Program-made: the position numbers and the translations under genes | Assembly (NCBI GenBank): GCA_049602075.1 | Contig: JBMYRF010000020.1 | Span: forward strand, 68,240-132,239 | Direction of reading: 5' to 3' | Length of the DNA: 64,000 bases | Origin: Rubripirellula sp. | GTDB taxonomy: Bacteria; Planctomycetota; Planctomycetia; Pirellulales; Pirellulaceae | Part shown: positions 1 through 64,000 of the stretch, piece after piece | Layout: every line of letters starts with the position of its first letter | Position numbering within the stretch: position 1 is the first letter of the stretch | The notes under the pieces: generated by a model | What the model saw: the letters and a program-made list of their open reading frames with translations, nothing else | Databases searched by the model: none | What the model was told of the DNA's origin: nothing

Positions 1-931
1 CAAACCCTCGCCCGTCATCACTCAGGTAAGTGAGCGTTCCGGGAGCGATTTGATTCTCAGGGATGTCATCTTGCCAACGGGTTGGGCTCTCTGGGTTTCG
101 GAAGGGTCGGCAAAATAGATTGTCGAATACCAGTCCGCCACCAGATACCTGGGTCAAGGACCCATTCATGGCTGCCGTACGGATATCTCGCTCACCTAAA
201 TCGGTCGCGATTTCACCCGCTGCGATCGTGTTGGACAAACCATCGAGAATGTCACGGAAGCGAGTCGTCATACGAGTCACGAACACGCCGCGGCCGGATG
301 CACGCATCTGTTGCGACAAGAAGTTCTCGGCCGAGTTAGGCTCACGGAGATAGTAATAAGGGATGCCGGTGTGATTCCAGCTACTCGCATCGCCAAGGCA
401 AGCGGCGTAGTTAGTTCGGCCGCCGGCAGGCAATCCGTTGCCCGGATCGCTTGGGCAGCGAAACGTAGGAATCTCAGTTCGCCAAGGAACGTACTGGGTT
501 CCGATCCCCCAGTTATGTGGCGTTGGACCCATCGCTGGCCATGGCTGGTCGATCGATCCAGGTCCCGTAGTCCGGCCGTCAACTCGTTCCGTGCTTGGAT
601 TGCTAATCTGCTCCCATAAAGCTTGCTGCTCGACGAAAGGTAGCAAACCAACCAAGTAACTCAAGGATTGCCGGTTCACTAGCGCATCTGGAAAACCGAA
701 AAAAGAGACGTTCTTTCCAGTACCCGCACCCTGCCGCGGCAACTGTTTGTACGTCGAATGATAATTGTGCATTCCCAAGCCAATTTGCTTGAAATTATTG
801 CTGCAGCTCATACGGCGAGCTGCTTCCCGGGCCGCTTGGACGGCTGGCAAAAGCAAGCCGACAAGCACGCCAATGATGGCGATAACCACCAGCAGTTCAA
901 CCAATGTGAACGCTGCTCGAGACTTTTTCAT
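1..931 (-). CDS. DUF1559 (SBP_bac_10) prepilin-type N-terminal cleavage/methylation protein; 3' end runs off the window
   Basis: Not in the ORF track because there is no stop in the window. Manual translation from ATG at 931: [60 protein letters not shown]...RCPSDPG...RTNY...[18 protein letters not shown] lies just upstream. Confidence 0.95.
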
Positions 932-967
932 AAAACGACCTCTTGAAAAAAGAACAAAAAAAACAGA

Positions 968-1156
968 CTAATTTCCTGGTGTGAAATCTGGTTTGAAATC
1001 ACCCTTGGCTTCTTCCATGCGGGCGTCTCTGTTCGCCTGAACTTCAGCGGACACGTCGCCCTGCACCACTGTGTTTTCTTCCTTGCCGCAACCGCTGAAA
1101 GCGATCGGCATAGCGAACAGAAACGAACCGAGTAGTAAATTCCGAGCAATATTCAT
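968..1156 (-). CDS. Small (62 aa) lipoprotein upstream of the DUF1559 gene
   Basis: Basic N-terminus, hydrophobic stretch and lipobox FSG-C. AGGA RBS upstream. Co-directional with the DUF1559 gene 36 bp downstream. Confidence 0.75.
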   Translation of the reverse strand: MNIARNLLLGSFLFAMPIAFSGCGKEENTVVQGDVSAEVQANRDARMEEAKGDFKPDFTPGN

Positions 1157-1859
1157 GAAGATTTATTCCTAGTGAAAACGGAAAAACTCTAGGATCAGAG
1201 GAAAATCACGAAGCGTCAACTCCTGAGCGTCCAATCCGAAGGAAAATAAGAAAAATTTATGTTCCTCAATTTCCGCAAATCAAGTCCTCCACACCCAACC
1301 CGATCCGACCCATAAGAGAACATTTTACGTACCGATCCGAACGATAATCGGATATTTTTGGAATTCACGCCAGGAATCGGCGATTTAGAGGGGTAATGCG
1401 TCACTGTCGGGGGGTAAGCTTCGCCTCCAGACGGACTTGGCGGCCAGCTCAAGTCGGTGACCTGCTCAATAATTGTGCATCCGGTTGGAATTGTGCATTC
1501 GATTGGCAGACTTTCGCTTCTGTGCACCAAAAGCTTAACGCGAGACTCTCGTTTTTTATCGGGGTATGAATCTGATCGGATAGCTCAACCCAAGTCTTTA
1601 TTTGGTATCTTGTCTGTATTTGGGAACTTGGTTGCTAGGCGTCATTCGCTCGTTGTTGGTAGCCGCACCAACGGTTGCACTGAAAAGTCCAGGTTTCACT
1701 ATTGAATCTGACGCTACGCGGGTGCCGAATTCTAAGGCTGTGACGGTTCAAACCGGCCTGATTGGGGAGCAATTTTTGCACAATGCTCGATACCTTGTGG
1801 CAACAGACTTTCAGCCAGTCGAACAATTCGATAAATTACCGCTCGCCGAGAGGTGACAC

Positions 1860-1934
1860 GGTGGCTGTAGCTCAGTTGGTTAGAGCATCGGATTGTGGTT
1901 CCGAGGGTCGGGGGTTCGAATCCCCTCAGCCACC
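1860..1934 (+). tRNA. tRNA-His (GTG)
   Basis: GTGGCTG/CAGCCAC acceptor stem, D-arm AGCTCAGTTGGTTAGAGC, anticodon arm TCGGA-TTGTGGT-TCCGA, T-loop GGTTCGAATCC. G-1 (1860) and C73 (1934) are the tRNA-His identity pair. The 3' CCA is not encoded. Confidence 0.97.
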
Positions 1935-2039
1935 CTTCTCCTAGATCGGCAGGGTTTTTGCGCATCTCAACTGACGCTCGCCTGGTCAACAGTAGCTCTC
2001 TGTACTAGCCAACCCCGGCCCATTGGGGCGTCCGCAGGC

Positions 2040-2090
2040 GTCCTTCTCGCCGGTTGGTCCTTCTCGCCGGTTGGTCCTTCTCGCCGATTG
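2040..2090. repeat. 17-bp tandem repeat x3 (GTCCTTCTCGCCGGTTG)
   Basis: Three adjacent copies, the third with one mismatch, between tRNA-His and the convergent TPR gene. Confidence 0.9.
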
Positions 2091-2193
2091 GTCTTGTCTC
2101 TCTTGGTGTTTCCGATCGACGGATCACAGTTTCTAGACATGACGGCGGGTGTCGATGTGCATCTTCTCGGCGAACCCCACGGAAGTTCAAGTG

Positions 2194-3681
2194 CTACGGA
2201 AGTTCGAGGTCGACACCGCACAAGACAAACGCTCGGTCGGGTTCAGTGGTTCCATCTCGTTGCCGTTCTTGACGAAGGCGTTCGATGTCGGCGTAGGCTT
2301 TGGCTGCTTGCGCAGCATCGATTTGTCCGCCCGATTGATCGAAGCTGACCCGCATCGCTCTCCAGGCAAGTGCCTCGAGTGGACGTTGTAATTGATCAAG
2401 TAAGTCAGCAAGCTTTCGCATTTCATCTGCGGTAACTGATCCGCCGGCAAGTTTTTTCCCAATCGTCTGTGTCTGACCGATTAGTTCGGCTCTTGCTGTG
2501 ATTCGGTCTGCGTCGTTTGACCGGTTGAGTGCTACCAAGGACTTGGCGAGCCATTGGTAAGCGTCTTGGTTCGTTGGGTCAGCGATGATGACCGAGGCGA
2601 GTGCTTTTGCCGCTTGATTGGCCTCCTCGATTTGTAATTGATAGACACCCCAGGCAAAGCTTGCCTCCGGATTGGCAGGGGTATTCGGGTACTCGCGTAG
2701 GGCCCACTGCTTCAATTTTTCTCGCTGTTGCTGCTGGGCGTAAATTCGACCCCGCATCGCAACGACTTCCTCTGTTTGCTCGCTGCGGTCGAGATCTCGT
2801 TGTGCCTTGTCCCATTCGCCCCGCCCTACCGCCGCTTGGGCACGTCCCAGTGGAGTGATGGGGTCCACGTTCTCAGGCAAGTTCATTTGATCGGAGAGTG
2901 GAATTGAAATCTTCAGCAACATCATCAGCTCAGGCAAGTTAATGTCACCGGAGGCGCAAAGCGACTGAAAGATTCTTGCCGCTTCCAGGCGTCGACCTTG
3001 ACGCAAAAACATCAATGCGAGTTGGCGGTCGATAAACGATTGCGAGGCGTCGTCGACCTCATGGCGGAGCGCTTGATATCTTTTTTCAGCCTCATCTGTT
3101 TCGCCCATTTCAACCAGCCACTCGGCAGTCTGCCCGATGGCTGGAAGCCAAGTTTCCGGGTGGGCCGCCGCCAAGCGGTCAAGCGTTCGAACCGCTTCGT
3201 GAAAACGCCTTCGGGCAGCCAGTCCGCGAGCGACCGTGAAAAGCACGTTGGGATCGTCGGGGGCGAGTTCTCTTGCTTGGAATGCCACTTTCAATGCAGA
3301 CTCAGTTTCCCCGGTTTCCAGTAGCTCAATGGCTTTTTCGACCAAGCTCTCTGGAGAGGCCAAACGCTCAGGAGAGGCGAGGCTATCGACAGAGAGTGGC
3401 ACTCCGGCGGTTGCTGGTGCAGTTGTTGCGGGGCTGGCGATTCGCTGTGAAACGCCAATTGATCCAGCCTCGGTTGTTTTCTCTGCTGGCGGGGCGATCG
3501 GCTCAAAAGGTTCGGGGGCAATTTGCTGATCAGCCTCGCTCCCGCAGCCGGCTATCATCAGGCCAAGCAGACTGGCCGCGAGCATGCCTGCGAATTTTCT
3601 AGCCGGATCGAACCCAGTGCCCGATCTTGGGAGGCCGTGATCGTTCCAATGGGAGGAATTTCGAAACGCGTTTTGCATCAT
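2194..3681 (-). CDS. TPR-repeat lipoprotein, homologous to the N-terminal half of the neighbouring FG-GAP/ASPIC proteins but without the FG-GAP domain
   Basis: 495 aa ORF with lipobox IAG-C and TPR-like helices (APDDPNVLFTVARGL, ADPTNQDAYQWLAKSL). Its LCASGD motif matches LCRQGD/LCKLGD of the paralogs. The start ATG overlaps the upstream stop (ATGA, 3678-3681). Confidence 0.85.
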   Translation of the reverse strand: MMQNAFRNSSHWNDHGLPRSGTGFDPARKFAGMLAASLLGLMIAGCGSEADQQIAPEPFEPIAPPAEKTTEAGSIGVSQRIASPATTAPATAGVPLSVDSLASPERLASPESLVEKAIELLETGETESALKVAFQARELAPDDPNVLFTVARGLAARRRFHEAVRTLDRLAAAHPETWLPAIGQTAEWLVEMGETDEAEKRYQALRHEVDDASQSFIDRQLALMFLRQGRRLEAARIFQSLCASGDINLPELMMLLKISIPLSDQMNLPENVDPITPLGRAQAAVGRGEWDKAQRDLDRSEQTEEVVAMRGRIYAQQQQREKLKQWALREYPNTPANPEASFAWGVYQLQIEEANQAAKALASVIIADPTNQDAYQWLAKSLVALNRSNDADRITARAELIGQTQTIGKKLAGGSVTADEMRKLADLLDQLQRPLEALAWRAMRVSFDQSGGQIDAAQAAKAYADIERLRQERQRDGTTEPDRAFVLCGVDLELP

Positions 3682-4970
3682 GGTTCAGGATGGATACGGA
3701 TCCAGTGGTCGTGGAATTCGGTTCCGTACTCATCAATCGTTGTGGAAGGCATGTGGCATTCAATGCAATTCGTGGTCGCCGAGACTGGGCAGACGGTGTG
3801 AGGCTTGGCTGACGATGTTTTGGTTGTTTTCGGTTCTGTCGCAAGCTCTGACGCTGTTGCCTCGGAGTGATGACACTCGATGCACTTATCGATGTAAACC
3901 TGAGGCTCGATCGCGGTGATCGTGGTATGGGGGTCGTGGCAGGTGGTGCATTTCAGCTGTCCCTCTGATTCGAGATAGCACTCGCTTCTCAGCAATCCGA
4001 TCGGCTGGAAACGTGTTAACGGTTTGGGGTACTCGCGAAGCTCTGTTTGTGAGATTGCGGCGGGCATCCGGTGGCAGTCGCCGCAAAGTTGAATTTCGGC
4101 TTCCGCATTCCAGTCTTGTTTGCCCACCGAAAATGGTGGAGGTGGATTCATGCTGCGGGCTTGTTGGACGTGCACGCTGCCGGGGCCATGGCACTTCTCG
4201 CAATTCACGTTGGGGGTCAGGTTAACGATCCCTTGGTTCTCAATCGTACCCGTCGTCACATGGCAATCGACGCATTTTCGCATGACTTCGCCAACGTGCT
4301 TTTGGCCGAAAAGTTCGCTCAATGTTTCTGGTTGGGTATGCAGCTGGCCGGGGGTGGCTCCCAATTGATCGCCATTGCGATACCACGACGCACGGTGCTC
4401 GATCCCGACAGTCCCTTCCTTTGGGTCGGGAACAAGCGACAAAAGTGTCATTCCATGATGGCCGGAACCGAGCGCATACTGCAGTTGAAAAGGTTGATCG
4501 CCAAACTTTGCTGGAATCTTGGCGAGCAATCCGTCTTTGCCAGATTCGTAGGTGTAAGTTCCATAGCCTTCCGGCGTGGTGTAGGTGCGTCCTGAGAATT
4601 TCTCGACAACTTCGGGTTCGTCTGCCGCGCGGAACGTGTGCGCGTGGCCGTGCGCGGCGTGTAGACGATGGTTCTCAGCGTGGCATTCCCCGCAAACCTG
4701 TTTGCCCACGTAGGTTGCATTATGGTTGAGCGATGTTTGCGCGGTGGTCGTGGCGATGCGATTGAGCTGATTGCCACTAACCGGTTCGACTGCCAGAGGC
4801 GAGTTCGTCTCAGGGGTTTCAGCGCCGACCGGCGGCTGAGCTCCAGCTGGCGATTCCCGCCAAAGGCTGATGTAAAAGACCGCTAAGGTGCTCGAAGCGA
4901 TCAGCGCGATAGAGGTTGAACGGCTCGGTTTCAAGGCTTTATTTGCTGTAGCGAGATCGACGGGAAACAC
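3678..4970 (-). CDS. Multiheme c-type cytochrome (7 CXXCH; cytochrome c554/c'-like N-terminal part)
   Basis: CGECH, CVDCH, CEKCH, CGDCH, CTTCH, CIECH, CIECH. N-terminal hydrophobic signal/anchor segment. Start codon uncertain. Confidence 0.9.
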   Translation of the reverse strand: MFPVDLATANKALKPSRSTSIALIASSTLAVFYISLWRESPAGAQPPVGAETPETNSPLAVEPVSGNQLNRIATTTAQTSLNHNATYVGKQVCGECHAENHRLHAAHGHAHTFRAADEPEVVEKFSGRTYTTPEGYGTYTYESGKDGLLAKIPAKFGDQPFQLQYALGSGHHGMTLLSLVPDPKEGTVGIEHRASWYRNGDQLGATPGQLHTQPETLSELFGQKHVGEVMRKCVDCHVTTGTIENQGIVNLTPNVNCEKCHGPGSVHVQQARSMNPPPPFSVGKQDWNAEAEIQLCGDCHRMPAAISQTELREYPKPLTRFQPIGLLRSECYLESEGQLKCTTCHDPHTTITAIEPQVYIDKCIECHHSEATASELATEPKTTKTSSAKPHTVCPVSATTNCIECHMPSTTIDEYGTEFHDHWIRIHPEP

Positions 4971-5061
4971 ACGCTCTCAATATACCGGCTCGACGGGATC
5001 TTCCCCATTGAACGAAAGGGATTTCCGCCCGAAAGGTCTCCCGGCTGGTTCTCCAGCAAAC

Positions 5062-5093
5062 AAAAAAACCTCGCCCACAAAGGAGCGAGGTTT
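5062..5093 (-). terminator. Rho-independent terminator downstream of the DUF1559 gene
   Basis: Minus strand reads AAACCTCGCTCCTTTGTGGGCGAGGTTTTTTTG: a GC stem (CCTCGC/GCGAGG) followed by U7, about 30 nt after the stop at 5122. Confidence 0.8.
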
Positions 5094-5121
5094 CTGAATG
5101 ATCGGCAAATGATCTTTAGAA

Positions 5122-6414
5122 CTACTGATTCAGTTGCTCTTCGATCGTTTCGCGGCCATTTCGGCTACCGAGTGCACCCCACAAACCGTAGGGGCTCTTG
5201 GCACCGGCGTTCCATGGGCGATTACTTCCCCAAGGATGGCCAATGGTTCGAGCACTCTGATCACCAGCTTCAATCGAGTCGGTGATGAAGACAACAGCAC
5301 CATCAGCCATCAGGATGTGAACACCACCTTGGTGACGGCTACTTGGCGGTGAAGTACCGACGTTGTCGTACCAGTGCGCGGTGCAAACTTCCGAGTTTGG
5401 AGGACGGATGGTGTGAACTGCGGTCATTGACATGGTTGCCCATGCCCAGTTCATGCCACGGCCAGCCTGTCCATCCATTAGGCGTCCTGGCTGGTTGCAG
5501 TTTTGACTGGTTGGGCCACACCAGAAATTCGGACGTTCTGGATCGATCCATTGACGTTCGACACAGAGCAGCGGATTGTCATCGACAACCCAACTTTGTG
5601 CGGGTGCAGCGAGTGCACTTCGCTTGTCGAGGTCGCCAAGGTCAGTGATGATTTCGCCACCAGCAACCGTGTTGGACAAACCATCCAGGATGTCACGAAA
5701 TTTAGTGTCTTTTCGCTTGGAGAAGACTCCACGGTCGGCAGCGGTGAAATATTTCGCACGCCAATTGTCACCCATGGTCAGGTTATGGTTCTTAGGACCG
5801 TGATCCCAAGTTTGGGTCCAAGAGTCACCCAGGCATACGCCGTAGTTGGTTCGACCGCCGGCTGGCAAGCCTTCGCCAGGATCGCTGGGACAGCGCAGGG
5901 TCGGAATCTCTGTAACCCAGGGAACAAACCGGCGTGATTCTTGACCGTTTCGATCGAGGCGTGGATTCGGCCCCATCGGTGGCCAGTAGCCGAGTTGGCC
6001 GGCTGCGCGTGGGAGAGGGTACGGGTTGCCGTTTGGATCGAGCGCTGTTTCCGATCCACCATTAGCGATTTTTTCCCAGAGAGCTTGTTGCTCCAGGAAA
6101 GGAGTCAGGCCAACTAGAGCGCTGAGCTCTTCGTTGTTCGTCGTGCTCGAGCCTTCCCACCAGGCATTGTTGCCGTCGAGAACGCCGAGGCCTGTGCCGC
6201 CGTAGTGGCGAGGCAATTGTTTGTATGCGGAGTGGTAGTTGTGCATTGCCAAGCCGACTTGCTTGAAATTGTTGCTACAACTCATCCGACGGGCTGCTTC
6301 GCGAGCGGCTTGTACAGCCGGCAGCAGAAGCCCTACAAGCACGCCAATAATGGCGATTACGACCAGTAGTTCCACCAGCGTGAAACCACTTGACGTCTTC
6401 CTGCGTAAAGACAT
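5122..6414 (-). CDS. DUF1559 prepilin-type N-terminal cleavage/methylation protein with C-terminal H-X9-DG motif
   Basis: G|[45 protein letters not shown] and [14 protein letters not shown] (H-X9-DG). GGAGG RBS. Confidence 0.96.
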
Positions 6415-6534
6415 CTAGTTCCTCCGAGAAATGAAAAAAAAAAGAGACAAGAAAGTTGACTGTAGCCCCAGGATTTGGTGCTTTACAACTCCATACTCTA
6501 CTAATCTAACCCCAATCCTACCTGGAAGGCCACG

Positions 6535-9500
6535 GTGTTAAGGGAATTTTATCGGCTTTTATGTCGAGGATATGTGGTTAATTGCGACCAAAGTGCTCCT
6601 TTGCGGTCGCTCTTAGGGACCTCGCTGGATTCGGGGGGTGTCCGTTTCCCCTTCTTGCCGTGTTTCAAGAAGCTCGGAAATTCGGGCCTTTGTCTGTGTT
6701 TCTTCACGTTTTTGGTCCTCATTTCACTTGGCTGCAATCGGGCAGCATCCGACCAATCCGGGAAGATCGAGCCAAAGGGAGCGCAGCGCGTCGCAGAGAG
6801 CCCGTTGGAGCCCGATCCGGCCGTTGCGATGCGGGCCGCCGTGGCGGCCCGCGATTGGCCGACAGCGGCCAAATATTCAAAGTTGGCTTTGATCGAGAGC
6901 CCAGAAGACCCCGACCTGATCGCGATGGCGGCCGCCATCACCGCGTTCCAAGGCAGGAAGCGGGAAGCTGCGAGGATGTTAGCAGAAGCTGCTCGCATCG
7001 CTGATTACCAGCCCATTTCCCGAGTCGAGATGGCTGTTAGCGGCTTGACGGGGGTTGGGGAGATCTATCCCGCGATTGAGCTGCTCGAAGCGTCGTTGCA
7101 AAAGCATCCGAATCGAAACGAGCATCGGCAGATGCTGGTCGGCTTTTGGAATGAGATGCAGCGAACCGATAAGATTCCGCCGCATCTGCAAAAACTGATT
7201 CAGCAGCGAAGTTTTTCGTTGGCATTGTTGGTGACAACGACGGAGACTGGCTCGCGGCGTTTATCCGAAAAAACCTCCGAACGTTTGGAGGAGCGGAACC
7301 CGGATGATTTGCGCAGTCGGCTCGCCGATGCCTTCGTCTTGCTATATCGGCGGAATGCGGCAGAAGCCGTTGAGATACTGCAGGAGATGTTGGAACGTCA
7401 TCCCGACTTCGCGCCCGCGCATGCGATGTATGGGCAAGCCTTAGTGGCATCTTTGCGATGGTCGGACATCCCTGCTTGGGTAGAGCAATCGGTCCCCGGC
7501 AGTCGCGACTTTGCCGATCACTGGCTGACTTTGGGCGACTTTGCGATGGAGCAACAGCAGCCGGCGCAAGCGGTGCGAGCCTATTGGGAAGCAACCCGCC
7601 GAGATCCAAACCAAAGCATTGCTTGGGATCGCCTTCGCCTTGCGATTCAGCGGTTACGAGCATCTGATTCGCCGCAGGCAACCGAAGTCACGGAACAGCA
7701 AGTCGCAGTGATCGCAGAGCACGCCAATAATTTGCTTGCTGCCCGCGAGGCATTCAACGATTTCACCGGCAGCATGGAGAGCCAAACCGGGGCAATGCAG
7801 TTAGCCGAAGCACTTGCGAAGGTCGGTCGGACCTGGGAGGCAGAAGCGTGGTCTGCGCTAGCTACGACGATGACGAAGCAGCCAAATAACCGACTGGAAG
7901 CGGTTCGCGCCGCGATCGTTGCGACGCTACAGCGTGATCCGAGTTGGTTTGCGAAGGAAACGCCAGCGCATCGGCTGGACTTTTCGGCTCTCCCCCTGCC
8001 TGTCATCAATGCCGGCCGGAGTGAACCAATCAATAATTTAATCGTGCCGCGGGTCGTCATGCATGATCACATTCTGATGAAGGACGTGACCAATCAGGTT
8101 GGGTTGCGCGGTGTGGGTGATGGGAACGATCCTTCGGACCCTCGCTTGGCGGCATTGATTCGATCGACAGGTACCGGTGGTGGATCGCTTGATTACGACC
8201 TGGATGGGTGGCCCGATTTGCTGGTGATGAATGCGGGTGGATCGATGTTGGAGATGGATTCTTTACCAAACCAGTTGATGCGAAATCTGGAAGGCAGGTT
8301 TGTCTCGGTTGGAAAGATCGCGGGCATTGATGACACGCATTATGGCCAGGGGTTAGCGGTCGGCGATTTCAACGAGGATGGGTTTGCAGATTTGTTCTTT
8401 GCTAACTTGGGTGAAAACCTCTTGCTGCGAAACAATGGGGACGGAACGTTTACCGATTGCACCGAGAATCTTGCTGGTAATCGAATCCGGTCCTGGTCGA
8501 CCTCCGGGGCGTTCGTTGACATGAATGGGGATGCGATCGCGGATTTAATCACGACTCAATACTGCCTCCCCGTTGCAAAACTGCCAGATCCTTGTGCCAA
8601 AGAAAACGGTGAATTAGGGCCATGTCATCCGCTGACGTTTCCGGCTGACACCGATCAGTTCTTTGCTGGTTCGCCAAGCGGTGAATTTGCGGAGGTTACC
8701 AAGCGATGGGTTGGCGATCCTGTGCCGGGACGGGGGCTCGGAGTCCTTTCGGGCGCGTTGGATGGGCGGTCGCTGGGGATTTTTGTCGCCAATGATATGT
8801 CCCGGAATTCTTTTTATGCGCAGGCAGATTTCAGCGACAGCAGTTCGAGCAAAATGAAGCTTGTGGATAGCGGTTCCGCCCGCGGTGTTGCGGTAGATGG
8901 CAGGTCACTCGCTCAAGCTTCGATGGGAATTGCCGCCAGTGATCTAGACCACGATGGCGATTTGGATCTCTACGTCACTGGATTCGGCCGCGAATACAAC
9001 ATCTACTACGAACAGATCGCGCCAGGGCTGTGGAAAGATGAAACGGCCAAGCTGAATTTGATCGAACCGACACTCTCTCTGGTTGGCTTTGGTACGCAGG
9101 CGATCGATCTCGATAATGATGGCATCGACGAGTTGGTGATCACCAACGGTAATATCGGTGAGTTTATGGACCCGGATCGTCCCTATGCGCAACCGATTCA
9201 GTTTTTTCGTCGCGATCGTGATGGGCGGTTCGCCGAACTCGACGACGATGCATGGGGTGAGTATTTTCGGACCAGTCACGTCGGTCGCGCGTTATGGATA
9301 AGCGATGTGAATCGCGACGGAAGCAATGATTTGGTTGTGACCCACACTCGCGAACAGATCAGCTTATTGGTGAACGAGTCGGCTGATCAGAACAATCGGA
9401 TCGCGTTTAAGCTGACTGCGACGCGAAACAGTCGCGATGCCGTAGGTGCGGTGATTCGTTTTACCGTTGACGACAAGCGGCGAGTGGTGTGGATGCTGTC

Positions 9501-9699
9501 AGGAGACGGCTACTTTTGCAGTAACGAAAAGACGTTGATCGCGGGTATCGGAGAAGCGAACGAGGTGACAGAGGTCTCTGTGACTTGGCAGGATGGCTCG
9601 GTCGATGAAATCGGTACGCTACCGGCGAATGCTCAGCAGTTGATTGTTCAGGGGTCCGGAGAAGCATTTACGCTTTTGCGTTACCCGGACGCCAAGTGA
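6535..9699 (+). CDS. TPR + FG-GAP (CRTAC1-like) + ASPIC/UnbV lipoprotein, paralog 1
   Basis: 1054 aa. Lipobox SLG-C, TPR region, Ca-blade motifs DYDLDGWPD, DFNEDGFAD, DMNGDAIAD, DLDHDGDLD, DLDNDGIDE, DVNRDGSND, and C-terminal SRDAVGAVI...GDGYFCSNE. True start is probably downstream of 6535. Confidence 0.92.
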   Translation: MLREFYRLLCRGYVVNCDQSAPLRSLLGTSLDSGGVRFPFLPCFKKLGNSGLCLCFFTFLVLISLGCNRAASDQSGKIEPKGAQRVAESPLEPDPAVAMRAAVAARDWPTAAKYSKLALIESPEDPDLIAMAAAITAFQGRKREAARMLAEAARIADYQPISRVEMAVSGLTGVGEIYPAIELLEASLQKHPNRNEHRQMLVGFWNEMQRTDKIPPHLQKLIQQRSFSLALLVTTTETGSRRLSEKTSERLEERNPDDLRSRLADAFVLLYRRNAAEAVEILQEMLERHPDFAPAHAMYGQALVASLRWSDIPAWVEQSVPGSRDFADHWLTLGDFAMEQQQPAQAVRAYWEATRRDPNQSIAWDRLRLAIQRLRASDSPQATEVTEQQVAVIAEHANNLLAAREAFNDFTGSMESQTGAMQLAEALAKVGRTWEAEAWSALATTMTKQPNNRLEAVRAAIVATLQRDPSWFAKETPAHRLDFSALPLPVINAGRSEPINNLIVPRVVMHDHILMKDVTNQVGLRGVGDGNDPSDPRLAALIRSTGTGGGSLDYDLDGWPDLLVMNAGGSMLEMDSLPNQLMRNLEGRFVSVGKIAGIDDTHYGQGLAVGDFNEDGFADLFFANLGENLLLRNNGDGTFTDCTENLAGNRIRSWSTSGAFVDMNGDAIADLITTQYCLPVAKLPDPCAKENGELGPCHPLTFPADTDQFFAGSPSGEFAEVTKRWVGDPVPGRGLGVLSGALDGRSLGIFVANDMSRNSFYAQADFSDSSSSKMKLVDSGSARGVAVDGRSLAQASMGIAASDLDHDGDLDLYVTGFGREYNIYYEQIAPGLWKDETAKLNLIEPTLSLVGFGTQAIDLDNDGIDELVITNGNIGEFMDPDRPYAQPIQFFRRDRDGRFAELDDDAWGEYFRTSHVGRALWISDVNRDGSNDLVVTHTREQISLLVNESADQNNRIAFKLTATRNSRDAVGAVIRFTVDDKRRVVWMLSGDGYFCSNEKTLIAGIGEANEVTEVSVTWQDGSVDEIGTLPANAQQLIVQGSGEAFTLLRYPDAK

Positions 9700-9889
9700 C
9701 CTGACGCGGGTAGGTTTGATTTGCTTGAGGCCGAGCCACCTCGGTCGCGGTCTGTGTGTGAAGTGCCTCTCTCATTTGGTGGCACCGCTGATCGGCGTCG
9801 GCGCATGAAAAAAGGAGCTGTACGTTCAATCCGTTACTGCAGTGACGGATCGTATGTCTCAGCTCCCCTGGGAATCACCAGCGAGGTGA

Positions 9890-10105
9890 TTAATTGCCTT
9901 CTCCAGGACCTGAACCGGCACCGGCTGCACCTGATCCCGATCCACCGCCATTGCCGGCTTGCATCATTTGCTCGTACTCATCCTGCTGGGATGTTGTCAT
10001 CGACTCTTCGGCTTGACCCGTGGTGACAGTCGTTTCGGTGCTCGAGCCGCATCCTATCAATCCAAGACTCAGTGTGAGGGCAAATAACATCAATAGCTTT
10101 TTCAT
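9890..10105 (-). CDS. Small (71 aa) lipoprotein with Gly-rich tail
   Basis: MKKLLMLFALTLSLGLIG-C is a classic lipoprotein signal. ATG at 10105 preferred over the TTG at 10117. Confidence 0.8.
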   Translation of the reverse strand: MKKLLMLFALTLSLGLIGCGSSTETTVTTGQAEESMTTSQQDEYEQMMQAGNGGGSGSGAAGAGSGPGEGN

Positions 10106-10229
10106 CAAATCATCCAAGCTTAACGGGAATATGAGCCCCGACGGCAGTCATCAAGGCACTCTGTAGATCTCTAATAATACTAGAAAATTTTCCGCTCAAC
10201 AGGGTACCGGGCTTGCCGCATCGGATGGA

Positions 10230-13226
10230 TTAACGTGAGACCAGATCTGTCTGGCCTTCCACGGCAAGGTATCGTCCTGGGGGTGTTGCCCCGGTAAATT
10301 CCTGTCGTTTACCAGATGGCCAATGCACCACCAGTCGCGTCACTTCCGCCTCGAGTCCCAGCCCGAATTCAACGAACGCCTCATCACTGCAGAGGTAGCC
10401 ATCACCCGCGGTGACCCAAGCCGTTCGTTTCTGGCCGGCTACGGCAATTTCGACTCGAGTACCGATGGCATCTCGTTCGCTTGTGGTGCCGACGAGTTCT
10501 AACTGCAATTCACGCCCCTTCGTGTTGGTCTCATTCCGCAAGAGTGCAACCGGTTTGTCGAGGTGATTGATCATCAAGTCCGATGCTCCGTCGCGGTCAA
10601 AGTCCAGCATCGCCATCGATCGGCCAAGGTAATTTTGTTCCCAGTAGCCGGAGTCATCGTCAACCGCGACCAGCTCGAAAAACTCGCCGCGGTTCATCAG
10701 CAGTTGCGGCGGCAGCTGAAACCCCTCGCCATAATCACTCATGTCGAAAATGTGCCCATTGGTGATTGCCAGGTCGAGCCAGCCGTTGCGGTCAATGTCG
10801 ATCGCCTTCGTGCCAAAGCCAACATAGGGAAGGCTCAACTCATCAAGGCGGTAACGCACGGCATAGTCGGTGAATCCACCTGTGGTCGCTTGCAAGTAAA
10901 GATTTGCCGATTCTTGATTGAAATTGGTGATGTGTAGGTCGAGGGTGCCATCGTGATTGAAGTCGGCTGCCGCGATTCCCATACAACCGTTGGCAGTTCC
11001 GCTGAATCCGTTGGCAACACCTTGCACATCGGCAGCATTCAAAAGCGTATTCTCATCCGCTTGAAGGAGGAAATGGTTTGGTCGCACATCGTTCCCCACA
11101 AAAACTTCATTGCCGCTTTGGTTGTCAAAGTCGGCCACCAATACACCGAGTGATGTTCCAGGGCGAGCCGTGTCGCGAGTGATTTCGTGAACTGCAAAGT
11201 TACCATTGCCCAGATTTTCGAACCAACGATCGGATTGGGCAAAGTGTTCGAGTGGTGAGGGTTGGATCTCGCGGCCATCTTTGTCGACCTTGGGCAGAGC
11301 GAAGGCACCGTCCATTTCGATGTAGACCGCTTCATAAAGATCGGGGAGAGCGTCTCCGTTGATATCGGCGATCGCCAACGAAGTGCTAAACCGATCAGCC
11401 ACCTCACCCAATCGTTCGGTGGTGTCCTGGAAGGTCCCGTCACCGTTGTTAATTAAGAGTCGATTGTGTCCCAGGCTGCCAACGAATAAATCGGGAAAGC
11501 CGTCTTGATTGACATCACCCGCTGCCAAACCAGATCCGTAGTTTAGGTCGGTGCCACCCGCTGGAAGTGTGACGGCAACAAACTTGCCATCGTTGTTCCG
11601 CATCAGTTGATTCGATCTCGTGCAGGCGTCTGAAGGTGGTTCCCCCGAGCCTTGGGCGAAGTAGACGTCGGGCCAGCCATCAAGGTCGTAGTCCAACACG
11701 GCGATACCGCCGCCGATCGATTCATGAATCGGAATCGAGGCAAGGTTGATTTCGAGGTCTTGATACCACTGAAAGTCGAGCCCCACATTGGATGCGACAT
11801 TGACTAAACGTGGTGCAGCGAGTGCCGTAACCAGTTTTGACTCAGGGGGCGATGGGGGCGTTTCCCGGGCAGCAAGTAATGTTTCAAACGCCGTGCCAAG
11901 GCTGAAGTTATTCGGGTCAACACCGAGCAAAGAGGCCTCTCTGGCCATCACGAGCGCTTCCTCGGAATTCAGCAGTTCGCCTCGCTTTTGTTCTATTTCC
12001 CGACGTTTTTGGATGTCGCGACTTGGATGGACGCGGATTGCCCAGGCAAGGATTTCAAAGGGGCGTTCGAGTTCAAGCATATGTTGCATGAGTTTTGACG
12101 AGCCGCTTTGATGCTCGCTGCGGTTGCTCACGGGGATCGCTTGTAACGCTTCGGATGAACGTTCGCATTGAGCTAACTCGACGCCCCGTCTGCGGAACTG
12201 CTCGGCCTGTTCCGGTTGTCCCATGGCATCAAAGACCTTGGCCAGTCGCTGGATGCTCAATCGATCGGTAGGGTTGTGGAGTACGGCCTCCAGCAGGGCC
12301 CTGGCTGATGCTTCATATTCGCGAGCATCGAAAAAGTGTGTGCCCAATGCAGCCCAGTAATCACCCAATTCTTCTAGCTCGGGCAAGTCGCAGGCAGCGT
12401 GCCACTTTGGAAACTGCTCTGCGGCCTGTGTCTCGGCAAGTAGTCGGCCGTACAGGGCACTCGCTGCGGCGGTTTTAAATCCCGATTCGTATTCTGGAGT
12501 TAGCTCTTCAATGGCTTTTCGATAATCGAGCTGACTGAAATGCCAGCGAGCCAGGCCTAAGCCGGGCTCAAAATATTTACTCGGGTCGGTGTTTGGTTCC
12601 AGAATGATCGGAAAAGCATCTGTACGGCGGATGAGGGAATGCAACTCCATTTCATCGGCTTGTCCGATTCGGCAAAGTAATTCCGCTTGTCGGCAGGCAT
12701 CCTCGCGACGGCCGACCTGATTGAGTAATCGCCAGGCGCGGTGTCGAAGAGCCGATTGTCGCGGCTTCTTTTCGAGTTCAGCCAGAAAGACGTCCGCTGC
12801 TTCAGAAGTGCGTTTCAATTCAAAAAGAGATCGGGCGTGCAGAAAGACCGCCCGTTCCCCGAGACGCCAATCGGTGTCGATCGAACTTGCTAATGCCAGT
12901 GACTTGTCGAAATTGCCTCGTTCTGCTTCGGCCTCTCCTGCCAAAAGCATCGCCTCGTAATTCGTTGGGTCCTCGAGGAGAGCCTTGTAGGCGGCATCGG
13001 CGGAGGATTCCCAGTAGTTCAACGATGCCATACGGCGGGCGACCGCCAAGTGGTCGACGTTCTCAGGTTCGGGTGTGCCCTTTCCTTCCGCCGTGGTCTC
13101 GCTTGCATCGATTGTCGCAATGGGCGGATCTGCCGCCGGTTTTGATTCAGAATCACAGCCAACGTGTAGCAGCGTGCCCAGCCACAGCAACGTGCAAAGC
13201 GTTTGAGTCCGATTCGTCATGTCCAT
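10230..13226 (-). CDS. TPR + FG-GAP + ASPIC/UnbV lipoprotein, paralog 2
   Basis: 998 aa. Lipobox HVG-C, GGGIAVLDYDLDGWPDVYF, DVNQDGFPD, DINGDALPD, DFNHDGTLD, DFDRDGASD, ERDAIGTRV...GDGYLCSDE. Confidence 0.93.
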   Translation of the reverse strand: MDMTNRTQTLCTLLWLGTLLHVGCDSESKPAADPPIATIDASETTAEGKGTPEPENVDHLAVARRMASLNYWESSADAAYKALLEDPTNYEAMLLAGEAEAERGNFDKSLALASSIDTDWRLGERAVFLHARSLFELKRTSEAADVFLAELEKKPRQSALRHRAWRLLNQVGRREDACRQAELLCRIGQADEMELHSLIRRTDAFPIILEPNTDPSKYFEPGLGLARWHFSQLDYRKAIEELTPEYESGFKTAAASALYGRLLAETQAAEQFPKWHAACDLPELEELGDYWAALGTHFFDAREYEASARALLEAVLHNPTDRLSIQRLAKVFDAMGQPEQAEQFRRRGVELAQCERSSEALQAIPVSNRSEHQSGSSKLMQHMLELERPFEILAWAIRVHPSRDIQKRREIEQKRGELLNSEEALVMAREASLLGVDPNNFSLGTAFETLLAARETPPSPPESKLVTALAAPRLVNVASNVGLDFQWYQDLEINLASIPIHESIGGGIAVLDYDLDGWPDVYFAQGSGEPPSDACTRSNQLMRNNDGKFVAVTLPAGGTDLNYGSGLAAGDVNQDGFPDLFVGSLGHNRLLINNGDGTFQDTTERLGEVADRFSTSLAIADINGDALPDLYEAVYIEMDGAFALPKVDKDGREIQPSPLEHFAQSDRWFENLGNGNFAVHEITRDTARPGTSLGVLVADFDNQSGNEVFVGNDVRPNHFLLQADENTLLNAADVQGVANGFSGTANGCMGIAAADFNHDGTLDLHITNFNQESANLYLQATTGGFTDYAVRYRLDELSLPYVGFGTKAIDIDRNGWLDLAITNGHIFDMSDYGEGFQLPPQLLMNRGEFFELVAVDDDSGYWEQNYLGRSMAMLDFDRDGASDLMINHLDKPVALLRNETNTKGRELQLELVGTTSERDAIGTRVEIAVAGQKRTAWVTAGDGYLCSDEAFVEFGLGLEAEVTRLVVHWPSGKRQEFTGATPPGRYLAVEGQTDLVSR

Positions 13227-13448
13227 AATTCTCGTACGAGACTGCGTTCAAGTCGGTTCAGTCCCAGCAATGGGGGAACGCATCCCCAGTAGTCTAACGA
13301 AAAACATCGGTTTTAGATGGTCCACGTTAGATACCCGCCGTTACCGTGCCCCATCGATCGCCACCCTAAACGGCCCAGGGCTAGCCGCCGATATTGCTGG
13401 GTGAGCGTGACTTGTTGAGGCCAGTCGTCACATTGGTTCAGGGGGCGG

Positions 13449-16400
13449 TTAACGATCAACTGGCTCGCGATCAGTTTCTTCGTTCAGCGAAAACGGTGCA
13501 CTCTGGTTTTCAATGACCAGCAACCGCTGATTGGTTTGCAAATCTTGAATCGACTGTATTTTTCCACTTGGCCAGTGAATGGTCATTTCTTCCACCGTTT
13601 CAATTTCACCCAAGCCAAACGAAATCATCGGTTCGTTACGACAAAAGAAACCATCGCCCGCTGTCACCCACTCGGTAAACTTTCGATTGCCGGCGCGGAG
13701 TTCGACGCGTGCTCCCACTGCATCTCGTTCACTTTCGACGCCTCGCAAGACAAGTTGAACCCAGTGATTCGAATTTGGGCTTTGGTTCACAAGCAACGCC
13801 GAAGACTCTCCAAGATGCGTGACGACAAAGTCAGGAAGCCCATCACGATTCCAATCCAATCTTGCCAAGCCCCGTCCAAGGTGATTGCGGTTCCAGTAAC
13901 CCGAATCATCAGTCACTTCGGCTAGCTCGAAACGGTCACCCAGGTTGCGGAATAACTGGACCGGTTGCGCGAACGGGGCCCCGCTGTTGACGGAATCCTC
14001 AATGTGTCCGTTTGCGACGACCAGATCAAGATCTCCATCGTTTTCATAATCGAGTGCTTGGGTTCCAAAGCCTAAAACCGATTGGCTTGGCACTGCAAAT
14101 CCGAATTGAATGTTCCGATCCTGATACATGCCCTGCTCATTCAAGTAGTGGCTGACGCTTTCGCCTTGGAAATTGGTGATGTGAAAATCGAGCCACCCAT
14201 TCCGATCAAAATCACCGGCGGCGATCCCCATTGATGCTGTTTTTGCTCCATTGAATCCATAGGCACAGCCGATCAGCATCGCGACATCGGTCCAGTCACC
14301 CGATTTTGCGTCCCGTTGCCAGAGTTGATTTGCGTAGACGTCATTGCCAACGAAAACCTCGTTCCCAGGTTGGTGGTCAAAATTTCCCACGACAACGCCC
14401 AGCCCAGCACGAGCGGCGGTCTCCGGTTTCCCCATTGGTAAAAAAGTGGGATCGCCTTGAGCGTTCCCGATGATCAGGCGGTCGAGCCCCGGTTGAAATT
14501 CCTTGGGCATCAGCGTTTCGATCACTTGCCCCTGCGGATTGCGACGCGGGCGTTTACTGATCTGTGAATCATGAATGTAATTCACTTCAAAAATGTCGGG
14601 AAGTTGATCACCTGTAAGATCACCCATTGCCAGCGAAGTGGTCATTACCGTCGTGTCGTCAAGGTCATCCAGTGCTTGTCGGCGAAAGGTTCCATCACCG
14701 TTGTTGATTAGTAATGTGTTCGCACCGATGTTTGCCACGACGAGATCTGGGAATCCGTCCTGGTTCCAATCGCCGGCAGTCACACCTAAGGAATAGCGGT
14801 AGTCCGCCGCGCCAGCAAGTTCCGTAATATTGCGGACTTTTACACCTTCACCGCGGTAAAGTTGATTGCTGCTGTCGCCCTGAAAGGTAGGAGGATCACC
14901 GCCGCCTTGAGAAAAATACAAATCGATTTGGCCATCACAGTCGTAATCCAAAACCGCCACGGCACCACCAACGGACTGGTAAACCGAGAATCCGTTGGTT
15001 TGCAATTCGCTGGCGACTTGGAAAGCGTGTTGTAGACCGATTTCGTCTGCCCTGTTTGCAAAGCTAGCTGGCAGATGGTTCGCGTTCTGTGGACCAAGAC
15101 CGGTGGACGTTACTGTGTTGGACTTGATCAGCGAGGCGAGGTTTGGGAGCGGGAATTGTTCTCGATTAATTTGGCAAATTCGCGAACGGATGTGCGAGAG
15201 ACTATCGCGATTGCTGGCTGCACTCGTCAACTTAGAGTAAAGCGGTTGCAGTTGTTCGGCGGATAGTTTCCGATGGAACCCTGCTACCAAACGCCAGACA
15301 GTCGATTCAAGTTGACGATCCATTGAATCAAGTAGCTCGGCTAGGTTGTCCATCGCCTCCACATTCGGAGTGGCGGAGTCGACGATCCGATTGTTTTCTC
15401 TGGCGATTGCTTCGAGGTTTTGGAAACGTTTTTCCAGGCGAATCGCCTCTTCCGGCTGGCCGAGCGATTCCAGGATGGATCGTAGTCGACTGATTGAGCG
15501 AAAATCGGTCGGGTCACGAACCAGCGCCTCGATCAACGCTCGCCCCGCTTCGGGAAGACGGTTTTCTGACAACAGGACTAGTCCGAGGGCGGCCCAATAA
15601 TCGGCATGTTCCTGTGTTTGTTGATCGACGTGAGTTAGCCACCAATCAATGCTCGGTTCGTCTTGCGCTTCCGCTGCGGCACGCCCGAACAGCGCTAGCA
15701 CAGATGGCGGCTGTTTTCCTGTCGTCACGGCAGTACGCAGTACCTCGACGGTTTCTTGATACTTGTCTTCCATGAACAGTCGTCGCGCTTCGGCCGCTGG
15801 CCCAATCGGCCAGTAAGGTCTTTCGGCAGGATCACCGGGGGCCTGCCCCTGCGGCGTATACATCGCATCGCTCAGTTGGATCAAAGCGTGTAGTTCATCC
15901 TGCTGGACATCACCCTGGCGACACAATTGATAAAGATGCGTGGCGGCTTCGTGGCGACGACCTTGACGGTTATAAAGGTATGCCAAATTGCGATGTGCTT
16001 GGCTCGCCAGCGGAGCGACTTCCAAGATCTTCAGGTAGCGTTCTTCGGCTTCCTGGTACCGTTCCAAGAAAAAACACCAATCGGCTGATTGGCCTAGTGC
16101 GGGTAGTCCTGCATCCGGATGATCGGAAGGAATTGCATCAAGCAGTTCGATCGCTTGCGCGAGATCATTTCGATTGGCAACGAGCATCGCCAAGCGAAAA
16201 ATAACTTCTGCATCAGTTGGGTCTCGGACGAGCAACGACTTGAGTTTTGCCTCGGCCGAAGTGACATCGCCGCTGGCAAGCAACTGCCCGATCGATTCGA
16301 GCTCGGCATCGCGATTGACGATCTTGTTGGGTGGTTCGGCGTTTGCGTTGGGCCGCGATTGTGAGGTGTCGGTTACTGCTGACGGGTTTCCTGTTTCGGC

Positions 16401-16622
16401 TGACGGGGTTTTGCTGGAGGGTTTTGATCCGTTGAATGATTCTGATTCCTTAGGACTAGTCGTCGACGGTTCGGATTTCGTTGGTGCGGGTGTGATCGGG
16501 ATTTCATCCGTCTCGCAGCCTGCCTGGGGCAGTATCCCGAAGCTCAACGTAAGTGTCAGAATCAGTGGTTTGATGGTGGTCGAGATTGCTCTCGAATGCC
16601 TTGGGAGCACCAGCGTCTTCAT
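13449..16622 (-). CDS. TPR + FG-GAP + ASPIC/UnbV lipoprotein, paralog 3
   Basis: 1057 aa. Lipobox QAG-C, DYDCDGQID, DWNQDGFPD, DLTGDQLPD, DFDRNGWLD, DYENDGDLD, DWNRDGLPD, ERDAVGARV...GDGFFCRNE. Confidence 0.93.
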   Translation of the reverse strand: MKTLVLPRHSRAISTTIKPLILTLTLSFGILPQAGCETDEIPITPAPTKSEPSTTSPKESESFNGSKPSSKTPSAETGNPSAVTDTSQSRPNANAEPPNKIVNRDAELESIGQLLASGDVTSAEAKLKSLLVRDPTDAEVIFRLAMLVANRNDLAQAIELLDAIPSDHPDAGLPALGQSADWCFFLERYQEAEERYLKILEVAPLASQAHRNLAYLYNRQGRRHEAATHLYQLCRQGDVQQDELHALIQLSDAMYTPQGQAPGDPAERPYWPIGPAAEARRLFMEDKYQETVEVLRTAVTTGKQPPSVLALFGRAAAEAQDEPSIDWWLTHVDQQTQEHADYWAALGLVLLSENRLPEAGRALIEALVRDPTDFRSISRLRSILESLGQPEEAIRLEKRFQNLEAIARENNRIVDSATPNVEAMDNLAELLDSMDRQLESTVWRLVAGFHRKLSAEQLQPLYSKLTSAASNRDSLSHIRSRICQINREQFPLPNLASLIKSNTVTSTGLGPQNANHLPASFANRADEIGLQHAFQVASELQTNGFSVYQSVGGAVAVLDYDCDGQIDLYFSQGGGDPPTFQGDSSNQLYRGEGVKVRNITELAGAADYRYSLGVTAGDWNQDGFPDLVVANIGANTLLINNGDGTFRRQALDDLDDTTVMTTSLAMGDLTGDQLPDIFEVNYIHDSQISKRPRRNPQGQVIETLMPKEFQPGLDRLIIGNAQGDPTFLPMGKPETAARAGLGVVVGNFDHQPGNEVFVGNDVYANQLWQRDAKSGDWTDVAMLIGCAYGFNGAKTASMGIAAGDFDRNGWLDFHITNFQGESVSHYLNEQGMYQDRNIQFGFAVPSQSVLGFGTQALDYENDGDLDLVVANGHIEDSVNSGAPFAQPVQLFRNLGDRFELAEVTDDSGYWNRNHLGRGLARLDWNRDGLPDFVVTHLGESSALLVNQSPNSNHWVQLVLRGVESERDAVGARVELRAGNRKFTEWVTAGDGFFCRNEPMISFGLGEIETVEEMTIHWPSGKIQSIQDLQTNQRLLVIENQSAPFSLNEETDREPVDR

Positions 16623-16632
16623 GATTACAGCC

Positions 16633-19600
16633 TCACCGTTCTAGCTCAAACCAACTGTCATCTGTTTCGACCACCAAAATCCGATGATCGATACCGACAT
16701 TGTTTAGGATCTGGTTCGCTCCACTCGGCCATTGGATCTGCACGCGATCGATCTTCGTCGCCGTACCCAGGCCAAAGGAGACGACTGCTTCGTTGCGGCA
16801 GAGATAGCCATCGCCGCCGACCGCCCACTCGGTCCAGCGACGTTCCTCCGATTCGACAGTGACCTTGGCACCTACTGCGTCTCGTTCACTTTCGACCCCG
16901 ACCAGTCGCAGTTGCAGCCAATGCCCCGACGTTTTCGATTCATTCATCAGTAGTGCCGAGGGTTCATTCAAGTGCGTGACGACTAAGTCGTTTTTGCCAT
17001 CTCGATTGAAGTCGATTTTCGCCATCGCTCGTCCAAGATGAGGTTGGGGCCAATAGCCGGACGGATCCGAGACGGTGACTTCCTGAAACTGCTTTCCCAG
17101 ATTGGCGAACAGCTGTGATTTTTGTCGGAATGGTCCACTCATTTTCGCATAGTCGTCGATGTGTCCGTTTGTCACGGCGAGATCGAGCAGTCCGTTGTTG
17201 TCGTAGTCAAGTGATTGTGACCCAAAGCCGAGTACTCGGTAACTCGGGACACCAAGGCGAAACTGGGCGGCGCGATCTTGGAAGTAGCCATTCTTGGCAA
17301 GATACAGGCAGACGTTTTCGTTCTGGAAATTTGTGACGTGTAGGTCAAGAGTCCCAGAGTGGTCAAAGTCACCAGCGGCAATTCCCATGCTGGCCGTCCC
17401 GCCGCCGTCAAACGAATAGGCGGCACCGGTAATCATCGCAACATCGGTCCACTGCTGGGAATCTTGATTACGAACCCACAGTTGGTTGGGCGATTTATCG
17501 TTCCCAATGAAAATATCGTTACCCGGTTGCTGATCGAAGTTAGCGATCACGACGCCAAGTCCGCGAAACGCCTCGGATGATTCCGCACCGATTGAGTCAA
17601 AGCGAATTGCTCCGCTGCCATCGTTTAAGCCGATTCGGTCTTGAACAGGCGCGAAGTCAGCCGGGCCGACTGCTTCGATGACACGTCCCGAATCCTCGCG
17701 TTCGGGAAGCATCGCGATTTCCGAATCTTGGATGTAATTTACCTCGACCAAATCGGGCAGATTGTCTCCGTTTAAATCACCAATTGCGACCGATGCCGGC
17801 ATACGTTCAAGGCTATCGCTGCCAGGGAGCGCGCGAGCGGTAAAGGTGCCATCGCCGTTATTGATCAAGAGTTGGTTCGGGCCGATGTTGGCTGTCACCA
17901 AATCAGGGAAGCCATCCTGGTTCCAATCGCCTGCGGTACAGCCGATGGTGTAGCGTCGATCCGTTGCGCCGGAGAAATTTGTGACATCAATGACTTTCCC
18001 GCTCAGGTTTCGCCATAAGCCATTCGATTGTTCAGCGATGAAATCTGGCGGGGCAGCAGCACCTTGGGCAAAGTAAAGATCAGGATTGCCATCTTGGTCA
18101 TAGTCGATGACCGCGACACCTCCGCCCGTTTGGTGGTACATCGAAAAACCGGATTCCAGCGGCTGCGGTGCAAGTTCATACCGATGGGTCAAACCGACTT
18201 CTGCCGCGGCATTTCGGAATTGTGCCGGATTCGCTTGAGAAATGGATGCGACGCGATCGCCCGATCGATCGATCGATGCGTCACGCAGGTTCTTGATGTT
18301 GGGCATCGCAAAGGCCGTGAGTTGCATTTCGCAGATCCGTTTGTTGCGTTTGGGGAAATCGGTACCCGCCGCGACCAGTTTTTGGCGTTCGCGATTCCAA
18401 TGCTCCAATGCGTCTTTTGGTAACTTTTGATGGTAGGCTTCGAGCGACTTCCAGAGTACGGCTTCTAGGTTTCGTCCCAGCCCCGAAAGTTGAGAAGCAA
18501 TTTCATCCATCGCTTCGACGTTTGGCGTTCGACTGTCTGAGATATCATTGTTTGCCAGCAGTACTTTACGATTTGAATTCCAACGCTTCTCCCATTGATC
18601 TGCATCGGTTGATTTTCCGAGCAAAGTCAGCATCTGGTAGAGACGATTCATCGAGCGAAAGTCAGTCGGGTCTCGGTCGAGCGCTTCGAGAAACGCCCTC
18701 GCCGCTGCTTCGTGTTGCTGACGCCCCGCCAGATGGGTTGCGATCGCTGACCAGTATTCCGAGAACTGACTGATCGTTTCGAGGTCAGTGAGTCCGTTAA
18801 GCCAATTCTGAAATGCTTCGTCGTTTTGGGCCTCGGCAAGAACTCGACCGTAAAATGCGTTGATCGCAGGTGGTGCATCGCCAGCCGCGATTGCGTTCCC
18901 TAACATTTCAGCCGCTTCGGCATATCGACGTTCGGTAAAAAGAACCCGTGCTTTTCCTGATGGTCCGATGGGAGTGTAGTCCGTCGTGGCATCCGCTTGT
19001 GCACTCGGTTCGCTCGACATGGCGTCGCTCAGAATGACTAACGCATGCAATTCGTCCTGGCGAAAGTCTCCAAGCTTGCAGAGCTCCCGAATGTGGACCG
19101 CCGCCTCATGCCGCCGACCCTGACGATTGAAGAGTTGCCCCAGCCGACGGTGAGCCATCGCTGCATCGGGAGCAAGCTGCAGAATTGCTTTATAACGCCG
19201 CTCCGCTTCATCAAAATTCCCGAGTTGAGCAGACCAGTCAGCTGATTGACCAAGGGCGGGAAGTCCAGCTTCGAAGTTATCTGCGGGAATTAGATCGAGG
19301 TACTCGACGCCAGCTTTCAAGTCGCCAGAGACTGCGCTGATGTTGGCCAGCCGAAATAACACGTCTACATCTTCTGGATCGACCAGCAATTGCTCCCGCA
19401 GCAATTTGGTGGCTTCGACTAGCTGTCCCCCTTGCAGCATCTGGTCAATCCGCCCAAGTTGCTGTTCGCGGTTCAGTGGCGGAGCAGCGGTGTTCGCATA
19501 CCGGTTGCCACCTGTGGCTGTCTCAAACTCGGGAGTTGATTGGCCGCTAACCCGTTCGAGATTTTCAGACTCATTCGTCGGTGTTGGGGTGGTCGAGTCA

Positions 19601-19794
19601 GAGCAGCCAACGGACAGAAGTGCAGTGAATGCCAACAGCAGGTAAACACGAACTGGCAACTGGCAACCATTCAATGGCACCTGATAACCACAATCTGGTT
19701 TAGCCTTGCGAGTCGCCGAGGAAGGAAATGCCATCGGTCTCGATCGCCAAAATTCGAACTTTTGCATTGCCATCAACGCCGCCCTGAGAGGCAT
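16633..19794 (-). CDS. TPR + FG-GAP + ASPIC/UnbV lipoprotein, paralog 4
   Basis: 1053 aa. Lipobox SVG-C, DYDQDGNPD, DWNQDGFPD, DLNGDNLPD, DFDHSGTLD, DYDNNGLLD, DFNRDGKND. Its stop is 10 bp upstream of the paralog 3 start. Start codon uncertain. Confidence 0.93.
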   Translation of the reverse strand: MPLRAALMAMQKFEFWRSRPMAFPSSATRKAKPDCGYQVPLNGCQLPVRVYLLLAFTALLSVGCSDSTTPTPTNESENLERVSGQSTPEFETATGGNRYANTAAPPLNREQQLGRIDQMLQGGQLVEATKLLREQLLVDPEDVDVLFRLANISAVSGDLKAGVEYLDLIPADNFEAGLPALGQSADWSAQLGNFDEAERRYKAILQLAPDAAMAHRRLGQLFNRQGRRHEAAVHIRELCKLGDFRQDELHALVILSDAMSSEPSAQADATTDYTPIGPSGKARVLFTERRYAEAAEMLGNAIAAGDAPPAINAFYGRVLAEAQNDEAFQNWLNGLTDLETISQFSEYWSAIATHLAGRQQHEAAARAFLEALDRDPTDFRSMNRLYQMLTLLGKSTDADQWEKRWNSNRKVLLANNDISDSRTPNVEAMDEIASQLSGLGRNLEAVLWKSLEAYHQKLPKDALEHWNRERQKLVAAGTDFPKRNKRICEMQLTAFAMPNIKNLRDASIDRSGDRVASISQANPAQFRNAAAEVGLTHRYELAPQPLESGFSMYHQTGGGVAVIDYDQDGNPDLYFAQGAAAPPDFIAEQSNGLWRNLSGKVIDVTNFSGATDRRYTIGCTAGDWNQDGFPDLVTANIGPNQLLINNGDGTFTARALPGSDSLERMPASVAIGDLNGDNLPDLVEVNYIQDSEIAMLPEREDSGRVIEAVGPADFAPVQDRIGLNDGSGAIRFDSIGAESSEAFRGLGVVIANFDQQPGNDIFIGNDKSPNQLWVRNQDSQQWTDVAMITGAAYSFDGGGTASMGIAAGDFDHSGTLDLHVTNFQNENVCLYLAKNGYFQDRAAQFRLGVPSYRVLGFGSQSLDYDNNGLLDLAVTNGHIDDYAKMSGPFRQKSQLFANLGKQFQEVTVSDPSGYWPQPHLGRAMAKIDFNRDGKNDLVVTHLNEPSALLMNESKTSGHWLQLRLVGVESERDAVGAKVTVESEERRWTEWAVGGDGYLCRNEAVVSFGLGTATKIDRVQIQWPSGANQILNNVGIDHRILVVETDDSWFELER

Positions 19795-19905
19795 TTACCT
19801 TGGTTTCTCGCATACTCGCTGCATTGTACCCAATTAGATCGATTCGTCGTGGCCGGCAGCGGAGTGGCATGTTGGGTGGTTGGCTACCCGGCTGAGCAGT
19901 GTTTC

Positions 19906-19963
19906 CCTGATTACGGGTTTCCTGATTACGGGTTTCCTGATTACGGGTTTCCTGAGCACGGTT
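19906..19963. repeat. 15-bp tandem repeat, 3 exact copies plus 1 degenerate (CCTGATTACGGGTTT)
   Basis: Directly visible in the divergent intergenic region between FG-GAP paralog 4 and the ABC ATPase gene. Confidence 0.9.
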
Positions 19964-20307
19964 GCGTGTGCTGATGACCGTCGGCTTGTGCTGGCCAAGA
20001 TTGGCTCCTGCTGATCGGGTTTGGCTGCTACTGATCAAGGTTGGATCGATCCGAGGCAACAGGATCAATCCATGTTGCGCGAGTGCAGATTGAATTGCCT
20101 CCTGCCGCTACAGCCTTTTGCCGCTGCCGGCACTGCTGGTTTAGCAAACTGTGATTTAGGTCAGCTAACTAGTTTTTGCTTTTCAATTGGCTTTGCTTTT
20201 CAATCGCCCTCGATTCCACGTTTTGTCCAGGCAGACTAAGATTCGGGTCGTCTGCCACGGATGTTTCCGTCACCTCGACGAATAGGGGGCTCAGGCCTTC
20301 ATTCCCC

Positions 20308-21027
20308 ATGCCACTGATTGAATTAGATGATGTCCGACGAGTCTATGACTTGGGTGAAGTCCAAGTGCATGCTCTTCGAAGCGTTTCGCTCGATATTGAT
20401 TTGGGCGAATATGTCGCTTTGGTCGGCCCGTCCGGATCGGGTAAATCGACTCTCATGAATACGCTCGGATGCCTCGATCGGCCGACGCACGGGAGTTATC
20501 TCTTGGACAGCCAAGAGATTGTTACGATGAATCGTGACGAGCGAGCTCGGATTCGTAACAAACAGCTGGGGTTCGTATTCCAGAACTTCAACCTGCTCAA
20601 CCGAACGTCCGCGCTTGAGAATGTTGAACTACCGCTGATGTACGCGTCCGGTATTTCTGCGCGGGAGCGAAATGAGCGAGCGAGGGAATTGCTTGAACGG
20701 GTAGGCCTGTACGATCGTCTTGACCATCATCCAGCCCAACTGTCAGGAGGCCAGCAACAGCGTGTGGCAATCGCGCGGGCCTTGGTAAACCGGCCGTCGA
20801 TCTTGATGGGAGATGAACCGACGGGAAATTTGGACTCGAAAACGAGCACGGAGGTGATCGAGTTGTTCCAGAAGCTAAATCAAGATGAAAAAATCACTGT
20901 GATCCTGGTCACGCACGACCAGAATGTTGCTCGCAATGCTCGCCGCACCATTGTGCTTCACGATGGAGAAGTTGCTGCCGATACAACGGATTTTGAGCAG
21001 GTCGTCGAAATTCTGAATCAAGGCTGA
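20308..21027 (+). CDS. ABC transporter ATP-binding protein, LolD/MacB/FtsE-like
   Basis: Walker [25 protein letters not shown] signature, Walker [14 protein letters not shown]-loop VTHD. ATG at 20308 (MPLIEL) preferred. Confidence 0.95.
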
Positions 21028-21193
21028 CCAAGGATCAGCGTCTCGAATGCTTCTGTTGCGAGCTGGTTTTGAGCCGGTTGCGAGGGCTCGAAGTGGCCCA
21101 AGTGGGAACGCTTGGCAAAACACGGCAAAAACGCGAGCATTAGATGCCGAGATCGGGTCACTCGCGTGTCGCAACTGGTAGCTGGTAACTCCG

Positions 21194-21973
21194 TTGCCTC
21201 GGATTACCCTAGGTCGCATGTCCCGCACCAACACCCAAAATCCAGATCCAGATCCAGATCCAGAGCCTGCCATGCCCAAGGTGGGTGTTCGGACCGGTTT
21301 GTCTATTTGGGTGTCTTTGCATCTAGTTGCGATCGCGATCTCTTACACGAGTGTTGTCGAGCCATCGTCAGTGCATGCGAGATTGACGCGGTTGCTGCAT
21401 CCCTATCTGCGATCCCCGCATTTCGGTGCCGATGACCGGCCCGTTTATTTGACTCACGGTGAATCATCAGAGCAGCCTCACCAATTGCAGATCTCCGCCG
21501 CTGGCGGGAGCCCCGACCAGATTCGGGAAAGCGAATGGCAGACGGTCGACTCGCTAGGGGGCAACGCCCTGCCTGGTTTGGCGGCATCGGATCGAATGGC
21601 TCGTTATCTTTCGACGGTAACTTTGCTGAGCGAGAACGAGCAACCAAGTTTAGCGGCGGAGTTGCTGTTGCCGATCGCGTTGCAAGATAGCTCGATCACT
21701 GCGATTCGGGTGATCCGTTTTCCGACCGATCTGACCGACGTGAATACAGGAATCACAACCCTCTATCAGGCAAGCGTGATCCGCACTGCTGATTCGGTGG
21801 CCTTGATTCAATTGCGAGAGCAGCGGCTGAGTGCAGAGGCTGTGCTGGGCACTGGAGACGCTGTGCTGGGCACTGGAGACGCTGTGCTGGGCACTGACGG
21901 CGCTGTGCTGAGTAACGAGGTCGTTGTGCCGGGCAAAGCTGGTGTGGTTTCTGAGGAGGATTCTGATGAGTGA
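21194..21973 (+). CDS. Hypothetical membrane-anchored protein, partner of the HTTM-like gene
   Basis: 259 aa ORF with one hydrophobic segment (GLSIWVSLHLVAIAISY) followed by a PYL motif. Overlaps the next gene by 8 bp. Start uncertain (21194, 21218 or 21272). Confidence 0.7.
   Translation: MPRITLGRMSRTNTQNPDPDPDPEPAMPKVGVRTGLSIWVSLHLVAIAISYTSVVEPSSVHARLTRLLHPYLRSPHFGADDRPVYLTHGESSEQPHQLQISAAGGSPDQIRESEWQTVDSLGGNALPGLAASDRMARYLSTVTLLSENEQPSLAAELLLPIALQDSSITAIRVIRFPTDLTDVNTGITTLYQASVIRTADSVALIQLREQRLSAEAVLGTGDAVLGTGDAVLGTDGAVLSNEVVVPGKAGVVSEEDSDE
21839..21911 (+). repeat. In-frame 21-bp tandem repeat x3.5 (AVLGTGD)
   Basis: GCTGTGCTGGGCACTGGAGAC repeated in the 3' end of the 21194-21973 ORF. 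Confidence 0.9.
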
Positions 21974-22874
21974 ATCTTCGCAGCAAGAGGTGCCGGGGCA
22001 CTGGGACCGCTTTTGGTTTACACCTGACAGCATCGGGCCGATGGCCTTTGTGCGTGGGTTGCTTTGCATCATCGCGGCATTCTATTTCGTGAGCAGCTGG
22101 GGGGATGTCGGTTTTTGGTACGCCGATGAGGGGCCGTTATCTTCAGAACGCATCGCGTCTTTTCTGCAGACCAGTGGTTTGACCGCACCTGCGCGTTGGA
22201 TCGTTTCTCCTCTTTTTTTAAGTAGTTCAGTCCTCGTCTATCGAGCTTATTTGATTGCCGGAATCTGTTTGTCGGTCTTGTCGCTCACCGGGCGTGGAGG
22301 TCGGGCGATTCCGTGGTTGTTATGGATCTTTGTGGTCGGTTGGGCCAACCGCGCGATGCTGCTTTCAAGCTTGACCGAATCCGCGCTCAGCTTGGGATTG
22401 TTTGCGGCTGCAATTGCGCCACCCGGGCCAATCACTGCGAAGAGTCATGCGGCGGATCGCAAGCATTGGACTGCCGGCTTTGCCAGTCGAGTCATGGCGG
22501 CTCAGGTCACGTTGCTTGGCGGAGCGACCTTCGTGACGATGCTGGCAGGACGCGTTTGGTTCAACGGGATGGGGGCGTACGCCTTAGCAGCACCGACTCA
22601 AAACCGCACCATTGATTGGACTCGCTTTGCCGCTTTCCGAAACCCGCTGGTGTATGAGTCGATCACGCACTTACTGATGTTCATGCTGCCGTTGGGGCTC
22701 ATGTTGGCTTGGCTGCCGAAGACGAATCGTACTGGACAGATAATTTTGGTGCTGTGGTGTGCTGTCATCGGTGCACTCGGCTCGCATTGGCTCTACGCCG
22801 CCACGATGGCAACGATGGCCTTGTCGATTCGCCCACGCTCGGTCGCTCTGCCCAGTAGTCGCTCTGCCCAGTGA
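21966..22874 (+). CDS. HTTM-like polytopic membrane protein (divergent)
   Basis: WDRFWFTP...FVRGLL N-terminus, WANR motif, LAGRVWFNG segment and about 8 hydrophobic helices resemble planctomycete HTTM proteins. ATG at 21966. Confidence 0.65.
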   Translation: MSESSQQEVPGHWDRFWFTPDSIGPMAFVRGLLCIIAAFYFVSSWGDVGFWYADEGPLSSERIASFLQTSGLTAPARWIVSPLFLSSSVLVYRAYLIAGICLSVLSLTGRGGRAIPWLLWIFVVGWANRAMLLSSLTESALSLGLFAAAIAPPGPITAKSHAADRKHWTAGFASRVMAAQVTLLGGATFVTMLAGRVWFNGMGAYALAAPTQNRTIDWTRFAAFRNPLVYESITHLLMFMLPLGLMLAWLPKTNRTGQIILVLWCAVIGALGSHWLYAATMATMALSIRPRSVALPSSRSAQ

Positions 22875-23006
22875 CTGAATGTTTTCAGTAATCGATGAAC
22901 TGAACATCGGGTCGAGGCAGGGTAGCAATTAAGTCGTGGTCGCTGATCGATTCAACCGCTCGGCGGGTTGGCTTGGATGTCGACTCAAATGCCGGCACGC
23001 TGCCGT

Positions 23007-23486
23007 TTAGAAAGAAGAATAGGGAGCTTGGCTTCCCGGTTGCTGCTGAATGGGCGTGGAATAGGGTTGCTGCTGCGGTTGCTGTGGCGCGGAATAGGGG
23101 GGCTGCCATGGAGTGCCGGTTGGCTGCTGTTGCTGCTGTTGGTTCGCGGGCGTTTGCCGCTGCCAATGACCGTCATACTGCCATGATTGAGGCTCACTTG
23201 CTAATTGCTGGCCTCCCCATTGCGGCTGCTGATTTGACTGCGGCTGCTGATTTGACCGCGTCTGCTGATTTGACTGGGGCTGTCCAGCTTGGCCAAATTC
23301 CTGTCTCGCGAGTTGTTCGCCGCGATGCAGATATTCGCGTCCGCGATTGATCGCGTTGCGGGCGTCATTTCGAATTTCATTTTGATTGATTTCGATCAAG
23401 GTCCGATCGCCCTGCCGGTTGACGCGAAACCAGCCAGCCGCAGACGCAGCGATCAACAACATGCCAAAGATCAATAGATTACGCAT
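23007..23486 (-). CDS. Small secreted/membrane-anchored protein with Gln/Pro-rich disordered tail
   Basis: MRNLLIFGMLLIAASAAGWF signal-like start at ATG 23486, helical IEINQNEIRNDAR segment, low-complexity Q/P tail. Confidence 0.7.
   Translation of the reverse strand: MRNLLIFGMLLIAASAAGWFRVNRQGDRTLIEINQNEIRNDARNAINRGREYLHRGEQLARQEFGQAGQPQSNQQTRSNQQPQSNQQPQWGGQQLASEPQSWQYDGHWQRQTPANQQQQQQPTGTPWQPPYSAPQQPQQQPYSTPIQQQPGSQAPYSSF
23221..23274 (-). repeat. In-frame 18-bp tandem repeat x3 (QSNQQP-like)
   Basis: TGCGGCTGCTGATTTGAC x2 plus one variant copy. Confidence 0.85.
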
Positions 23487-24165
23487 CGCAGATACCGTTG
23501 TGGTTGAACAGGTGATGCAGTTGCGAGCAAAGCGTTTTCGGCTTGTGACTTTGCGAGCAACCTCAAGTTCGAAACTCATCCCCGAAAAGTGGGGCTGCTC
23601 TTGTACCGAACGCCGCCAGACGACGCGATGTCGGTTTTGGATGCTGGTCGGTCCTCAGGCTGGATTTTGGGCGGTGCAATCGTTCTGATGACGCAGCATT
23701 CAACGGCAGTTGGGAATGCCGGGCATACTTTCGACGATTTTGCAGTTGTTCGATACTCTGACGACCAGGATGCATCGAGTAACAACAACCTTTCAAAACT
23801 CCTGCCGCCGCCCCGGAAAAACTCCTGGGGATTTGTGGGACGCATGCCGGGATTCTCAGGGAGGGATGGCGAGGGACTGCGACGATGCTGGGGTTGTCAG
23901 TTTGGGGTTTTCAGTTTGAATCGATGCGGATGCGTGCCGGTGTTGCTCCAGGCTGGTACCGCCAAGGCAGAGTTCTGGTGAGTTCTGGTTAGGGTCAACG
24001 GTCGTCGATTCGGGGGACCGGTTCGGGGGACAGTGGCGATTTGCAATTCCTCTTGAAGCGGGGAATGCGTTTCCCCTGGATGGCGAGCAGCGGGAAAGAT
24101 AGGCAAGTGATGTAATGCAAGCTCGATGCGTTGTGAGAGTTCGCCGAAGCAATTATGTTCGGGGG

Positions 24166-26103
24166 ATGGGTTGGTGTCTTCGATATTTGCTGCTGTCGAT
24201 TTTGGTCCCCGGGGTGATCCCGTTGGCGCATGGGCAGGGAACGACGATCGCGGAGGCAACGGCCTGGATTCGCACCGAATTCGAGCGTTTAGATCGCGAC
24301 TTTGATCGCAGCTTGGGGCAAGCGGAGTTTTTGGCTCGCGATGTAGAACCGGCGGTCTTAAAACGGGATTTTATTCTGTACGACGGTGACCGCAGTGGAA
24401 CGCTCTCCTTGGCAGAGTTCGCGGCCGTCTCCGGGCTTGTGCCACCCTCGCTGCGAGGGACCATGTCTGACCCCTTTGATGATCTGGTTTCTGCCGCTGT
24501 TGCTGCGCTCGATGAATCGTACGACGGTTGGAATCAACGACCCCGCGAGTTGGTCAACGCTCATACCTTTGTTTCCAATTTTTTAGGCTCCATTTCACCT
24601 GGTAGCAAACTATTTGTGACCGGTCGAATTCTTCGTCAAGCCGATCAGGATTCTGATGGAAGATTAAGCCGATCAGAAGCGAAACACTTCATCGAACAAC
24701 AGCTTGGTTATCGGTGGTACACTGGGCCACCGCTTCGCGAACCGACTGGGCGACTTGTACGTTTTGACTGGTTTCTCGATGTCGATACTGATCAGAGTGG
24801 ATCACTGACTCGAGAAGAATTTGATCGCGGTTGGTGGAACCGAGCCAATCTTGAATCGGACTTTCTAGAGAATGATCGTGATGGCAACGGTCAAATTTCA
24901 TACGCGGAATATGGACACCCTGATTCCAAGCAGTACTTTGATCCAATTGAATGGTTCCGCGGAGCAGATCAGAACTTGGACGCCTTGTTAGATGCCGGTG
25001 AGATGTTTGCCGCTAGCGATGATTCCCGTCGGCAATTGGTCGCTTCTTCCTTCCACGGTTTCGATGCGAATGGTGATGAGCGGTTGACGCTCGACGAGTA
25101 TCGCTTGTCCTTACATGCCAATGTAAATTTTAGTTGGCAACGGAAACCGGTCGACAAAAATCGCGACGGGCGGTTGTCGTATGACGAGTTCCAGTTTCAC
25201 TCCTTTGATTTGTTCCACCTTCAGCGACGCTATTTCTTTCATCGGCTCGATCGTGACGCTGACGGATTTCTTAGTCGTCAGGAATTTGCATTTCAGTCTC
25301 GACGGCCTGATGGGGTACACCTCCTGCCGGTCCGTGGTGGTTCATCGCGACTTTTGTTTCGTGACCCGGAGTTCCCACGTTGCGGGTGGCCGGTGTTGTC
25401 CCCTGATGGTTCAAGCGTGTTGTTCCATCGTCGTCGGCCTGACGACGCGACGGGCCAAATCGTGCGTTTCGACGTTGAATCTGGTAAGTCCAGTGTGCTG
25501 ACCGATGGTTTGCAGCCATCTTGGTCACGAAATGGCCGTCGCTTTGTTTGCACACGTAAGACGGGCAAACGTGGAATTTGCATCATGAGCGAGACGGGAG
25601 ATATCATTGAACAATTGGGGGAAGGATCGTCTGCAAAATGGTCTCCCGATGGTCAGTTGATTGCTTTTCTGCATGACAATGGGGTGTGGGTTCATCACGT
25701 TGCTAATGGCCAGCGTCGTTGCTTACTGGAACGAGATCAGCATGATTATCAAAACTTGGGTGACGACATTGCTTGGTCCCCCGATAGTGGGCGAATCGCC
25801 TTCGTGGGCCGCACAACTGCTCGATCTGACCTGATCCTGTTGAAGGTTGACGATTCAACGTGGTCGACTCGATTTCAATTTCCACCAAACCAACAGGTGG
25901 TTGGTCACTTGAACTGGAGTCATCAACGGGGCATTGTCTTTCAATTGCATGATCAACTTCGTGATGCGAAGGAGTTGTTAACGTTGGGACCGGAGGATCA
26001 AGCGGATCCAACGCCGGCAAAATGGCTCTCCTCAGATCGGCTTTGGAAATCGGCTTGCGTCAGCCCTAGCGGTATTTGGTACACGGCAATCTCGGAAAAT
26101 TGA
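24166..26103 (+). CDS. Secreted multi-EF-hand protein fused to a PD40/TolB-like beta-propeller
   Basis: Signal peptide. Nine EF-hand-like loops (e.g. DGDRSGTLSLAE, DTDQSGSLTREE, DRDGNGQISYAE, DKNRDGRLSYDE). C-terminal LSPDG/WSRNG/WSPDG/WSPDS repeats. Start 24166 or 24115. Confidence 0.85.
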   Translation: MGWCLRYLLLSILVPGVIPLAHGQGTTIAEATAWIRTEFERLDRDFDRSLGQAEFLARDVEPAVLKRDFILYDGDRSGTLSLAEFAAVSGLVPPSLRGTMSDPFDDLVSAAVAALDESYDGWNQRPRELVNAHTFVSNFLGSISPGSKLFVTGRILRQADQDSDGRLSRSEAKHFIEQQLGYRWYTGPPLREPTGRLVRFDWFLDVDTDQSGSLTREEFDRGWWNRANLESDFLENDRDGNGQISYAEYGHPDSKQYFDPIEWFRGADQNLDALLDAGEMFAASDDSRRQLVASSFHGFDANGDERLTLDEYRLSLHANVNFSWQRKPVDKNRDGRLSYDEFQFHSFDLFHLQRRYFFHRLDRDADGFLSRQEFAFQSRRPDGVHLLPVRGGSSRLLFRDPEFPRCGWPVLSPDGSSVLFHRRRPDDATGQIVRFDVESGKSSVLTDGLQPSWSRNGRRFVCTRKTGKRGICIMSETGDIIEQLGEGSSAKWSPDGQLIAFLHDNGVWVHHVANGQRRCLLERDQHDYQNLGDDIAWSPDSGRIAFVGRTTARSDLILLKVDDSTWSTRFQFPPNQQVVGHLNWSHQRGIVFQLHDQLRDAKELLTLGPEDQADPTPAKWLSSDRLWKSACVSPSGIWYTAISEN

Positions 26104-26122
26104 TTTTCATTGCGTGGTGTGG

Positions 26123-26374
26123 ATGATGGATGAGCCACTATTTGACGCTAGTAACGATCCGAATGTGAGATCGAGACGTGAAACACCTGCCGACGGATCG
26201 GCACCGACGCGCCCGTTTCTCGGAATTCGGTTTGAATGTTGTAAAACATACGGACGAATTTATCGCAATGCTCAAAAAACGGCGTATACCGGCAAGTGTC
26301 CGAGTTGCTTTGCCAAGGTGACTGTTCCTATTGGGAATGAAGGATCTTCTACGCGGTTCTTCACTGCCCGTTAG
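26123..26374 (+). CDS. Small Cys-containing hypothetical protein (possible zinc binder)
   Basis: RPFLGIRFECCKTYGRIYRN...GKCPSC...RFF. Four cysteines arranged as CC...CxxC. Confidence 0.75.
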   Translation: MMDEPLFDASNDPNVRSRRETPADGSAPTRPFLGIRFECCKTYGRIYRNAQKTAYTGKCPSCFAKVTVPIGNEGSSTRFFTAR

Positions 26375-26614
26375 CTGCTGCCCAACGCATAGTCGTTTTG
26401 TAGATTCTACCCAAGGCATGACTGTCGACGGGTACTAAGCTGTCCCGATGAGGAATGGCGGCACGATTTACTTCGATGCTGCTAGCTTTGGTGCTGCTTA
26501 CCTTGATACTGCGGCTGCGATTGGTTGGTTCATGTCTCATCTTGTGATTCGCCTTGCCATTTTGTTACCGTCGCCAGGGATCGGTAGAGGTTTTGGTTTC
26601 ACGTTGGATGTTTC

Positions 26615-27238
26615 ATGCTGGGCGAATACAAAGTTGGTCGGTGCACCCGAGTTTGTCATTCACAATCGCGTCCACTGCGCGATGGTGAATGGTATTACAG
26701 CGTTGTGCTGGAAAGCGATGAAGAGTTCGTTCGGCAGGATTATTCGGCGGAGAGTTGGACAGGTCCGCCCGAGAATGCGATTGGGTGGTGGAAAAACCGA
26801 ATGCCGATGTCGGATGAGAAAAAATTGGTGCTGGCGCCGCCAGAAGTGCTGATCGATATGCTTCGACAGATGGAGGCGGTTCCCTCGCGTGCCAAAAGCC
26901 GTTACCTGCTAGCTTTGATGTTAATGCGTCGGAAGCTGGTTCGTTCCGCACCGGTTGAAACGCAGGATTTGATGAAGGGAGTGTCTGCTAATAAGCCAGA
27001 TTCCCCAAGTCAGAGGCAGGATGCCAATGACGTTGAATTGCCAGATTACGCTGGACCAGAAGGTGTGGAACCAGATGGTACAGAAGAGATTCTGCGAGTC
27101 GAAGTGATTTCGGATGGCAGCTTCATCGAGGTGCCGGTTCAAATGATCAGTCGTCGTGAAGCAGAGACTCTGCGAGATGAGTTGAACGAATTACTTTATT
27201 GCGAATCAGATCCCGTGTCGGATAGCGAAATTGACTAG
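26615..27238 (+). CDS. Conserved hypothetical protein (planctomycete-type)
   Basis: 207 aa ORF with N-terminal CTRVC and YYSV, WWK, YLLALMLMRRK motifs. Co-directional with its neighbours. Confidence 0.75.
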   Translation: MLGEYKVGRCTRVCHSQSRPLRDGEWYYSVVLESDEEFVRQDYSAESWTGPPENAIGWWKNRMPMSDEKKLVLAPPEVLIDMLRQMEAVPSRAKSRYLLALMLMRRKLVRSAPVETQDLMKGVSANKPDSPSQRQDANDVELPDYAGPEGVEPDGTEEILRVEVISDGSFIEVPVQMISRREAETLRDELNELLYCESDPVSDSEID

Positions 27239-27285
27239 GCGATCGGCACAAACGGCAATCTGATACGACCACGACACCGGCAAGG

Positions 27286-28278
27286 ATGCAGGCAGTGTCA
27301 CGACTGAAATTAAAATCACCCTGGGAATCATTGGCGACCACCATCGCCATGATTTGCGTTTGTTTCGTTTGTGGCGGAGCGACTTGCAGTCGTGGCGGGG
27401 CGCCGATGCCGTTTCCACCACCACCGGTCGTATTTGAGCAAACACCAACACTTGAGCAACTGGCCGAAGTCGTCAATCGCACATCGAGTGTCCAGCAGTT
27501 GTCCAGCAACTCTGCCAAAGTTGAAGTGCTGACGATGCCCAGCGTCCCACGATTGCAGGCAACGTTGAACCTGCAACGTGATCGACGTTTCCGCTTGCGA
27601 GCGAATCTGCCGATCGTTCTTGGTGTTGGCTTGGACATGGGCAGTAACGACGAAATGTTCTGGTTCGAAGTTCCTGAAGGGATGTCCAAGGTTCTTTATT
27701 ACGCCAGCCATGAGCAATATCGAAAGCAACTCAAGCGGGCAATCTTGCCAGTCGATCCGACCTGGATCATGGATGCCTTGGGGCTGGTTCAAATCGACGC
27801 GGCAACCGTCGTCGCCGGGCCGATATTACGGGACGATGGCAAACTCGAGATTCGCAGTACGATGTCGATGCCCGACGGAATCTATCAGCGTGTTTGTTTT
27901 ATTGATCCCAGCGGAGGTTATGTGACCGATCAATACCTGTACGCGCCTGGCGGTAATTTGATTGCACAAAGCCAAGCATCCAACCACGCATATTACGAGC
28001 AGCAACAGTGTGCTTTGCCCCACAAGGTGGAGATTCACTTGGCACCTGCGGTTGGCCCACCGTTATCGATGCGGATTGAGATTGGAACCTATCTGGTAAA
28101 CCAATTGTTAAGCAGTGATCCTCAGCTTTTCGTCATGCCGACTTCCGCATCCCAAAGCGTCGATCTGACTACCCTGTCCGATCCATCGCAGATGCCCCCG
28201 ACAATCCCCGCATCTGGGCCAGTCAACTATAGCGCGAATGCTCCGACCGCCTATCCGCTGCGAGGAACCCTTCGTTAG
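27286..28278 (+). CDS. Hypothetical exported protein, probable lipoprotein
   Basis: 330 aa. Hydrophobic N-terminal segment with GAT-C, beta-rich body (DMGSNDEMFWF), Pro-rich tail. Confidence 0.8.
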   Translation: MQAVSRLKLKSPWESLATTIAMICVCFVCGGATCSRGGAPMPFPPPPVVFEQTPTLEQLAEVVNRTSSVQQLSSNSAKVEVLTMPSVPRLQATLNLQRDRRFRLRANLPIVLGVGLDMGSNDEMFWFEVPEGMSKVLYYASHEQYRKQLKRAILPVDPTWIMDALGLVQIDAATVVAGPILRDDGKLEIRSTMSMPDGIYQRVCFIDPSGGYVTDQYLYAPGGNLIAQSQASNHAYYEQQQCALPHKVEIHLAPAVGPPLSMRIEIGTYLVNQLLSSDPQLFVMPTSASQSVDLTTLSDPSQMPPTIPASGPVNYSANAPTAYPLRGTLR

Positions 28279-28455
28279 TAGTTGGCTGTGTTGCCTCGGT
28301 GAGCTGTGGCCCTTCGGTGACTTGGGTTACTCGTGTGATTAGCAATGTTTCCTTGTTTTGCTTGCGGGCTGCTGGAACTCATGCTCGAGGCGGGCGAATG
28401 GTTAATGAGTGTTTGCAATCGGTATTCAGCCATTGTGAGCGACTCACACGACGAC

Positions 28456-29475
28456 CTATCGATTTTTTTCTTGGGGGGCGGTTTCGGCTGGGTTGGCTCG
28501 ATGCATCAATTCCAGATCACTTCTTACCATGATGCTTGCTAGTTCCGGCAACCGGGTTTCGGCTCGCCAATTGAGTTTGGTTAATGCTTTGTTGGAATCA
28601 CCGATCAAGTGCCCGACATCGCTGGGGCGTATATAACGGGAGTCTTGCTCGACATGATCTCGCCAATCGAGGTTCACGGATTGGAAAGCAGCCTCGAGGA
28701 AGTCTCGGACTCGATGGGTCTCGCCGGTGGCCAGGACGAAGTCGTCGGGTTCGGGTTGCTGTAGCATTCGCCACATTGCGTCAACATACTCTGGCGCGTA
28801 ACCCCAATCTCGCTTTGCGTCGAGTGATCCGAGGGCGACTTTATCTTGCTGTCCCAATGAGATCGCAGCGGCTGCACGCGAGATTTTTCGAGTCACAAAC
28901 GATTCACCCCGTCGCGGCGATTCGTGGTTGTAACAAATGGCATTACAAGCGTAGCAGCCAAATGAATCTCGGTACAAACGAACCATTTGAGTTGCAAAGG
29001 CTTTGGCGATACCATACGGAGTGACCGGTTGCATTGGGGATTCTTCTGCTTGCGGCCACCGATTTGGGCGGCCAAAGATTTCGCTGCTGCTGATGTGTAG
29101 GAATCGCGGTTGCTTTTCGAGATCGCGAATGATCTCCAGTAGTTTCAAAGTTCCCATTGCTGTGAATTGACAGGTCGATTCCGGGATTTCGAAGCTGAGC
29201 CCAACGTGGCTTTGCCCGGCGAGATGGTACATTTCGTCGGGCATTGTTTTCAGCAAGATGCGCCGAATCGTTGTCGCGTCATCGAGGTCCGCATAATGGA
29301 GGAAAAGTCGTTGTTCATAGATCTGTTTATCTTGGAACAGCGGTTCCAGGCGGCTTCGGGAGATCGAACTGTTACGCCGAACCAAACCGTGGACAATGTA
29401 GCCTTGACGCAGTAAAAAATCAGTCAAGTACGAGCCATCTTGACCCGTGATGCCGGTAATGAGTGCTGTAGGCAA
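28456..29475 (-). CDS. gmd: GDP-mannose 4,6-dehydratase
   Basis: ALITGITGQDGSYL Rossmann motif, HLAGQSHV, YGIAK (YxxxK), NHESPRRGESFVTRKI, KRDWG. TTG start. Confidence 0.95.
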   Translation of the reverse strand: MPTALITGITGQDGSYLTDFLLRQGYIVHGLVRRNSSISRSRLEPLFQDKQIYEQRLFLHYADLDDATTIRRILLKTMPDEMYHLAGQSHVGLSFEIPESTCQFTAMGTLKLLEIIRDLEKQPRFLHISSSEIFGRPNRWPQAEESPMQPVTPYGIAKAFATQMVRLYRDSFGCYACNAICYNHESPRRGESFVTRKISRAAAAISLGQQDKVALGSLDAKRDWGYAPEYVDAMWRMLQQPEPDDFVLATGETHRVRDFLEAAFQSVNLDWRDHVEQDSRYIRPSDVGHLIGDSNKALTKLNWRAETRLPELASIMVRSDLELMHRANPAETAPQEKNR

Positions 29476-29622
29476 AGCGGATGTCTATCGTGAGAAGTGG
29501 TTCGGTTATTTGAAGCTGACGTTACTCAAGCTTTTAAGCTCGCAGGCTGCCACGCTCGTGGGGCAACTTCACCGACCATGATAGCATTAGGCTGTAACCG
29601 AGCGTTGTTTGCCCAATATGGA

Positions 29623-30177
29623 TTAAGCAATAACCTCAAGTTGGCAATCCTCGAGTTTTACACTGACCCCTTGTTCCATGAATTTGACCGCGACCAGCAG
29701 TCGCGTTTCTTGTTCACGTCGAATAATCGTGCCCTCGTAGCCGGAAAACACGCCATTCTTGACCCGAACGGTTTGCCCGGGTTGCATGCGACCCTCGAGT
29801 GTTAGGGGCACACCTAGGTTGATGAGATTCTGGATCTGCCTCAGATCATCCACAAACCGTGGGAGGTCGGTGATCTCTGTCGCCTTGAGAACGCATCCCG
29901 TGCATACCGCCTTGTATCGAGCTTCGTCATCTCCGCAGAGAAATACGTAGTTGTTGAAAATAGGTGCGTAAGTTGTGCGAATGCGGCCAGCGGGCGACCG
30001 ACGCCGGTTGGCGATTTGCGGTGCATAGTGAGCGACATCGAATTCCCGAAGATGCCGCATCAACTGTTTCTCTTGGCGTGATCTGGTGTACAGCAGCCAC
30101 CAATCATCCTCGATCCGCTCATCGTGATCGAGAAGGTCGCTGGGATGGCAATCTGGTTCGGAAGGCAAAATCGGCAT
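29623..30177 (-). CDS. NusG-family antiterminator (UpxY/RfaH/LoaP-like)
   Basis: NGN domain WWLLYTRSRQEKQL...PIFNNYVFL, plus KOW motif GQTVRVKNGVFSGYEG. Directly upstream of gmd. Confidence 0.88.
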   Translation of the reverse strand: MPILPSEPDCHPSDLLDHDERIEDDWWLLYTRSRQEKQLMRHLREFDVAHYAPQIANRRRSPAGRIRTTYAPIFNNYVFLCGDDEARYKAVCTGCVLKATEITDLPRFVDDLRQIQNLINLGVPLTLEGRMQPGQTVRVKNGVFSGYEGTIIRREQETRLLVAVKFMEQGVSVKLEDCQLEVIA

Positions 30178-30621
30178 GAGCACGCGTTCCAAAGGATCTC
30201 GACATTGGCGATTGTCGTTCTACAAAGGGACGAAGAATGCCCCAAAGCAGAGGTCGTCTTCGCAGTGGGTGCAACTTGATTACCTTCGCAAAAATCGAGT
30301 GATTCACGCACCTTGCGGTCAGTTTTTTCATGCCTTTGAAATGCCCTTTGAATGAGCATTCTAACGGAGACAGCCCTCTTTATCTTCTCTAATCCCCAGC
30401 GGCATGCTGATTGAAGAGGTCTAAATTGCCGAGCAAAAAGTGACTCAGGCGGGAGTCGCCTACTCCACAAGTTCTTCAGGAGCTACTGTTTCCATCGGTT
30501 TTGACTAATCCAAACTCGCGTATGCGGCGATAACTAACCCTAGCGAGAGGTGCATAATCTGCATCTTCCGCAAGATTAGCATGACTAAACACCGAATGCC
30601 GTTGTAGCCAAGGGGGGCCAA

Positions 30622-31536
30622 ATGGCGATTCGTCGATCCAGTGCGAACCTCGCACCAGACCATCGAAACAAAATGCCGGAACGTGAAGTGGGAGAAGAAA
30701 ACCCACGTCCACGGAGACGGAAGCGACGAAAACTGATTCGCCGGATCATCGCGATTGCCTGCTTGGGGGTTCTCGTCGGCGACACAACTGGGTGCACGCT
30801 CACTCGCGGAACCGTTAATGCACTTCGGAATTCTGATTGCGTTGACGAATTCATGATTGGTTATCGAAACCGTGCGATGGCAGAGAAGGCATGGCATTGC
30901 CGCAAGCACCGCTTTGGCAATCAGCCTTACGGGCATGAGTACAAGGAAGGGTTCATTGACGGATATGTCGAAATCGCAGGGGGCGGGTTAGGGTGCTGCC
31001 CGACCCTCGCTCCTTCCCGATACTGGGGCTGGAAATACCAGTCGGCAACCGGGCTTCAAGCGGTGAACGCTTGGTTCGAGGGTTATCCGATGGGTGTCCA
31101 GGCGGCCGAGCAGGATGGCATTGGCAACTGGGGGCGAATCCAAACGATGGGCGTTCCCACTGCGGGCGGCATCGGTGGATCTTGTAACAGCTGCGGGAGC
31201 GGCGTTATTGATGCACTGAATAACATGCCGGAGATGATTCCAGCGGAGATGCCGCAGGGCATTGTCGAGCCAGGCGTCGTCGATCCGGGTGGAGCGAAGA
31301 TCGAAATGGTCATCCCGCCAACGCCGGATGCCGCATTAAACGAACCTGCAAGACGGGTTAATGAGTCGACTGAACCGGAGTTCATTGCGAGTCGTTATTT
31401 ATCGCTTGATGCTGGGCTCATTGACACCCAGTCGACGGATCTTGAATCCGCGTCTGTGGCAGGATCGAACGCCAGTGAGTTGCAGTTGCTTCCGTCCGCA
31501 CCGGCCAGCGATGAACTGCCATTTACGTTCGAATGA
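30622..31536 (+). CDS. Hypothetical exported protein (probable lipoprotein) upstream of the polysaccharide export gene
   Basis: 304 aa. Basic stretch, hydrophobic segment ending TTG-C, GFIDGY...PSRYW...WFEGY motif, acidic tail. Start uncertain. Confidence 0.75.
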   Translation: MAIRRSSANLAPDHRNKMPEREVGEENPRPRRRKRRKLIRRIIAIACLGVLVGDTTGCTLTRGTVNALRNSDCVDEFMIGYRNRAMAEKAWHCRKHRFGNQPYGHEYKEGFIDGYVEIAGGGLGCCPTLAPSRYWGWKYQSATGLQAVNAWFEGYPMGVQAAEQDGIGNWGRIQTMGVPTAGGIGGSCNSCGSGVIDALNNMPEMIPAEMPQGIVEPGVVDPGGAKIEMVIPPTPDAALNEPARRVNESTEPEFIASRYLSLDAGLIDTQSTDLESASVAGSNASELQLLPSAPASDELPFTFE

Positions 31537-31611
31537 TTGTGGTGGCCGGCTTACGAGTCGGACTGCCAACTTAAACCAGTTGTTATTGGGTTTTAGGAAG
31601 AGAGTTCAGGG

Positions 31612-33006
31612 ATGAGAACGAGACTTTCAACCGGCAGGCGTGTGATTCGTAAGTTACGAGTCGTCGTCACTACGATCGCCGCGGGCGTTGTTGTCAGCAG
31701 CCTGACTGGTTGCACGGCAATTACACAGCCAATTGACGGGATTCCGGCAAGCCGTTTGCCTCAGGAGTTTTTGGCTGAGCCGAAAAACGATTTGGTTCCC
31801 GTCGATATTGGTGTACTCGCGATCGATCAACCGCGAGAATACGCACTCGGCCCCGGAGATATCGTGGGCGTTTATATCGAGGGAGTGTTGCCATTCAATC
31901 CGCCAGAAAATGTTCCGCAACCACCGCCCATCAACTTCCCAGATGCTCAAAGCCCGTTACCGCCATCGATTGGATATCCCATCGCAGTGATGGATGATGG
32001 AACGCTTTCGCTGCCTTTGTTAGAGCCGATGCCTGTCTCAGGGCTGACACTCGAACAGGTGCGTGACGTAATTCGCGAAGCATACATCGAGGCTGAAGTT
32101 TTGCGACCGGAGAAAGCCCGCCCGATCGTTACGATCATCCAGGAACGTACCTACAACGTCATCGTCGTGCGAGAAGGTGGTGGTGGTAGTGGTCGTGGTG
32201 GTGGTGGTGGTGGTGGTGGTGAAGTAGCTCGTGGCAATGATCAAAGCCTCAATGGGGGCTTGGTCAAGCTGAAAGCGTATCAAAATGACGTGCTTCACGC
32301 GCTGATGGAGACGGGTGGTCTCCCCGGTCTTGGATCTAAGAATCAGGTGAAAATTCTCCGCGCTAACGAGGCAGATCGCCTTAAGCGGGAGCAGTTCCTG
32401 CGAGAGTTTTACGACCAGCAAAAGGCGGTCATGTTAGACCCCTGCGCTTGTCTTCCGGACTTGCCGGATGATCCGTCCGTCTTGACGATACCTCTGCGAG
32501 TGAAGCCAGGCGTGATCCCGAGCATCTCGGATGATGATGTTCGGTTGCAGGACGGTGATATCGTCTACGTTGAATCTCGCGAGACCGAGGTTTATTACAC
32601 GGGCGGGTTGCTGCCCGGTGGTGAACAGACATTGCCTCGAGATTATGATCTCGATGTACTGGGAGCGATGGCGTTGGCGGGTCAGGGAATTTATAACGAC
32701 GCAGCCGGTGGCGGTGGCGGTGGCCGTGGCCGTGGAGGAATGGGCATGGGCATGATGGCCTCGGGGACCCGCGTTCCACCTGGAGTCCTTTACATCCTCC
32801 GAAAGACTTCTTGCAACGAACAGATCGCGATCGAAGTCGACCTCGCGAAGGCGATGAATGACCCTCGAGCAAGGCCCCTCGTGCAGCCGGGTGATTACTT
32901 GATCCTGCAGTACAAGTGCGAAGAAGAATTGTCGAACTTTGCGATTCAGACGTTCTTCACCTTCGGGGTCGCAGAATTGCTAGGCGGTGGACGTAATCGC
33001 TTCTAG
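31612..33006 (+). CDS. Polysaccharide biosynthesis/export family lipoprotein (Wza/KpsD-like, Poly_export + SLBB)
   Basis: Lipobox LTG-C, YALGPGDIVGVYIEG, DGTLSLPLL...VSGLTLEQV, LQDGDIVYV, VQPGDYLIL. Confidence 0.85.
   Translation: MRTRLSTGRRVIRKLRVVVTTIAAGVVVSSLTGCTAITQPIDGIPASRLPQEFLAEPKNDLVPVDIGVLAIDQPREYALGPGDIVGVYIEGVLPFNPPENVPQPPPINFPDAQSPLPPSIGYPIAVMDDGTLSLPLLEPMPVSGLTLEQVRDVIREAYIEAEVLRPEKARPIVTIIQERTYNVIVVREGGGGSGRGGGGGGGGEVARGNDQSLNGGLVKLKAYQNDVLHALMETGGLPGLGSKNQVKILRANEADRLKREQFLREFYDQQKAVMLDPCACLPDLPDDPSVLTIPLRVKPGVIPSISDDDVRLQDGDIVYVESRETEVYYTGGLLPGGEQTLPRDYDLDVLGAMALAGQGIYNDAAGGGGGGRGRGGMGMGMMASGTRVPPGVLYILRKTSCNEQIAIEVDLAKAMNDPRARPLVQPGDYLILQYKCEEELSNFAIQTFFTFGVAELLGGGRNRF
32176..32220 (+). 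repeat. (GGT)n microsatellite encoding a poly-Gly linker
   Basis: About 15 GGT-like triplets in frame within the export gene. Confidence 0.85.
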
Positions 33007-33035
33007 GTAATGTCCTGAACGTCAGTGTATCTCTG

Positions 33036-33070
33036 ACCACGCCGCGGTTCGCCGCGGCGTGGTTTTTTTT
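33036..33070 (+). terminator. Rho-independent terminator
   Basis: ACCACGCCGCGG-TTCG-CCGCGGCGTGGT perfect 12-bp stem followed by a T-run, 30 nt after the stop at 33006. Confidence 0.93.
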
Positions 33071-33625
33071 GCGAGTGTTCGCTTCTGAATGTTAATCTTT
33101 ATCATTCATGCCGCTTACTTGTTGGTTGTGGATGGACGCCTGAGCGGTTCGTGACTTGACTCGCAGAAGACATCCTCCAGGAGGATGCCTGAAAGGAACA
33201 TAAGCAGCATGCTTATGGAAACGAGTTTCGAAAAACGAACGCGGAAAAAAGCTGGTTTCGCTTTGCGATCTGGAAATCTTTCGCGAAGAGCATCACTTCG
33301 CCGTGGTTGCGAGAGTGCTTGTAAGAATCCGAATCGAATAACGTCGTCGAAATCACTTGCTAGACGTTGTCACTCCATAAAAAAACGAGAGATCCCGGCC
33401 ACGACGATTGCGAAACTCATTTTCACGCTCGATCTAAGAATCTCTCGTTAGGAGAGTTGTAGAGAGTTCTTTTTGCGAGTCAATAGCGACCGGTACGCTT
33501 ACCAAGACTTTTCTTTCTCTCGAGAAGCCTGATTTGCGGATTGACTGACGGTCAACGTGTGTACCGATTATGTTGAAACAGCGTTTTAAAAATCTCTTTT
33601 ACCAGTGCGTATTCGGCGACCTCCC

Positions 33626-35077
33626 ATGTCGGCGGTAACGATGAATCATCTACTTCAACCAGAGCCGCATCATCACTATTACTTTGTCACGGGGCGGTTG
33701 GCCGAAGCATCCGTACGACAAATCGTGGCTGAACTCGCCGAGCGATACCATTTCGCTTACTCGATCGGTGTCATGCCGATCACTGTTGCTGCGCTGATGA
33801 CACCACGCTGGCTGCGGCGACATCTGGAAATACCCGAAGAAGCAACACACGTCATCGTGCCGGGATATTGTGATAGCGATCAAACTCTACTGTCCGAATT
33901 CACAGAAAAGCCAGTCTTTTACGGTCCAAAAGACTGCAGGCAGTTGCCCGAAATGTTTGGTGACAAGTCGATTGATCCCGATTTAAGCCAGTATCGCATC
34001 GAAATTTTGGCAGAGATCAATCATGTTCCAAGGTACTCCATTGAAGAGGTCGTCAGGGTTGCCAAAAAGTTAATCGAAGATGGCGCAAGTATCATCGATC
34101 TTGGGTGTGACCCGGCCTCTCCATGCGCTGAAATCGGTGACTACGTTGCCGCTTTGATTGACAACGGAATTCCTCGAGTTTCGATCGATACATTTGACCC
34201 GCGCGAGGCGCAGAGAGCGATTGATCGGGGCGCGACTTTGGTTCTGTCGGTGAATTCAGCGAACCGAATTCAAGCCGTCGACTGGGGGTGTGAAGTGGTT
34301 GCCATTCCCGATAGCCCAGGTGATAAAAAAAGTTTTCAAGAAACCGTCGAATTTTTGGCTACACATAAAATTCCGACGAGGTTGGACCCCATTCTGGAAC
34401 CAATCGGTGCCGGCTTGGTGAACAGTGTGATTCGGTATGCAGAAACCAGAAATGATTTTCCTGATCACGCGATGATGATGGGGATTGGAAACCTAACGGA
34501 GCTGAGCGATGTTGATTCGGCTGGCATCAATTTGTTGCTGTTGGGCATCTGCGAAGAACTTCGGATCGAAAGTGTCCTCACGACTCAGGTGATCAACTGG
34601 GCCCGTACATCGGTTCGCGAATGCGATCTGGCCAGGCGGCTGGTTCATTACAGCGTTGCCCACGGTGTGCCCCCTAAGCGGTTGTCTGATCAGTTGGTGA
34701 TGCTTCGCGATGCGAAATTGCGGCCGTTTCCGCCCGAGGCTCTTGATTCGATGGCGGAATCGTTAAAGGACAATAATTACCGTTTGTTCGCGCAAGACAA
34801 TCAAATCCATTTGCTGGCGGCTAAGTTGCACCTGCAGCATGCAGATCCTTTTTTTCTGTTCGAGCAATTGCTACAGCAACCGTGCGCTGAGAATGTTGAT
34901 GCGGGGCATGCGTTTTATCTCGGGTTTGAAATGGCCAAAGCATCGATTGCCCTGCTGCTGGGAAAGCAATACGAGCAAGACCAAGCATTGCAGTGGGGGC
35001 AGTTGACGCAACAGGAAGATCTTCATCGTCTGCAGCGAAGCCGCAAATTACGTCGCTCCCCCAAATCGCAAGAGTGA
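33626..35077 (+). CDS. Dihydropteroate-synthase-related pterin-binding protein (DUF6513/DUF4346; methanopterin-pathway Orf20-like)
   Basis: N-terminal YYFVTGRLAE, pterin-binding barrel motifs (LAEI, IIDLGC, VSIDT, LDPILEP, MMMGIGNLTELSDVDS), C-terminal HAFYLGFEMAKA...YEQD. Confidence 0.8.
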   Translation: MSAVTMNHLLQPEPHHHYYFVTGRLAEASVRQIVAELAERYHFAYSIGVMPITVAALMTPRWLRRHLEIPEEATHVIVPGYCDSDQTLLSEFTEKPVFYGPKDCRQLPEMFGDKSIDPDLSQYRIEILAEINHVPRYSIEEVVRVAKKLIEDGASIIDLGCDPASPCAEIGDYVAALIDNGIPRVSIDTFDPREAQRAIDRGATLVLSVNSANRIQAVDWGCEVVAIPDSPGDKKSFQETVEFLATHKIPTRLDPILEPIGAGLVNSVIRYAETRNDFPDHAMMMGIGNLTELSDVDSAGINLLLLGICEELRIESVLTTQVINWARTSVRECDLARRLVHYSVAHGVPPKRLSDQLVMLRDAKLRPFPPEALDSMAESLKDNNYRLFAQDNQIHLLAAKLHLQHADPFFLFEQLLQQPCAENVDAGHAFYLGFEMAKASIALLLGKQYEQDQALQWGQLTQQEDLHRLQRSRKLRRSPKSQE

Positions 35078-35536
35078 GGCAGGGTGATGTGATCACGTTC
35101 TTGCGGTTTCTGGTGCGTGCTCACGAGCCGCAGCCACCGATTAAAAGTGGTGCCGCTTTTGAAAAAATGGGGCTGCTGCTTTGTCTCGGACGCTTTTCCA
35201 CAGGTGTTTTTCCGATTCTGAGCTTGCGTTGAATGTGACTGTCGGTGCTCGCGCCACGTATCGCATCACGCTCCATCTGGTCTACATCCGTACCGCTCTG
35301 AACGACGGTTTCCGAATCGTAGAAGCCTATCTGCGGTCGATATTCACGGCAGAGTCGATGGGCGAGTTTGATCCATCTCGCACGTTCTTCTTCGAATGCC
35401 TGTCTCTTAGGAAACGAACGTCTGCATTAGAGTCACCTTGTGACTGTGCTTCGGTAACAGTCGCTAGACACCGAAGCTAACAGAAAATCGGTAGACTGTT
35501 CTTTGTTGGAGCATGCATCTAGTTCGGGAAAACACT

Positions 35537-37489
35537 ATGGATCACCCTCGCCGTATTTTTACATTGTCGATAATTTTGGTTTGCCTCGGCTTTTACGGCC
35601 TGTCGAGTCCCTTGGCCGACGAGCCGACAGGCGAGGGCAAGCCGGCGTATACCAATCGTTTAGCGAAGGAATCGAGTCCGTACTTGCTTCAACACGCCCA
35701 CAATCCTGTGGATTGGTATCCATGGGGTGAAGAAGCGTTCGCAAAGGCTCGTCGAGAAGGCAAGTTGGTTTTCTTGTCGGTGGGTTATGCAGCTTGCCAT
35801 TGGTGCCATGTGATGGAACGTGAGTCGTTTATGGATGAAGAAATTGCCAACGTCATGAACGAGAAATTCGTCTGCATTAAGGTCGATCGTGAAGAGCGAC
35901 CGGACGTTGACCAAATCTACATGACGGCGGTGCAACTTATCAGCGGCCAAGGAGGTTGGCCGATGTCTGTGTTCTTGCTGCCAGACGGAAGGCCTTTTTG
36001 GGGCGGCACCTATTTTCCCGCTCGCGATGGGGATCGTGGTGCCTCCACTGGATTCATGTCGGTGCTCAATCAAATTGAACAAGTTTGGGAAAATCAGCGT
36101 GACAAAGTGACCCAGCAAGCTGACACACTGACTTCCGCGATCAAGTCGTCACAAACACCTAAGGCCGAGGTAGATCGAGGCGATGTTCTTGGTCCCGAGT
36201 TGGTGTTGGCGACGATGGCATCTTTGTTCGAGCAGTACGATCCGGTGCATGGTGGATTTGGCGTAGCTCCTGGTCGGCCGAAGTTTCCTGAAGCTTCTAA
36301 TCTGATTTTTTTGTTGGATCGCGCTCGCCGTGAATCTGTGGGTGAAGAAAAACGTGCCTCCGCGTTAATGATGCTCACCAAGACATTGGATGGGATGATT
36401 AGTGGAGCGATGTACGATCACTTGGGCGGCGGATTTCACCGATACAGTGTCGATCAGAAATGGCAGATTCCGCATTTCGAAAAGATGCTTTACGACAATG
36501 GACAGTTGATGTCCATCTACGCGGAGGCCTTTGCTGAAACCCAGCGTGCTGAGTACCGGCATGTTGTCGAAGGAATTGGCGACTTTGTGATTCGCGAACT
36601 CCGCGCGCCCGGCGGCGGATTTTATAGTGCGCTCGATGCTGACAGCGAGGGGGAAGAAGGCAAGTTCTACCGTTGGACCGCTGCGGAAATTGCGGGTCTG
36701 AAGAGTGAACTGGGATTTGAGTTGGCGAGTGACGTTTTTCATCTCCAAGGGCCACCCAATTTTGAAGGAAAGTTCTACGCACCCGACCCCCGGGAAACTC
36801 TTACCGCGGCGGCGCAGCAGCGTGAACTTGATTTTGAAACGTTGGCCAACCGTCTAAAGCCGATTCGAACCAAGATGTTTGAAATTCGCAGTGGACGGGA
36901 GCGGCCCATCACAGACGTCAAGATTCTGACTGCTTGGAATGGCTTGATGGTTCAGGGGTTCGCCGATGCCGGAAGGATTCTGAATCGGCCCGATTACATT
37001 AAAGCAGCAACGCAGGCTGCTGATTTCTTGTTGGCCCAACTTCGCCAAGAGGATGGGCGAGTGTTGAGATCGTTTGCCGCCGGAGAGGCAAAGCTGAATG
37101 GGTATGTGGATGATTATGCGTTTCTCGCGCGAGGCTTGCAGGCATTGCATCAGGCGACAGGGGAATATCGCTGGTTGAACCACACCAGGGAAATCACCGA
37201 CCAACAGCTCAAGCGATTCTGGGATGAAGATGCGAGCGGTTTCTTTTTCACATCCAGCGATCATCCCGAACTGATCGTGCGGGTCAAAGATCCGGCCGAT
37301 GGTGCGATCCCCGCCGGCAACAGTGTATCGCTGGAAAACCTTCGCTATCTTGCTAAACAGACCGGTGAAGCGAAATATCGGGATGTCTATGAACAAACCC
37401 TTCAATCGCTTGTACCGCTGTTGAAGAAGGCGCCCTCAGCGGCACCCCGCGCGACGGCCGAGTTGGCCCACTACTTTGACCAGCAGTGA
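35537..37489 (+). CDS. Thioredoxin-domain protein, YyaL/SPATA20 (DUF255) family, with signal peptide
   Basis: [64 protein letters not shown]. Confidence 0.93.
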
Positions 37490-37622
37490 AAGTGAGTTTG
37501 CTCGGCTCGATGCTAAGGCAGCAAACGCCAATGTATGATGCCGAGAAAATCATGATGTTGAGCAAGAGCGGGGAATGACAAGTTAATTTCGATGCGAGAT
37601 CCTGGTTGAGTCTCGCGTCCGT

Positions 37623-38420
37623 TTAAAACTTGTGTCCTTGCCGTGGACCACCCTTGGTGAGGGTGAGGATCTCGGGGCCATCCTCTGTCATCAAAATTGA
37701 ATGCTCGAACTGAGCTGAAGCAGCACCATCCTTGGTTCGCACCGTCCAGCCGTCGGATTTGTCGCTACGGGTGTACCGGCTTCCCGCGTTAATCATTGGT
37801 TCCACAGTGAAGCACATCCCGGGATAGAGCCGGTCGATGCGGCTTTGCCGATTCGGAAAATGCGGTACCGAGGGGTCAAGGTGAAATTGCCGCCCCAATC
37901 CGTGTCCGACATACTCCCGGACGACGGTGAAGCCGCGTCCATGAGCCTCAGGCACAACTGTTTCTCCAATCTTGCTGACGCTGCAACCAGGACTCAACGC
38001 GTCAATTGCAAGATACAGACAATCAAAGGCACACTGGGTCACTGCCCGTTTATCCTCTGAAACCTCGCCGATTAAAAAGGTTTCGCTCTGATCACCATGC
38101 CAGCCGTCGACCACTGTCGTGATATCAACGTTAACGATATCGCCATCTTTTAATCGATAGTTGTCCGGGATCCCGTGACAAATCACGTCGTTGATGCTCG
38201 TGCAGCAACTCTTCGGGTAGTTTTGGTACCCCAAAGTGGCGGGCCTGTATCCCTGGTCGATGGTCCAGCGATGCACGAGCTCGTCAATCTCGCCGGTGCT
38301 GATGCCAGCTTTGACATGGGGACGAACATAGTCCATTAACTCTGCATTTGCCTGGCCAGCTCGACGCATCGCATCTTGCTGGGCCTCGGACAAAATGAGT
38401 TTCTTTTGCTTCGTCAGCAT
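37623..38420 (-). CDS. map: Methionine aminopeptidase type I
   Basis: KSCCTSINDVICHGIP, DGDIVNVD, GWHGD, GHGLG, FTVEPMIN, AQFEHSIL. ATG at 38420. Confidence 0.96.
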   Translation of the reverse strand: MLTKQKKLILSEAQQDAMRRAGQANAELMDYVRPHVKAGISTGEIDELVHRWTIDQGYRPATLGYQNYPKSCCTSINDVICHGIPDNYRLKDGDIVNVDITTVVDGWHGDQSETFLIGEVSEDKRAVTQCAFDCLYLAIDALSPGCSVSKIGETVVPEAHGRGFTVVREYVGHGLGRQFHLDPSVPHFPNRQSRIDRLYPGMCFTVEPMINAGSRYTRSDKSDGWTVRTKDGAASAQFEHSILMTEDGPEILTLTKGGPRQGHKF

Positions 38421-39081
38421 GATTTTTTTTAATAGCAACCGAAGGAAATCGTCGCACTGAGCTCAAGCGCGAAATAGGTCTCAGCCTCCCCGGCAAGCCA
38501 GGGCATTAAAGCGATCGGATCATCCTGCGGCATTCTAGCAGAGGAGAAAAATGAGAACGCCTACAAAAAGATGGTACCAATGCCAGCATCGGGAGGGTAG
38601 CTGCGTTCGCGCCGATTGGTTAGCCGTTAGGTCATAAGGTCCCAATTTGGCTTGATTTATCGCCACCCTCAATCAGGCTTCGTGCCCAAATTCTTCGGAG
38701 TAACAATGCCACTGTGAGCCTTGCAGAAGGCACGCCGCACTCCTTTTAATTTGCATGCAGGGGATCTTCCGAGACCGGGATCGGTTCGCCGAAGTAATAA
38801 AGTGCTGAAACTTTGGCCATCGCGGGCCAGTAATAAGGGGGACGCAGGGCGGCCTGCCAGGGCAGCTGAGGGCAGCAGCTGAGGGCGAATGGGTGATTCG
38901 GGCAAAAGGAAAGTGACGAAACAGGCAGAAACTAGCGACGGCGTGAGGGGTTACAAGTTTTGCAGCGACCTCTGCGCCCGCCGAAGAGCCATACCGGCCG
39001 GTTTTGTGATCGGTTTGTAGCGATTCGGTAATTACTATGGCGAACTGGTATACAGCATTCAATTTCGACGCGGTTCTCAGC

Positions 39082-42033
39082 ATGAAATCGATTTTTAATC
39101 TTTGTTTTTTTGCCCTCGCGGGTGTCTTGCTTTTCCCTGAGGGGGGGTATTCGCAGGGTTCAGCCCCAACCGCGGATGTAGCGGCTCAAGATTCGCCCGG
39201 ATCCGATCAGAATTCAGGCGGCGAATCGAAGGCAGCCGAAACGGCTGACCCGGCGGTCGCTCAAGACCCGCCTGCCGTCAGTGAGACACCAGCAAGTACC
39301 TCAACCCGAGTGGCTCCAGCGCGGCCAGTTATGCCGGCTGAACCTGTCTCGCCAACCGACAAGCAACAGCTGAGATTCAGTTTCGCGGGGACAGCTTGGC
39401 CACAAGTCCTGGATTGGTTTGCGGAAGAGGCGGATCTCGCACTCCAGCTTGACCAGTCACCTTCGGGGAGTTTCACCTTTTCGGATCCAACCAGGACCTA
39501 CAGCATTGCTGAAGCTCTGGACGTCATCAACTTGACGCTGATGAAGAGCGGATACACCCTGGTGCGTCGCGGTCGGATTCTGCAGGTGATCGATTTGGAA
39601 TTAGAAAACGCTGACAAAATGATCAGTGAGATTGCTGAACTCGTCGCCCCCGATCAGTTGGGCGAACGAGGGAAGAGCGACGTCGTTAGCAGTGTGTTTC
39701 CGTTGGGCAGCATGACACCTACCGAGGCTCGCGAAGAGATCTCTCAGATGGTTGGTCCATGGGGGCGCGTGATTGTGCTCGACTCGGCTCGCCAGGTGAA
39801 GGTAACTGAGACGGCAGGCAAGTTGATGGCGATTCGCGATTTGTTGGATACCGCATCGCAAGCTGACTCCAACGTAATCGAAATTGTTCTGGAGAACCGT
39901 GGTGCTGATGAGCTGCTAGAAATTGCTCGCCCACTGCTGGGTTTGGACGCGGGAGAGAACTCCGGAGATGACATCCGAATCTCGGTCGGACTATTTGGCG
40001 ACCGAATTTATGCTGCCGGCCTACCGGGGAAGACAGGTTTGCTGCAATCGATCGTTGAGAAAGCAGACCAGCCGCTTGAAGTGCCCGAGGGTGAAGAGGG
40101 AGCGGAAGTCGCCAAGCCAGTTTTCCAAACTCATACGGTTAGCTCAGCAGATATCACGACCGTGTTCGACGTGCTGCAAACGTTGCTCGCTGGGACACCA
40201 GAAGCTCGCATTGCGATTGATCCAAAAACGAATGCGATTATCGCCTGGGCACGCCCTGAGACCCACAAATTGATCGATACCACGGTCACAGAAATGGAAG
40301 GAAAAGGGACCAGTTTTAAAGTGATCGATTTGCGCCGGCTCGACCCAACTCAAGCTCTTTTGACGATTAATAAGTTCTTTGGTGTTTCCGAGGAGGGTGA
40401 AGGCGATGGACCAATCGTCGATGGTGACCCGGCAACCGGCAAGCTTTGGGTCCGGGGCACTGAGACCGAGATTACCTTGATCGAGAAACTGCTCAGTGAA
40501 TTAGAAGGCAGTGACTCGCTGGGGGGCTTGAGTGAGAAAGTTCGCCTGCTTCCTTACAGCGGTCGTGCCGCCGAGGATGCCCTGGAACAAATCGAATCGT
40601 TGTGGCCGGTAACTGGTCGAAAGAATCAAATCCGTACGTTCTCACCCTCGCGTGGGAATGGCGGATCCAACGGTGATCGCGGCGGTATTCCCGAGCGACG
40701 CGTTCCGCGTCGACCCGCGCCAGCAAACACACTTCCAGTGGATACCACCGAGGCTTCAGTTCAGCCGCAGCAACGTTATCACCTGGTCGTCGATCAAGAC
40801 GTAACCGGTGCGACCGAGGCAACGCCGACGGTGGCGACGACACCACAAGATTCCTCCTCCCTCCGCTTGAATGTGGAAGGGGCCGACATCGTCGTTCAAA
40901 TGACGCCCGCAGGAATGCTGATTGCATCGGAGGACACCGAAGCGCTGGACGCTTTCCAATCGTTGTTGGAATCACTGGCAACGCCATCGGGTGTTGCTTC
41001 GGATTTGCCGACCATCATCTGGTTGAAATACATCAAGGCGGACGTCGCTTCCGAGTTGATCGCGAAAGTGCTTGGTGGCGGCGAAAGCTCGATTTCATCA
41101 GCCGTCGAGTCGGTTGCTGGAGGTCTTGGTGGCGGTATGTTGGGGCTGCTTGGCGGATTCGGTGGTGGCGGTGGTGAATCGACTGGAGCTCAATCAATCC
41201 TCACCAGCTCTGGATCGGTCAACATCGTGCCCGACCCTCGGCTCAACGCGCTGATTATCCAAGCGAATCCAATCGACATGCAGATGATCGAGTTAATCCT
41301 CGAAAAGATCGACATTCAAGAGAGTCCCGAAGATGTTGAAACGGTTGCTAAGCCCGCGCTGATTCCTGTGATCTACCAAGATGCCTCGGATGTCGCGACG
41401 GTCGTTAAGTCAGTGTTCGCCGATCGGGTCACAGGTGGTGAAGCGAGTCGTGGTGGCGGTGGTCGTGGTGGACAGCCATCACCGGAGGACTTCATCAACG
41501 CCCTTCGTGGTCGAGGCGGTCGCGGAGGTGGCGGAGGTGGTGGATCCGCAACGAGTGAGCCAGCCAAAATCAGCATCGCTGTGGACACGAAAAGTAATTC
41601 CTTGGTTGTGACGGCGACTCCCCAGGACTTCAAGGAAGTGCGAGAACTTGTCGAGGCACTCGATTACAGTAGCCAGCCGAGCGAGGAAGTGGTCGAGATC
41701 GCTCCCTTGCGCGGTGATGTGAATCCTGAGGTGATCAAGCTGGCGTTGGAGTCAATCCTGGGGCAGCAGACCGGTTCGACGAAAGAAGCTTCCGCTAATA
41801 AAACACCTAGCAGCGGTAGCGGTAGTGGCAGTACTAGCAGTAGTTCACAACCGAGCACGTCAGACATTCAACGCCGGATAGAAGCTTTTCGTGCGATGCG
41901 AGCTGGAGCCGGTGGCAGTTCTGGCTTTCGCGGATTTGGTGGTGGCGCGCCAAGTGGTGGTCGTGGCGGGGCGGGCGGTGGCGGTGGCGGGCCAGGCGGT
42001 GGTCGTGGCGGGCCGGGTGGCGGCGGACGCTGA
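39082..42033 (+). CDS. Secretin N-terminal-domain protein (GspD-like N0 plus about 7 NolW-like repeats, no secretin C domain)
   Basis: Signal peptide. N0-like LRFSFAGTAWPQVLDWFA...FTFSD. Repeated units such as IAIDPKTNAIIAWA, IVPDPRLNALIIQA, IAVDTKSNSLVVTA. Ends in a Gly/Arg tail. Upstream of gspE-gspF. Confidence 0.85.
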   Translation: MKSIFNLCFFALAGVLLFPEGGYSQGSAPTADVAAQDSPGSDQNSGGESKAAETADPAVAQDPPAVSETPASTSTRVAPARPVMPAEPVSPTDKQQLRFSFAGTAWPQVLDWFAEEADLALQLDQSPSGSFTFSDPTRTYSIAEALDVINLTLMKSGYTLVRRGRILQVIDLELENADKMISEIAELVAPDQLGERGKSDVVSSVFPLGSMTPTEAREEISQMVGPWGRVIVLDSARQVKVTETAGKLMAIRDLLDTASQADSNVIEIVLENRGADELLEIARPLLGLDAGENSGDDIRISVGLFGDRIYAAGLPGKTGLLQSIVEKADQPLEVPEGEEGAEVAKPVFQTHTVSSADITTVFDVLQTLLAGTPEARIAIDPKTNAIIAWARPETHKLIDTTVTEMEGKGTSFKVIDLRRLDPTQALLTINKFFGVSEEGEGDGPIVDGDPATGKLWVRGTETEITLIEKLLSELEGSDSLGGLSEKVRLLPYSGRAAEDALEQIESLWPVTGRKNQIRTFSPSRGNGGSNGDRGGIPERRVPRRPAPANTLPVDTTEASVQPQQRYHLVVDQDVTGATEATPTVATTPQDSSSLRLNVEGADIVVQMTPAGMLIASEDTEALDAFQSLLESLATPSGVASDLPTIIWLKYIKADVASELIAKVLGGGESSISSAVESVAGGLGGGMLGLLGGFGGGGGESTGAQSILTSSGSVNIVPDPRLNALIIQANPIDMQMIELILEKIDIQESPEDVETVAKPALIPVIYQDASDVATVVKSVFADRVTGGEASRGGGGRGGQPSPEDFINALRGRGGRGGGGGGGSATSEPAKISIAVDTKSNSLVVTATPQDFKEVRELVEALDYSSQPSEEVVEIAPLRGDVNPEVIKLALESILGQQTGSTKEASANKTPSSGSGSGSTSSSSQPSTSDIQRRIEAFRAMRAGAGGSSGFRGFGGGAPSGGRGGAGGGGGGPGGGRGGPGGGGR

Positions 42034-42288
42034 GTCTGACACAAACTTGGTCGGTCAAGCCGCGCGACTTAAAAGCTTGGTTGCCAGCATCACCGGGCGT
42101 CCAAAATTAGCAGATCTCATCGTGGTTGCGTCGAGCGGAAGCTAGCGAGCTAGCGAGTTCCGTTGCTGCAAGTTAGCAGCCGATGGAAAAAGTGGGAGCG
42201 AGTGTCGCGACTCGTCGGTGTCGAGTAACGAACATCAGTAACAGCAGACGGACTTGGCAAGCGGACCAGGAATAGAAGGAGCCGAACT

Positions 42289-43980
42289 ATGATCATGCAC
42301 GCGGGCGAAATTTTACGCCGCCGTGGGTTGCTCAGCGAAGAACAGCTTGAGCAGAGCCGCAGTAGCGATGCGACTAGCGTCGTCCAAGCTGCAATCTCGC
42401 TCGGCTACGTCGAGGAGGGGGCAGCGCTTCGCGCTCTCGCCGACGAGGTTGGCCTGGATTACGTCGATTTGCGCGAGACCGACATCGACCTCACCGCGTT
42501 AGAGGGATTCCCGCAGAAACTGATCTACCGTCAATCGCTCTTTCCGATCGGTTTCGAGGACGACTCGATCATTGTCGCGACCTCTGATCCGCTCGATCTT
42601 TACCCATTGGACGAGGCCAGCGCCGCAACGGGCAAAAATATCATCCCGGTCGTTGCCGAACGGGACGAGATTGCTCGATTGATGAATCGCCATCTCGGTG
42701 TGGGTAGCGAGACGGTCGAGAATCTTGTCGCCGCTAAGACGGACGGCGAAGTCGAATTGCTCGAAAAGATCGAAACCGATGGTAGCGAACTGAGCGAAAT
42801 GGCTCAGGAGGCCTCTGTTGTTCGGTTGGTCAACGAAATCTTGCTCGAAGCGATCCAGTCGCGGTCTAGTGATGTTCACATCGAGAGCCAATCAAAAGGG
42901 TTGGTGATCCGGTATCGCATCGACGGGATCCTGCACCCTCAACCAACCCCGCCCGAAATCAATCAATTTCAGTCGGCGATTGTTAGCCGCTTGAAGATTA
43001 TGGCGAAGTTGAACATCGCTGAGAAACGGCTTCCACAGGACGGTCGCATCAAGCTAAGGGTGCATGGTCGAGAAGTCGACATTCGGATGAGCGTGATCCC
43101 GATGATTCACGGTGAAGGGATCGTGATGCGGATCCTTGATAAATCCGCGATGGTATTCAATCTGCAAGAGCTGGGAATGGCTCAGCATGTTTACGATGAC
43201 TTCAGCAAAATTATCGAATACCCGCACGGTATCATCCTCGTAACAGGGCCAACTGGTTCTGGTAAGACGACGACGCTTTACAGCAGTTTGCTGCAAATCC
43301 AAAGTCCCGAAACCAAAATCATTACGACAGAGGATCCGGTCGAGTACCAGCTGGACGGTATCAATCAGATTCAAGTTCATTCGAAAATCGGTTTGACATT
43401 CGCTCACACGCTCCGAAGCATTTTGCGGCATGACCCTGATGTCGTTCTGGTCGGTGAAATTCGTGACTTGGAAACGGCGGAGAACGCGATTCAAGCTTCG
43501 TTGACCGGTCACTTGGTCTTCAGCACACTGCACACTAATGATGCCTCCGGGGCGTTTACGCGGATGAGTGACATGGGAGTTGAGCCCTTCCTGGTTGCCG
43601 GCACGGTGGAAGCAGTGATGGCTCAGCGATTGTTGCGGCGTCTATGTAAACATTGCAAGGAATCGTACCAGCCCAGCCGAGTCGATGTTCCAGGCGACTT
43701 CCCTTGGGACATGTTGGATGGCCGTGAGATCTTCCGGAGTGTCGGATGCCGCGAATGCCGCCACGTTGGCTACACCGGTCGAATGGGTATCTATGAATTG
43801 TTGACTGCGAATGACGAAATCCGAGAGCTTGCGCTCAAGCGAACCAGTAGCTGGGAGATTCGAAAAGTCGCAGTGAAGTGTGGAATGAGAACCTTGCGAA
43901 TGGACGCTTGGGATAAAGTTGTCTCCGGAGATACTTCAGTGGACGAGGTTCTTCGCGTCACCAAGGGTGAGGCGCTTTAG
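42289..43980 (+). CDS. gspE: Type II/IV secretion ATPase GspE/PulE
   Basis: Walker A GPTGSGKTTT, TTEDPVEY, LRSILRHDPDVVLVGEIRD, STLHTND, CKHC...CREC Zn motif. AAGGAG RBS. Confidence 0.95.
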   Translation: MIMHAGEILRRRGLLSEEQLEQSRSSDATSVVQAAISLGYVEEGAALRALADEVGLDYVDLRETDIDLTALEGFPQKLIYRQSLFPIGFEDDSIIVATSDPLDLYPLDEASAATGKNIIPVVAERDEIARLMNRHLGVGSETVENLVAAKTDGEVELLEKIETDGSELSEMAQEASVVRLVNEILLEAIQSRSSDVHIESQSKGLVIRYRIDGILHPQPTPPEINQFQSAIVSRLKIMAKLNIAEKRLPQDGRIKLRVHGREVDIRMSVIPMIHGEGIVMRILDKSAMVFNLQELGMAQHVYDDFSKIIEYPHGIILVTGPTGSGKTTTLYSSLLQIQSPETKIITTEDPVEYQLDGINQIQVHSKIGLTFAHTLRSILRHDPDVVLVGEIRDLETAENAIQASLTGHLVFSTLHTNDASGAFTRMSDMGVEPFLVAGTVEAVMAQRLLRRLCKHCKESYQPSRVDVPGDFPWDMLDGREIFRSVGCRECRHVGYTGRMGIYELLTANDEIRELALKRTSSWEIRKVAVKCGMRTLRMDAWDKVVSGDTSVDEVLRVTKGEAL

Positions 43981-45192
43981 ATGCCGACGTTCGCCTACAT
44001 CGCTCGCGATATGACGGGCAAGCAAATCACCGGCACGGTTGACGCCACCGGGGAACGCGAAGCAGCAGCATTGCTGGCCGAGCGGTCTCTGTTTCCTGTG
44101 CAGGTCAGCGATGCAAGCCCTGCCGCATCACGCTCACTGTTTGGCAAACGCAAGAAAGTCAAAGGCCAAACAATGGCGATTTTCTATGCGCAAATGGCGT
44201 CGCTGCTACGGGCCGGTGTGCCGATGATCCGTTCCCTAAATGTGCTCTCCGAGCAAAGCTCGGATGCGGTTCTCAAGGAAGTGATTCTTGAGATTCGTGG
44301 CCGCGTAGAAGAAGGCGAGCCGATCGGCGATTCGATGGCCCGCTATCCCGACATCTTCAGCGACATGGCTTGCAACATGGTGCGAGCAGGTACCGAGGGT
44401 GGTTTTTTGGAAGATGCTCTCGACCGAGTTGGTGCCTTCACCGAACTGCAGGAAGACCTCAAAGGTCGTACCATCAGCGCGATGGCTTACCCGATCTTTT
44501 TGTTCTCTGTTGGTACCGTAGTGCTTTCCGCACTCTTGGTCTTTTTCGTGCCGAAGTTCGACATGTTGTTTGATCGTTTGCGACGCAATGATCAAATGCC
44601 GACAGCGACCGAATGGTTGCTGACCTTCAGTAACTTTTTGCAGAGCTACGGTTGGATCTTGTTGGCAGCGATTTTGGGAGGCTTGGTTTTCGCGAAAGTG
44701 AAGCTAGAGACGGATGCCGGCAAGGCGTTTGCCGATCGCGCGAAACTCAAAATCCCAGTGTTGGGGAATATTTTGATGAACCTCGCGGTCGCGCGATTTT
44801 GTCGAGTGCTGGGAACACTGCTCGGAAATGGCGTGCCGATCTTGAAGTCACTGGAAATCAGTGGGACTGCGGCAGGTAATCGCTTGCTGCAGGATTCCGT
44901 TGCAGATGCTTCGGAAAACATTAAGGGGGGGGATTCACTCGCATCGCCGCTCCGCGCCAGCGGGCACTTCCCTGCCTCCGTCGTTGAAATGATCAGCGTT
45001 GGTGAGGAAAGTAATTCGCTCGACACGGTGCTGCCGGATATCGCCGATTCATTAGAGAAGACGACGTTCCGAAGGCTTGACCTCTTCGTGCGATTGCTGG
45101 AACCAATTATGTTGCTGGTTATGGCAATCCTTGTGCTCGGTGTCGTGATGGCATTGCTGGTGCCGGTGCTCAAGAGCAGTACCACCCTGTAA
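43981..45192 (+). CDS. gspF: Type II secretion inner-membrane platform protein GspF/PilC
   Basis: MPTFAYIARD start, LLRAGVPMIRSL, VRAGTEGG, LLGNGVPILKSL, MISVGEESNSL, three TM segments. Abuts the gspE stop. Confidence 0.95.
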   Translation: MPTFAYIARDMTGKQITGTVDATGEREAAALLAERSLFPVQVSDASPAASRSLFGKRKKVKGQTMAIFYAQMASLLRAGVPMIRSLNVLSEQSSDAVLKEVILEIRGRVEEGEPIGDSMARYPDIFSDMACNMVRAGTEGGFLEDALDRVGAFTELQEDLKGRTISAMAYPIFLFSVGTVVLSALLVFFVPKFDMLFDRLRRNDQMPTATEWLLTFSNFLQSYGWILLAAILGGLVFAKVKLETDAGKAFADRAKLKIPVLGNILMNLAVARFCRVLGTLLGNGVPILKSLEISGTAAGNRLLQDSVADASENIKGGDSLASPLRASGHFPASVVEMISVGEESNSLDTVLPDIADSLEKTTFRRLDLFVRLLEPIMLLVMAILVLGVVMALLVPVLKSSTTL

Positions 45193-46512
45193 GCACGGCT
45201 TGGTACGCAGTCCTAGCGTTTGGCGGAGAGGGGATAAAACGTCGCCGCCCGGAGCCTGTATTGGCCAGTTGACGCTGGGCCCAAATTTGATGGGCAAGTG
45301 CATGTCGGTATTGGTTCCATCCCGGTAATCGTCTGATTGTTCGGTGACCCGGCCTCGCGTGATTCGATGGCGACTCGCAAAGCTCTGTTTTCCGGCCATT
45401 GAGGACCTAGTGCATCCGTCCTTCTCGCGTCCTCTCGAAGCAGCGATAGAACCTGGCTTGGTGATCAGACTTGAGGGATTCGCGATCGTTATCTCGCTCT
45501 TTCCCTTTCCGAAACCGCTTCAGAATCGCGGCTTTTGAAAAAGAAAAAAAGTTTTTTTCTGCCGGAATGAGAGGGCTGGCAGCCTTCAGGGCGGACGATT
45601 CACGTCAAGAAAAGGTGCCGGCGAGGAGGCAACATTACTGGGGCAAAGCGATGCCGCACTGCCCCGCCAGCACTCTCGGATTGTACCAGAATGCGTCGCT
45701 CTTTGCCTCCTCCTAGAGACCGAAAAGTTGGCTTGCAAACCCGAAGGAGAAGGGATTGGAGGGATCGGAGAAGCCAGGGTGTCTCCAGCGGGATTTCGGG
45801 CTGTGCGGAGGTCGGATGTGTCGAGAATCTCATTGTTTCCTAGTGTTTTACGTTCACTGCGCGGTTCACTACACAATTTTTTACCCCTTCGGTTGAGTGC
45901 TGATTTGCGATGCACCTCCGATAGCACCCCTGTAGTGGTTTTCTGCGAGCCCGATTTTGGCAGAGCTGGAACAGCTTCCGAGTGCCCGTGAGTTTGCCGC
46001 CGAATCACACTTGCTTCGAGCGTTGGAAGCCGCCAGAGAAGGTCAATTTACTGCGCGGTGCCGGTCGTGAAATGTCCGCGACCGGGGCTGGCTCTACCGT
46101 CTACTTTCACATGCCTTGAGACTCCTCTTGGCACGCAAGTTTTGACAGGTTGGCAAGCGTCCAATTCGCATCCGAAAGACGCCGTTGAATTGGTTCGCAT
46201 CAAACAGGATGCCAAATCGAGAGTTTTTTTTTGCAACACGAATTCACACCTGCCAGCGTGCTCTTTCCCTCTAGGCGACTTGAAAACAGATGCCTAGGAT
46301 CGTGCTTGTTGGTGATGCAAAGGAGATCGCGATCGACTGATGCATCGCAACGTTGATCGCACGGCAAGACGCTGCGATCTGTTGAACAACGAGTTGTCAA
46401 ACGACGATCGGTACAACGGCGTTCTGGGGGTGAGGTGTGATGGGGGCATTCGCACCTCGTGTCCCCCAGGACGCTTTTTTTGTTCAGATCTTATTCAGCT
46501 ACAACATGCTTG

Positions 46513-46589
46513 CACTTCGCAGGCTTTCCACTTCGCAGGCTTTCCACGCTGTAGGCTTTCCACGCTGTAGGCTTTCCACGCTGTAGGCC
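46513..46589. repeat. 16-bp tandem repeat x5 (CACTTCGCAGGCTTTC x2, CACGCTGTAGGCTTTC x3)
   Basis: Adjacent copies in two sequence variants, no spacers, about 150 bp upstream of the esterase gene. Confidence 0.92.
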
Positions 46590-46742
46590 TGTGATCTTTC
46601 CGTTTGTTCATCTGGTTCGCATTGAGGCTGTTGGCTTGCATCCTTGGCAGCTTACGATTTTGTTTGCCAGGCAAAGTTGCTTACCATATTGTTCACATTG
46701 CGTCCGGCTGATTCTTCTCTCTCCTGTTAGGACAAATCTTCC

Positions 46743-47651
46743 ATGAACCGTATTGTCATCACGTTGTCGATTGCCATGTTTGCGATTACCGCTGAGGCGA
46801 AGGAGTATCACCTCTTTTACTTGGGTGGGCAGTCCAACATGGACGGCTACGGATTCGTGAAAGAGTTACCTGAATCGCTTTCCAAGCCGATCGCGGACGT
46901 CATGATTTTTCACGGCAACCAATCGCCTGATCAGCAACCGGTTGATGGGCGTGGACTGTGGTCGCCGTTGCAAACTGGTCATGGTGTCGGATTCTCGTCT
47001 GATGGTAAGTCGAATCAGTATTCGGAGCGATTTGGTGTAGAGCTCACATTTGCATTAGCATTGAAAAAAAAGATGCCCGACGTGAATATTGCGTTGATCA
47101 AATACTCACGTGGTGGCACGTCGATTGCGGAAGAAGCAGCTCGTCAGTTTGGGTGTTGGGAACCTGATTTTAACCAAGGCACCGGGGATGGGAGGGGAAT
47201 CAATCAATACGATCATTTTTTGGCAACGATTCGGCACGCAACCGGCCACAGCGATATCGACGGCGATGGCGAGCCCGATACATTGATCCCGTCAGGTATT
47301 GTTTGGATGCAGGGTGAAAGTGATGCCGGAACTGAAGCGGTCGCCGTGCGGTACCATGCCAACCTGAAGCGATTAGTTGATCTCATCCGAGCCGCATTGC
47401 GAACGGATGATCTGCCCACCGTGATCGGGCGTATCTCTGATTCCGGTGGTGAAGGGAAAAACAAGGTTTGGAAATTCGGCGACACCGTTCGGCAGCAACA
47501 AGCTGAGTTTGTCGAGGCGGACGGAAACGCCGCGTTGGTAACCAGCACCGATCAGTACGGATACAGTGATCCGTGGCATTACGATACCGCCGGCTACATT
47601 GATCTGGGCGAGGAGTTTGGCAAAGCGATGGCTGAGTTAGTTCAGCGATAG
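46743..47651 (+). CDS. Secreted SGNH-type sialate O-acetylesterase / CE6-like esterase (SASA domain)
   Basis: Signal peptide, GGQSNM, WMQGESDA, DPWH catalytic D-x-x-H. Confidence 0.88.
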   Translation: MNRIVITLSIAMFAITAEAKEYHLFYLGGQSNMDGYGFVKELPESLSKPIADVMIFHGNQSPDQQPVDGRGLWSPLQTGHGVGFSSDGKSNQYSERFGVELTFALALKKKMPDVNIALIKYSRGGTSIAEEAARQFGCWEPDFNQGTGDGRGINQYDHFLATIRHATGHSDIDGDGEPDTLIPSGIVWMQGESDAGTEAVAVRYHANLKRLVDLIRAALRTDDLPTVIGRISDSGGEGKNKVWKFGDTVRQQQAEFVEADGNAALVTSTDQYGYSDPWHYDTAGYIDLGEEFGKAMAELVQR

Positions 47652-48034
47652 AAGGTGTCGGCGTGGTGTGGCGGTCATCGCAGCTGGATTCTGATGTTCC
47701 ACCTGCCTGTTATCTGCGTCGACGTCTTTCACAGCACCCTTGATCACGAAGCGAGCTTGTTTCTGAGTCACAGGAGTTTGTTCTGGGGGACACAGTCAGA
47801 GTCACACAGTCAGGAAGCTTTTTTGGCGGTAAACATTTTGGATTGGCGGTCAGCTAGGTGGTACTGCGGAAACAGACGCTCACTCGCATTCCTTGATGAC
47901 GTTCAATCAATTCTTGACCTGCACCTCGACTGATCGCAATTCCAATGGCCCACTCCCACCGGCATTTCGCTTCGCGGGCATCTGGCCGTAGATGACGAGT
48001 TTTTAGGAAGAGGGGCAGCTTCTCAGGTCTTTGA

Positions 48035-49378
48035 TCAGGAGACCGCTCCCGGTGGGATTTCCTCATTCCGTTTGCGTTTCTGCAGATACATCTTGATTGG
48101 CACTTCACCAAACCGAAGGTGATCTCGAAGGACGCCGATGAGGTAGCGTTGGTAGTCGTTGCCAAATGCTTGCGGGTCGCTGCAGATCAAAACGATGGTG
48201 GGAGGCTCGGTGGTGACCTGAGTCGCGTAATAGATCTTCGGTCGACGGTTTTGGTACAGGGGTGGCTGGTGCGCTTCGATTGCGGCCCGCAACACCCGGT
48301 TCAAGACACCGGTCGAGACACGCTCGCGAGCTTGTTTGAACAGCATGGTCGCATGGTTCAACAGTGCTTTGACATTCTTACCTGATTGTCCGGTAATGAA
48401 CGCGATTGGTGCGTAGGCCAGCGTGGGGAATTGGGCTCGCAGGTATCGGACCCAGCGATCGGTTGCCACTTCACCGTGCAATTGATCCCACTTGTTAATC
48501 ACAAAGATGCATGGCTTGTAGTTCTCCATCACGTAGCCAATTAGCTGCTTGTCGACTTTGCTGACTGTTTCGGTGGCATCAAAAAACATCAGCACAACGT
48601 CGGCCCGGCGGACACTACGCTGGGCGCGGTGGGTGCCATAAAATTCCAGGTCGGTCCGTTGGCTTTTTCGTTTTCTAAGGCCTGGGGTGTCAATTGCCGT
48701 AAAGGTTTGGCCATCGAGCGTGAATTGCACGTCGACGCTGTCTCGCGTTGTGCCGGGGACTTCACTGACGATCATTCGATCGGTTTCGGCAAGCGTATTG
48801 ACGAACGTGCTCTTGCCGACGTTGCGGCGTCCCACGATCGTCAGTTTCATTCGCGGTGTCTCCACCGTCTCTTCATCTTTATCGGGTAGATGATCGGCAA
48901 TCAAATCGATCAGCGCATCGCGGTTGCGATTTTGGGTGGTACTGACACAGATCAGATCCTTGTGTCCGAACTTATGGAATTCCTCGGCTTGGGTGTCAAA
49001 GTGGGGCTGATCGGCCTTGTTGGCGACCAGAATGACTGGCCGTTGCAAGCCTCGTAACCGCTCAACGACTTCTTCGTCCAGTGGCATCAATCCCGTTTGG
49101 ACATCGACGACCAGTAACACGATATCGGCGGAATTGATCGCCAATTCGATTTGGCGCCGCACGTCAGCGGTCAGGTCATCCTCGTCCTCGATGCCCATGC
49201 CGCCTGTGTCGATCAATTCAAAATAGCGATCATCGGCTTCGATCAGTGTGGTCATCCGGTCGCGGGTGACCCCTGCATAATCATCGACGATCGCCAGGCG
49301 GCGACGGGCCAACCAATTGAAAAGACTACTTTTGCCAACATTCGGTCGACCGACGATTGCAACATGAGGAACGGGCAT
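48035..49378 (-). CDS. der: Ribosome biogenesis GTPase Der (EngA)
   Basis: Two GTPase domains (GRPNVGKSS, DTGG, NKAD; GRRNVGKST, DTPG, NKWD) and a KH-like C-terminus. Start MPVPHVAIV at 49378. Confidence 0.97.
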   Translation of the reverse strand: MPVPHVAIVGRPNVGKSSLFNWLARRRLAIVDDYAGVTRDRMTTLIEADDRYFELIDTGGMGIEDEDDLTADVRRQIELAINSADIVLLVVDVQTGLMPLDEEVVERLRGLQRPVILVANKADQPHFDTQAEEFHKFGHKDLICVSTTQNRNRDALIDLIADHLPDKDEETVETPRMKLTIVGRRNVGKSTFVNTLAETDRMIVSEVPGTTRDSVDVQFTLDGQTFTAIDTPGLRKRKSQRTDLEFYGTHRAQRSVRRADVVLMFFDATETVSKVDKQLIGYVMENYKPCIFVINKWDQLHGEVATDRWVRYLRAQFPTLAYAPIAFITGQSGKNVKALLNHATMLFKQARERVSTGVLNRVLRAAIEAHQPPLYQNRRPKIYYATQVTTEPPTIVLICSDPQAFGNDYQRYLIGVLRDHLRFGEVPIKMYLQKRKRNEEIPPGAVS

Positions 49379-49650
49379 CGGTCTTATCAAAAGCGAGGAA
49401 AAAAGAGGGGTTAACAGCGGCCAACATAGTGTTTGTGTCACGAATCTGTCAGACCCCGCGTTCCAATTGTCAGCAAATGATTTCAAGGATTCCTGGTCAG
49501 GGGGCCGGTGAGAATTACCGCTCGCCAGCGAATCACGGAGGCTTGCCGGAGCCGTGGTCATCCCGCTCGGCACCCCTTTTCTGGTACATTCACCACCTGA
49601 TGACGAAGTACGTTCACCGTCGCATGAGACGGGGTGAATACAGGACAAGC

Positions 49651-50670
49651 ATGGGATCTCCACAAGACTTGGACGCGAAAGAAATCCGCGAGGAGGCGGC
49701 TGCACTAGCAGCTCACTTACAGCGAATTGGGGTCCGCTGGTTGCCTGTCAATCGCTCCGAGGCCGTCGCTAAGTTAAAGCTTGAATTTGATCTTGGGTTG
49801 GAAACAGAAGTTCTCACCGCCCAGCATCCCGATACCCAATCGGTCGGCCGGTCATCGACCGGACCATCTGTCGCGACGAGGCAAACGGAAACAGTGGGAC
49901 AGACCGAGGCATCGGGTCAAGCCAGGTCAGTCGCCTCCACTGCACCACCAAGTTCAGTTGCCGCTGCGAGTTCACCCGCTGGGCCAAGTTCGACGGCAAA
50001 CCGTCCCGCTTCGAATCGTCCCGCCGGTCGACTTGACCCGGTTGCTGCGGTTGCCGTTTCCCGGGAACCCTATCCCGGGGAACCGTTGTCGCCACCGCAA
50101 CGGCAAGCGAAATTGGACGAATTGGGCTTGCAGGTTTCCGCGTGCGAACGTTGCGGGCAGCTTGCTTCCTGCCGTACAAGCACAGTTTTTGGGGAAGGGT
50201 CTGCCCAGCCCCGCTTTGTTTTCTTTGGGGAGGGGCCTGGTCAGGATGAGGACTTATCGGGACGTCCCTTCGTAGGTCGGGCAGGCGAATTGCTCACCAA
50301 AATGATCGAAGCCTGCACGTTGCGGCGTGAAGACACTTACATTCTCAATACCGTGAAATGTCGGCCGCCTGGAAATCGAAATCCCGAACCGGAGGAATTG
50401 GCCAACTGTCGGCCTTATTATCAAACTCAATTGCAGATTCTTCGCCCCGAATACATCGTCTGTTTGGGCGCCGTCAGTGCTCAAGAGTTGCTGCAAAGCC
50501 GCTTGTCGGTGGGGCGACTGAGGGGATCGATGCACCGTTATCATGACAGCAAAGTCCTGGTGACTTATCACCCTGCTTATCTGCTGCGGAATCCTGCGGC
50601 CAAGATGACGGCTTGGCATGATTTGCAGTTTCTGATGAAGGACGCGGGGATTGCTATCAAACGAAAGTAA
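49651..50670 (+). CDS. Uracil-DNA glycosylase family 4 with N-terminal extension
   Basis: CERC...C 4Fe-4S ligands, GEGPG, PFVGRAGELL, KCRPPGNRNP, TYHPAYLLR. ATG at 49651. Confidence 0.92.
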   Translation: MGSPQDLDAKEIREEAAALAAHLQRIGVRWLPVNRSEAVAKLKLEFDLGLETEVLTAQHPDTQSVGRSSTGPSVATRQTETVGQTEASGQARSVASTAPPSSVAAASSPAGPSSTANRPASNRPAGRLDPVAAVAVSREPYPGEPLSPPQRQAKLDELGLQVSACERCGQLASCRTSTVFGEGSAQPRFVFFGEGPGQDEDLSGRPFVGRAGELLTKMIEACTLRREDTYILNTVKCRPPGNRNPEPEELANCRPYYQTQLQILRPEYIVCLGAVSAQELLQSRLSVGRLRGSMHRYHDSKVLVTYHPAYLLRNPAAKMTAWHDLQFLMKDAGIAIKRK

Positions 50671-50992
50671 CGTCCGTTTTTAGCGGTGCAATCGCACGTG
50701 AAACCGCTTCTCGGTGCAGCAATTTACGTCTCATTTTCAGTCCACAACAGTTTGAGATCAGTCGTAGAGCATGTTGGGGCCAGGCTTCGTGGGCTCCCAT
50801 TCGGATCGACTGATTGTCAATCTTGGCCGCGAGCGTTGAGCCTCCGTTTTGAAGTTTCCTCTTGACCATTCGGTTCAGATAGGAACAATCATCAGGCGGT
50901 CAGGCATGGGATGCTAGATCGGCGGTGGTGGAACCACCGTGAAACATGGATGCCTGAGGCATCCGTCCAGAGTGATGAGCAAGGAGGCTATC

Positions 50993-52552
50993 ATGCGTCA
51001 TGGATTTGATTGTTCGCAATCTTTTAAGTCGCAATCTTTTAAGTCGCAATCGATTGGGTCGCTGTCCACTTTTCCGACGGCTCATCACGACCCACTGCCT
51101 GCCGCGTCTGTGTCCGGCGATCAAGGTATTTCTTTAAGCGAGTTGTTTCCCGCCGCTGAGTTTTCTGGCGATTCCGATATTCTTGTCAGCGAGATTGCCG
51201 AGTCAGCCGCATTTGCTTCGGTGGGTGATCTGGTGGTCTATCGAATCGGTGAAGATTGCCCGAGCCGGTTGGTTGCCGACGCGATGGCAAGAGGTGCTGC
51301 GGGTATTTTGACCGAACAATTGTTGCCTTGCCCGTTGCCGCAATGTGTTGTTGGCGACGTCGAATTGGCGTTGGCTGAGATTCGTTCCCGACAGCTTGGC
51401 CACCCCGATCGTAAGCTGCTGACGGTTGGTGTGATGGGGGCTGCCGGAAAAACCAGTACCACGCTGTTGATCGCGTCTTTGCTGAGAGCCTCGGGGATTC
51501 GTACTTCGTACGTTTGTGATCTTGGGGACAGTGACGGCGTCGTGCAAACGACCGACGATGATGCGTTGGCGACCGGAGTTCGATTGGTCGAACATCTATC
51601 GGAGTCTGTCGATGCGGGAAGCCATGCAGCAATCGTTGAAGTCAGCGAGGAAAAAGCACGGCACGGTCATTACGACTCGATCCAATTCGACATTTTGATT
51701 GTCACCGGTTCGGCCTCGCGAAGTGGTGATTTTGGTCCGCTTGGGCTGCAGTGTTTACTTGAGCGAGTGACAGCCGATGGTGTTGTGATTGCACCAAGCG
51801 ACGACAAACGCGGATGTCAAATCATTCACGAGCACGAATGTCACGTACTGACGTACGGCGTTGGCACGCTTGGTGATGTCGCAGTCAATGTGATTGAACA
51901 TTCGGGCGGTATGAGCACCTTGTTGTTGACACACCAAGACACAACCGCGGTCATGGAAACTGCACTTTGCGGTGATGCGATGGCTGCCAATCACGCAGCA
52001 GCAGCAACGGTCGGCCTGCTGATTGCGTTACCGATTGAATCGATCGCTGAGCGATTGGGTTCGTTGCGAGAAATTCCGGGGCGAGGTCAGCGTTTGAGCG
52101 AGTATGACCGGGCTACCGTGGTCGTGGATGCAGGTGGTTCACCCGATCGTGTTTTATCCAGTTTGCAAACTTGCCGTTCGATGAAAGCAAATGGGCGTTT
52201 GTGGTGTGTGCTGGCGATTGACCAAGCGACCTCGGCCGAATCTTTGGCACGCTACGGATCGATTATGGAGCGGTTTGCCGATCACGCGGTTGTGACCTCG
52301 CGAAAAGAAGCACAGTCGGCATTCTTGAATGATTCGCATTCCTTGCTTGATGGAGTCACCAAGTGTGCTGCGTTTCGATTAGTGGTCAACCAAAAACGAG
52401 CCGTTGAGTGGGCAGTGGGGCAGGCATCACCAGCGGACACGGTATTGGTGATCACCAGCCAAACCGGCCAATCGGCTCGTCAGCAAAGGTCTGAAATCGA
52501 ACGTTTGAAGCGTTGGCTTAACCCGCCCTGCTTAAAAGTGTTCAACGGCTAA
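50993..52552 (+). CDS. MurE-like Mur ligase family protein with degenerate catalytic motifs
   Basis: MurE three-domain layout, P-loop GAAGKTST, EVSE, IPGRGQ. Strong AAGGAGG RBS before ATG 50993. Confidence 0.8.
   Translation: MRHGFDCSQSFKSQSFKSQSIGSLSTFPTAHHDPLPAASVSGDQGISLSELFPAAEFSGDSDILVSEIAESAAFASVGDLVVYRIGEDCPSRLVADAMARGAAGILTEQLLPCPLPQCVVGDVELALAEIRSRQLGHPDRKLLTVGVMGAAGKTSTTLLIASLLRASGIRTSYVCDLGDSDGVVQTTDDDALATGVRLVEHLSESVDAGSHAAIVEVSEEKARHGHYDSIQFDILIVTGSASRSGDFGPLGLQCLLERVTADGVVIAPSDDKRGCQIIHEHECHVLTYGVGTLGDVAVNVIEHSGGMSTLLLTHQDTTAVMETALCGDAMAANHAAAATVGLLIALPIESIAERLGSLREIPGRGQRLSEYDRATVVVDAGGSPDRVLSSLQTCRSMKANGRLWCVLAIDQATSAESLARYGSIMERFADHAVVTSRKEAQSAFLNDSHSLLDGVTKCAAFRLVVNQKRAVEWAVGQASPADTVLVITSQTGQSARQQRSEIERLKRWLNPPCLKVFNG
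51014..51051 (+). repeat. In-frame 15-bp tandem repeat x2.5 (SQSFK)
   Basis: TCGCAATCTTTTAAG x2 plus TCGCAATC at the 5' end of the murE-like gene. Confidence 0.85.
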
Positions 52553-52614
52553 TGACTTGCAGTCGCATTCGGCGATTTTGCGGTCGAATGACCGGGCGGT
52601 GGTCGAACGATCCC

Positions 52615-52655
52615 CAGTTCGTGCCATTCCAAACGCAGTTCGTGCCATTCCAAAC
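52615..52655. repeat. 21-bp tandem duplication
   Basis: CAGTTCGTGCCATTCCAAAC(G) twice between convergent genes. Confidence 0.85.
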
Positions 52656-52709
52656 AAGCCGTGTCCGGCCAACCGAGTCAGTCTTCGTCCAAACGGAGGC
52701 AATGCCAAT

Positions 52710-53225
52710 TCAACAGAGGCAATGGACCATGAGTCGTTGCCATTCCACCCACTGGGCCCGCCGGCATTCCTCGCGGCGACTCGACGACTTGCGTACCGCT
52801 TGGCTGCATTGGTCAACGAAGTTGAATGGATCGTCGTAATCTTGATTGGTGAGTTCGGGCAGATCTTCGAAAACGGGATGCGGCCCGACTCGGCGGAACC
52901 AATATTTCGCATTGCCAAAATCGCCTTCGCGGCGGTGCATGATGCCATGCCAAAAACTACCTTCTGGCGACTCGATACTTTGGCTGATCGAGTGGCTTTG
53001 GTCGAGTTCACCGACCAGCAACCACATTCCGCTCAGGCATAAAGCTTGCCGCCCCCGTGATAGCGTGCCGAAGTCACTCGGTTGGAGGTCGATGATTCGC
53101 TGAGCCAAGGCGGGGTCACCTGGGCCGTCGTCCAGATCGGGCAATGGAGCCTGTTGAATCAGTTGCAACAAGGCTTCAGGAAGCGAATCGAGCTTTTCTG
53201 CAGCAAATGGATCCAACTGGGGCAC
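52710..53225 (-). CDS. Conserved hypothetical helical protein
   Basis: 171 aa with DQSHSISQ...SFWHGIMHRREGDFGNAKYWFRRVGPHP motif. GTG start. Confidence 0.8.
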   Translation of the reverse strand: MPQLDPFAAEKLDSLPEALLQLIQQAPLPDLDDGPGDPALAQRIIDLQPSDFGTLSRGRQALCLSGMWLLVGELDQSHSISQSIESPEGSFWHGIMHRREGDFGNAKYWFRRVGPHPVFEDLPELTNQDYDDPFNFVDQCSQAVRKSSSRREECRRAQWVEWQRLMVHCLC

Positions 53226-53360
53226 GGTAGGCTCCTACATTTTGGTGTGGAATCGGGACCGCTGCGAAGCCTACCGATCAGAGCCCACGATTGCTAGACT
53301 GTAGCCCTTCATCGGGCAGTCCCTTGCCCTCCGCAACCCCCCTTTTCGCAGTCGATTTTG

Positions 53361-55091
53361 ATGAGCACCGGCGAGACCCCCGATAGCCAGACCCCGGACA
53401 GCCCAACCCCGGAAAGCCAGGCCCCGGAAAGCCAGGCCCCGGAAAGCCAGGCCCCGGACAACCGAGCCGCGGCCGCTCCGGATACGCCAGTTGCTGCCGA
53501 TACGCCAGTTGCTGCCGATAATCCAGTTGCTTCGGGCAGTGAGGTGGCGAGCCCGCCGGCAGCAAATGCCGAAACAAAAGCACCTATCGAAACTGGAACG
53601 GCTGCCAAGGCGTCCGGTCCATTGGGCAAGCTTGTGCGCGGAAGCGGGCCTTTGGCGGCGCGGGGACTGGGGGTCACCAAACCGGCATCGCCAACGGTCG
53701 ACACAGCGGCGCTGAGCAAGCCCGGCAAGCCGAAAACGAAAAAGAATAAACCGCCTCGCGGCCAAGCAGCCGACTCGGCAGACGACCAGAAAGCCAAGCC
53801 AAAGGTGGTTGCCCCGAGCAAGCGGTTGCCTGCCAAAGTCGCAATCCCAAGCACGCGACAAGCGTTGTCGGATGATTTGCAAGCCGAGCTCGACGCTGAG
53901 TTGGCTATGACTGACCTCGACGCCATGCTGTCAGGTGCGGCTGGCATGGCTGAACGTGCGGAGCCTCTCGAAGAGGGAGCTCGTGTGCATGCTCAGGTCC
54001 TGAAAATTCACGAGGACAGCGTATTTGTTTCCTTGGGTGGACCCGATGAAGGGGTCGTCCCATTTGTGCACTTCAAAGAAGAGCCAGCGATCGGATCGTC
54101 CGTGGAGGTGATCATCCGCGGCATCAGCGGCGAGGACGGCCTGTATGCGTTGGGGCTACCGGGTGAAGCAGTCGATGCCAGTGACTGGGAGGATATGGAA
54201 GAGGGTGCTGTGGTTGAGGCGACTGTCACCGGCAGCAACTCCGGTGGGCTGGAGTGCAAGGTTGGAGGCATGAAGGGCTTTATCCCGATCAGCCAAATCA
54301 GTGAATATCGCGTCGAAGATACAGGTGAATTTGATGGGCAAAAATTTCTTTGCGTGGTGACCGAGGCGAATCAACGACGCGGCAACTTGGTTCTCAGTCG
54401 CAGGGCTGTGGCGGAGCGGGAACGCGAAGAGAAGCGTAAAGAGCAATTGGAAAAGATGGAGGTCGGCGACCTCATGGATGGCATCGTTCGGAGCATCAAG
54501 GACTTTGGTGCGTTTGTTGATCTGGGAGGTTTGGACGGACTGATTCACATCAGCAAGTTGAGCTGGGATCGAGTCAAGCATCCGAGCGAAGTTCTCGAAG
54601 AGGGCCAACAGGTAAAAGTCAAAGTGGACCGGGTCGACAAAGAGACCGGCAAAATTTCACTTTCCTATCGCGATCTACTCGATAATCCGTGGGATACGGC
54701 AGAGCAAGATTTTGGTGTCGGTAGTACGCACCGCGGCACCGTTACCCGAACCGCAAATTTCGGTTGCTTCGTCAAGCTTGCACCGGGCGTTGAGGGGCTC
54801 GTTCATATCAGCGAACTCGCTCACCATCGTGTTTCCCGAGTCGATACATTTGTCACTGAGGGCGAGGAAGTTGAGGTCAAGGTTTTGTCCTTCGACCGAG
54901 ACTCACAAAAGGTTGGGTTGTCGATCAAAGCTGTCCAGCAGCCACCGGTTGATCCAGCGGCGAAATCGGCCGAGGAGATCGAGGCTGACGAACCACCTCG
55001 CGAACCCGCCATCAAATCGACGCACACCGGACCTTTGAAAGGTGGCAACAATCGAGACACCGGTGGCGAACGATTTGGGCTGAGATGGTAA
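53361..55091 (+). CDS. S1 RNA-binding protein, four-domain ribosomal protein S1 paralog with long disordered N-terminus
   Basis: Four S1 repeats (e.g. DFGAFVDLGGLDGLIHISKLSW, NFGCFVKLAPGVEGLVHISEL) preceded by about 200 aa of low-complexity sequence. Confidence 0.9.
   Translation: MSTGETPDSQTPDSPTPESQAPESQAPESQAPDNRAAAAPDTPVAADTPVAADNPVASGSEVASPPAANAETKAPIETGTAAKASGPLGKLVRGSGPLAARGLGVTKPASPTVDTAALSKPGKPKTKKNKPPRGQAADSADDQKAKPKVVAPSKRLPAKVAIPSTRQALSDDLQAELDAELAMTDLDAMLSGAAGMAERAEPLEEGARVHAQVLKIHEDSVFVSLGGPDEGVVPFVHFKEEPAIGSSVEVIIRGISGEDGLYALGLPGEAVDASDWEDMEEGAVVEATVTGSNSGGLECKVGGMKGFIPISQISEYRVEDTGEFDGQKFLCVVTEANQRRGNLVLSRRAVAEREREEKRKEQLEKMEVGDLMDGIVRSIKDFGAFVDLGGLDGLIHISKLSWDRVKHPSEVLEEGQQVKVKVDRVDKETGKISLSYRDLLDNPWDTAEQDFGVGSTHRGTVTRTANFGCFVKLAPGVEGLVHISELAHHRVSRVDTFVTEGEEVEVKVLSFDRDSQKVGLSIKAVQQPPVDPAAKSAEEIEADEPPREPAIKSTHTGPLKGGNNRDTGGERFGLRW
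53377..53533 (+). repeat. In-frame 15-bp x6 (PESQA-like) and 18-bp x3 (DTPVAA-like) tandem repeats
   Basis: CCCCGGAAAGCCAGG units at 53377-53466; (G/C)GATACGCCAGTTGCTGC units at 53480-53533. Confidence 0.9.
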
Positions 55092-55304
55092 TCAGCCGGG
55101 CCGTTACGTTCCCTTGGGAAGATTCGGCCACAAGGATTCGATCGTAAAGTCAGGACGAAACGGTTGAATGAAGGGTCATCCGACAGCCGTTTCGTCGATC
55201 TTCTAATTCGCTCAGACGGGCTCACTGCCAACGCAGAGCTTGAGCTCAATTGACGCCAGCAATCCTGATACGTCGCCAGCGACGTATTGTGCAGCGATGC
55301 TGGA

Positions 55305-56981
55305 TTAGTTCTGCACGTTCCACCACCAGCGTTGCTGAAGCACCGGTTGCTTCACCGACGGTTTGGTAAGACTGGAAAGTGTCGGATAGTCGTTTACTCG
55401 AACCAGTGTTTGAGCAGGATCGACAGCGACCCCACCGCTAGCCATGAGCACGTTGTAAATCTTGCGTTGGTGGCGGACGGTATGAAGCTTGGCAATCGAC
55501 ATGACCTGCCGAGGTGTTGGCATGATGTAGGACGAATGAGTCGGCGAGGCGGCAAGTGATTGGAGCAGAGCTCGTTGTTCCTCATCGCCAGCGAATCGGT
55601 GCAGCAGTTGGGAGACTGACGCAGCCCGGTAGACCGATTCTAGCGAGGCGTAGATTGGATATTTCGCCCGAATCGCGTGCCAGTTTTCGTTGAAGTTCGC
55701 GACAAAGGTTTCGCTTCTTGGGTCACGTGTGACGTTACCGCGTTGGCCACTGGCCAACGCCCTTTCATTTTGACCGCTGAGACGAATCGGCTGACCGGCC
55801 AATTCGAATACGGTTCGGTCTTGGTCTGCACGCACCGCCCGCGGCGCTGAGGTAAACCAGAGTCTTAACAGTAATTCGCTCGGGGGGCCCATCGCGATCG
55901 TGTCATCGATGACGTCCATGTAGCTTTTCGCTCCCCGCGGCATCGGTTCAATCCCGAGTGCCAGTTGCTTCATGTGTCGGTCTGCTTCGACCATCAAATA
56001 ACCGATCGCCGTGTCACCCGCCGTACCAAACACTTCCACACGTTGCATGCCCAAGCCTTCGATCAATCGATCTGCGGCCTTTCCAATGGGGATTTGATCG
56101 GATTGAACGCCTTGAGCGACTTTGGCGGCTCGCTGCAGACCTTCGGTAGTAGGGTCGATGGTGCAGCCGAACGGCTGCCGCTGCATCGCCGCAGCGAGTG
56201 TGGTGACGAAAAAATCGAGGCGTAACGGATTCAATCCACTCTCGCGATCACGAAACCAACCGTCGCGAGATTCAATGCCACCTACTGAGCCGGCCAGGAT
56301 GATGTCGTTCCCTTCACGAAAGATGTATTGCACGCGGGACAGTCCGCCCAGGTGCGTCATCGCTTCTGAGAGGGGGACGCCTTGGACACGGCAACGCGTC
56401 CACTCATTCATCAATCGCTTCAGCGAGATGCACCGCATCGTTGAGGGATCACGCCACGCGGCTGCAGTTGGTTCAGCGGCGATCTCCTTCCGCAGCAGCG
56501 ACTTCAGGTCGGCGACGGCATCGCTTGAGGCAATTGTTTCGCACTCCCGGACGGTTCCCGCCGCGTCCACGTAGACACCTTGTGGGTAAGGAGCCATGGT
56601 GCTGGGGCCTCCTAAGGCTTCCCAGGTATCAGGGACCACGGTCGTCTGAATCAGGTCCATCAGCGATTGGAAATCTGCGAATGAGCCACCGCCGTTGCCA
56701 CCGACATCGTCGATGGCGCCGCCACGATAAGTTGAATCTTGGATGCTGTCGATGGTATTGCCGGCCGCCGTGACTTCACCACTGCTACCTTGAGCGGTGG
56801 CGATTTGTGCCAGCACGGCATCCCGATCGGTAACGGGTAAGTGCTGCACATTCTGGGCGGCTAAGCTGAATTCGCCGCCGGCTAAATGGGAATCGATATC
56901 TTGTCCAACGGCCAACGGTGTTCCAGGGGTGCACAAGCAAAGGGTGCATCCAAGCAGCAAGGCTCGTAAGTTGATTTGCAT
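55305..56981 (-). CDS. DUF1598 domain-containing secreted protein
   Basis: Signal peptide. LRLDFFVTTLAA, GCTIDPT, MVEADRHMKQLALG, RLWF, YASLESVYRAA, SGGV. Paralogous to 58439-59812. Confidence 0.8.
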   Translation of the reverse strand: MQINLRALLLGCTLCLCTPGTPLAVGQDIDSHLAGGEFSLAAQNVQHLPVTDRDAVLAQIATAQGSSGEVTAAGNTIDSIQDSTYRGGAIDDVGGNGGGSFADFQSLMDLIQTTVVPDTWEALGGPSTMAPYPQGVYVDAAGTVRECETIASSDAVADLKSLLRKEIAAEPTAAAWRDPSTMRCISLKRLMNEWTRCRVQGVPLSEAMTHLGGLSRVQYIFREGNDIILAGSVGGIESRDGWFRDRESGLNPLRLDFFVTTLAAAMQRQPFGCTIDPTTEGLQRAAKVAQGVQSDQIPIGKAADRLIEGLGMQRVEVFGTAGDTAIGYLMVEADRHMKQLALGIEPMPRGAKSYMDVIDDTIAMGPPSELLLRLWFTSAPRAVRADQDRTVFELAGQPIRLSGQNERALASGQRGNVTRDPRSETFVANFNENWHAIRAKYPIYASLESVYRAASVSQLLHRFAGDEEQRALLQSLAASPTHSSYIMPTPRQVMSIAKLHTVRHQRKIYNVLMASGGVAVDPAQTLVRVNDYPTLSSLTKPSVKQPVLQQRWWWNVQN

Positions 56982-57340
56982 GGAAGGTGTCCTGTTAGTT
57001 GGCGTTTACCATCGATCCGTCCAACAGCTTTTCGAGGTGGCAATTTCTCCGCATTTCGACGCCACTTTTTCTGCTAGGGGGAAAAAGAGCCGCTGGAGTG
57101 GAGGCGTGGAAGATCCGCATGAGACCGGATCAACCGCCATCCCCCGTTGGAATGCCATCTGAAAAGCTATTTCATGAGTATCGTCCTGCACCACCGCTAA
57201 TGCAAACCGTGTTCCGGCGAGAAGATTCAGCGGTTCGGAGTGGTTTTGGGGATTTGTTCATAGGATTGCGCCATTTTGCGACATTCCGGTGGTTCAAAAA
57301 TGCTACATCCGAGTCTGCTGTACAAGCCCTCCAGATCGCA

Positions 57341-57383
57341 GCCAGTGGTTGGCTATCGCGGCCAGTGGTTGGCTATCGCAGCC
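57341..57383. repeat. 20-bp tandem duplication
   Basis: GCCAGTGGTTGGCTATCGC(G/A) twice, intergenic. Confidence 0.85.
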
Positions 57384-57607
57384 GATGGCAGGCAGATTCG
57401 TGCGAAGGATGACGGAGAGGCCGAAGTAATTGCTCACCTATCACCGACCTGATCTCTGCCGAGCATTTCGGTTTTTTGGCGTCGCCGTGTATCGCCGTCG
57501 CTCTGTGTTTTGGCCCACTCTGTGGAATTCTAGCCCTCGCCTCTCGGGAGCTAGGCCAATCGTCAGCTGGGCCAATTAATCGAATCGATTGTTAAGCGGG
57601 CGGTTTG

Positions 57608-58330
57608 TTAAGCGGGCCCGAGCGGAGCGTCGTCGTAATCAATCCATTGACCCTTTTCGAGCCGTTGCTGTGGGGCGAACCGTGCCTTGTAATTCAGGTG
57701 CGAATTGGCAGCCACGTACATCCCAAGGTAGGTCCACTGCCGCCCTGTCTGGCGGCCCCACTGAATTTGTTCCAGGACCGCGAGGGTGCCCAGACTGTAC
57801 CGCCCCTCCGCCGGGTCGAAGTAGGTGTAGACGGCGGAGGTGCTGGTTTGGCCGACGTCAAAGATAGAGACGGCGATCAGATTGTCTCCGCGGTAAATCG
57901 CCAATTCTGCGGACAGGCAGCATGAATTGACCAGGAAGGAACGATAGGCTTCCACGTCGACCGGTGCATCACTCTGCGCTAAGTCGCGATCGCGTCGATG
58001 CTGGTTGAATAGGTCGACTCGACGTTGATTGAATTGAGGTTGTCCCAGCTCAATCCGTAGATCGCGGCGGCCTCGTTGGATTACACGCCTCAAAGAGCGG
58101 GTGCAACGAAATCGATTGATGTCGACCCGGGTCGGCTTGCACTGATCGCAGGTGGGGCACTGGGTGCGGTAAAGAAACTCGCCGCTGCGGCGATAGCCCA
58201 TTTCTAGGATTTGATCGGTCGTCTCTGGCAAGACCTCGCCGGCGGGCAACTGCAGCGGCATCCGCGCGGTTGTCTTTTCGAGGTAAGGGCAAACCTGGTG
58301 CTGATCCTGCACAACAATCAAAGGTACCAA
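57608..58330 (-). CDS. Arginyl-tRNA-protein transferase family (bacterial Ate/Bpt aminoacyl-tRNA-protein transferase)
   Basis: CPYL, GYRRSGEFLYRTQCPTCDQC, SAVYTYFDP, YSLGT, YLGMYV...HLNYKARFAPQQ. TTG start. Confidence 0.9.
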   Translation of the reverse strand: MVPLIVVQDQHQVCPYLEKTTARMPLQLPAGEVLPETTDQILEMGYRRSGEFLYRTQCPTCDQCKPTRVDINRFRCTRSLRRVIQRGRRDLRIELGQPQFNQRRVDLFNQHRRDRDLAQSDAPVDVEAYRSFLVNSCCLSAELAIYRGDNLIAVSIFDVGQTSTSAVYTYFDPAEGRYSLGTLAVLEQIQWGRQTGRQWTYLGMYVAANSHLNYKARFAPQQRLEKGQWIDYDDAPLGPA

Positions 58331-58438
58331 GAAAAAAACCCTGAAATCGTGGATGAGCCAAGCTCACGCATGATAACAGGGTTTGGAGGATCGTTCGCAG
58401 GTCGATGACATTTCATCAGGACCAGCTCGGCGTGATGA

Positions 58439-59812
58439 TCAGTCCCACCACCATTGGCCATCCGCCAAGTTGGAAGGGCCAGCACTTTGCTTGGCTTGAT
58501 TGTTCTCACCCTGATCGATAACCAGGTGATCCTTGTTGAACGCAGTCCGCGGCTTCATTTGAACGCCGCCCCCGAGTGGGGTCATCAAGTTGTTGCCACG
58601 CCAGATTGCATTGACAGCGGTTTCGACTTGATCTGGAGCGTTGTACGTTTCGATCGAGAACTTGCTTTCATCCATCAACAAAGGCATGTTCCATTCGGCT
58701 TGGCCATAGAAGTCTTGGTCTTGGATGTAAGCGGCGGCGATTGCCACATCGATCAGTTGTCGCAGTTCAGCGTAGATGCGAACTTTTTGGGCGATCTCTG
58801 GGAACTGCTTGGTGAAATCTTGGCAGAACGCTTGGCTCGCTTTGTTGACTCGACCGCTAGCGGTTCGACGACCGTTGGCGACGCGCTCATTCGCACCGAC
58901 AAGTTGGACGCCGCGCTCTTTGATCTTCATCGCCATTCCATCTTCACTCACGGCAATGCCGTCGTAGTTTGGTTGGAAATACCAGCGTTCCATCGCGTTG
59001 GCCGCGATTGTGTTCGGGTTGGCACGCTCCACGTAGCTCATCATTCGAACCGGCAGCTTTTCCAAGCCAATGCCGACAAGCTTCATTCGGTAATCGGCTT
59101 CAACCAACACGCGGGCAAAGTGCGAGGTGTTGGGGATTCCACGGAAAGTGACAGTTTGAAGACCGAGATTTTGCTTCAGTCCGTTCGCCAATCGTCTCGC
59201 GTCACTTGGTTGCAAGCGACCGCGAACCGAAGCGAGAAATTGATTCATTTGCTTCAACCCTTCCTGCGTCGGATCGATCGAAACACTGATCACCGGGGTC
59301 GGCTGTTGGCCTGGGGCGTAAGCGCGAAGTGCGGTGACTAGATCTTCCAGCAACACGACGGGTTGGCCCGATTCCATTCCGATCAAGCGTTCAGTCGGGT
59401 CAGCGAAGAAGCCTTCGGCCGGACCAGCGATCACGATGTCTTTCGTATCTGGATAATAGAAGACGTGTTTGACGGCGGTTAATCCCGCCAACGCCTTCAT
59501 CTCATCTGGTAACGGCTGACCCGCTTTCTGGGCTTCCGCGATGGCTGCTTCCAAGCGGTTGAGCGAAATTTTTCGCAGCTCGCTAGGTTGCATCACATTC
59601 GCATCGTCATTGGCTCTTGCGGCGGCTAACCGCTGCTGAGCCAATCGCGGATCGAACTGCCGGACCCGTAATACCCCAGTGGCATCCACGTCGATGCCCG
59701 CGATGGGAGCTCCGATCAGTGTGGACTGGCCATGGGCGGGCGCCGCAACGCAAGCGGCGAGAAGGATCAGGCATAGGCCGGTCAGCGGCCGCAGTAGTAA
59801 AGAGAGTTTCAT
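58439..59812 (-). CDS. DUF1598 domain-containing secreted protein
   Basis: Signal peptide from ATG 59812. ELRKISLNRLE, DIVIAGPAEG, SVSIDPT, VLVEADYRMKLVGIG, RWYF, YAELRQLID, GGGV. Confidence 0.85.
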   Translation of the reverse strand: MKLSLLLRPLTGLCLILLAACVAAPAHGQSTLIGAPIAGIDVDATGVLRVRQFDPRLAQQRLAAARANDDANVMQPSELRKISLNRLEAAIAEAQKAGQPLPDEMKALAGLTAVKHVFYYPDTKDIVIAGPAEGFFADPTERLIGMESGQPVVLLEDLVTALRAYAPGQQPTPVISVSIDPTQEGLKQMNQFLASVRGRLQPSDARRLANGLKQNLGLQTVTFRGIPNTSHFARVLVEADYRMKLVGIGLEKLPVRMMSYVERANPNTIAANAMERWYFQPNYDGIAVSEDGMAMKIKERGVQLVGANERVANGRRTASGRVNKASQAFCQDFTKQFPEIAQKVRIYAELRQLIDVAIAAAYIQDQDFYGQAEWNMPLLMDESKFSIETYNAPDQVETAVNAIWRGNNLMTPLGGGVQMKPRTAFNKDHLVIDQGENNQAKQSAGPSNLADGQWWWD

Positions 59813-60291
59813 GGTGAAGTTGGGCTGGCAAGAACACCAGAGCACGAGGGAGACTCTGCCGGAATCGGTTCGGGCACGACAAGTTCAATCTTCGAGTTTA
59901 GTCGGCCTCCGAGAGGCTCTCAACAAAATTCGGGAAGGATCGGCGATGGACTACGAAAGTCCTTTTATTGCAGTCCTAACGGCTGTAGCGGTCAAGGGAA
60001 CCATGCATGGCGAGGGGCGTTTCGGTGAGAACCGTGACAGTCTGCCACGGATGCATCCGCTCGTTTCAAACGAAACCGTACTAATTTCCCCCAAAATGTA
60101 GGGTGAGGAGACCGCGTATCGATGTTGCGTGAATCAAACTCTGAAGGCTACCTCGGCCTATTTGGTGCGCCGACAGGGCGTGGTGTTGCCGCAGAGAGAC
60201 CAGTTGTTTCTCGATGATTTTTCGCAGGATCAAACGGAAAAAATGGGCAAATCTCTTCCAAGCATGGCTCCACTGATGGGAAATGCCCCTC

Positions 60292-60339
60292 CTGAACCCC
60301 CATATTCACGACTGAACCCCCATACTCACGACTGAACCC
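60292..60339. repeat. 20-bp direct repeat x2.4 (CTGAACCCCCATA(T/C)TCACGA)
   Basis: Three CTGAACCC cores at 20-bp spacing, ending about 40 bp before the traX-like start. Confidence 0.88.
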
Positions 60340-60380
60340 GATGCATCCGGCTGGCCCAATGATCGCCACTCGTCACTGAA

Positions 60381-61145
60381 ATGAACTCCCCGTCCTCCCG
60401 CACCAAAAACAATCGCCAGACGACCAATTCCACGCGGAATCGTGCGTTGGATAGTCTGCGAGGTTTGGCGATTGGGTTGATGCTGGTTGATCACTCGGCT
60501 GGCATCCTGTTTGGATTGACGATTCGAGATTCGCCGGTGCGGTGGGTTACTCGTCTAGCCATGCCCCTGTTCTGTGTTTTGATGGGGTACTTTTTGCGTG
60601 AAGATCGTCGAAACGATTGGAAGCGACCGGCACAGATCTTGGCGGCCTGCGTCGCTGTCAACTGCTTGTTTTATCCCCTCTATGGGTCGGTCGAGATTCT
60701 GGGCAGCTTACTGCTGACCTATCTGGTCTTTGTGATCAGTGGCCGTTGTTTTCCGTTTTGCGTGCTGGCGATCGCGTTTTATCCCATCGATCCGTTGCGG
60801 GCGTGGCTCGATTATCCACCGACCATCGTGCTCAGCTTTGTTGCCCAGGGAGCGTTGTTACGCCGTTTTGGAATGACGGCGGCGGGACTATCTGGAGTTT
60901 GGCTGGCATTCGCTGCGGTCTGGATCGATCGCTTGGAGCCGAATGGCGTGAACCAGCGATTGTGTCTGTTTATTTTGCCTGCGACCCTACTTGTTTTCTT
61001 CGGCAGTCAATTTCCAGCCAAGCGGTTGCCTGGATTCGATTGGCTGGGCCGTCATCCGCTGGAGGTCTATGTCGGCCAGTATTATGCGATCTTCATCCTG
61101 TTCTGGGTTTTGGAAGCACTTCGTGAAGCTGGCTTTGAGTTTTGA
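60381..61145 (+). CDS. TraX-like membrane acyltransferase
   Basis: DSLRGLAIGLMLVDH...TRLAMPLF resembles the TraX signature (K..A...M..DH...GR.AFP.F). Polytopic. C-terminal LGRHPLEVY. Confidence 0.65.
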   Translation: MNSPSSRTKNNRQTTNSTRNRALDSLRGLAIGLMLVDHSAGILFGLTIRDSPVRWVTRLAMPLFCVLMGYFLREDRRNDWKRPAQILAACVAVNCLFYPLYGSVEILGSLLLTYLVFVISGRCFPFCVLAIAFYPIDPLRAWLDYPPTIVLSFVAQGALLRRFGMTAAGLSGVWLAFAAVWIDRLEPNGVNQRLCLFILPATLLVFFGSQFPAKRLPGFDWLGRHPLEVYVGQYYAIFILFWVLEALREAGFEF

Positions 61146-61157
61146 TTGCCGGCGAAC

Positions 61158-61185
61158 GTCTGTCTGTCTGTCTGTCTGTCTGTCT
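61158..61185. repeat. (GTCT)7 tetranucleotide microsatellite
   Basis: Seven perfect units 12 bp after the traX-like stop. Confidence 0.93.
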
Positions 61186-61440
61186 GTGTCAGATTCACGG
61201 CCTGCCGTCGATGGGCAAAAGTTCACTGGCTTCCCCGCTTGCTTCCCCGCTTCGGTCGCCAGTTCAGTTCGAGGATTGATTGGGTCAGGGCCTTCGGGGG
61301 AGTGGTTTTGCTCTCCAGTCAGACTGAGCAACTCTCCGCTAGGACTACCGCAGAACCGGGCAAAGTCTAAAATCTGCTCGCATCGACGGCCGATTTAACG
61401 TGGCCGTGCTCCTGAACCTCAAAGAAATGAAAACGAACAA

Positions 61441-62916
61441 ATGAGTGGTGACTGCGATTTTGGTCTGATTGGGTTGGCGGTGATGGGTGAGAACCTGGCC
61501 CTGAACGTCGAAAGTCGCGGCTACAAAGTCGCCGTCTTTAACCGCACCACCGAGAAAGTGGACGACCTAATCAACGGTCGCGCCGCCGGCAAAAATTTCG
61601 TGGGTACCCATTCCATCGAGGAATTTGTCAAGTCGGTCAAGCGGCCGCGAAAGCTGATGATGTTGGTCAAAGCGGGGCCTGCCGTCGACAAGTTGATCGA
61701 ATCACTGATCCCGCTTTGCGAGCCGGGCGACATCATCATCGACGGTGGTAATACGCATTACGCCGATACCGAGCGTCGGACCAAGGTGGTCGAAGAGGCT
61801 GGACTGCAGTACGTGGGCTGCGGCGTTTCCGGTGGAGAGGAGGGAGCGCTCAAGGGCCCTAGTTTGATGCCCGGCGGCAGCGAGGCGGCTTGGCCCGAGG
61901 TCAAGGAAATGTTTCAGGCAATTGCGGCCAAGGTGGGTCCCAACGACGATATCCCCTGCTGCGAATGGGTTGGTCCCCGTGGGGCCGGACACTATGTCAA
62001 AATGGTCCACAACGGAATCGAATACGGCGATATGCAGTTGATTTGCGAGGCCTATCAATTGCTTCGCGAGTTGGGTGGTTTGACCAATGACGAGCTGTAC
62101 GACGTCTTCGAGACTTGGAATCAGGGTGATCTGCAAAGCTATTTGATTGAGATCACGCGAGATATCTTCAGTGTTAAAGACGACCAAGGCGGCGAAGGTT
62201 TCCTTGTCGACAAAATCCTCGATGTTGCCGGGGCCAAGGGGACTGGCAAGTGGATGAGCCAGTTGGCGCTCGATCTTGGGGTTCCCAGCACCCTTGTCAC
62301 GACCGCCGTCTTTGCCCGTGGCTTGTCAGCTCAGAAACAAGCCCGCGTTCGCGCCAGCGAGAAACTCAATGGCCCCAGTGAGTCGATGAACACCGAGATG
62401 TCGGCGGTCGCGAAGAAGTTGGTCGGGGACCGGGTGGCTTTCATTGAGGCGGTCCGCCAAGCCCTCTACGCTTCAAAAATCGTCAGTTACGCACAGGGTT
62501 TCGTGCAACTGCAAGCCGCTTCCGACGAACATGATTGGGACCTCGACTATGGCAACTCGGCTTTGCTGTGGCGGGGAGGGTGCATCATTCGCGCGGTATT
62601 CCTCGATCGCATCAAAGAAGCCTTTGACGAAGATCCGAAGCTGGAAAATCTACTGCTTCACCCGTTCTTTGAAAAAGCCGTCGAAGACGCGCAGGAATCG
62701 TGGCGAGCGGTTGTCGCTGCCGCCTCGGTGCTGGGAATCCCTGTCCCTGCCTTCAGTACCGCTTTGTGCTATTACGACGGGTATCGAATGGGCCGCTTAC
62801 CAGCCAACCTCCTGCAAGCGCAGCGAGATTACTTTGGTGCTCATACGTATCAACGAGTCGACAAGGAGGGTGCTTTTCACAGCGAGTGGATCCAGTTGCG
62901 CAAGCAGCCTGAGTAA
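61441..62916 (+). CDS. gnd: 6-phosphogluconate dehydrogenase, decarboxylating (NADP+)
   Basis: GLIGLAVMGENL, IIIDGGN, VSGGEEGA, VKMVHNGIEYGDMQ, KGTGKW, LWRGGCII, QAQRDYFGAHTY. Confidence 0.97.
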   Translation: MSGDCDFGLIGLAVMGENLALNVESRGYKVAVFNRTTEKVDDLINGRAAGKNFVGTHSIEEFVKSVKRPRKLMMLVKAGPAVDKLIESLIPLCEPGDIIIDGGNTHYADTERRTKVVEEAGLQYVGCGVSGGEEGALKGPSLMPGGSEAAWPEVKEMFQAIAAKVGPNDDIPCCEWVGPRGAGHYVKMVHNGIEYGDMQLICEAYQLLRELGGLTNDELYDVFETWNQGDLQSYLIEITRDIFSVKDDQGGEGFLVDKILDVAGAKGTGKWMSQLALDLGVPSTLVTTAVFARGLSAQKQARVRASEKLNGPSESMNTEMSAVAKKLVGDRVAFIEAVRQALYASKIVSYAQGFVQLQAASDEHDWDLDYGNSALLWRGGCIIRAVFLDRIKEAFDEDPKLENLLLHPFFEKAVEDAQESWRAVVAAASVLGIPVPAFSTALCYYDGYRMGRLPANLLQAQRDYFGAHTYQRVDKEGAFHSEWIQLRKQPE

Positions 62917-63259
62917 AGGTTTGATGTCTTATCCGGTATTCGCAACTGATTCGGTCCCCGCGCGGCAAAGAAGTCACGCGGGCACTCCCTCGGCCCGACC
63001 TGGTGTTGGGCCCTCACCGATCACTCCAGCCCTCTCGTGTTGTCGACGCGGTCCCGAGAGGCTTCAGAGTGCATGGATCGCAATCCTGCAAAATGCTTGC
63101 GACGACCGCTGCAGTGGCTCTGGTGGATTGCTACTGAGACTTCGGCTCGATCTGGTAGCGGGTTTCAGCCCTGGTTTCGGCTGGCGATGGTCGCTTGGCC
63201 GAAGACGGCAGCGTTGGAGATCGGTGTTGTCGGGCTGCTCACTTCGCGATCTCGTCCCG

Positions 63260-63676
63260 CTAGCCAGCTAAAACCCTGAGAATCTTGAGGAAAGGGTTCA
63301 CTTCTCCCGACGTTTTCTGCCCCCGAGCGAGCACGAGCATTTCGTCGACTGCGGTTTGAAATGATTCCCAGCTGAGACCGTGTTGAGCAGGGATTTCGCT
63401 GAGCTCGACCGCCAGTTTTTCAGCCCGTAGCTGGCTTGTCGAGGAGTCACCGCTGCAGGCCCTCAGGGCTGCGAGAATCTCTTCATCGCGAAGCTGGGGT
63501 GGCAAGCGAGCCTCTTCCAAAACTGCGGCGACGATCAATCCGGCCACATCAATTGAGCCGTCTTCAACCTCGACGGCGGTGTCAATCGTGGCACACGAGG
63601 CTGCGGTGGCAAACCTTTTTGAGCGGCGTTTTGCGGACGCTTTGAGCTTCCGCTTGAAATCTCTCGAATTCGGCAT
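63260..63676 (-). CDS. Hypothetical protein
   Basis: 138 aa from ATG 63676, basic N-terminus and helical body, directly downstream of the thioredoxin-like gene. Confidence 0.6.
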   Translation of the reverse strand: MPNSRDFKRKLKASAKRRSKRFATAASCATIDTAVEVEDGSIDVAGLIVAAVLEEARLPPQLRDEEILAALRACSGDSSTSQLRAEKLAVELSEIPAQHGLSWESFQTAVDEMLVLARGQKTSGEVNPFLKILRVLAG

Positions 63677-63760
63677 GGCAGCAACTTGGCGAGCGGTATC
63701 AGCGACCGCCGCGTCAGCGATCCCCCGTCGGCATCGCTGTTTTCCTCGGAAGCTTCGCAC

Positions 63761-64000
63761 TCAGTTTAGAAGTTCGTCAAGTTCTTTCTCGAGCTCGGCG
63801 GCCCGTACGTTGTGTCGAACGACCTTTCCAGCTTGGTCAATCAGCATCATCGTTGGCAGGGTCTGCACACCAAATTGCTTGGCAAGCCCGCTCGATTCCA
63901 GTCCGCCCGGTTCGTAGAGTTGCGTCCAAGGGAGCTGGTTCGCCTTCAGGAAAGTCTTTGCCTGCTGCTCGGTGATGTCGACGTTCACCCCGACTAGTTG
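63761..64000 (-). CDS. TlpA/redoxin-family thioredoxin-like protein, C-terminal part (5' end outside window)
   Basis: LVGVNVD...LPWTQLYEPGGLESSGLAKQFGVQTLPTMMLIDQAGKVV with the cis-Pro motif typical of TlpA/AhpC-TSA folds. Confidence 0.8.
   Translation of the reverse strand, partial: QLVGVNVDITEQQAKTFLKANQLPWTQLYEPGGLESSGLAKQFGVQTLPTMMLIDQAGKVVRHNVRAAELEKELDELLN

What the first reader, a model, noticed from the sequence alone, without database searches (positions are those of the whole stretch)
1..19794. 20-kb modular envelope system: DUF1559 prepilins + micro-lipoproteins + four TPR/FG-GAP/ASPIC lipoproteins + multiheme cytochrome
Seen: every protein gene in this block is export-targeted. 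Two carry prepilin N-termini, seven carry lipoboxes (FSG-C, IAG-C, SLG-C, LIG-C, HVG-C, QAG-C, SVG-C) and the cytochrome has a hydrophobic anchor. No cytoplasmic enzyme is present. Established: DUF1559 and FG-GAP/ASPIC-UnbV families are greatly expanded in Planctomycetota and have no assigned function. Inference: this is a repeated cassette (prepilin-like variable subunit + small lipoprotein + TPR-scaffolded Ca-propeller, optionally a redox partner) forming an uncharacterised surface or periplasmic complex. It may be a pilus-associated capture, sensing or redox machine assembled by a GspE/F-type platform like the one at 39-45 kb.
Basis: partly seen in the sequence, partly recalled or inferred. 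Interest (0 to 1): 0.75.

Follow-up and report, generated by a model that had tools for sequence, protein, structure and literature searches.

The report
Conserved pilin–cytochrome–propeller envelope gene module
This 20-kb block from a marine Rubripirellula (Planctomycetota) is a conserved, previously undescribed five-part set of exported proteins (a pilin-like protein, a tiny acidic lipoprotein, a seven-haem cytochrome, a TPR lipoprotein and calcium-propeller lipoproteins). It gives the first genomic context to two large protein families of unknown function, although what it does is still inferred.

Summary
Window 1-19794 carries 10 protein genes, all with export signals, plus one tRNA-His. 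They are two DUF1559 prepilins, two micro-lipoproteins, a TPR lipoprotein, a 7-haem cytochrome c and four TPR/FG-GAP/ASPIC (CRTAC1-like) lipoproteins.

The adjacency is not chance. In 79 cytochrome-centred loci from Pirellulaceae genomes:
- a TPR-only gene lies within 1 kb in 70;
- a DUF1559 gene lies within 1 kb in 52, about 47 times the distal-flank density;
- the micro-lipoprotein family is found in 46, usually as propeller > micro-lipoprotein > pilin.

Two gene orders exist. One genome can hold three paralogous modules, and cytochrome and pilin clades are congruent (ARI 0.92). The propeller paralogs are orthogroups that keep fixed positions. One metagenomic protein is a natural cytochrome-TPR fusion.

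Distant homologues of the cytochrome (27-30% identity, all seven haem motifs aligned) sit beside CRTAC1-like propeller and TPR genes in soil metagenomes. The trio therefore extends beyond this family, while the pilin and micro-lipoprotein appear only in the planctomycete-type loci.

The function is inferred: a TPR-scaffolded, pilin-associated redox and binding complex in the envelope. Linkage to the GspD/E/F genes at 39-45 kb is not supported. I found no prior description.

The parts
2..931 (-). pil1: DUF1559 prepilin-type protein, second micro-lipoprotein/pilin unit. The C-terminus runs off the window. The processing site reads A|FTLVE.
   Evidence: PF07596 E 8e-50 and N_methyl 29 bits. 52% identical to pil2. 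The same l>P unit follows the TPR gene in L003-L005 and L024. Covered by metatranscriptome contigs.
968..1156 (-). lip62: micro-lipoprotein (FSG|C), 36 nt upstream of pil1.
   Evidence: Strict lipobox. Member of the conserved micro-lipoprotein family (jackhmmer E 7e-9). 84-94% identical orthologues at the same position in L003-L005. Partly covered by RNA contigs at 748-1035 and 1109-1272.
1861..1935 (+). tRNA-His (GTG). This is a landmark that interrupts the block and is not part of the module.
   Evidence: ARAGORN. Rfam 70 bits. Same position in L003-L005.
2194..3681 (-). T: 495-aa TPR-only lipoprotein (IAG|C), translationally coupled to the cytochrome gene.
   Evidence: TPR Pfam hits. 27% identity over about 420 aa to the N-terminal TPR module of proteins C and D. 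Adjacent to the cytochrome in 70 of 79 loci. Fused to the cytochrome in P0247.
3678..4970 (-). C: heptahaem c-type cytochrome with an N-terminal signal or anchor helix, a variable linker and a beta-rich insert (about residues 113-254).
   Evidence: 7 CxxCH. All motifs are invariant in 82 homologues, as are 7 further His, Met407, Cys331 and Cys394. AF2 pLDDT 79; best Foldseek matches are OcwA, OmhA and MccA.
5064..5095 (-). Terminator-like hairpin (13-bp stem plus T-run) between pil2 and the cytochrome gene. It probably attenuates transcription.
   Evidence: Strongest site in the pattern scan. Metatranscriptome depth falls from about 16-32 over pil2 to about 2-6 over the cytochrome, with contig ends at 5085-5103.
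5122..6414 (-). pil2: 430-aa DUF1559 prepilin (G|FTLVE) with the H-X9-DG motif. It is the cytochrome-adjacent pilin.
   Evidence: PF07596 E 3e-61, TIGR04294 33 bits, N_methyl 31 bits. The subfamily is 52-76% identical across genera and has conserved Cys residues (4 invariant, 2 nearly invariant). AF2 pLDDT 87: a pilin helix at 13-64 plus a head domain with no PDB match. Highest RNA depth in the block.
6535..9699 (+). R-A: TPR + FG-GAP propeller + UnbV_ASPIC lipoprotein (SLG|C), inverted relative to the rest. The likely true start is TTG at about 6655.
   Evidence: Pfam. Five Dx[DN]x[DN]G motifs. The A-type orthogroup holds the same inverted position between micro-lipoprotein and pilin in L001, L003, L004, L012, L016, L019, L026 and L027.
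9890..10117 (-). lip75: micro-lipoprotein (LIG|C), 112 nt downstream of R-B. The family consensus suggests a start at the MKK codon (about 10105).
   Evidence: Strict lipobox. Seed of a family found in 46 related loci. Exact full-length RNA contigs at 9863-10155.
10230..13226 (-). R-B: TPR/FG-GAP/ASPIC protein with an atypical lipobox (LHVG|C). This is the orthogroup that precedes the micro-lipoprotein/pilin unit wherever both genes were seen.
   Evidence: Pfam. The B-type protein is the propeller gene next to l-P in both type I and type II loci.
13449..16622 (-). R-C: TPR/FG-GAP/ASPIC protein with an atypical lipobox (PQAG|C).
   Evidence: Pfam. 46% identical to D. The C/D-type orthogroup precedes the TPR gene in type II loci.
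16633..19794 (-). R-D: TPR/FG-GAP/ASPIC lipoprotein (SVG|C), 10 nt upstream of R-C. The likely start is about codon 39-41.
   Evidence: Pfam. Residues 721-1026 match human CRTAC1 (9etn), E 1e-12. Strict lipobox from an internal start.

Best explanation
The block is one copy (type I) of a conserved five-family extracytoplasmic module of Pirellulaceae.

The module has two tightly linked pairs and a variable set of propeller proteins:
- a roughly 40-residue acidic, Met-rich micro-lipoprotein with a roughly 420-aa DUF1559 pseudopilin;
- a heptahaem c-type cytochrome with a roughly 450-aa TPR lipoprotein;
- one to several lipoproteins in which the same TPR module is fused to a CRTAC1-like Ca2+ beta-propeller/ASPIC head.

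Shown:
- the genes are co-inherited, co-duplicated and co-diversified as cognate sets;
- all products carry export signals;
- all are transcribed in situ, with the pilin far above the rest.

Inferred mechanism:
- The TPR module is a common docking adaptor. It holds either a propeller (in cis) or the cytochrome (in trans, occasionally fused) on a membrane-anchored platform made of the pseudopilin and micro-lipoprotein.
- The propellers bind a ligand in the periplasm or at the cell surface.
- The OcwA/OmhA-like cytochrome passes electrons to or from that ligand. Candidates are Fe(III)/Mn(IV) species or another redox-active substrate.
- The pilin is made in excess because a terminator after its gene attenuates read-through into the cytochrome-TPR genes.
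For: Conserved neighbourhood:
- 79 cytochrome-centred loci from genome assemblies were annotated with my own profiles.
- A TPR-only gene lies within 1 kb in 70 and a DUF1559 gene within 1 kb in 52. That is 52 hits in 136 kb, against 4 in 488 kb at 4-10 kb away.
- Of 34 loci with at least 7 kb on both sides, 21 have TPR, pilin and propeller together and 7 more have TPR and pilin.
- The micro-lipoprotein family occurs in 46 related loci. It sits directly upstream of the pilin in 35 of 51 cases and is preceded by a propeller gene in 27.
- No sixth family is conserved across the loci.

Rearrangement and duplication:
- Two gene orders exist: type I (R l [R] P C T) and type II (T< C> <P <l <R).
- One genome holds up to three paralogous modules.
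- Cytochrome and pilin clusters are congruent (ARI 0.92). Cytochrome and TPR distances correlate at r=0.875.
- The propeller paralogs are orthogroups that keep fixed positions.

Cytochrome-TPR link:
- The two genes overlap by 4 nt in the window.
- P0247 is a natural fusion that lacks the TPR protein's signal peptide.
- The TPR-only protein is homologous to the TPR module of the propeller proteins.

Cytochrome properties:
- 7 invariant CxxCH plus 7 invariant extra His and Met407.
- The best structural matches are the cell-surface terminal reductases OcwA (E 8e-6) and OmhA (E 9e-5), then MccA.

Wider context:
- In 80 control loci centred on generic CRTAC1-like genes, 4 carry a full-length homologue of this heptahaem cytochrome next to propeller genes, with TPR genes in the same locus. 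Only 1 carries a DUF1559 gene.
- A published precedent places CRTAC1-family genes between haem-protein genes (PMC12758564).

Expression:
- Marine and estuarine metatranscriptome contigs cover every gene class. Depth over pil2 is about 5-15 times that over the cytochrome, TPR and propeller genes, and it drops at the hairpin at 5064-5095.
Against: - No physical interaction, location or activity was tested. Co-folding of pairs was not possible with the tools.
- Structural similarity of the cytochrome to OcwA/OmhA is partial (TM about 0.3).
- Only 3 of the 7 extra invariant His (plus Met407 and a His/Met position) are kept in the distant soil homologues. A catalytic haem therefore cannot be excluded.
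- No quinol dehydrogenase, porin or other electron entry or exit component is conserved in the flanks.
- The loci were sampled from the cytochrome, so the share of propeller/lipoprotein/pilin units that lack a cytochrome is unknown. One orphan pilin of the subfamily exists.
- The correlated distances partly reflect shared species phylogeny.
- Metatranscriptome contig depth is a poor measure of expression.
- The hosts are aerobic heterotrophs for which no extracellular redox metabolism is known.
Confidence: 0.55

Rival explanations
1. Dedicated export device. The DUF1559 protein, with its micro-lipoprotein, is a cargo-specific pseudopilin of a type II secretion-like machine. Its only job is to push the co-encoded lipoproteins (cytochrome, TPR protein, propellers) across the outer membrane, and it is not part of the working complex. 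Models are T2SS-dependent surface display of MtrC/OmcA in Shewanella and PilA-N/C-dependent export of OmcS/OmcZ in Geobacter (own knowledge).
For: - The N-terminus of pil2 is GspG/pilin-like, and the best PDB sequence match is Geobacter PilA-N (E 9e-8).
- The H-X9-DG motif is present.
- All neighbours are exported proteins, mostly lipoproteins.
- The window's GspD-E-F cluster has no pseudopilin genes beside it.
- The pilin is the most abundantly transcribed gene in the block.
Against: - No secretin, ATPase or platform gene is linked to the module in 79 loci.
- The pilin carries a large conserved head of about 360 aa with conserved Cys residues (4 invariant, 2 nearly invariant). It co-diversifies with the cytochrome (ARI 0.92), which fits a specific partner better than a generic piston.
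- The soil versions of the cytochrome/TPR/propeller trio have no pilin at all.
Confidence: 0.2
2. Nutrient capture and uptake system of the PUL type. The CRTAC1-like propellers bind, or cleave, a polymer or chelate at the cell surface. The pilin/micro-lipoprotein unit takes the place of the TonB-dependent barrel seen in other phyla. The cytochrome only conditions the substrate, for example by reductive release of iron.
For: - Two of the four soil loci that hold the homologous cytochrome, TPR and propeller genes also encode CarboxypepD_reg+OMP_b-brl_4 (TonB-receptor-like) barrels.
- The propellers carry 4-5 Dx[DN]x[DN]G Ca2+ motifs each.
- Pfam files DUF1559 under the name SBP_bac_10, and it has been called a solute-binding family (PMC2754498).
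Against: - No CAZyme, sulfatase, transporter or regulator is conserved next to the module.
- Such barrels are plentiful in the likely source phylum, so two cases may be chance.
- Only one invariant His and one invariant Cys occur in the propeller region of the four paralogs, so no obvious catalytic or metal centre is visible.
Confidence: 0.15
3. Biogenesis factors rather than a machine. The TPR proteins would be pilotins for a pilus secretin (like PilF/PilW/TadD/Tgl), or apocytochrome chaperones (like CcmI/NrfG) that serve maturation of the pilin or the cytochrome.
For: - Weak sub-threshold NCBIfam hits to type_IV_pilW, Tgl and GltE.
- Faint TPR_CcmH_CycH Pfam hits.
- JGI annotators named two homologues 'Flp pilus assembly protein TadD'.
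Against: - All these hits lie far below the curated cut-offs (for example 29 against 154 bits).
- There is no specific PDB relative.
- The module is about 450 aa, roughly twice the length of known pilotins.
- The same module is fused to haem-free propellers, present in 1-5 copies per locus.
- A fusion to the mature cytochrome argues for a stable partner, not a transient chaperone.
Confidence: 0.07
4. Chance clustering of highly expanded planctomycete families, with no functional link.
For: DUF1559 is very abundant: 74 genes in R. baltica and 68 in P. limnophila (PMC2754498, PMC10632474).
Against: - The density of DUF1559 genes next to the cytochrome is about 47 times the distal-flank density.
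- At 74 genes per R. baltica genome, only about 1.4 chance hits would be expected where 52 are seen.
- The subfamilies are specific and congruent.
- The set is conserved in two different gene orders.
Confidence: 0.01

Closest known systems
Type II secretion / type IV pilus pseudopilins (GspG, PilA), including the Geobacter PilA-N/PilA-C and Shewanella T2SS links to multihaem cytochromes
   Same: The DUF1559 proteins share a class III signal peptide, an N-methyl site and a long N-terminal helix (residues 13-64 in the model) with pilins. The best PDB sequence hit is Geobacter PilA-N. A pilin-type gene sits beside a multihaem cytochrome gene.
   Different: The roughly 360-aa head has no solved structural relative. 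No secretin, ATPase, platform or minor pseudopilin gene is linked. The pilin has an obligate micro-lipoprotein partner. The TPR-propeller proteins have no counterpart in those systems.
OcwA (Thermincola potens, 6i5b) and OmhA (Carboxydothermus ferrireducens, 6qvm) cell-surface multihaem terminal reductases, and MccA sulfite reductase (4rkm)
   Same: These are the best structural matches of the cytochrome model (Foldseek E 8e-6, 9e-5 and 2e-3, probability at least 0.99). They are multihaem c-type proteins that work outside the cytoplasmic membrane.
   Different: Seven haems here, against 9, 11 and 8. TM-score is only about 0.3 and identity 15-18%. The window protein has a beta-rich insert at about residues 113-254. 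The host is Gram-negative and aerobic. No S-layer or cell-wall context applies.
CRTAC1 / ASPIC / UnbV family (human cartilage acidic protein 1, PDB 9etn)
   Same: FG-GAP beta-propeller with Dx[DN]x[DN]G Ca2+ motifs followed by an UnbV_ASPIC domain. Residues 721-1026 of protein D align to CRTAC1 at E 1e-12.
   Different: The window proteins are bacterial lipoproteins with a family-specific N-terminal TPR module of about 450 aa. They lack the EGF-like tail. They are encoded next to a cytochrome, a pilin and a micro-lipoprotein.
Porin-cytochrome conduits (MtrCAB, PCC clusters)
   Same: Gene clusters for exported or lipoprotein multihaem cytochromes that act in the cell envelope.
   Different: No beta-barrel porin and no second periplasmic decahaem protein occurs in the Pirellulaceae loci. 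There is a single heptahaem protein.
HZS-like haem/propeller gene clusters that contain a CRTAC1-family gene (PMC12758564)
   Same: A CRTAC1-family FG-GAP gene is embedded between genes for c-type haem proteins in non-anammox bacteria.
   Different: The haem proteins are different (HZS alpha- and beta-gamma-like). No pilin, micro-lipoprotein or TPR fusion is reported there.
Archaeal bindosome (substrate-binding proteins with pilin-type signal peptides; own knowledge, not tested here)
   Same: Pilin-type processing is used to anchor a large binding head at the membrane surface.
   Different: The domain of life, the folds and the partners all differ. This is an analogy only.

Membership tests
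DUF1559 / H-X9-DG prepilin-type proteins (PF07596, TIGR04294) | PF07596 domain above the gathering score | tested here: met
   pil1 171 bits and pil2 208 bits, against a cut-off of 23.3.
DUF1559 / H-X9-DG prepilin-type proteins (PF07596, TIGR04294) | N-terminal prepilin cleavage/methylation motif (G|FTLxE) | tested here: met
   N_methyl 29 and 31 bits, cut-off 21.2. pil2 reads G|FTLVE and pil1 reads A|FTLVE. In related loci 52 read G and 6 read A.
DUF1559 / H-X9-DG prepilin-type proteins (PF07596, TIGR04294) | C-terminal H-X9-DG motif | tested here: met
   pil2 scores 33 bits on TIGR04294, cut-off 19. H361...D371-G372 are invariant in 64 homologues. In pil1 the region lies outside the window.
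CRTAC1 / ASPIC-UnbV family | FG-GAP repeat propeller plus UnbV_ASPIC domain | tested here: met
   FG-GAP_3 at 80-112 bits and UnbV_ASPIC at 50-71 bits in all four proteins. 4-5 Dx[DN]x[DN]G motifs each. Match to 9etn at E 1e-12.
Multihaem c-type cytochromes | Several CxxCH haem-binding motifs in an exported protein | tested here: met
   7 CxxCH, all invariant in 82 homologues. N-terminal hydrophobic helix at 17-36. Covalent haem binding itself cannot be tested here.
OcwA/OmhA-type surface terminal reductases | Shared fold and haem arrangement over most of the protein | tested here: inconclusive
   Foldseek probability is 1.0, but TM is 0.30-0.33 over 225-349 columns at 15-18% identity. The sequence match covers one haem motif only.
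Bacterial lipoproteins (Lgt/LspA substrates) | Lipobox [LVI][ASTVI][GAS]C at the end of a signal peptide | tested here: met
   Strict PROSITE-type pattern in lip62, lip75, A and D. TPR495 fits the box but has a long N-region. B and C are atypical. This was a regex test only, with no dedicated predictor, and acylation cannot be tested here.
Type II secretion system operon | Pseudopilin genes linked to GspD/E/F and a prepilin peptidase | tested here: not met
   GspD/E/F lie at 39037-45192, about 19 kb away across unrelated genes. No secretion gene is conserved in the flanks of 79 related loci.
Porin-cytochrome (MtrCAB/PCC) conduit | Outer-membrane beta-barrel porin gene next to the periplasmic and outer cytochrome genes | tested here: not met
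   No barrel gene in the block, and none conserved in Pirellulaceae loci. Barrels appear only in two soil loci, and they are TonB-receptor-like.
TPR lipoprotein pilotins (PilF/PilW/TadD/Tgl) and CcmI/NrfG apocytochrome chaperones | Score above the family cut-off, or a specific solved relative | tested here: not met
   Best scores are 18-29 bits against a cut-off of 154 (PilW), and 21 against 225 (Tgl). No specific PDB hit for the TPR-only protein.

The most novel reading that the evidence does not exclude
The heptahaem cytochrome, TPR adaptor and CRTAC1-like Ca2+ propeller form a previously unrecognised envelope redox machine. It is widespread, occurring in Pirellulaceae and in unrelated soil bacteria. 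Pirellulaceae have plugged it into a dedicated DUF1559 pseudopilin with an acidic micro-lipoprotein, where other phyla may use TonB-type barrels. If so, this would be the first functional assignment for a DUF1559 subfamily and for bacterial ASPIC/UnbV proteins. It would also imply that many of the 70 or more DUF1559 paralogs per planctomycete genome are cargo- or partner-specific pilin-like anchors.
Probability: 0.3. Interest if true: 0.85.

Novelty: categorically new. Interest (0 to 1): 0.7.

Why it matters
- DUF1559 is the largest paralogous family in many planctomycete genomes: 74 genes in R. baltica and 68 in P. limnophila, two of them essential there. It has no known role.
- ASPIC/UnbV (CRTAC1-like) proteins are equally obscure in bacteria, and the animal homologue is a clinical biomarker of unknown biochemistry.
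- A five-gene module with cognate paralogous sets gives both families a concrete context with defined partners. That context can be tested in cultivable strains of Rhodopirellula, Stieleria, Novipirellula and Roseiconus.
- If the cytochrome acts on material bound at the envelope, abundant marine surface-attached heterotrophs would gain an unsuspected extracytoplasmic redox capacity. This would bear on iron and manganese acquisition or on the turnover of redox-active organic matter on algae, particles and sediments.
- The module could also be a new example of pilin-type proteins used as membrane anchors for enzyme complexes.

Tried and rejected
- **Chance adjacency.** Rejected by the distance-bin analysis and by subfamily congruence.
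- **A sixth conserved partner (regulator, transporter, quinol dehydrogenase, secretion gene).** Clustering all other flank ORFs gave nothing present in more than 10 of 79 loci. The 10-locus family is an unannotated polytopic membrane protein confined to one module class and absent from the window.
- **Cytochrome-TPR fusions within the 80 genome loci.** None found. One was found in the protein database instead.
- **PDB sequence and fold searches for the pilin head and the TPR-only protein.** No informative relatives.
- **Reciprocal scan from the propeller proteins in metagenomes.** The back-translated patterns were generic FG-GAP motifs, so the scan returned mostly distant soil CRTAC1-like genes rather than orthologues. 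I used these as a control set. They unexpectedly revealed the distant cytochrome/TPR/propeller association.
- **'All seven haems are bis-His.'** I toned this down after seeing that 4 of the 7 extra His are not kept in the soil homologues.
- **A Cu-binding role for the Met-rich micro-lipoprotein, and a 'TPR clamp binds its acidic tail' idea.** Both were considered from the sequence only. They are untestable here and are kept as suggestions.
- **RNA-seq from an isolate.** None was found for R. baltica locus L027. Only metatranscriptome contigs were usable.
- **Literature.** Searches for DUF1559, ASPIC/UnbV with cytochrome, H-X9-DG, planctomycete multihaem/EET and CRTAC1-family terms found no description of the module.
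- **Rfam and promoter scans.** Only the tRNA was found, and there was no excess of sigma-70-like sites.

Full report
**What is in the window**

ORF listing, translation, Pfam and NCBIfam scans give ten protein genes and one tRNA in 1-19794.

| Coordinates | Strand | Product |
|---|---|---|
| 2-931 | - | DUF1559 prepilin (pil1), C-terminus beyond the window edge |
| 968-1156 | - | 62-aa lipoprotein (lip62) |
| 1861-1935 | + | tRNA-His |
| 2194-3681 | - | 495-aa TPR-only lipoprotein (T) |
| 3678-4970 | - | 430-aa cytochrome with seven CxxCH motifs (C); overlaps T by 4 nt |
| 5122-6414 | - | 430-aa DUF1559 protein with the H-X9-DG motif (pil2) |
| 6535-9699 | + | TPR + FG-GAP + UnbV_ASPIC protein A |
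| 9890-10117 | - | 75-aa lipoprotein (lip75) |
| 10230-13226 | - | TPR + FG-GAP + UnbV_ASPIC protein B |
| 13449-16622 | - | TPR + FG-GAP + UnbV_ASPIC protein C |
| 16633-19794 | - | TPR + FG-GAP + UnbV_ASPIC protein D |

A-D are full-length paralogs (28-46% identity). The TPR-only protein aligns over about 420 residues (25-28% identity) with the N-terminal part of B, C and D. The TPR region is therefore a specific shared module and not generic TPR.

A PROSITE-type lipobox test with alternative starts passes for lip62, lip75, A and D. T fits the box after a long N-region. B (LHVG|C) and C (PQAG|C) are atypical, and pil1 reads A|FTLVE. In the remaining 44 kb only 2 of 27 ORFs pass.

**Surroundings**

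The rest of the window holds unrelated genes: an ABC ATPase, an EF-hand/PD40 protein, GDP-mannose dehydratase, a NusG-like protein, a polysaccharide export protein, a pterin-binding enzyme, a DUF255 thioredoxin, methionine aminopeptidase, Der, UDG, a Mur ligase, ribosomal protein S1, two DUF1598 proteins, an arginyl transferase and 6-phosphogluconate dehydrogenase.

A secretin, GspE and GspF lie at 39037-45192, about 19 kb from the block. No pseudopilin genes follow them.

**Organism and family spread**

- The cytochrome has 842 database relatives at E<=1e-5. The named ones come from Stieleria, Rubripirellula, Novipirellula and Rhodopirellula.
- A scan of species-representative genomes returned 80 loci. 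The best (95-96% identity) are Rubripirellula MAGs, so the window is from a Rubripirellula sp..
- The same DNA occurs in seawater, estuary, sediment, algal and invertebrate-gut metagenomes.
- Several genomes hold two or three cytochrome loci.

**Is the adjacency more than chance?**

I built profiles from the window proteins (TPR module, propeller part, DUF1559, cytochrome) and annotated all ORFs of the loci. In 79 non-redundant loci:

- A TPR-only gene lies within 1 kb of the cytochrome in 70.
- A DUF1559 gene lies within 1 kb in 52, that is 52 hits in 136 kb of available flank. Only 4 hits occur in 488 kb at 4-10 kb distance, a ratio of about 47.
- The distal density (0.008 per kb) agrees with 74 DUF1559 genes reported for R. 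baltica (PMC2754498). Chance would give about 1.4 adjacent cases.
- Of 34 loci with at least 7 kb on both sides, 21 carry TPR, pilin and propeller genes and 7 more carry TPR and pilin.

Independent gene calls with precomputed Pfam hits show the same picture in a Planctomycetota MAG, Stieleria magnilauensis, Stieleria marina and Roseiconus lacunae.

**The micro-lipoproteins are a fifth conserved component**

- tblastn and an iterated profile search seeded with lip75 find a family in 46 related loci, and lip62 is a member.
- The mature peptide is about 40 residues. It is 24% acidic, 5% basic and 7% Met, with no His.
- Its core reads ..VIEAP..(acidic)..M(E/D)GM(T/S)(D/E)EEYxKAMEESMNQQ.
- The gene sits directly upstream of the DUF1559 gene on the same strand in 35 of 51 cases. 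It is preceded by a propeller gene in 27.

**Architecture**

There are two recurrent gene orders:

- Type I, as in the window: R(n) > l > [R<] P > C > T.
- Type II: [R<] T< C> <P <l <R.

The propeller paralogs are orthogroups that keep fixed positions:

- B-type was the propeller gene next to the l-P unit in every locus where both were seen, in both orders.
- C/D-type precedes T in type II.
- A-type is the inverted gene between l and P in type I.

Clustering of all other flank ORFs finds no further family in more than 10 loci. The module is therefore self-contained, and no secretion, regulatory or quinone-linked gene travels with it.

**Co-diversification**

For 43 complete C/T/P triplets, pairwise distances correlate at r=0.875 for C-T and r=0.73 for C-P. 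Cluster membership of C and P is nearly identical (ARI 0.92 at k=5).

Within one genome (S. magnilauensis, Rhodopirellula SM50, MAG RhM) the three modules differ by 47-51% in C, 60-65% in T and 25-44% in P. Orthologous modules between these genomes differ by only 0-11%. Whole modules were therefore duplicated long ago and kept as cognate sets.

**Cytochrome-TPR link**

- The genes overlap by 4 nt in the window.
- Protein P0247 (797 aa, one Logan contig) is a cytochrome-TPR fusion. The TPR part (43% identical to T) lacks its own signal peptide, so it is a true fusion and not a read-through. It is a single instance and counts only as support.

**What the parts look like**

Cytochrome:
- All seven CxxCH are invariant in 82 homologues, as are seven further His, Met407, Cys331 and Cys394.
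- The AF2 model is confident (pLDDT 79, core above 90). It shows an N-terminal helix, a disordered variable linker and a beta-rich insert between haems 1 and 2.
- The only significant Foldseek matches are the cell-surface terminal reductases OcwA (6i5b) and OmhA (6qvm), then MccA (4rkm), all partial with TM about 0.3 (C. ferrireducens context in PMC7829351).

Pilin:
- The subfamily is about 420 aa and 52-76% identical across genera, with four invariant and two nearly invariant Cys residues and H361-X9-D371-G372.
- The model (pLDDT 87) has a classical pilin helix at 13-64 and a head with no PDB match.
- At sequence level only the helix matches pilins, best of all Geobacter PilA-N.

Propellers:
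- They have 4-5 Dx[DN]x[DN]G motifs and no haem motif.
- Protein D matches human CRTAC1 (9etn) at E 1e-12.

TPR-only protein:
- It has no specific solved relative, and only far sub-threshold similarity to pilotins or CcmH-type TPRs.

**Expression**

Marine metatranscriptome contigs identical to the window cover pil1, part of lip62, pil2 and lip75.

Estuarine runs from a strain about 93-95% identical cover pil2 at depth 17-32. They cover the cytochrome, T, A, B and D at about 1-6.

The depth step coincides with a 13-bp-stem, T-tailed hairpin at 5064-5095 on the minus strand, between pil2 and the cytochrome gene. That hairpin is the strongest terminator-like site in the block. All gene classes are therefore transcribed in nature, with the pilin in large excess. 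Contig depth is only a rough measure.

**A wider association**

A metagenome scan seeded with the propeller alignment returned 80 mostly soil loci of generic CRTAC1-like genes. I used them as a control.

- Only 1 has a DUF1559 gene.
- 4 (L118, L139, L152, L162) carry a full-length homologue of the heptahaem cytochrome. These are 27-30% identical, with all seven CxxCH, Met407, His267, His348 and His422 aligned and Cys331 and Cys394 kept in most.
- In these four loci the cytochrome gene lies near unfused FG-GAP/ASPIC genes of about 600 aa, and separate TPR genes lie in the same locus.
- Two of them also encode CarboxypepD_reg+OMP_b-brl_4 barrels.

The cytochrome, TPR and CRTAC1-propeller association is therefore wider than the Pirellulaceae. 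In these data the pilin and micro-lipoprotein occur only in the planctomycete-type loci, and the TPR-propeller fusion is the rule there (3 of the 80 control loci also scored as fused).

A 2025 paper independently notes CRTAC1-family genes lying between haem-protein genes in non-anammox bacteria (PMC12758564).

Only 3 of the 7 extra invariant His are kept in the soil homologues, and position 109 changes from His to Met. I therefore do not claim that all haems are bis-His.

**Interpretation**

Shown: a self-contained, co-inherited and co-diversifying five-family module of exported proteins, transcribed in situ.

Inferred:
- The shared TPR module is an adaptor that docks either a propeller or the cytochrome.
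- The pilin and micro-lipoprotein provide the membrane-anchored or filamentous platform.
- The propellers bind a ligand.
- The OcwA-like cytochrome exchanges electrons with it.

The acidic, Met-rich tail of the micro-lipoprotein is a plausible TPR ligand, by analogy with EEVD-type peptides (own knowledge, untested).

Alternatives, each given with its test in the Rival explanations section:
- a cargo-specific export pseudopilin;
- a nutrient-capture device analogous to TonB-linked systems;
- biogenesis factors.

Linkage to the GspD/E/F genes in the window is not supported.

**Novelty**

Six literature searches and several papers read yielded only general remarks that DUF1559 is a large planctomycete family of unknown function. 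None described this module.

Every part belongs to a known superfamily. The combination matches no described system: it fails the defining features of a T2SS operon, of a porin-cytochrome conduit and of pilotin or CcmI families. I therefore rate it categorically new as a system, and its function is still unproven.

Noticed in passing
L034, L053, L058, L064, L066, L068, L069, L071, L072, L074 (e.g. L058:2000-3112 +): One module class (type IIb) carries a polytopic membrane protein of about 370 aa, encoded divergently from the propeller-TPR pair. It has no Pfam or NCBIfam match. It has invariant His-rich motifs (PHF..ASYR, WHY.GQ.WG, FHA.QYLMFP, N.HHYF.DAVIWK). It could be the missing membrane or electron-entry component. 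It is absent from the window.
   Followed up: partly
L087 (Logan contig), protein P0247: A natural fusion of the heptahaem cytochrome with the TPR protein (797 aa) that lacks the TPR signal peptide. It was seen on a single contig.
   Followed up: yes
L118, L139, L152, L162 (soil metagenome contigs): Distant heptahaem homologues (27-30% identity) lie near unfused CRTAC1-like propeller genes, with TPR genes in the same locus. L152 and L162 also carry CarboxypepD_reg+OMP_b-brl_4 barrels. L139 carries a PQQ dehydrogenase with a cytochrome c domain nearby.
   Followed up: partly
L142 (4.2-kb metagenome contig): An unfused variant: a DUF1559 gene (365 aa), then a propeller lipoprotein (593 aa), then a TPR protein (429 aa), all on one strand.
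   Followed up: no
window 5064-5095 (-): A strong terminator-like hairpin lies directly after the pilin gene pil2. It coincides with a 5- to 15-fold drop in metatranscriptome contig depth.
   Followed up: partly
L001:13217-21161: In the MAG with the 64%-identical module, a tRNA-Met directly follows the TPR gene. After it come about 8 kb of small phage-like genes (CsrA, HTH, DnaB_C), probably an integrated element. The window and its close relatives have tRNA-His at that position and no such block.
   Followed up: partly
window 39037-45192: A secretin gene (998 aa, Gly-rich C-terminal tail), GspE and GspF form a cluster with no pseudopilin or prepilin peptidase gene beside it. About 1.5 kb downstream of GspF has no convincing ORF.
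   Followed up: partly
window 19880-20014 (+): A small ORF, MATRLSSVSLITGFLITGFLITGFLSTVAC..., with a threefold ITGFL repeat lies between protein D and the ABC ATPase gene at 20176. Whether it is a real gene is unknown.
   Followed up: no
window 48035-49705 (-) and 49357-50670 (+): The longest ORFs for Der/EngA and for the uracil-DNA glycosylase family protein overlap by about 350 nt on opposite strands. The Pfam UDG domain starts at residue 278, so the UDG ORF start is probably over-called.
   Followed up: no
window 55305-56981 (-) and 58439-59845 (-): Two DUF1598 paralogs (another planctomycete family of unknown function) flank an arginyl-tRNA-protein transferase gene. The second has a lipobox.
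   Followed up: no
window 24115-26103 (+): A 662-aa protein combines multiple EF-hand Ca2+ motifs with PD40/DPPIV-type beta-propeller repeats. It is another exported Ca2+-propeller type close to the module.
   Followed up: no
window 3678-4970 (-), residues Cys331 and Cys394: Two invariant cysteines lie outside the haem motifs. They are mostly conserved in the soil homologues. They could form a disulfide or a metal site like the Cu site of MccA. This is unexplained.
   Followed up: no

Follow-up and report, generated by a model that had tools for sequence, protein, structure and literature searches.

The window analysed here, a stretch of 64,000 nucleotides from a contig of Rubripirellula sp., encodes a seven-heme cytochrome and a 495-aa TPR protein next to a pseudopilin-like DUF1559 gene and four paralogous genes for TPR-FG-GAP-UnbV proteins (Table 1). 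The DUF1559 protein matches SBP_bac_10 (2.6e-61) and N_methyl (1.7e-07) in Pfam and pre_pil_HX9DG in NCBIfam (33 bits, cutoff 19). Its gene is divergent from that of P1, with a spacer of 120 bp, and the same divergent layout occurs in L003, L004, L005, L007, L013, L014, L017, L027 and L028. The hairpin between the DUF1559 and cytochrome genes may act as a terminator or attenuator and so set the pilin-like gene apart from the cytochrome-TPR pair. Farther along the window, at 39037-45192, lie secretin, T2SSE and T2SSF genes.

Table 1. Genes and sequence elements of the cluster, with positions counted from the first nucleotide of the window
Feature	Position	Strand	Size	Basis or remark
Stand-alone TPR lipoprotein (putative)	2194..3681	-	495 aa	ORF and translation, Pfam, AF2, homology
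ATGA start/stop overlap of the cytochrome and TPR genes	3678..3681	-	4 nt	
Heptaheme c-type cytochrome	3678..4970	-	430 aa	CXXCH count, Pfam, homologs
Terminator-like hairpin	5064..5095	-	13 pairs and T-run	Between DUF1559 stop and cytochrome start
DUF1559 / H-X9-DG protein with prepilin-type N-terminal methylation motif (pseudopilin-like)	5122..6414	-		
TPR-FG-GAP-UnbV (CRTAC1-like) lipoprotein, type P1	6535..9699	+		Pfam
TPR-FG-GAP-UnbV paralog, type P2	10230..13226	-		
TPR-FG-GAP-UnbV paralog, type P3	13449..16622	-		TPR class sister to stand-alone clade
TPR-FG-GAP-UnbV paralog, type P4	16633..19794	-		In tandem with P3

The cytochrome is recognisable as a multiheme c-type protein by exactly seven CXXCH motifs (CGECH, CVDCH, CEKCH, CGDCH, CTTCH, CIECH and CIECH), an N-terminal hydrophobic helix that serves as anchor or signal (aa ~17-37), and Pfam matches above cutoff to Cytochrom_c3_2 (38.5 bits, cutoff 25), Paired_CXXCH_1 (33.3, cutoff 20.6), Cytochrome_C7 and Cytochrome_C554. 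We found 881 homologs; in an alignment of 17 of them all seven motifs are invariant, as are seven more His residues outside the motifs. The hemes are probably all bis-His, and the protein would thus relay electrons and not itself be catalytic. A beta-rich insert separates hemes 1 and 2 (aa ~113-225). The AF2 model, built from the 17-sequence alignment, has a mean pLDDT of 52 and is confident only at aa 110-235; a Foldseek search of this model against PDB returned nothing below E = 0.9, and the fold was left without assignment. The sole sequence match in PDB is MccA (5.7e-05), over short stretches, and the protein belongs to neither the GSU2203 nor the DmsE family of NCBIfam (38.1 bits versus a cutoff of 325 and 28.3 versus 192.2, respectively).

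The 495-aa protein starts with a signal peptide whose sequence reads as that of a lipoprotein, with the lipobox LMIAGC ending at Cys46 (...RKFAGMLAASLLGLMIAG-C46-GSE); 81% of its stand-alone relatives have a Cys in the aligned column. A Pro/Ala/Thr-rich disordered linker follows (aa ~47-105), and the remainder is modelled by AF2 as an all-alpha superhelix of ~20 helices (pLDDT >90 at aa 110-490, <50 at aa 1-105). Both TPR_19 (36.4 bits, cutoff 25) and TPR_14 (26.6, cutoff 23.5) place it among TPR proteins, and its best Foldseek matches are a consensus TPR, APC/C and OGT, each with probability 1.00. The predicted superhelix is long and, as in those two, of the scaffold type. A PDB search with the TPR profile gave generic TPRs only among the best 60 matches. 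We detected no Pfam match to FG-GAP, FG-GAP_3 or UnbV_ASPIC in the 495-aa protein, nor any match to the propeller HMM, so that it falls outside the CRTAC1 / ASPIC-UnbV family.

On the minus strand the two genes meet as ...GAA CCA TGA TGC..., where the TGA of the cytochrome gene (3680-3678) overlaps the ATG of the TPR gene (3681-3679), exactly as described in the earlier note. The translational coupling read from this overlap has the local arrangement in its favour, but the overlap recurs in part of the relatives only: among 32 co-directional relatives we found ATGA in nine, other overlaps in five and possible GTGA or TTGA starts in two, hence start/stop overlap in about 14-16 overall, and it is impossible in the 42 divergent pairs. 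Where co-directional genes do not overlap, gaps of 4-165 nt lie between cytochrome and TPR gene. On this comparison the ATGA overlap is a local feature, not a conserved one.

The likeness of the 495-aa protein to the N-terminal halves of the paralogs goes beyond a general TPR resemblance, as it gives collinear BLASTP alignments running end to end. It aligns with P3 at 6e-32, with P4 at 4e-30 (reaching residue 492 of 495), with P2 at 8e-13 and with P1 at 0.017 only, although the family HMM still finds P1 at 1e-08; over the fused TPR-propeller proteins this HMM gives values from 1e-08 to 4e-74. Stand-alone and fused modules have 25 conserved columns in common, including the DPTD and R-P-x-E-A-x-x-W motifs, whereas other residues of the 495-aa protein (aa ~150-185, Y375, the Q-T-Q-x-I-G segment and F485) are conserved in the stand-alone clade only. 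From alignment A2 one row, window:16633-18330, was disregarded, as it was the C-terminal part of paralog 4 and not the N-terminal one. The peptides that had been quoted for this homology are present in the window, except that one reads VIIADPTNQDAYQWL and not LIADPTNQDAYQWL.

The protein ends seven residues past the conserved F-V-L-C488-G, and the expectation that orthologs keep this stop was borne out: 70 stand-alone relatives from other genomes all terminate just past F-x-L-C-G, at a distance of 1-25 aa. An NJ tree built from 128 modules groups these 70, and no others, in a single clade whose sister is the fused class of P3/P4 type. A representative search likewise separated ~60 stand-alone clusters, defined at 50% identity (425-523 aa, >340 bits), from fused proteins of ~1000 aa (<=336 bits). 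A protein that follows the paralogs as far as the domain boundary and then ends abruptly is also what would be seen if a fifth TPR-propeller paralog had recently been truncated or become a pseudogene. We rejected this explanation, whose probability is close to nil, in view of the single clade of 70 relatives with 30-99% identity and a common stop position, the ~60 clusters, and the sequence past the stop, which holds a tandem repeat and a convergent tRNA-His gene and in which no propeller remnant was found. Judging by these comparisons, the stand-alone form is old and conserved, and the 495-aa protein appears, on somewhat better than even grounds, to be a cytochrome-dedicated member of this family of TPR superhelix modules.

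In marine Pirellulaceae the pairing of the stand-alone TPR protein with the seven-heme cytochrome is nearly always kept. A stand-alone TPR gene flanks the cytochrome gene in 73/80 Pirellulaceae loci (31 co-directional and 42 divergent), three of the seven exceptions having no flank. Reciprocally, a cytochrome gene flanks the TPR gene in 19 of 22 TPR-centred metagenome loci; in the other three the contig ends on that side. The pairing was also found in 3/3 contexts examined. It survives changes of gene order and the presence of multiple paralogous cassettes per genome. Cytochrome and TPR distances are correlated (Pearson 0.79, Mantel 0/999), a relation in which the common history of the species is a confounder.

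Across 83 loci, conservation around the pair is limited to four families. Among the 32 loci with full flanks, 29 contain the stand-alone TPR gene, 28 a DUF1559 gene and 20 a propeller gene, and 19 combine these three; DUF1559 genes are present in 61/80 related loci. The earlier note had suggested that the pair may represent an electron-transfer or oxidative variant of the system. This does not hold, since DUF1559 and TPR-propeller genes usually stand beside the pair and the cytochrome is thus a regular component. No propeller gene was present within 10 kb in about a third of the full-flank loci, and the pair might also be functional without propellers. Heme-lyase or ccm/nrfEF/ccs genes are not conserved around the pair in the 83 loci, nor is any secretion gene within 10 kb of it. 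The locus was seen only in DNA metagenomes; the lone possible RNA run contains short contigs of a related organism and established no co-transcription. Cultured carriers include Stieleria magnilauensis (three copies), S. marina, S. tagensis, Novipirellula rosea, Novipirellula sp. SH528 and Rhodopirellula europaea 6C, which makes experiments practical.

All four paralogs of the window carry FG-GAP_3, FG-GAP and UnbV_ASPIC domains, and the C-terminal half of P4 matches the solved human CRTAC1 (PDB 9etn_A, 1.9e-13). The invariant residues of the propeller are the Asp, Asn and Gly of the Ca-motifs together with a few Arg, Tyr, Met and Trp. We found no invariant His or Cys among its conserved residues, which leaves a catalytic propeller that binds Cu or heme unsupported.

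Proteins that join the cytochrome to the TPR module, which the earlier note proposed to look for, do exist. P0007 and P0286 are both 797 aa long, 53% identical and without the TPR signal peptide, and the P0286 gene adjoins TPR-propeller genes. A second kind of fusion (P0295, P0296 and P0299; 922-939 aa) links cytochrome, FG-GAP and UnbV without the TPR module, with HMM matches to cytochrome (5e-110) and propeller (1e-130) in a single ORF; P0295 was found on three contigs. In two loci with such cytochrome-propeller fusions, L115 and L116, a shorter TPR gene still lies two genes upstream, so the TPR protein may do more than bridge. The proposal that the module serves either a propeller or a multiheme protein thus agrees with its occurrence: it is fused to propellers, and the 73/80 and 19/22 pairings and the cytochrome-TPR fusions attach it to the cytochrome. 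Rare as they are, the cytochrome-TPR and cytochrome-propeller fusions suggest that all three parts belong to one redox complex of the cell envelope.

From these comparative data we infer a docking role for the TPR region. In the reading that we marginally favour, the module is an adaptor of the envelope and ties a heptaheme wire of the bis-His type to the Ca-propeller lipoproteins. It occurs in two forms, as an N-terminal fusion to Ca-binding FG-GAP/UnbV propellers and as a stand-alone putative lipoprotein encoded beside the cytochrome. The latter would bind the mature cytochrome stably, roughly 1:1, and bring the electron wire into an envelope complex with the TPR-propeller lipoproteins, either by contact between the homologous TPR surfaces or by way of a partner common to both. 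The cytochrome-propeller fusions would represent the same linkage made covalent, and the DUF1559 pseudopilin-like protein would be a further regular component. More tentatively, and with less than even probability, the cluster could encode a multi-copy envelope redox machine of Pirellulaceae, in which the heptaheme wire, joined by TPR adaptor or fusion to CRTAC1-like Ca-binding propellers and working with the DUF1559 pseudopilin, exchanges electrons with a substrate that is extracellular or surface-bound, for instance a mineral, a polymer or humic material.

Periplasmic TPR proteins encoded beside multiheme cytochromes are known maturation factors, and the 495-aa protein could accordingly be a chaperone like NrfG or CcmI/CycH, which keeps the apocytochrome in place while heme is attached and has no part in the final complex. 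The strict, roughly 1:1 gene pairing would suit such a role, an NrfG-like TPR protein is encoded in the uet cluster of Tenderiales (bioRxiv 10.1101/2022.05.06.490989), and weak sub-threshold TPR_CcmH_CycH matches were obtained for P3 and for distant cytochrome-TPR fusions. The 495-aa protein itself, however, has no TPR_CcmH_CycH match at E<=0.01, NrfG and CcmI are absent among the best 60 PDB profile matches, and heme-lyase or ccs/ccm genes are not a conserved feature of the surroundings. The module also occurs in fusion with propellers that bind no heme. Its permanent fusion to the cytochrome in two diverged lineages fits a stable partner better than a transient chaperone, and we consider maturation unlikely.

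Less probable still is a factor for export or assembly (pilotin-like, PilF/TadD-like or Slam-like), with whose help the cytochrome, the DUF1559 pseudopilin or the propeller lipoproteins would reach the outer membrane or be displayed on the surface. A putative lipoprotein with a long flexible linker, the constant DUF1559 prepilin-like neighbour and the secretin, T2SSE and T2SSF genes of the window speak for it, as do the label 'Flp pilus assembly protein TadD' given to relatives in some sources and weak TPR_Slam and PilW matches. Yet these names and matches are generic TPR assignments far under the family cutoffs, the strict partner is the cytochrome rather than a secretin, conserved secretion genes are absent within 10 kb of the pair, and fusion to the cytochrome itself is unlike a catalytic, recycling assembly factor. 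A similarly low probability applies to the idea that the two proteins are physically independent and merely needed under the same condition. Their binding is deduced from sequence, and with 42 of the 73 pairs divergent a shared mRNA is not required; against this stand both kinds of fusion, a pairing kept through rearrangement and in multiple cassettes per genome, and the co-varying distances of cytochrome and TPR protein.

To our knowledge, neither the bacterial CRTAC1/ASPIC-UnbV propellers nor the DUF1559 pilin-like proteins have a known function. Both are large orphan families, with 74 DUF1559 genes counted in Rhodopirellula baltica in 2009 (PMC2754498). Synteny and fusion proteins tie both families to a heptaheme electron carrier, and this link to the cytochrome turns a redox-linked envelope complex into a testable hypothesis. 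If the envelope redox machine is real, it would give the first functional handle on the bacterial CRTAC1/UnbV propellers and the planctomycetal DUF1559 proteins. The locus also presents one module in two uses side by side: joined to one partner in a single protein, and separate from another that is encoded next to it. In the literature on DUF1559, UnbV, the CRTAC1 family, and multiheme and TPR proteins in Planctomycetes, we found no description of such a cluster.

Human CRTAC1 (PDB 9etn) resembles the paralogs of the window through FG-GAP_3, FG-GAP and UnbV_ASPIC, and the match covers the propeller part only (query aa 217-522 of the C-terminal half of P4); the bacterial paralogs add an N-terminal lipoprotein signal and a TPR module of ~400 aa. 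The 495-aa protein has this N-terminal module in common with them but lacks propeller and UnbV. Cytochromes c554 and c3/c7, the GSU2203 decaheme and DmsE/MtrA are likewise CXXCH-rich periplasmic electron carriers, whereas the cytochrome described here differs by its seven hemes and its beta-rich insert, and the Foldseek search gave it no structural match. Like NrfG and CcmI/CycH, the 495-aa protein is a presumably periplasmic TPR protein whose gene neighbours that of a multiheme c-type cytochrome; it differs in having no specific sequence affinity to them and no heme-lyase genes near, in a much longer array (about 10 repeats) that is putatively lipid-anchored, and in a module that is stably fused to a mature cytochrome and to a non-heme propeller.

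Multiheme cytochromes, beta-propeller (NHL) proteins and a TPR protein likewise stand together in an envelope-associated electron-transfer cluster of Tenderiales, the uet cluster (bioRxiv 10.1101/2022.05.06.490989). In the marine Pirellulaceae, by contrast, the propeller is of the FG-GAP/UnbV and not the NHL type, the TPR module is itself fused to propellers, a DUF1559 pseudopilin-like gene is present, and neither ccsAB nor a porin gene belongs to the conserved set. HZS-like clusters of non-anammox bacteria flank a CRTAC1-family FG-GAP gene, which there lies among genes for heme proteins, some with cytochrome c554-type domains (PMC12758564). These clusters encode homologs of HZS alpha and beta-gamma, include neither the TPR module nor DUF1559 and belong to other taxa; they are an independent case of a CRTAC1-type propeller linked to multiheme proteins.

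The gene pair reported in the earlier note, a 495-aa TPR protein that resembles the N-terminal half of its long neighbours and a heptaheme cytochrome (430 aa), is real; ORFs, the ATGA junction, Pfam and BLASTP agree, and the peptides quoted there were found in the window with a single small misreading (VIIADP, not LIADP). At the junction (GAA CCA TGA TGC), the TGA of the cytochrome gene and the ATG of the TPR gene overlap as ATGA. Pfam detected TPR matches alone in the 495-aa protein (TPR_19, 36.4 bits) and TPR, FG-GAP_3, FG-GAP and UnbV_ASPIC in each of the four long neighbours (paralogs P1 to P4). The paralogs are members of the CRTAC1/ASPIC-UnbV family (PDB 9etn_A, 1.9e-13), and the 495-aa protein lies outside this family because both defining domains are missing. 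BLASTP alignments with the paralogs are collinear and, with P4, reach residue 492 of 495. P3 and P4 are tandem genes with 10 nt between them (16622/16633). The TPR stop codon is followed by a tandem repeat of 17 bp, GTCCTTCTCGCCGGTTG (3.2 copies, 97% matches), and then by a convergent tRNA-His gene; no terminator-like site was seen on the minus strand downstream of the TPR gene.

Features of the window discussed in the text
Feature	Position	Strand	Remark
Second DUF1559 gene	1-967	-	runs off window start; HMM 7e-88
tRNA-His	1861-1935	+	
17-bp tandem repeat	2040-2093		
Stand-alone TPR gene	2194..3681	-	ORF, 495 aa
Cytochrome gene	3678..4970	-	ORF, 430 aa
Strong terminator-like hairpin	5064-5095	-	between DUF1559 gene and cytochrome
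TPR-FG-GAP-UnbV paralog P1	6535..9699	+	BLASTP vs 495-aa protein 0.017
TPR-FG-GAP-UnbV paralog P2	10230..13226	-	BLASTP vs 495-aa protein 8e-13
TPR-FG-GAP-UnbV paralog P3	13449..16622	-	BLASTP vs 495-aa protein 6e-32
TPR-FG-GAP-UnbV paralog P4	16633..19794	-	BLASTP vs 495-aa protein 4e-30
EF-hand/PD40 protein	24115-26103	+	662 aa
Secretin, T2SSE, T2SSF genes	39037-45192	+	998, 563 and 403 aa
DUF1598 protein	55305-56981	-	
DUF1598 protein	58439-59845	-	

A protein search with the 495-aa protein returned 18 relatives (33-99% identity), of which 17 are 360-507 aa long and lack a propeller; the exception, the database protein P0007, is a 797-aa cytochrome-TPR fusion. The domain boundary is conserved, as all relatives stop a few to about 25 residues past a common F-x-L-C-G motif. 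When 1.84 billion representatives were searched exhaustively with a profile, 240 clusters reached E<=1e-30, and the scores break clearly between about 60 clusters of 425-523 aa above 340 bits and fused proteins of about 1000 aa at 336 bits or less. The 70 stand-alone modules form one pure clade in a neighbour-joining tree of 128 modules from related loci, and its sister is the class that holds the modules of P3 and P4. Twenty-five columns are conserved in both forms and 11 in the stand-alone clade only, mostly near residues 150-185 of the window protein. Given the pure clade, the common stop, the score break and the shared columns, the split between stand-alone and fused modules is, judged from the sequences, single and old. 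Orthologs with an intact propeller, which the earlier note named as a refutation of its reading, were not what these searches turned up.

The N-terminus of the 495-aa protein has a hydrophobic segment ending in a lipobox-like motif (LMIAG-C46), followed by a Pro/Ala/Thr-rich stretch of about 60 aa that is disordered in the AF2 model. Residues 110-490 are modelled as all-alpha with about 20 helices (pLDDT above 90, pTM 0.72), and the folds closest to it are long scaffolds of generic TPR type (consensus TPR, APC/C subunits and the TPR domain of OGT). In a profile search of the PDB, too, the matches listed were generic TPRs only. Two cysteines have a possible disulfide or redox role: C242 (in L-C-x-x-G-D) is invariant in 17 sequences and present in 83% of fused modules, and C488 (in F-x-L-C-G) is kept in 90% or more of the stand-alone forms and is much rarer, at 31%, in fused modules.

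The cytochrome begins with a hydrophobic helix (aa 17-37) and passes the Pfam cutoffs of Cytochrom_c3_2, Paired_CXXCH_1, Cytochrome_C7 and Cytochrome_C554; against the NCBIfam decaheme families it stays far below the cutoffs. Its seven CXXCH motifs are invariant among 17 homologs, as are exactly seven more histidines (H104, H109, H192, H267, H348, H420 and H422), so that all seven hemes are probably bis-His ligated and would act as a relay rather than include a catalytic heme. Two further invariant cysteines besides the 14 of the motifs, C331 and C394, precede heme motifs 5 and 7 by 10 and 8 residues (C331...C341TTCH; C394PVSATTNC402IECH) and could form a disulfide or be part of extended heme-binding motifs. 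The PDB sequence search found MccA only (5.7e-05). In the AF2 model, confidence is low everywhere but in an insert rich in beta-strands (about 113-225, pLDDT 76-94), which lies between hemes 1 and 2; no PDB fold match was found for the protein or this insert.

The cytochrome family has 881 matches, and a scan centred on it, taking one genome per species, gave 80 loci, nearly all of which carry the label of a Pirellulaceae genus (Rubripirellula, Stieleria, Novipirellula and Rhodopirellula) or of unclassified Planctomycetota; the number of copies of the locus per genome reaches three. Using HMMs made from the window proteins to label the ORFs called, we found the stand-alone TPR gene adjoining the cytochrome in 73 of the 80 loci; 31 of these pairs are co-directional, with the cytochrome gene first as in the window, and 42 are divergent. 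Of the seven unpaired loci, three end too early on the side in question, and in one the TPR gene lies 5.4 kb away. The pairing also holds in reverse: a TPR-centred scan of metagenome contigs detected 22 stand-alone loci, of which 19 have the cytochrome adjacent and three end at a contig edge. Three further contexts show the same pairing. Distances between cytochromes are correlated with those between the TPR proteins (Pearson 0.79; Mantel 0/999), a figure to which shared ancestry contributes. Of the co-directional loci, roughly half have overlapping start and stop codons (ATGA in 9/32, other overlaps in 5), and possible GTGA or TTGA starts would add 2 more. Since the divergent layout cannot overlap at all, translational coupling is a local feature and had been overstated in the earlier note.

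When all ORFs of 83 loci were clustered without bias, no more than four families proved to be conserved in this neighbourhood, namely the cytochrome (C), the stand-alone TPR protein (T), a DUF1559 prepilin-like protein (D) and the TPR-propeller proteins (P); the other recurrent clusters are shadow ORFs. The window's layout, P3> P2> <P1 D> C> T>, is recurrent, as is a second one, <P3 <T C> <D <P2. Where 10 kb is available on each side (32 loci), T is present in 29, D in 28, P in 20 and all three in 19. The cytochrome is thus a regular member of the system and not, as had been proposed, the mark of a variant. Because a terminator-like hairpin separates D from C in the window, the DUF1559, cytochrome and TPR genes need not share one transcript. 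A second DUF1559 gene lies beyond the TPR gene in the window and in three close relatives (loci L004-L006). About 20 kb from the cluster, genes for a secretin (Secretin_N), a T2SSE ATPase and a T2SSF platform protein encode machinery resembling that of type II/IV pili, which could take DUF1559 prepilin-like proteins as clients. Nearer the cluster, a few kb away, is a protein with many EF-hand matches and a PD40 beta-propeller repeat, by its domains another Ca-binding envelope-type protein; two DUF1598 genes lie close together further on.

Fusion proteins, which the earlier note had proposed to look for, were found. A search with P0007, the sole fused match, yielded P0286 (797 aa each, 53% identical); in both, the whole cytochrome (ending FHDHWIRVRDR) is joined by a short linker to the whole TPR module without its signal peptide, and no signal peptide was hidden in another reading frame of the P0007 contig. 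P0286 is encoded on a 103-kb contig, where its neighbours are TPR-propeller genes, present as fragments in that assembly. More distant heptaheme-TPR fusions are P0304, P0309 and a divergent 664-aa protein on a metagenome contig (L001:4468-6462). Immediately downstream of the latter is a canonical cytochrome, which a frameshift or assembly error has broken into two overlapping ORFs (6556-7383 and 7244-7732; the whole spans 4468-7732). In P0295, P0296 and P0299 (922-939 aa), the heptaheme cytochrome is joined directly to FG-GAP and UnbV_ASPIC without the TPR module; one such ORF matches the cytochrome HMM at 5e-110 and the propeller HMM at 1e-130. P0295 is present on three contigs, and more propeller genes lie beside these fusions. 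A shorter, distantly related TPR gene is found two genes upstream of the fusion in L115 and L116, and directly upstream of P0296 a 985-aa protein (L114, 3-2960) has a weak cytochrome-family match (1e-11, aa 403-788). With the TPR-propeller proteins, every pairwise combination of the three parts therefore exists as a single polypeptide.

The simplest reading, which we regard as somewhat better than even, is that cytochrome, TPR module and propeller are parts of one cell-envelope assembly. The TPR module would be its connector: on the propellers it is covalent, and with the cytochrome it occurs both as a free neighbour and in fusions. Proteins that join the cytochrome straight to the propeller lack this long module. 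The hemes would relay electrons to or from something that the complex holds or touches. The propeller domain keeps its Asp/Asn/Gly motifs for Ca binding, but none of its invariant residues is His or Cys, which suggests a domain for binding or structure, not one with a metal redox site. The analysis itself shows the homology, the conserved boundary, the reciprocal pairing, the make-up of the cluster and the fusions; binding between the parts, their stoichiometry and location, and the direction and purpose of electron flow are what we infer. The earlier interpretation of a portable module was largely right on the module itself, wrong on the variant and too strong on the coupling.

Alternatively, the stand-alone TPR protein may be an NrfG/CcmI-like maturation chaperone for its cytochrome partner, but this is unlikely: it has no specific similarity to NrfG or CcmI, heme-lyase genes are absent from the conserved neighbourhood, the same module is used on non-heme propellers, and some cytochromes are permanently fused to it. 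Still less probable are a pilotin-like or surface-display assembly factor and, to a similar degree, mere co-regulation of the two adjoining genes. That the 495-aa protein is a truncated paralog, for all its collinearity with P4, is ruled out by the stand-alone clade, the common stop and the score break, and we give it next to no weight.

The cluster gives two orphan protein families, the bacterial CRTAC1/UnbV propellers and the planctomycetal DUF1559 proteins, a hypothesis that can be tested. We found no description of this C-T-D-P cluster in the literature searched. Its nearest analogues in design are the extracellular electron uptake clusters of Tenderiales, in which multiheme cytochromes occur together with NHL beta-propeller proteins and an NrfG-like TPR protein (bioRxiv 10.1101/2022.05.06.490989), and the surroundings of HZS-like genes in non-anammox bacteria, where a CRTAC1-family FG-GAP gene is flanked by heme-protein genes (PMC12758564). 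Unlike these, the Pirellulaceae cluster has the TPR-on-propeller architecture, a paralogous stand-alone TPR protein and a DUF1559 gene.

Follow-up and report, generated by a model that had tools for sequence, protein, structure and literature searches.

A secretin-like gene of Rubripirellula sp., which encodes no outer-membrane barrel, most probably (we put it at about 0.6) specifies the inner-membrane-proximal periplasmic half of a two-polypeptide secretin, part of a variant type II secretion system (T2SS) that occurs mainly in Pirellulales. The gene lies in a 64,000-nucleotide stretch of DNA (hereafter the window), and its product is called D' here. The predicted partnership of D' with a separately encoded, barrel-bearing secretin, D, is well supported by paralogy with a complete gene cluster in the same genome, by adjacency of the genes in other genomes, by co-occurrence with an associated lipoprotein, S, and by the complementary domain content of the two proteins. 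We further infer that D' forms rings and that these stack beneath D.

Domain architecture of D'

The D' reading frame is intact and has possible ATG starts at 39037 and 39082, the latter being likelier because close homologues begin MKSI or MKTI (Table 1). The N-terminus is hydrophobic, with a helix at residues 2-16 in the AF2 model and, in most homologues, AxA followed by Q at the likely cleavage position, and it leads into an acidic linker that varies in length and sequence between homologues. The N0 domain has the fold beta-alpha-beta-beta-alpha-beta-beta (residues 97-171; AF2 with 72 homologues), for which Foldseek returned XcpQ N0-N2, the GspC-GspD N0 complex (3oss) and PilQ N0 (4ar0). 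Seven beta-alpha-beta-beta-alpha domains, N1-N7, follow in the same model, a monomer whose pTM of 0.30 makes it uninformative on the relative arrangement of domains. N1-N4 are compact (pLDDT 85-94) and also appear in the PF03958 genome scan, while the last three domains carry inserts: in N5 a disordered segment of 80 aa between helix 1 and strand 2, variable among homologues; in N6 a Gly/Leu/Met-rich segment (GGLGGGMLGLLGGFGGGGG, 44% Gly) conserved across 30 homologues; and in N7 a conserved Gly/Arg segment containing the motif QPSPEDFINALRG. Profile alignment places N7 on N3 of XcpQ (5wln), the Gly-rich loop included.

Beyond N7 lie half of an eighth N domain with the conserved motif ALESILG, a conserved amphipathic helix (DIQRRIEAFRAMR, residues 925-943; 926-942 in AF2) with disorder after it, and a tail of 40 aa (65% Gly, ending GGGGR) whose composition is kept in all aligned homologues. 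The half domain aligns to strand 1 and helix 1 of the next N domain in the partner secretins, and this ordinary N-domain assignment fits better than a relic of the first barrel strand, which the XcpQ alignment had suggested.

An earlier sequence-only reading had described an N0-like domain, seven repeats, a partial eighth and a Gly/Arg tail, without a secretin core, and the present data bear this out. N0 and seven N domains are recovered by AF2 and Foldseek, the repeat landmarks fall exactly on the first strands (DVVSSVF, VIEI, VFQTHT, FKVIDL, VRLL, TIIW, ALIPV), and the half domain and tail are both present in the model. Secretin_N (PF03958) is the sole Pfam match of D' (150 bits, E 2e-44, four stretches); the barrel family PF00263 gave no match even at E<=1, in the C-terminal third as elsewhere, and in the AF2 model nothing beyond N7 forms barrel strands. 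With the GspD model TIGR02517, D' reaches 108 bits where the cut-off is 351, through the N-domain part of the model only, and the top Foldseek hits in the PDB are N domains from the periplasmic parts of PulD, XcpQ, ExeD, GspD and InvG. All listed homologues of D' (at least 120; 51-96% identity, 780-1140 aa) likewise match PF03958 only, as do eight more distant ones from other families and one other order, so that every homologue checked is N-only, and their alignment shows the Gly-rich loops, half domain, helix and GGR tail to be conserved.

Table 1. Features of D' and its neighbours, in window coordinates
Feature	Positions	Strand	Remarks and basis
D' gene, barrel-less secretin-like protein	39082..42033	+	983 aa from the likelier start; ORF, Pfam, homologue alignment, AF2
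D' Sec-type signal peptide, predicted	39082..39156	+	aa 1-25, likely cleavage between GYS and Q; read from sequence
D' acidic Pro/Ala/Thr-rich disordered linker	39157..39366	+	aa 26-95, net charge -6; pLDDT 30-38
D' N0 domain	39367..39597	+	aa 96-172; AF2 pLDDT above 90
D' N1-N4, four compact Secretin_N domains	39682..40506	+	aa 201-263, 266-328, 347-406, 411-475
D' N5	40540..40977	+	aa 487-632; AF2
D' N6	41011..41310	+	aa 644-743; AF2
D' N7, N3-like	41353..41670	+	aa 758-863; AF2; best Pfam Secretin_N stretch
D' half eighth N domain (strand and helix)	41677..41766	+	aa 866-895; AF2 helix 882-893
D' C-terminal part: Ser-rich linker, amphipathic helix, Gly/Arg tail	41767..42030	+	AF2, composition
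gspE, T2SS assembly ATPase with MshEN N-terminal domain	42289..43980	+	PF00437 452 bits; TIGR02533 620 bits
gspF, inner-membrane platform protein	43981..45192	+	PF00482; TIGR02120 352 bits
Methionine aminopeptidase-type M24 peptidase	37623..38438	-	PF00557; divergent neighbour

Gene neighbourhood and the putative partner secretin

D' heads an operon with gspE and gspF (D'EF), an order kept in Crateriforma, Stieleria and genomes G080 and G094, and reduced to D'-E in G143, a member of another order. The divergent M24 peptidase is found beside D' in Crateriforma and Stieleria as well, and is probably not part of the secretion system. No secretin gene lies near D'EF in the source genome, Crateriforma or Stieleria, and the window contains no pseudopilin GspG-K or GspL/M-like genes. 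In the 1.5 kb after gspF, tblastn for pseudopilin relics yielded nothing better than chance (all E values at 0.002 or higher) and no RNA was recognised with Rfam; promoter and terminator scans performed no better than on shuffles.

The remainder of the system is indicated by a paralogous cluster on contig C12 of the same genome, arranged D'(2149 aa)-E-F-G-H-I-J-K-L-M-D(1138 aa, PF00263)-S, where D is a genuine secretin with multiple N domains and S is a lipoprotein; the GspE and GspF of this cluster are 61% and 44% identical to those of the window. Outside C12, each gene of this cluster has a single best paralogue in the genome: for D'EF in the window, for G/K/L/M at C2:157-165 kb, and for D and S on C15. 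In G094, which belongs to a related genus, a window-type D'EF (GspE 72% identical) is contiguous with G-H-J-K-L-M, and the G-M genes on C2 of the source genome are closer to those of G094 than to the C12 set. Judged by these sequence relationships, the window's system is the same gene set in three places that are unlinked in the source genome: D'EF lies in the window, G-M on C2, and D with S on C15. On the strength of the paralogy with the complete C12 cluster, the putative partner of the window's D' is a 1262-aa multi-N secretin on C15, followed by a lipoprotein-like gene, an assignment that is strongly supported.

Comparisons across genomes point the same way. D', D and S stand side by side in three more genomes of Pirellulales (G061, G051, G029), which belong to two other families, and the D and D' families share named species and chromosomes. 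Of 72 Pirellulales genomes with D', 65 have a strong S match, and of 29 without D' none has (Fisher p = 5e-19, uncorrected for phylogeny); the query for D' in the phylum-level genome searches was the N0-N4 piece. An N0 HMM matched all nine D' proteins, one ordinary GspD and none of the five partner secretins, and in the AF2 model of a D orthologue an N-type domain comes first, at residue 31, in an array of about eight N domains ahead of a barrel at 733-1006. D' keeps N0 and lacks the barrel; D has the barrel and lacks N0. The sequence-only reading had envisaged a true secretin encoded elsewhere in the genome, and the C15 gene is now a candidate for it.

Secretins without Pfam N domains were also considered as barrel-only partners. 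There are two Tad-type genes (C3, C69) and one at C2:395 kb, the last with an unassigned N-terminal region of 920 aa, and paralogy favours the C15 multi-N secretin over all of them. In G029 a tandem pair of D' genes, both with N0, precedes D-S, an arrangement for which a simple model of one protein under the other does not account. Further paralogues of D', on C28 and C35, adjoin an MMPL transporter and an alpha-2-macroglobulin/TPR giant and no T2SS genes, so the D' fold is used in other contexts too.

A proposed two-chain conduit and competing readings

In the mechanism that we propose, Sec export would deliver D' to the periplasm, where its N0 would serve as the docking domain facing the GspE/F/L/M assembly platform and the protein would add seven ring-building N domains. 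The separate secretin D, without N0, would contribute about eight further N domains and the outer-membrane barrel, with the lipoprotein-like S encoded beside it. Placed in series, D' and D would make a conduit of roughly 16 rings if each domain oligomerises like a secretin N domain, with a length in the region of 50 nm if a ring measures about 3-3.5 nm, the estimate from solved secretins, and the GspG-K pseudopilus (genes on C2) would push folded substrates through it and across the periplasm. The planctomycete periplasm is unusually wide, and a D' ring stack may be related to that width. The Gly-rich loops of N5-N7 occupy the position of the GspD N3 loop and would therefore face the lumen, and the large disordered inserts of these domains might fill the lumen rather than line it. 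When no barrel is present, secretin N domains in isolation are frequently monomers, and ring formation by a barrel-less D' is for that reason not assured.

GspC is anchored in the membrane by its N-terminus, binds secretin N0 through an HR domain and also has a PDZ or coiled-coil domain. D' could instead be a substitute for GspC, a flexible adaptor that forms no ring and links the lower end of D to the inner-membrane platform, its N domains serving as a spacer string. Such an adaptor would suit the position of D' at the head of the operon, where gspC/gspD would stand, and the long disordered linkers at both of its ends. Moreover, no GspC (PF11356) was found in the D'-containing clusters, the single match in the genome (C2:51072-51536) falling within a different, canonical T2SS cluster; but an ordinary T2SS cluster on C36 likewise has no GspC detectable with PF11356, so the absence does not discriminate. 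D' itself matches neither PF11356 nor any HR or PDZ domain in Pfam, its signal peptide looks cleavable and would thus leave no membrane anchor such as GspC has, and its domains belong to the ring-building kind, which makes up the rings of all secretins solved so far (Foldseek; PMC5745081). We consider this adaptor role unlikely, although it is the best placed of the alternatives.

An improbable reading makes D' an assembly factor, plug or regulator that binds the N domains of D transiently and forms no structural segment of the conduit, for instance chaperoning D across the wide periplasm or using its Gly-rich loops to seal the channel at rest. A channel could indeed be blocked, or a partner bound, by the basic tail and the conserved Gly/Leu/Met and Gly/Arg loops, and secretin-interacting plug proteins have lately been reported for type IV pili (PMC13392014). 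A permanent division of labour nevertheless fits better with the platform-docking N0 being kept in D' and lost in D, and in the window's family D' is grouped with the motor genes E and F, in predicted co-transcription, and not with D.

Still less credit goes to a secretin-independent periplasmic structure built by D' with GspE/F, such as a conduit whose far end meets the cell wall or a different outer-membrane protein, the linkage to D being coincidental. The sequence-only reading had raised a conduit of this kind as its second option, and both the isolation of D'EF from secretin genes in the three genomes named above and the N-only paralogues beside non-T2SS genes are in keeping with it. For the window operon, however, it is disfavoured by the D'-D-S adjacency in three genomes and the single cluster formed by the C12 paralogues, by the near-perfect co-occurrence of D' with S, and by the complementarity of N0 and barrel between the two proteins. 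For the C28 and C35 paralogues, with their different neighbours, such a role may still apply.

That D' is a truncated or decaying secretin, whether pseudogene or assembly artefact, has the missing barrel as its sole support and can be set aside, given that the same architecture, tail included, recurs in the homologues counted above, complete genomes and distant families among them, and that the 255 bases between the D' stop codon and gspE leave no space for a frameshifted or displaced barrel.

Wider meaning and comparison with known systems

In the textbook view a secretin is a pore made from one type of chain, with between two and six rings in the periplasm. An entire bacterial order appears to have split this pore between two long proteins, one bearing N0 and the other the barrel, both with many extra ring domains, and if D' and D stack, this would be a new way of spanning a very wide periplasm. 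Our literature search turned up no work about secretin-like proteins without a barrel or about planctomycete GspD, and no published description of a design that pairs an N-only protein with an N0-less pore protein. Marine Pirellulaceae are major polysaccharide degraders, and D', E, F, G-M, D and S provide a concrete gene set for secretion in them. For annotation, the pipeline label 'GspD (secretin)' is wrong for D' as regards pore function, and D'/D systems will be wrongly assessed by T2SS detectors that require each locus to have one secretin. The pair is also a candidate for envelope-spanning structures without known composition. Planctomycetes have crateriform structures, unexplained 'press-stud' complexes that bear fibres and fasten the outer membrane to the cytoplasmic one (PMC5394234). 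A D'/D stack (about 16 rings; 25 or more for the C12 paralogue) could conceivably be their trans-periplasmic core, with the Gly/Leu/Met and Gly/Arg loops of N5-N7 as a gel-like gate that, in the lower half, takes the place of the absent barrel gate, a speculative identification that we think rather unlikely.

Among known systems, the T2SS secretins GspD, PulD and XcpQ (PF00263 and PF03958; 6hcg, 5wln, 4e9j, 3ezj) share with D' the N0 fold and the Secretin_N domains, the N3-like character of N7 and, for the gene, a place beside gspE/gspF. D' differs from them in having no barrel, gate or S domain, in its seven and a half N domains against three in GspD, in its three large loop inserts and Gly/Arg tail, and in scoring far below the TIGR02517 cut-off. 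The T2SS-derived mitochondrial system of Naegleria and jakobids includes the stand-alone Secretin_N proteins GspDN1-3, some of them half-domain versions, alongside a barrel-only GspD, and a two-hybrid interaction has been reported (PMC8134430). D' also ends in a half domain, but the GspDN proteins are eukaryotic single or half domains without N0, whereas D' is an N0-N7 array in a bacterial operon with GspE/GspF. RcpC of the Tad system, a separate ring-forming periplasmic protein that docks on the secretin as a conduit for the filament (PMC12307814), resembles D' only in the function proposed here; its fold is unrelated and it has a transmembrane-helix anchor, whereas D' looks soluble and exported and is built of secretin N domains.

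PilQ of Thermus thermophilus, with six stacked periplasmic rings, N0-N5 (PMC5745081), uses extra N-domain rings to lengthen a secretin channel across a wide periplasm, as proposed for D'/D, but it is a single chain with its barrel and serves a type IV pilus/DNA-uptake machine, in contrast to two chains with about 16 domains. A secretin that is itself split is found in the rhizobial type III secretion system, where RhcC1 (NolW) and RhcC2, the N-terminal-domain chain and the barrel chain, are encoded apart (PMC3973906). Similarly, D' keeps N0 and D the barrel, within one system as seen in the C12 cluster and in G061, G051 and G029. Unlike the rhizobial pair, D' and D belong to a type II system, both carry many extra N domains (about eight each, and about 15-20 in the C12 D'), and their split is ancient and conserved across an order.

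Architecture and conservation of a barrel-less secretin-like protein

The open reading frame of D', the barrel-less secretin-like protein of the window, is intact (39037/39082-42033, + strand), and 39082 is likelier than 39037 to be its start because close homologues open with MKSI or MKTI. The sequence-only reading had counted N0, seven further domains, part of an eighth and a Gly/Arg tail, with no barrel, and had proposed a scan for Secretin_N repeats (PF03958) without the barrel domain (PF00263). The only Pfam family returned was Secretin_N, with four stretches and 150 bits; PF00263 was absent even at E<=1, and TIGR02517, the GspD equivalog, scored 108 bits (cut-off 351) and aligned with the N-domain part alone. 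An AlphaFold2 model with 72 homologues in the input has a mean pLDDT of 69.9, with folded domains at 85-95, and the earlier landmarks fall on the first strands of N1-N7. In the PDB, Foldseek gives its best matches to the periplasmic regions of PulD, XcpQ (N0-N2), ExeD, ETEC GspD, a Deinococcus secretin and InvG. XcpQ N3 is the counterpart of N7 in a family profile alignment, Gly-rich loop included, and in related secretins the half domain finds its equivalent in the N domain that comes next, at strand 1 and helix 1. Together, the model segments, structural matches and alignments therefore bear out the domain count. The C-terminal tail is basic, in contrast to the acidic N-terminal linker.

Features of D', its neighbors and the paralogous cluster (aa numbered from Met at 39082)
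Feature	Position	Description
Signal helix	aa 2-16	AlphaFold2
Disordered acidic linker	to about aa 95	AlphaFold2
N0	aa 97-171	beta-alpha-beta-beta-alpha-beta-beta
N1	aa 201-263	beta-alpha-beta-beta-alpha
N2	aa 266-328	
N3	aa 347-406	
N4	aa 411-475	
N5	aa 487-632	with 80-aa disordered insert
N6	aa 644-743	with Gly/Leu/Met-rich insert
N7	aa 758-863	with Gly/Arg-rich insert
Half domain	aa 866-895	strand + helix
Ser-rich linker	aa 896-924	
C-terminal helix	aa 926-942	
Gly/Arg tail	aa 944-983	Gly = 65%
gspE	first gene after D'	GspE ATPase; TIGR02533, 620 bits
gspF	second gene after D'	GspF platform protein; TIGR02120, 352 bits
C12 cluster	own genome, C12:67931-89403 (L011, L012)	complete paralogous T2SS

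Of 360 matches to D' in a search of 5.8 billion proteins, 120 were listed, and all of these (51-96% identity, mostly 900-1060 aa) have PF03958 as their sole domain. They come from Rubripirellula, Novipirellula, Rhodopirellula, Stieleria, Crateriforma and Roseiconus, complete chromosomes among them, and the loops, half domain, helix DIQRRIExFR and GGR tail are kept across the alignment. Similarly, eight of eight distant homologues checked, which represent other families and a further order, have Secretin_N only. None of these proteins runs on into a secretin domain, which rules out a truncation. The N0-N4 part has a match in 72/101 sampled genomes of the order; beyond it, sampling of the whole phylum gave matches in just two of the eight genomes of a single other family in the same class. 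Source names for D' include 'secretin N-terminal domain-containing protein', 'NolW domain protein' and 'GspD/PulD (secretin)', the last of which is wrong as to pore function.

The genome has four multi-domain ORFs with Secretin_N only (the window; contig C35, 904 aa; C28, 1020 aa; C12, 2149 aa). The C28 paralogue (C28:16786-19848; L014 2786-5848) has an N0, is flanked by a gene for a multihaem cytochrome-like protein and one for an MMPL-family transporter (929 aa), and may represent a ring-domain array used outside type II secretion. The C35 paralogue (C35:26217-37377; L013), 31% identical to D', directly follows a 2760-aa protein with TPR repeats and bacterial alpha-2-macroglobulin domains.

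A dispersed gene set and its linked counterparts

Eight PF00263 secretins were found in the genome, none on contig C20, of which the window covers 68240-132239; the partner was identified among them by paralogy with the C12 cluster. At the head of that cluster stands a barrel-less D' of 2149 aa (N0 and at least 15 Secretin_N domains), followed by GspE, GspF, GspG, GspH, two more pseudopilin-like genes, GspK, PilM/GspL-like and GspM-like genes, the secretin D (1138 aa, with PF00263 and at least six Secretin_N), and S, a 327-aa lipoprotein-like protein with a lipobox. The C12 proteins revealed one dispersed second set: D', E and F in the window (identity to the C12 counterparts 61% for E and 44% for F), G, K, L and M at C2:157-165 kb, where Pfam confirmed GspG, GspK and pseudopilin leader motifs, and D and S on C15 (38% and 40% identical). 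The sole GspC match (PF11356) lies in a separate canonical T2SS cluster at C2:51-60 kb. A further secretin (C2:392562-395993; L025 4562-7993; 1143 aa) has ~920 residues ahead of its barrel, with no N0 or Secretin_N recognizable among them and no E/F genes nearby.

The dispersed parts are linked in other genomes. In G094, of a different genus in the same family, a window-type D'EF (GspE 72% identical) is followed directly by G, H, J, K, L and M, and the C2 genes are closer to this set than to that of C12. No convincing ORF with homologues was found in the ~1.5 kb after gspF in the window (45193-46742), Rfam gave nothing there, and neither the pseudopilin genes that follow gspF in G094 nor any other gsp gene has left a relic; against Crateriforma/Stieleria, no DNA conservation extends past the last 40 bases of gspF. 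In G061, G051 and G029, from two other families, a D' homologue immediately precedes a multi-N secretin and S; in the first two, Pfam found Secretin_N alone in D' and both Secretin_N and Secretin in D, and the G029 genes were assigned only by BLASTP. Across the 101 genomes, a strong S match occurs in 65/72 with D' versus 0/29 without (Fisher p = 5e-19, kinship ignored); of the seven exceptions, three are <90% complete and two more have weak S matches.

Upstream of the multi-N secretin and S in G029 stand two different N0-bearing barrel-less genes in tandem (L034, G029:C66, 1904-15927; 1091 and 1340 aa), an arrangement outside what a simple two-part stacking model predicts.

Domain complementarity and comparison with known systems

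Canonical secretins attach to the inner-membrane platform through their N0 module. An HMM built from this domain of D' matched all nine D' proteins examined and, in the same genome, one ordinary GspD (C36), but none of five partner secretins (C15, C12, G061, G051, G029), even with filters off. The C15-secretin family comprises 393 members with PF03958 and PF00263, from which we chose for modelling an orthologue, P0123, with 83% identity over the searched N-terminal 500 residues. Its model has a signal helix, a beta-alpha-beta-beta-alpha N-type domain from residue 31 and about eight further N domains; beyond the barrel (733-1006) lie a helix and then a disordered tail of some length, and N0 is missing. 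The HMM result and this model indicate that D' keeps the predicted docking module and D the pore.

Partner secretins carry a disordered Pro-rich tail of 160-250 aa after the barrel and C-terminal helix (P0123 residues 1034-1196; C15 secretin about 1010-1262); the S domains of canonical secretins are much shorter. Another family member, P0126 (703 aa, on a 629-kb contig), lacks PF00263, perhaps through a frameshift or because the barrel was lost independently a second time.

Linkage and co-occurrence of the genes, together with gene content and the complementary domains, strongly support a partnership of D' and D, and the best-supported reading is that they are two halves of one secretin-type conduit in a Pirellulales variant of the T2SS. 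D' might instead serve as a GspC-like tether without rings, act transiently as a chaperone or plug, or belong to a secretin-independent structure, but a permanent division of labour best accounts for D' having kept N0 and D having lost it. In the two-part conduit, D' would form rings on the inner-membrane side, contact D and turn its loops to the lumen, giving about 16 rings and a length of the order of 50 nm, at a per-ring height which we take to be that of solved secretins. This agrees with the first alternative in the sequence-only reading, a true secretin encoded elsewhere, with the C15 secretin as the partner under which D' would stack.

We found no literature on barrel-less secretin-like proteins, or on GspD, in Planctomycetes. 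Elsewhere, the rhizobial T3SS has a split secretin, RhcC1/NolW and RhcC2 (PMC3973906), the mitochondrial T2SS-derived GspD is accompanied by stand-alone Secretin_N proteins (PMC8134430), six rings are stacked in Thermus PilQ (PMC5745081), and RcpC forms a separate periplasmic conduit beneath the Tad secretin (PMC12307814).
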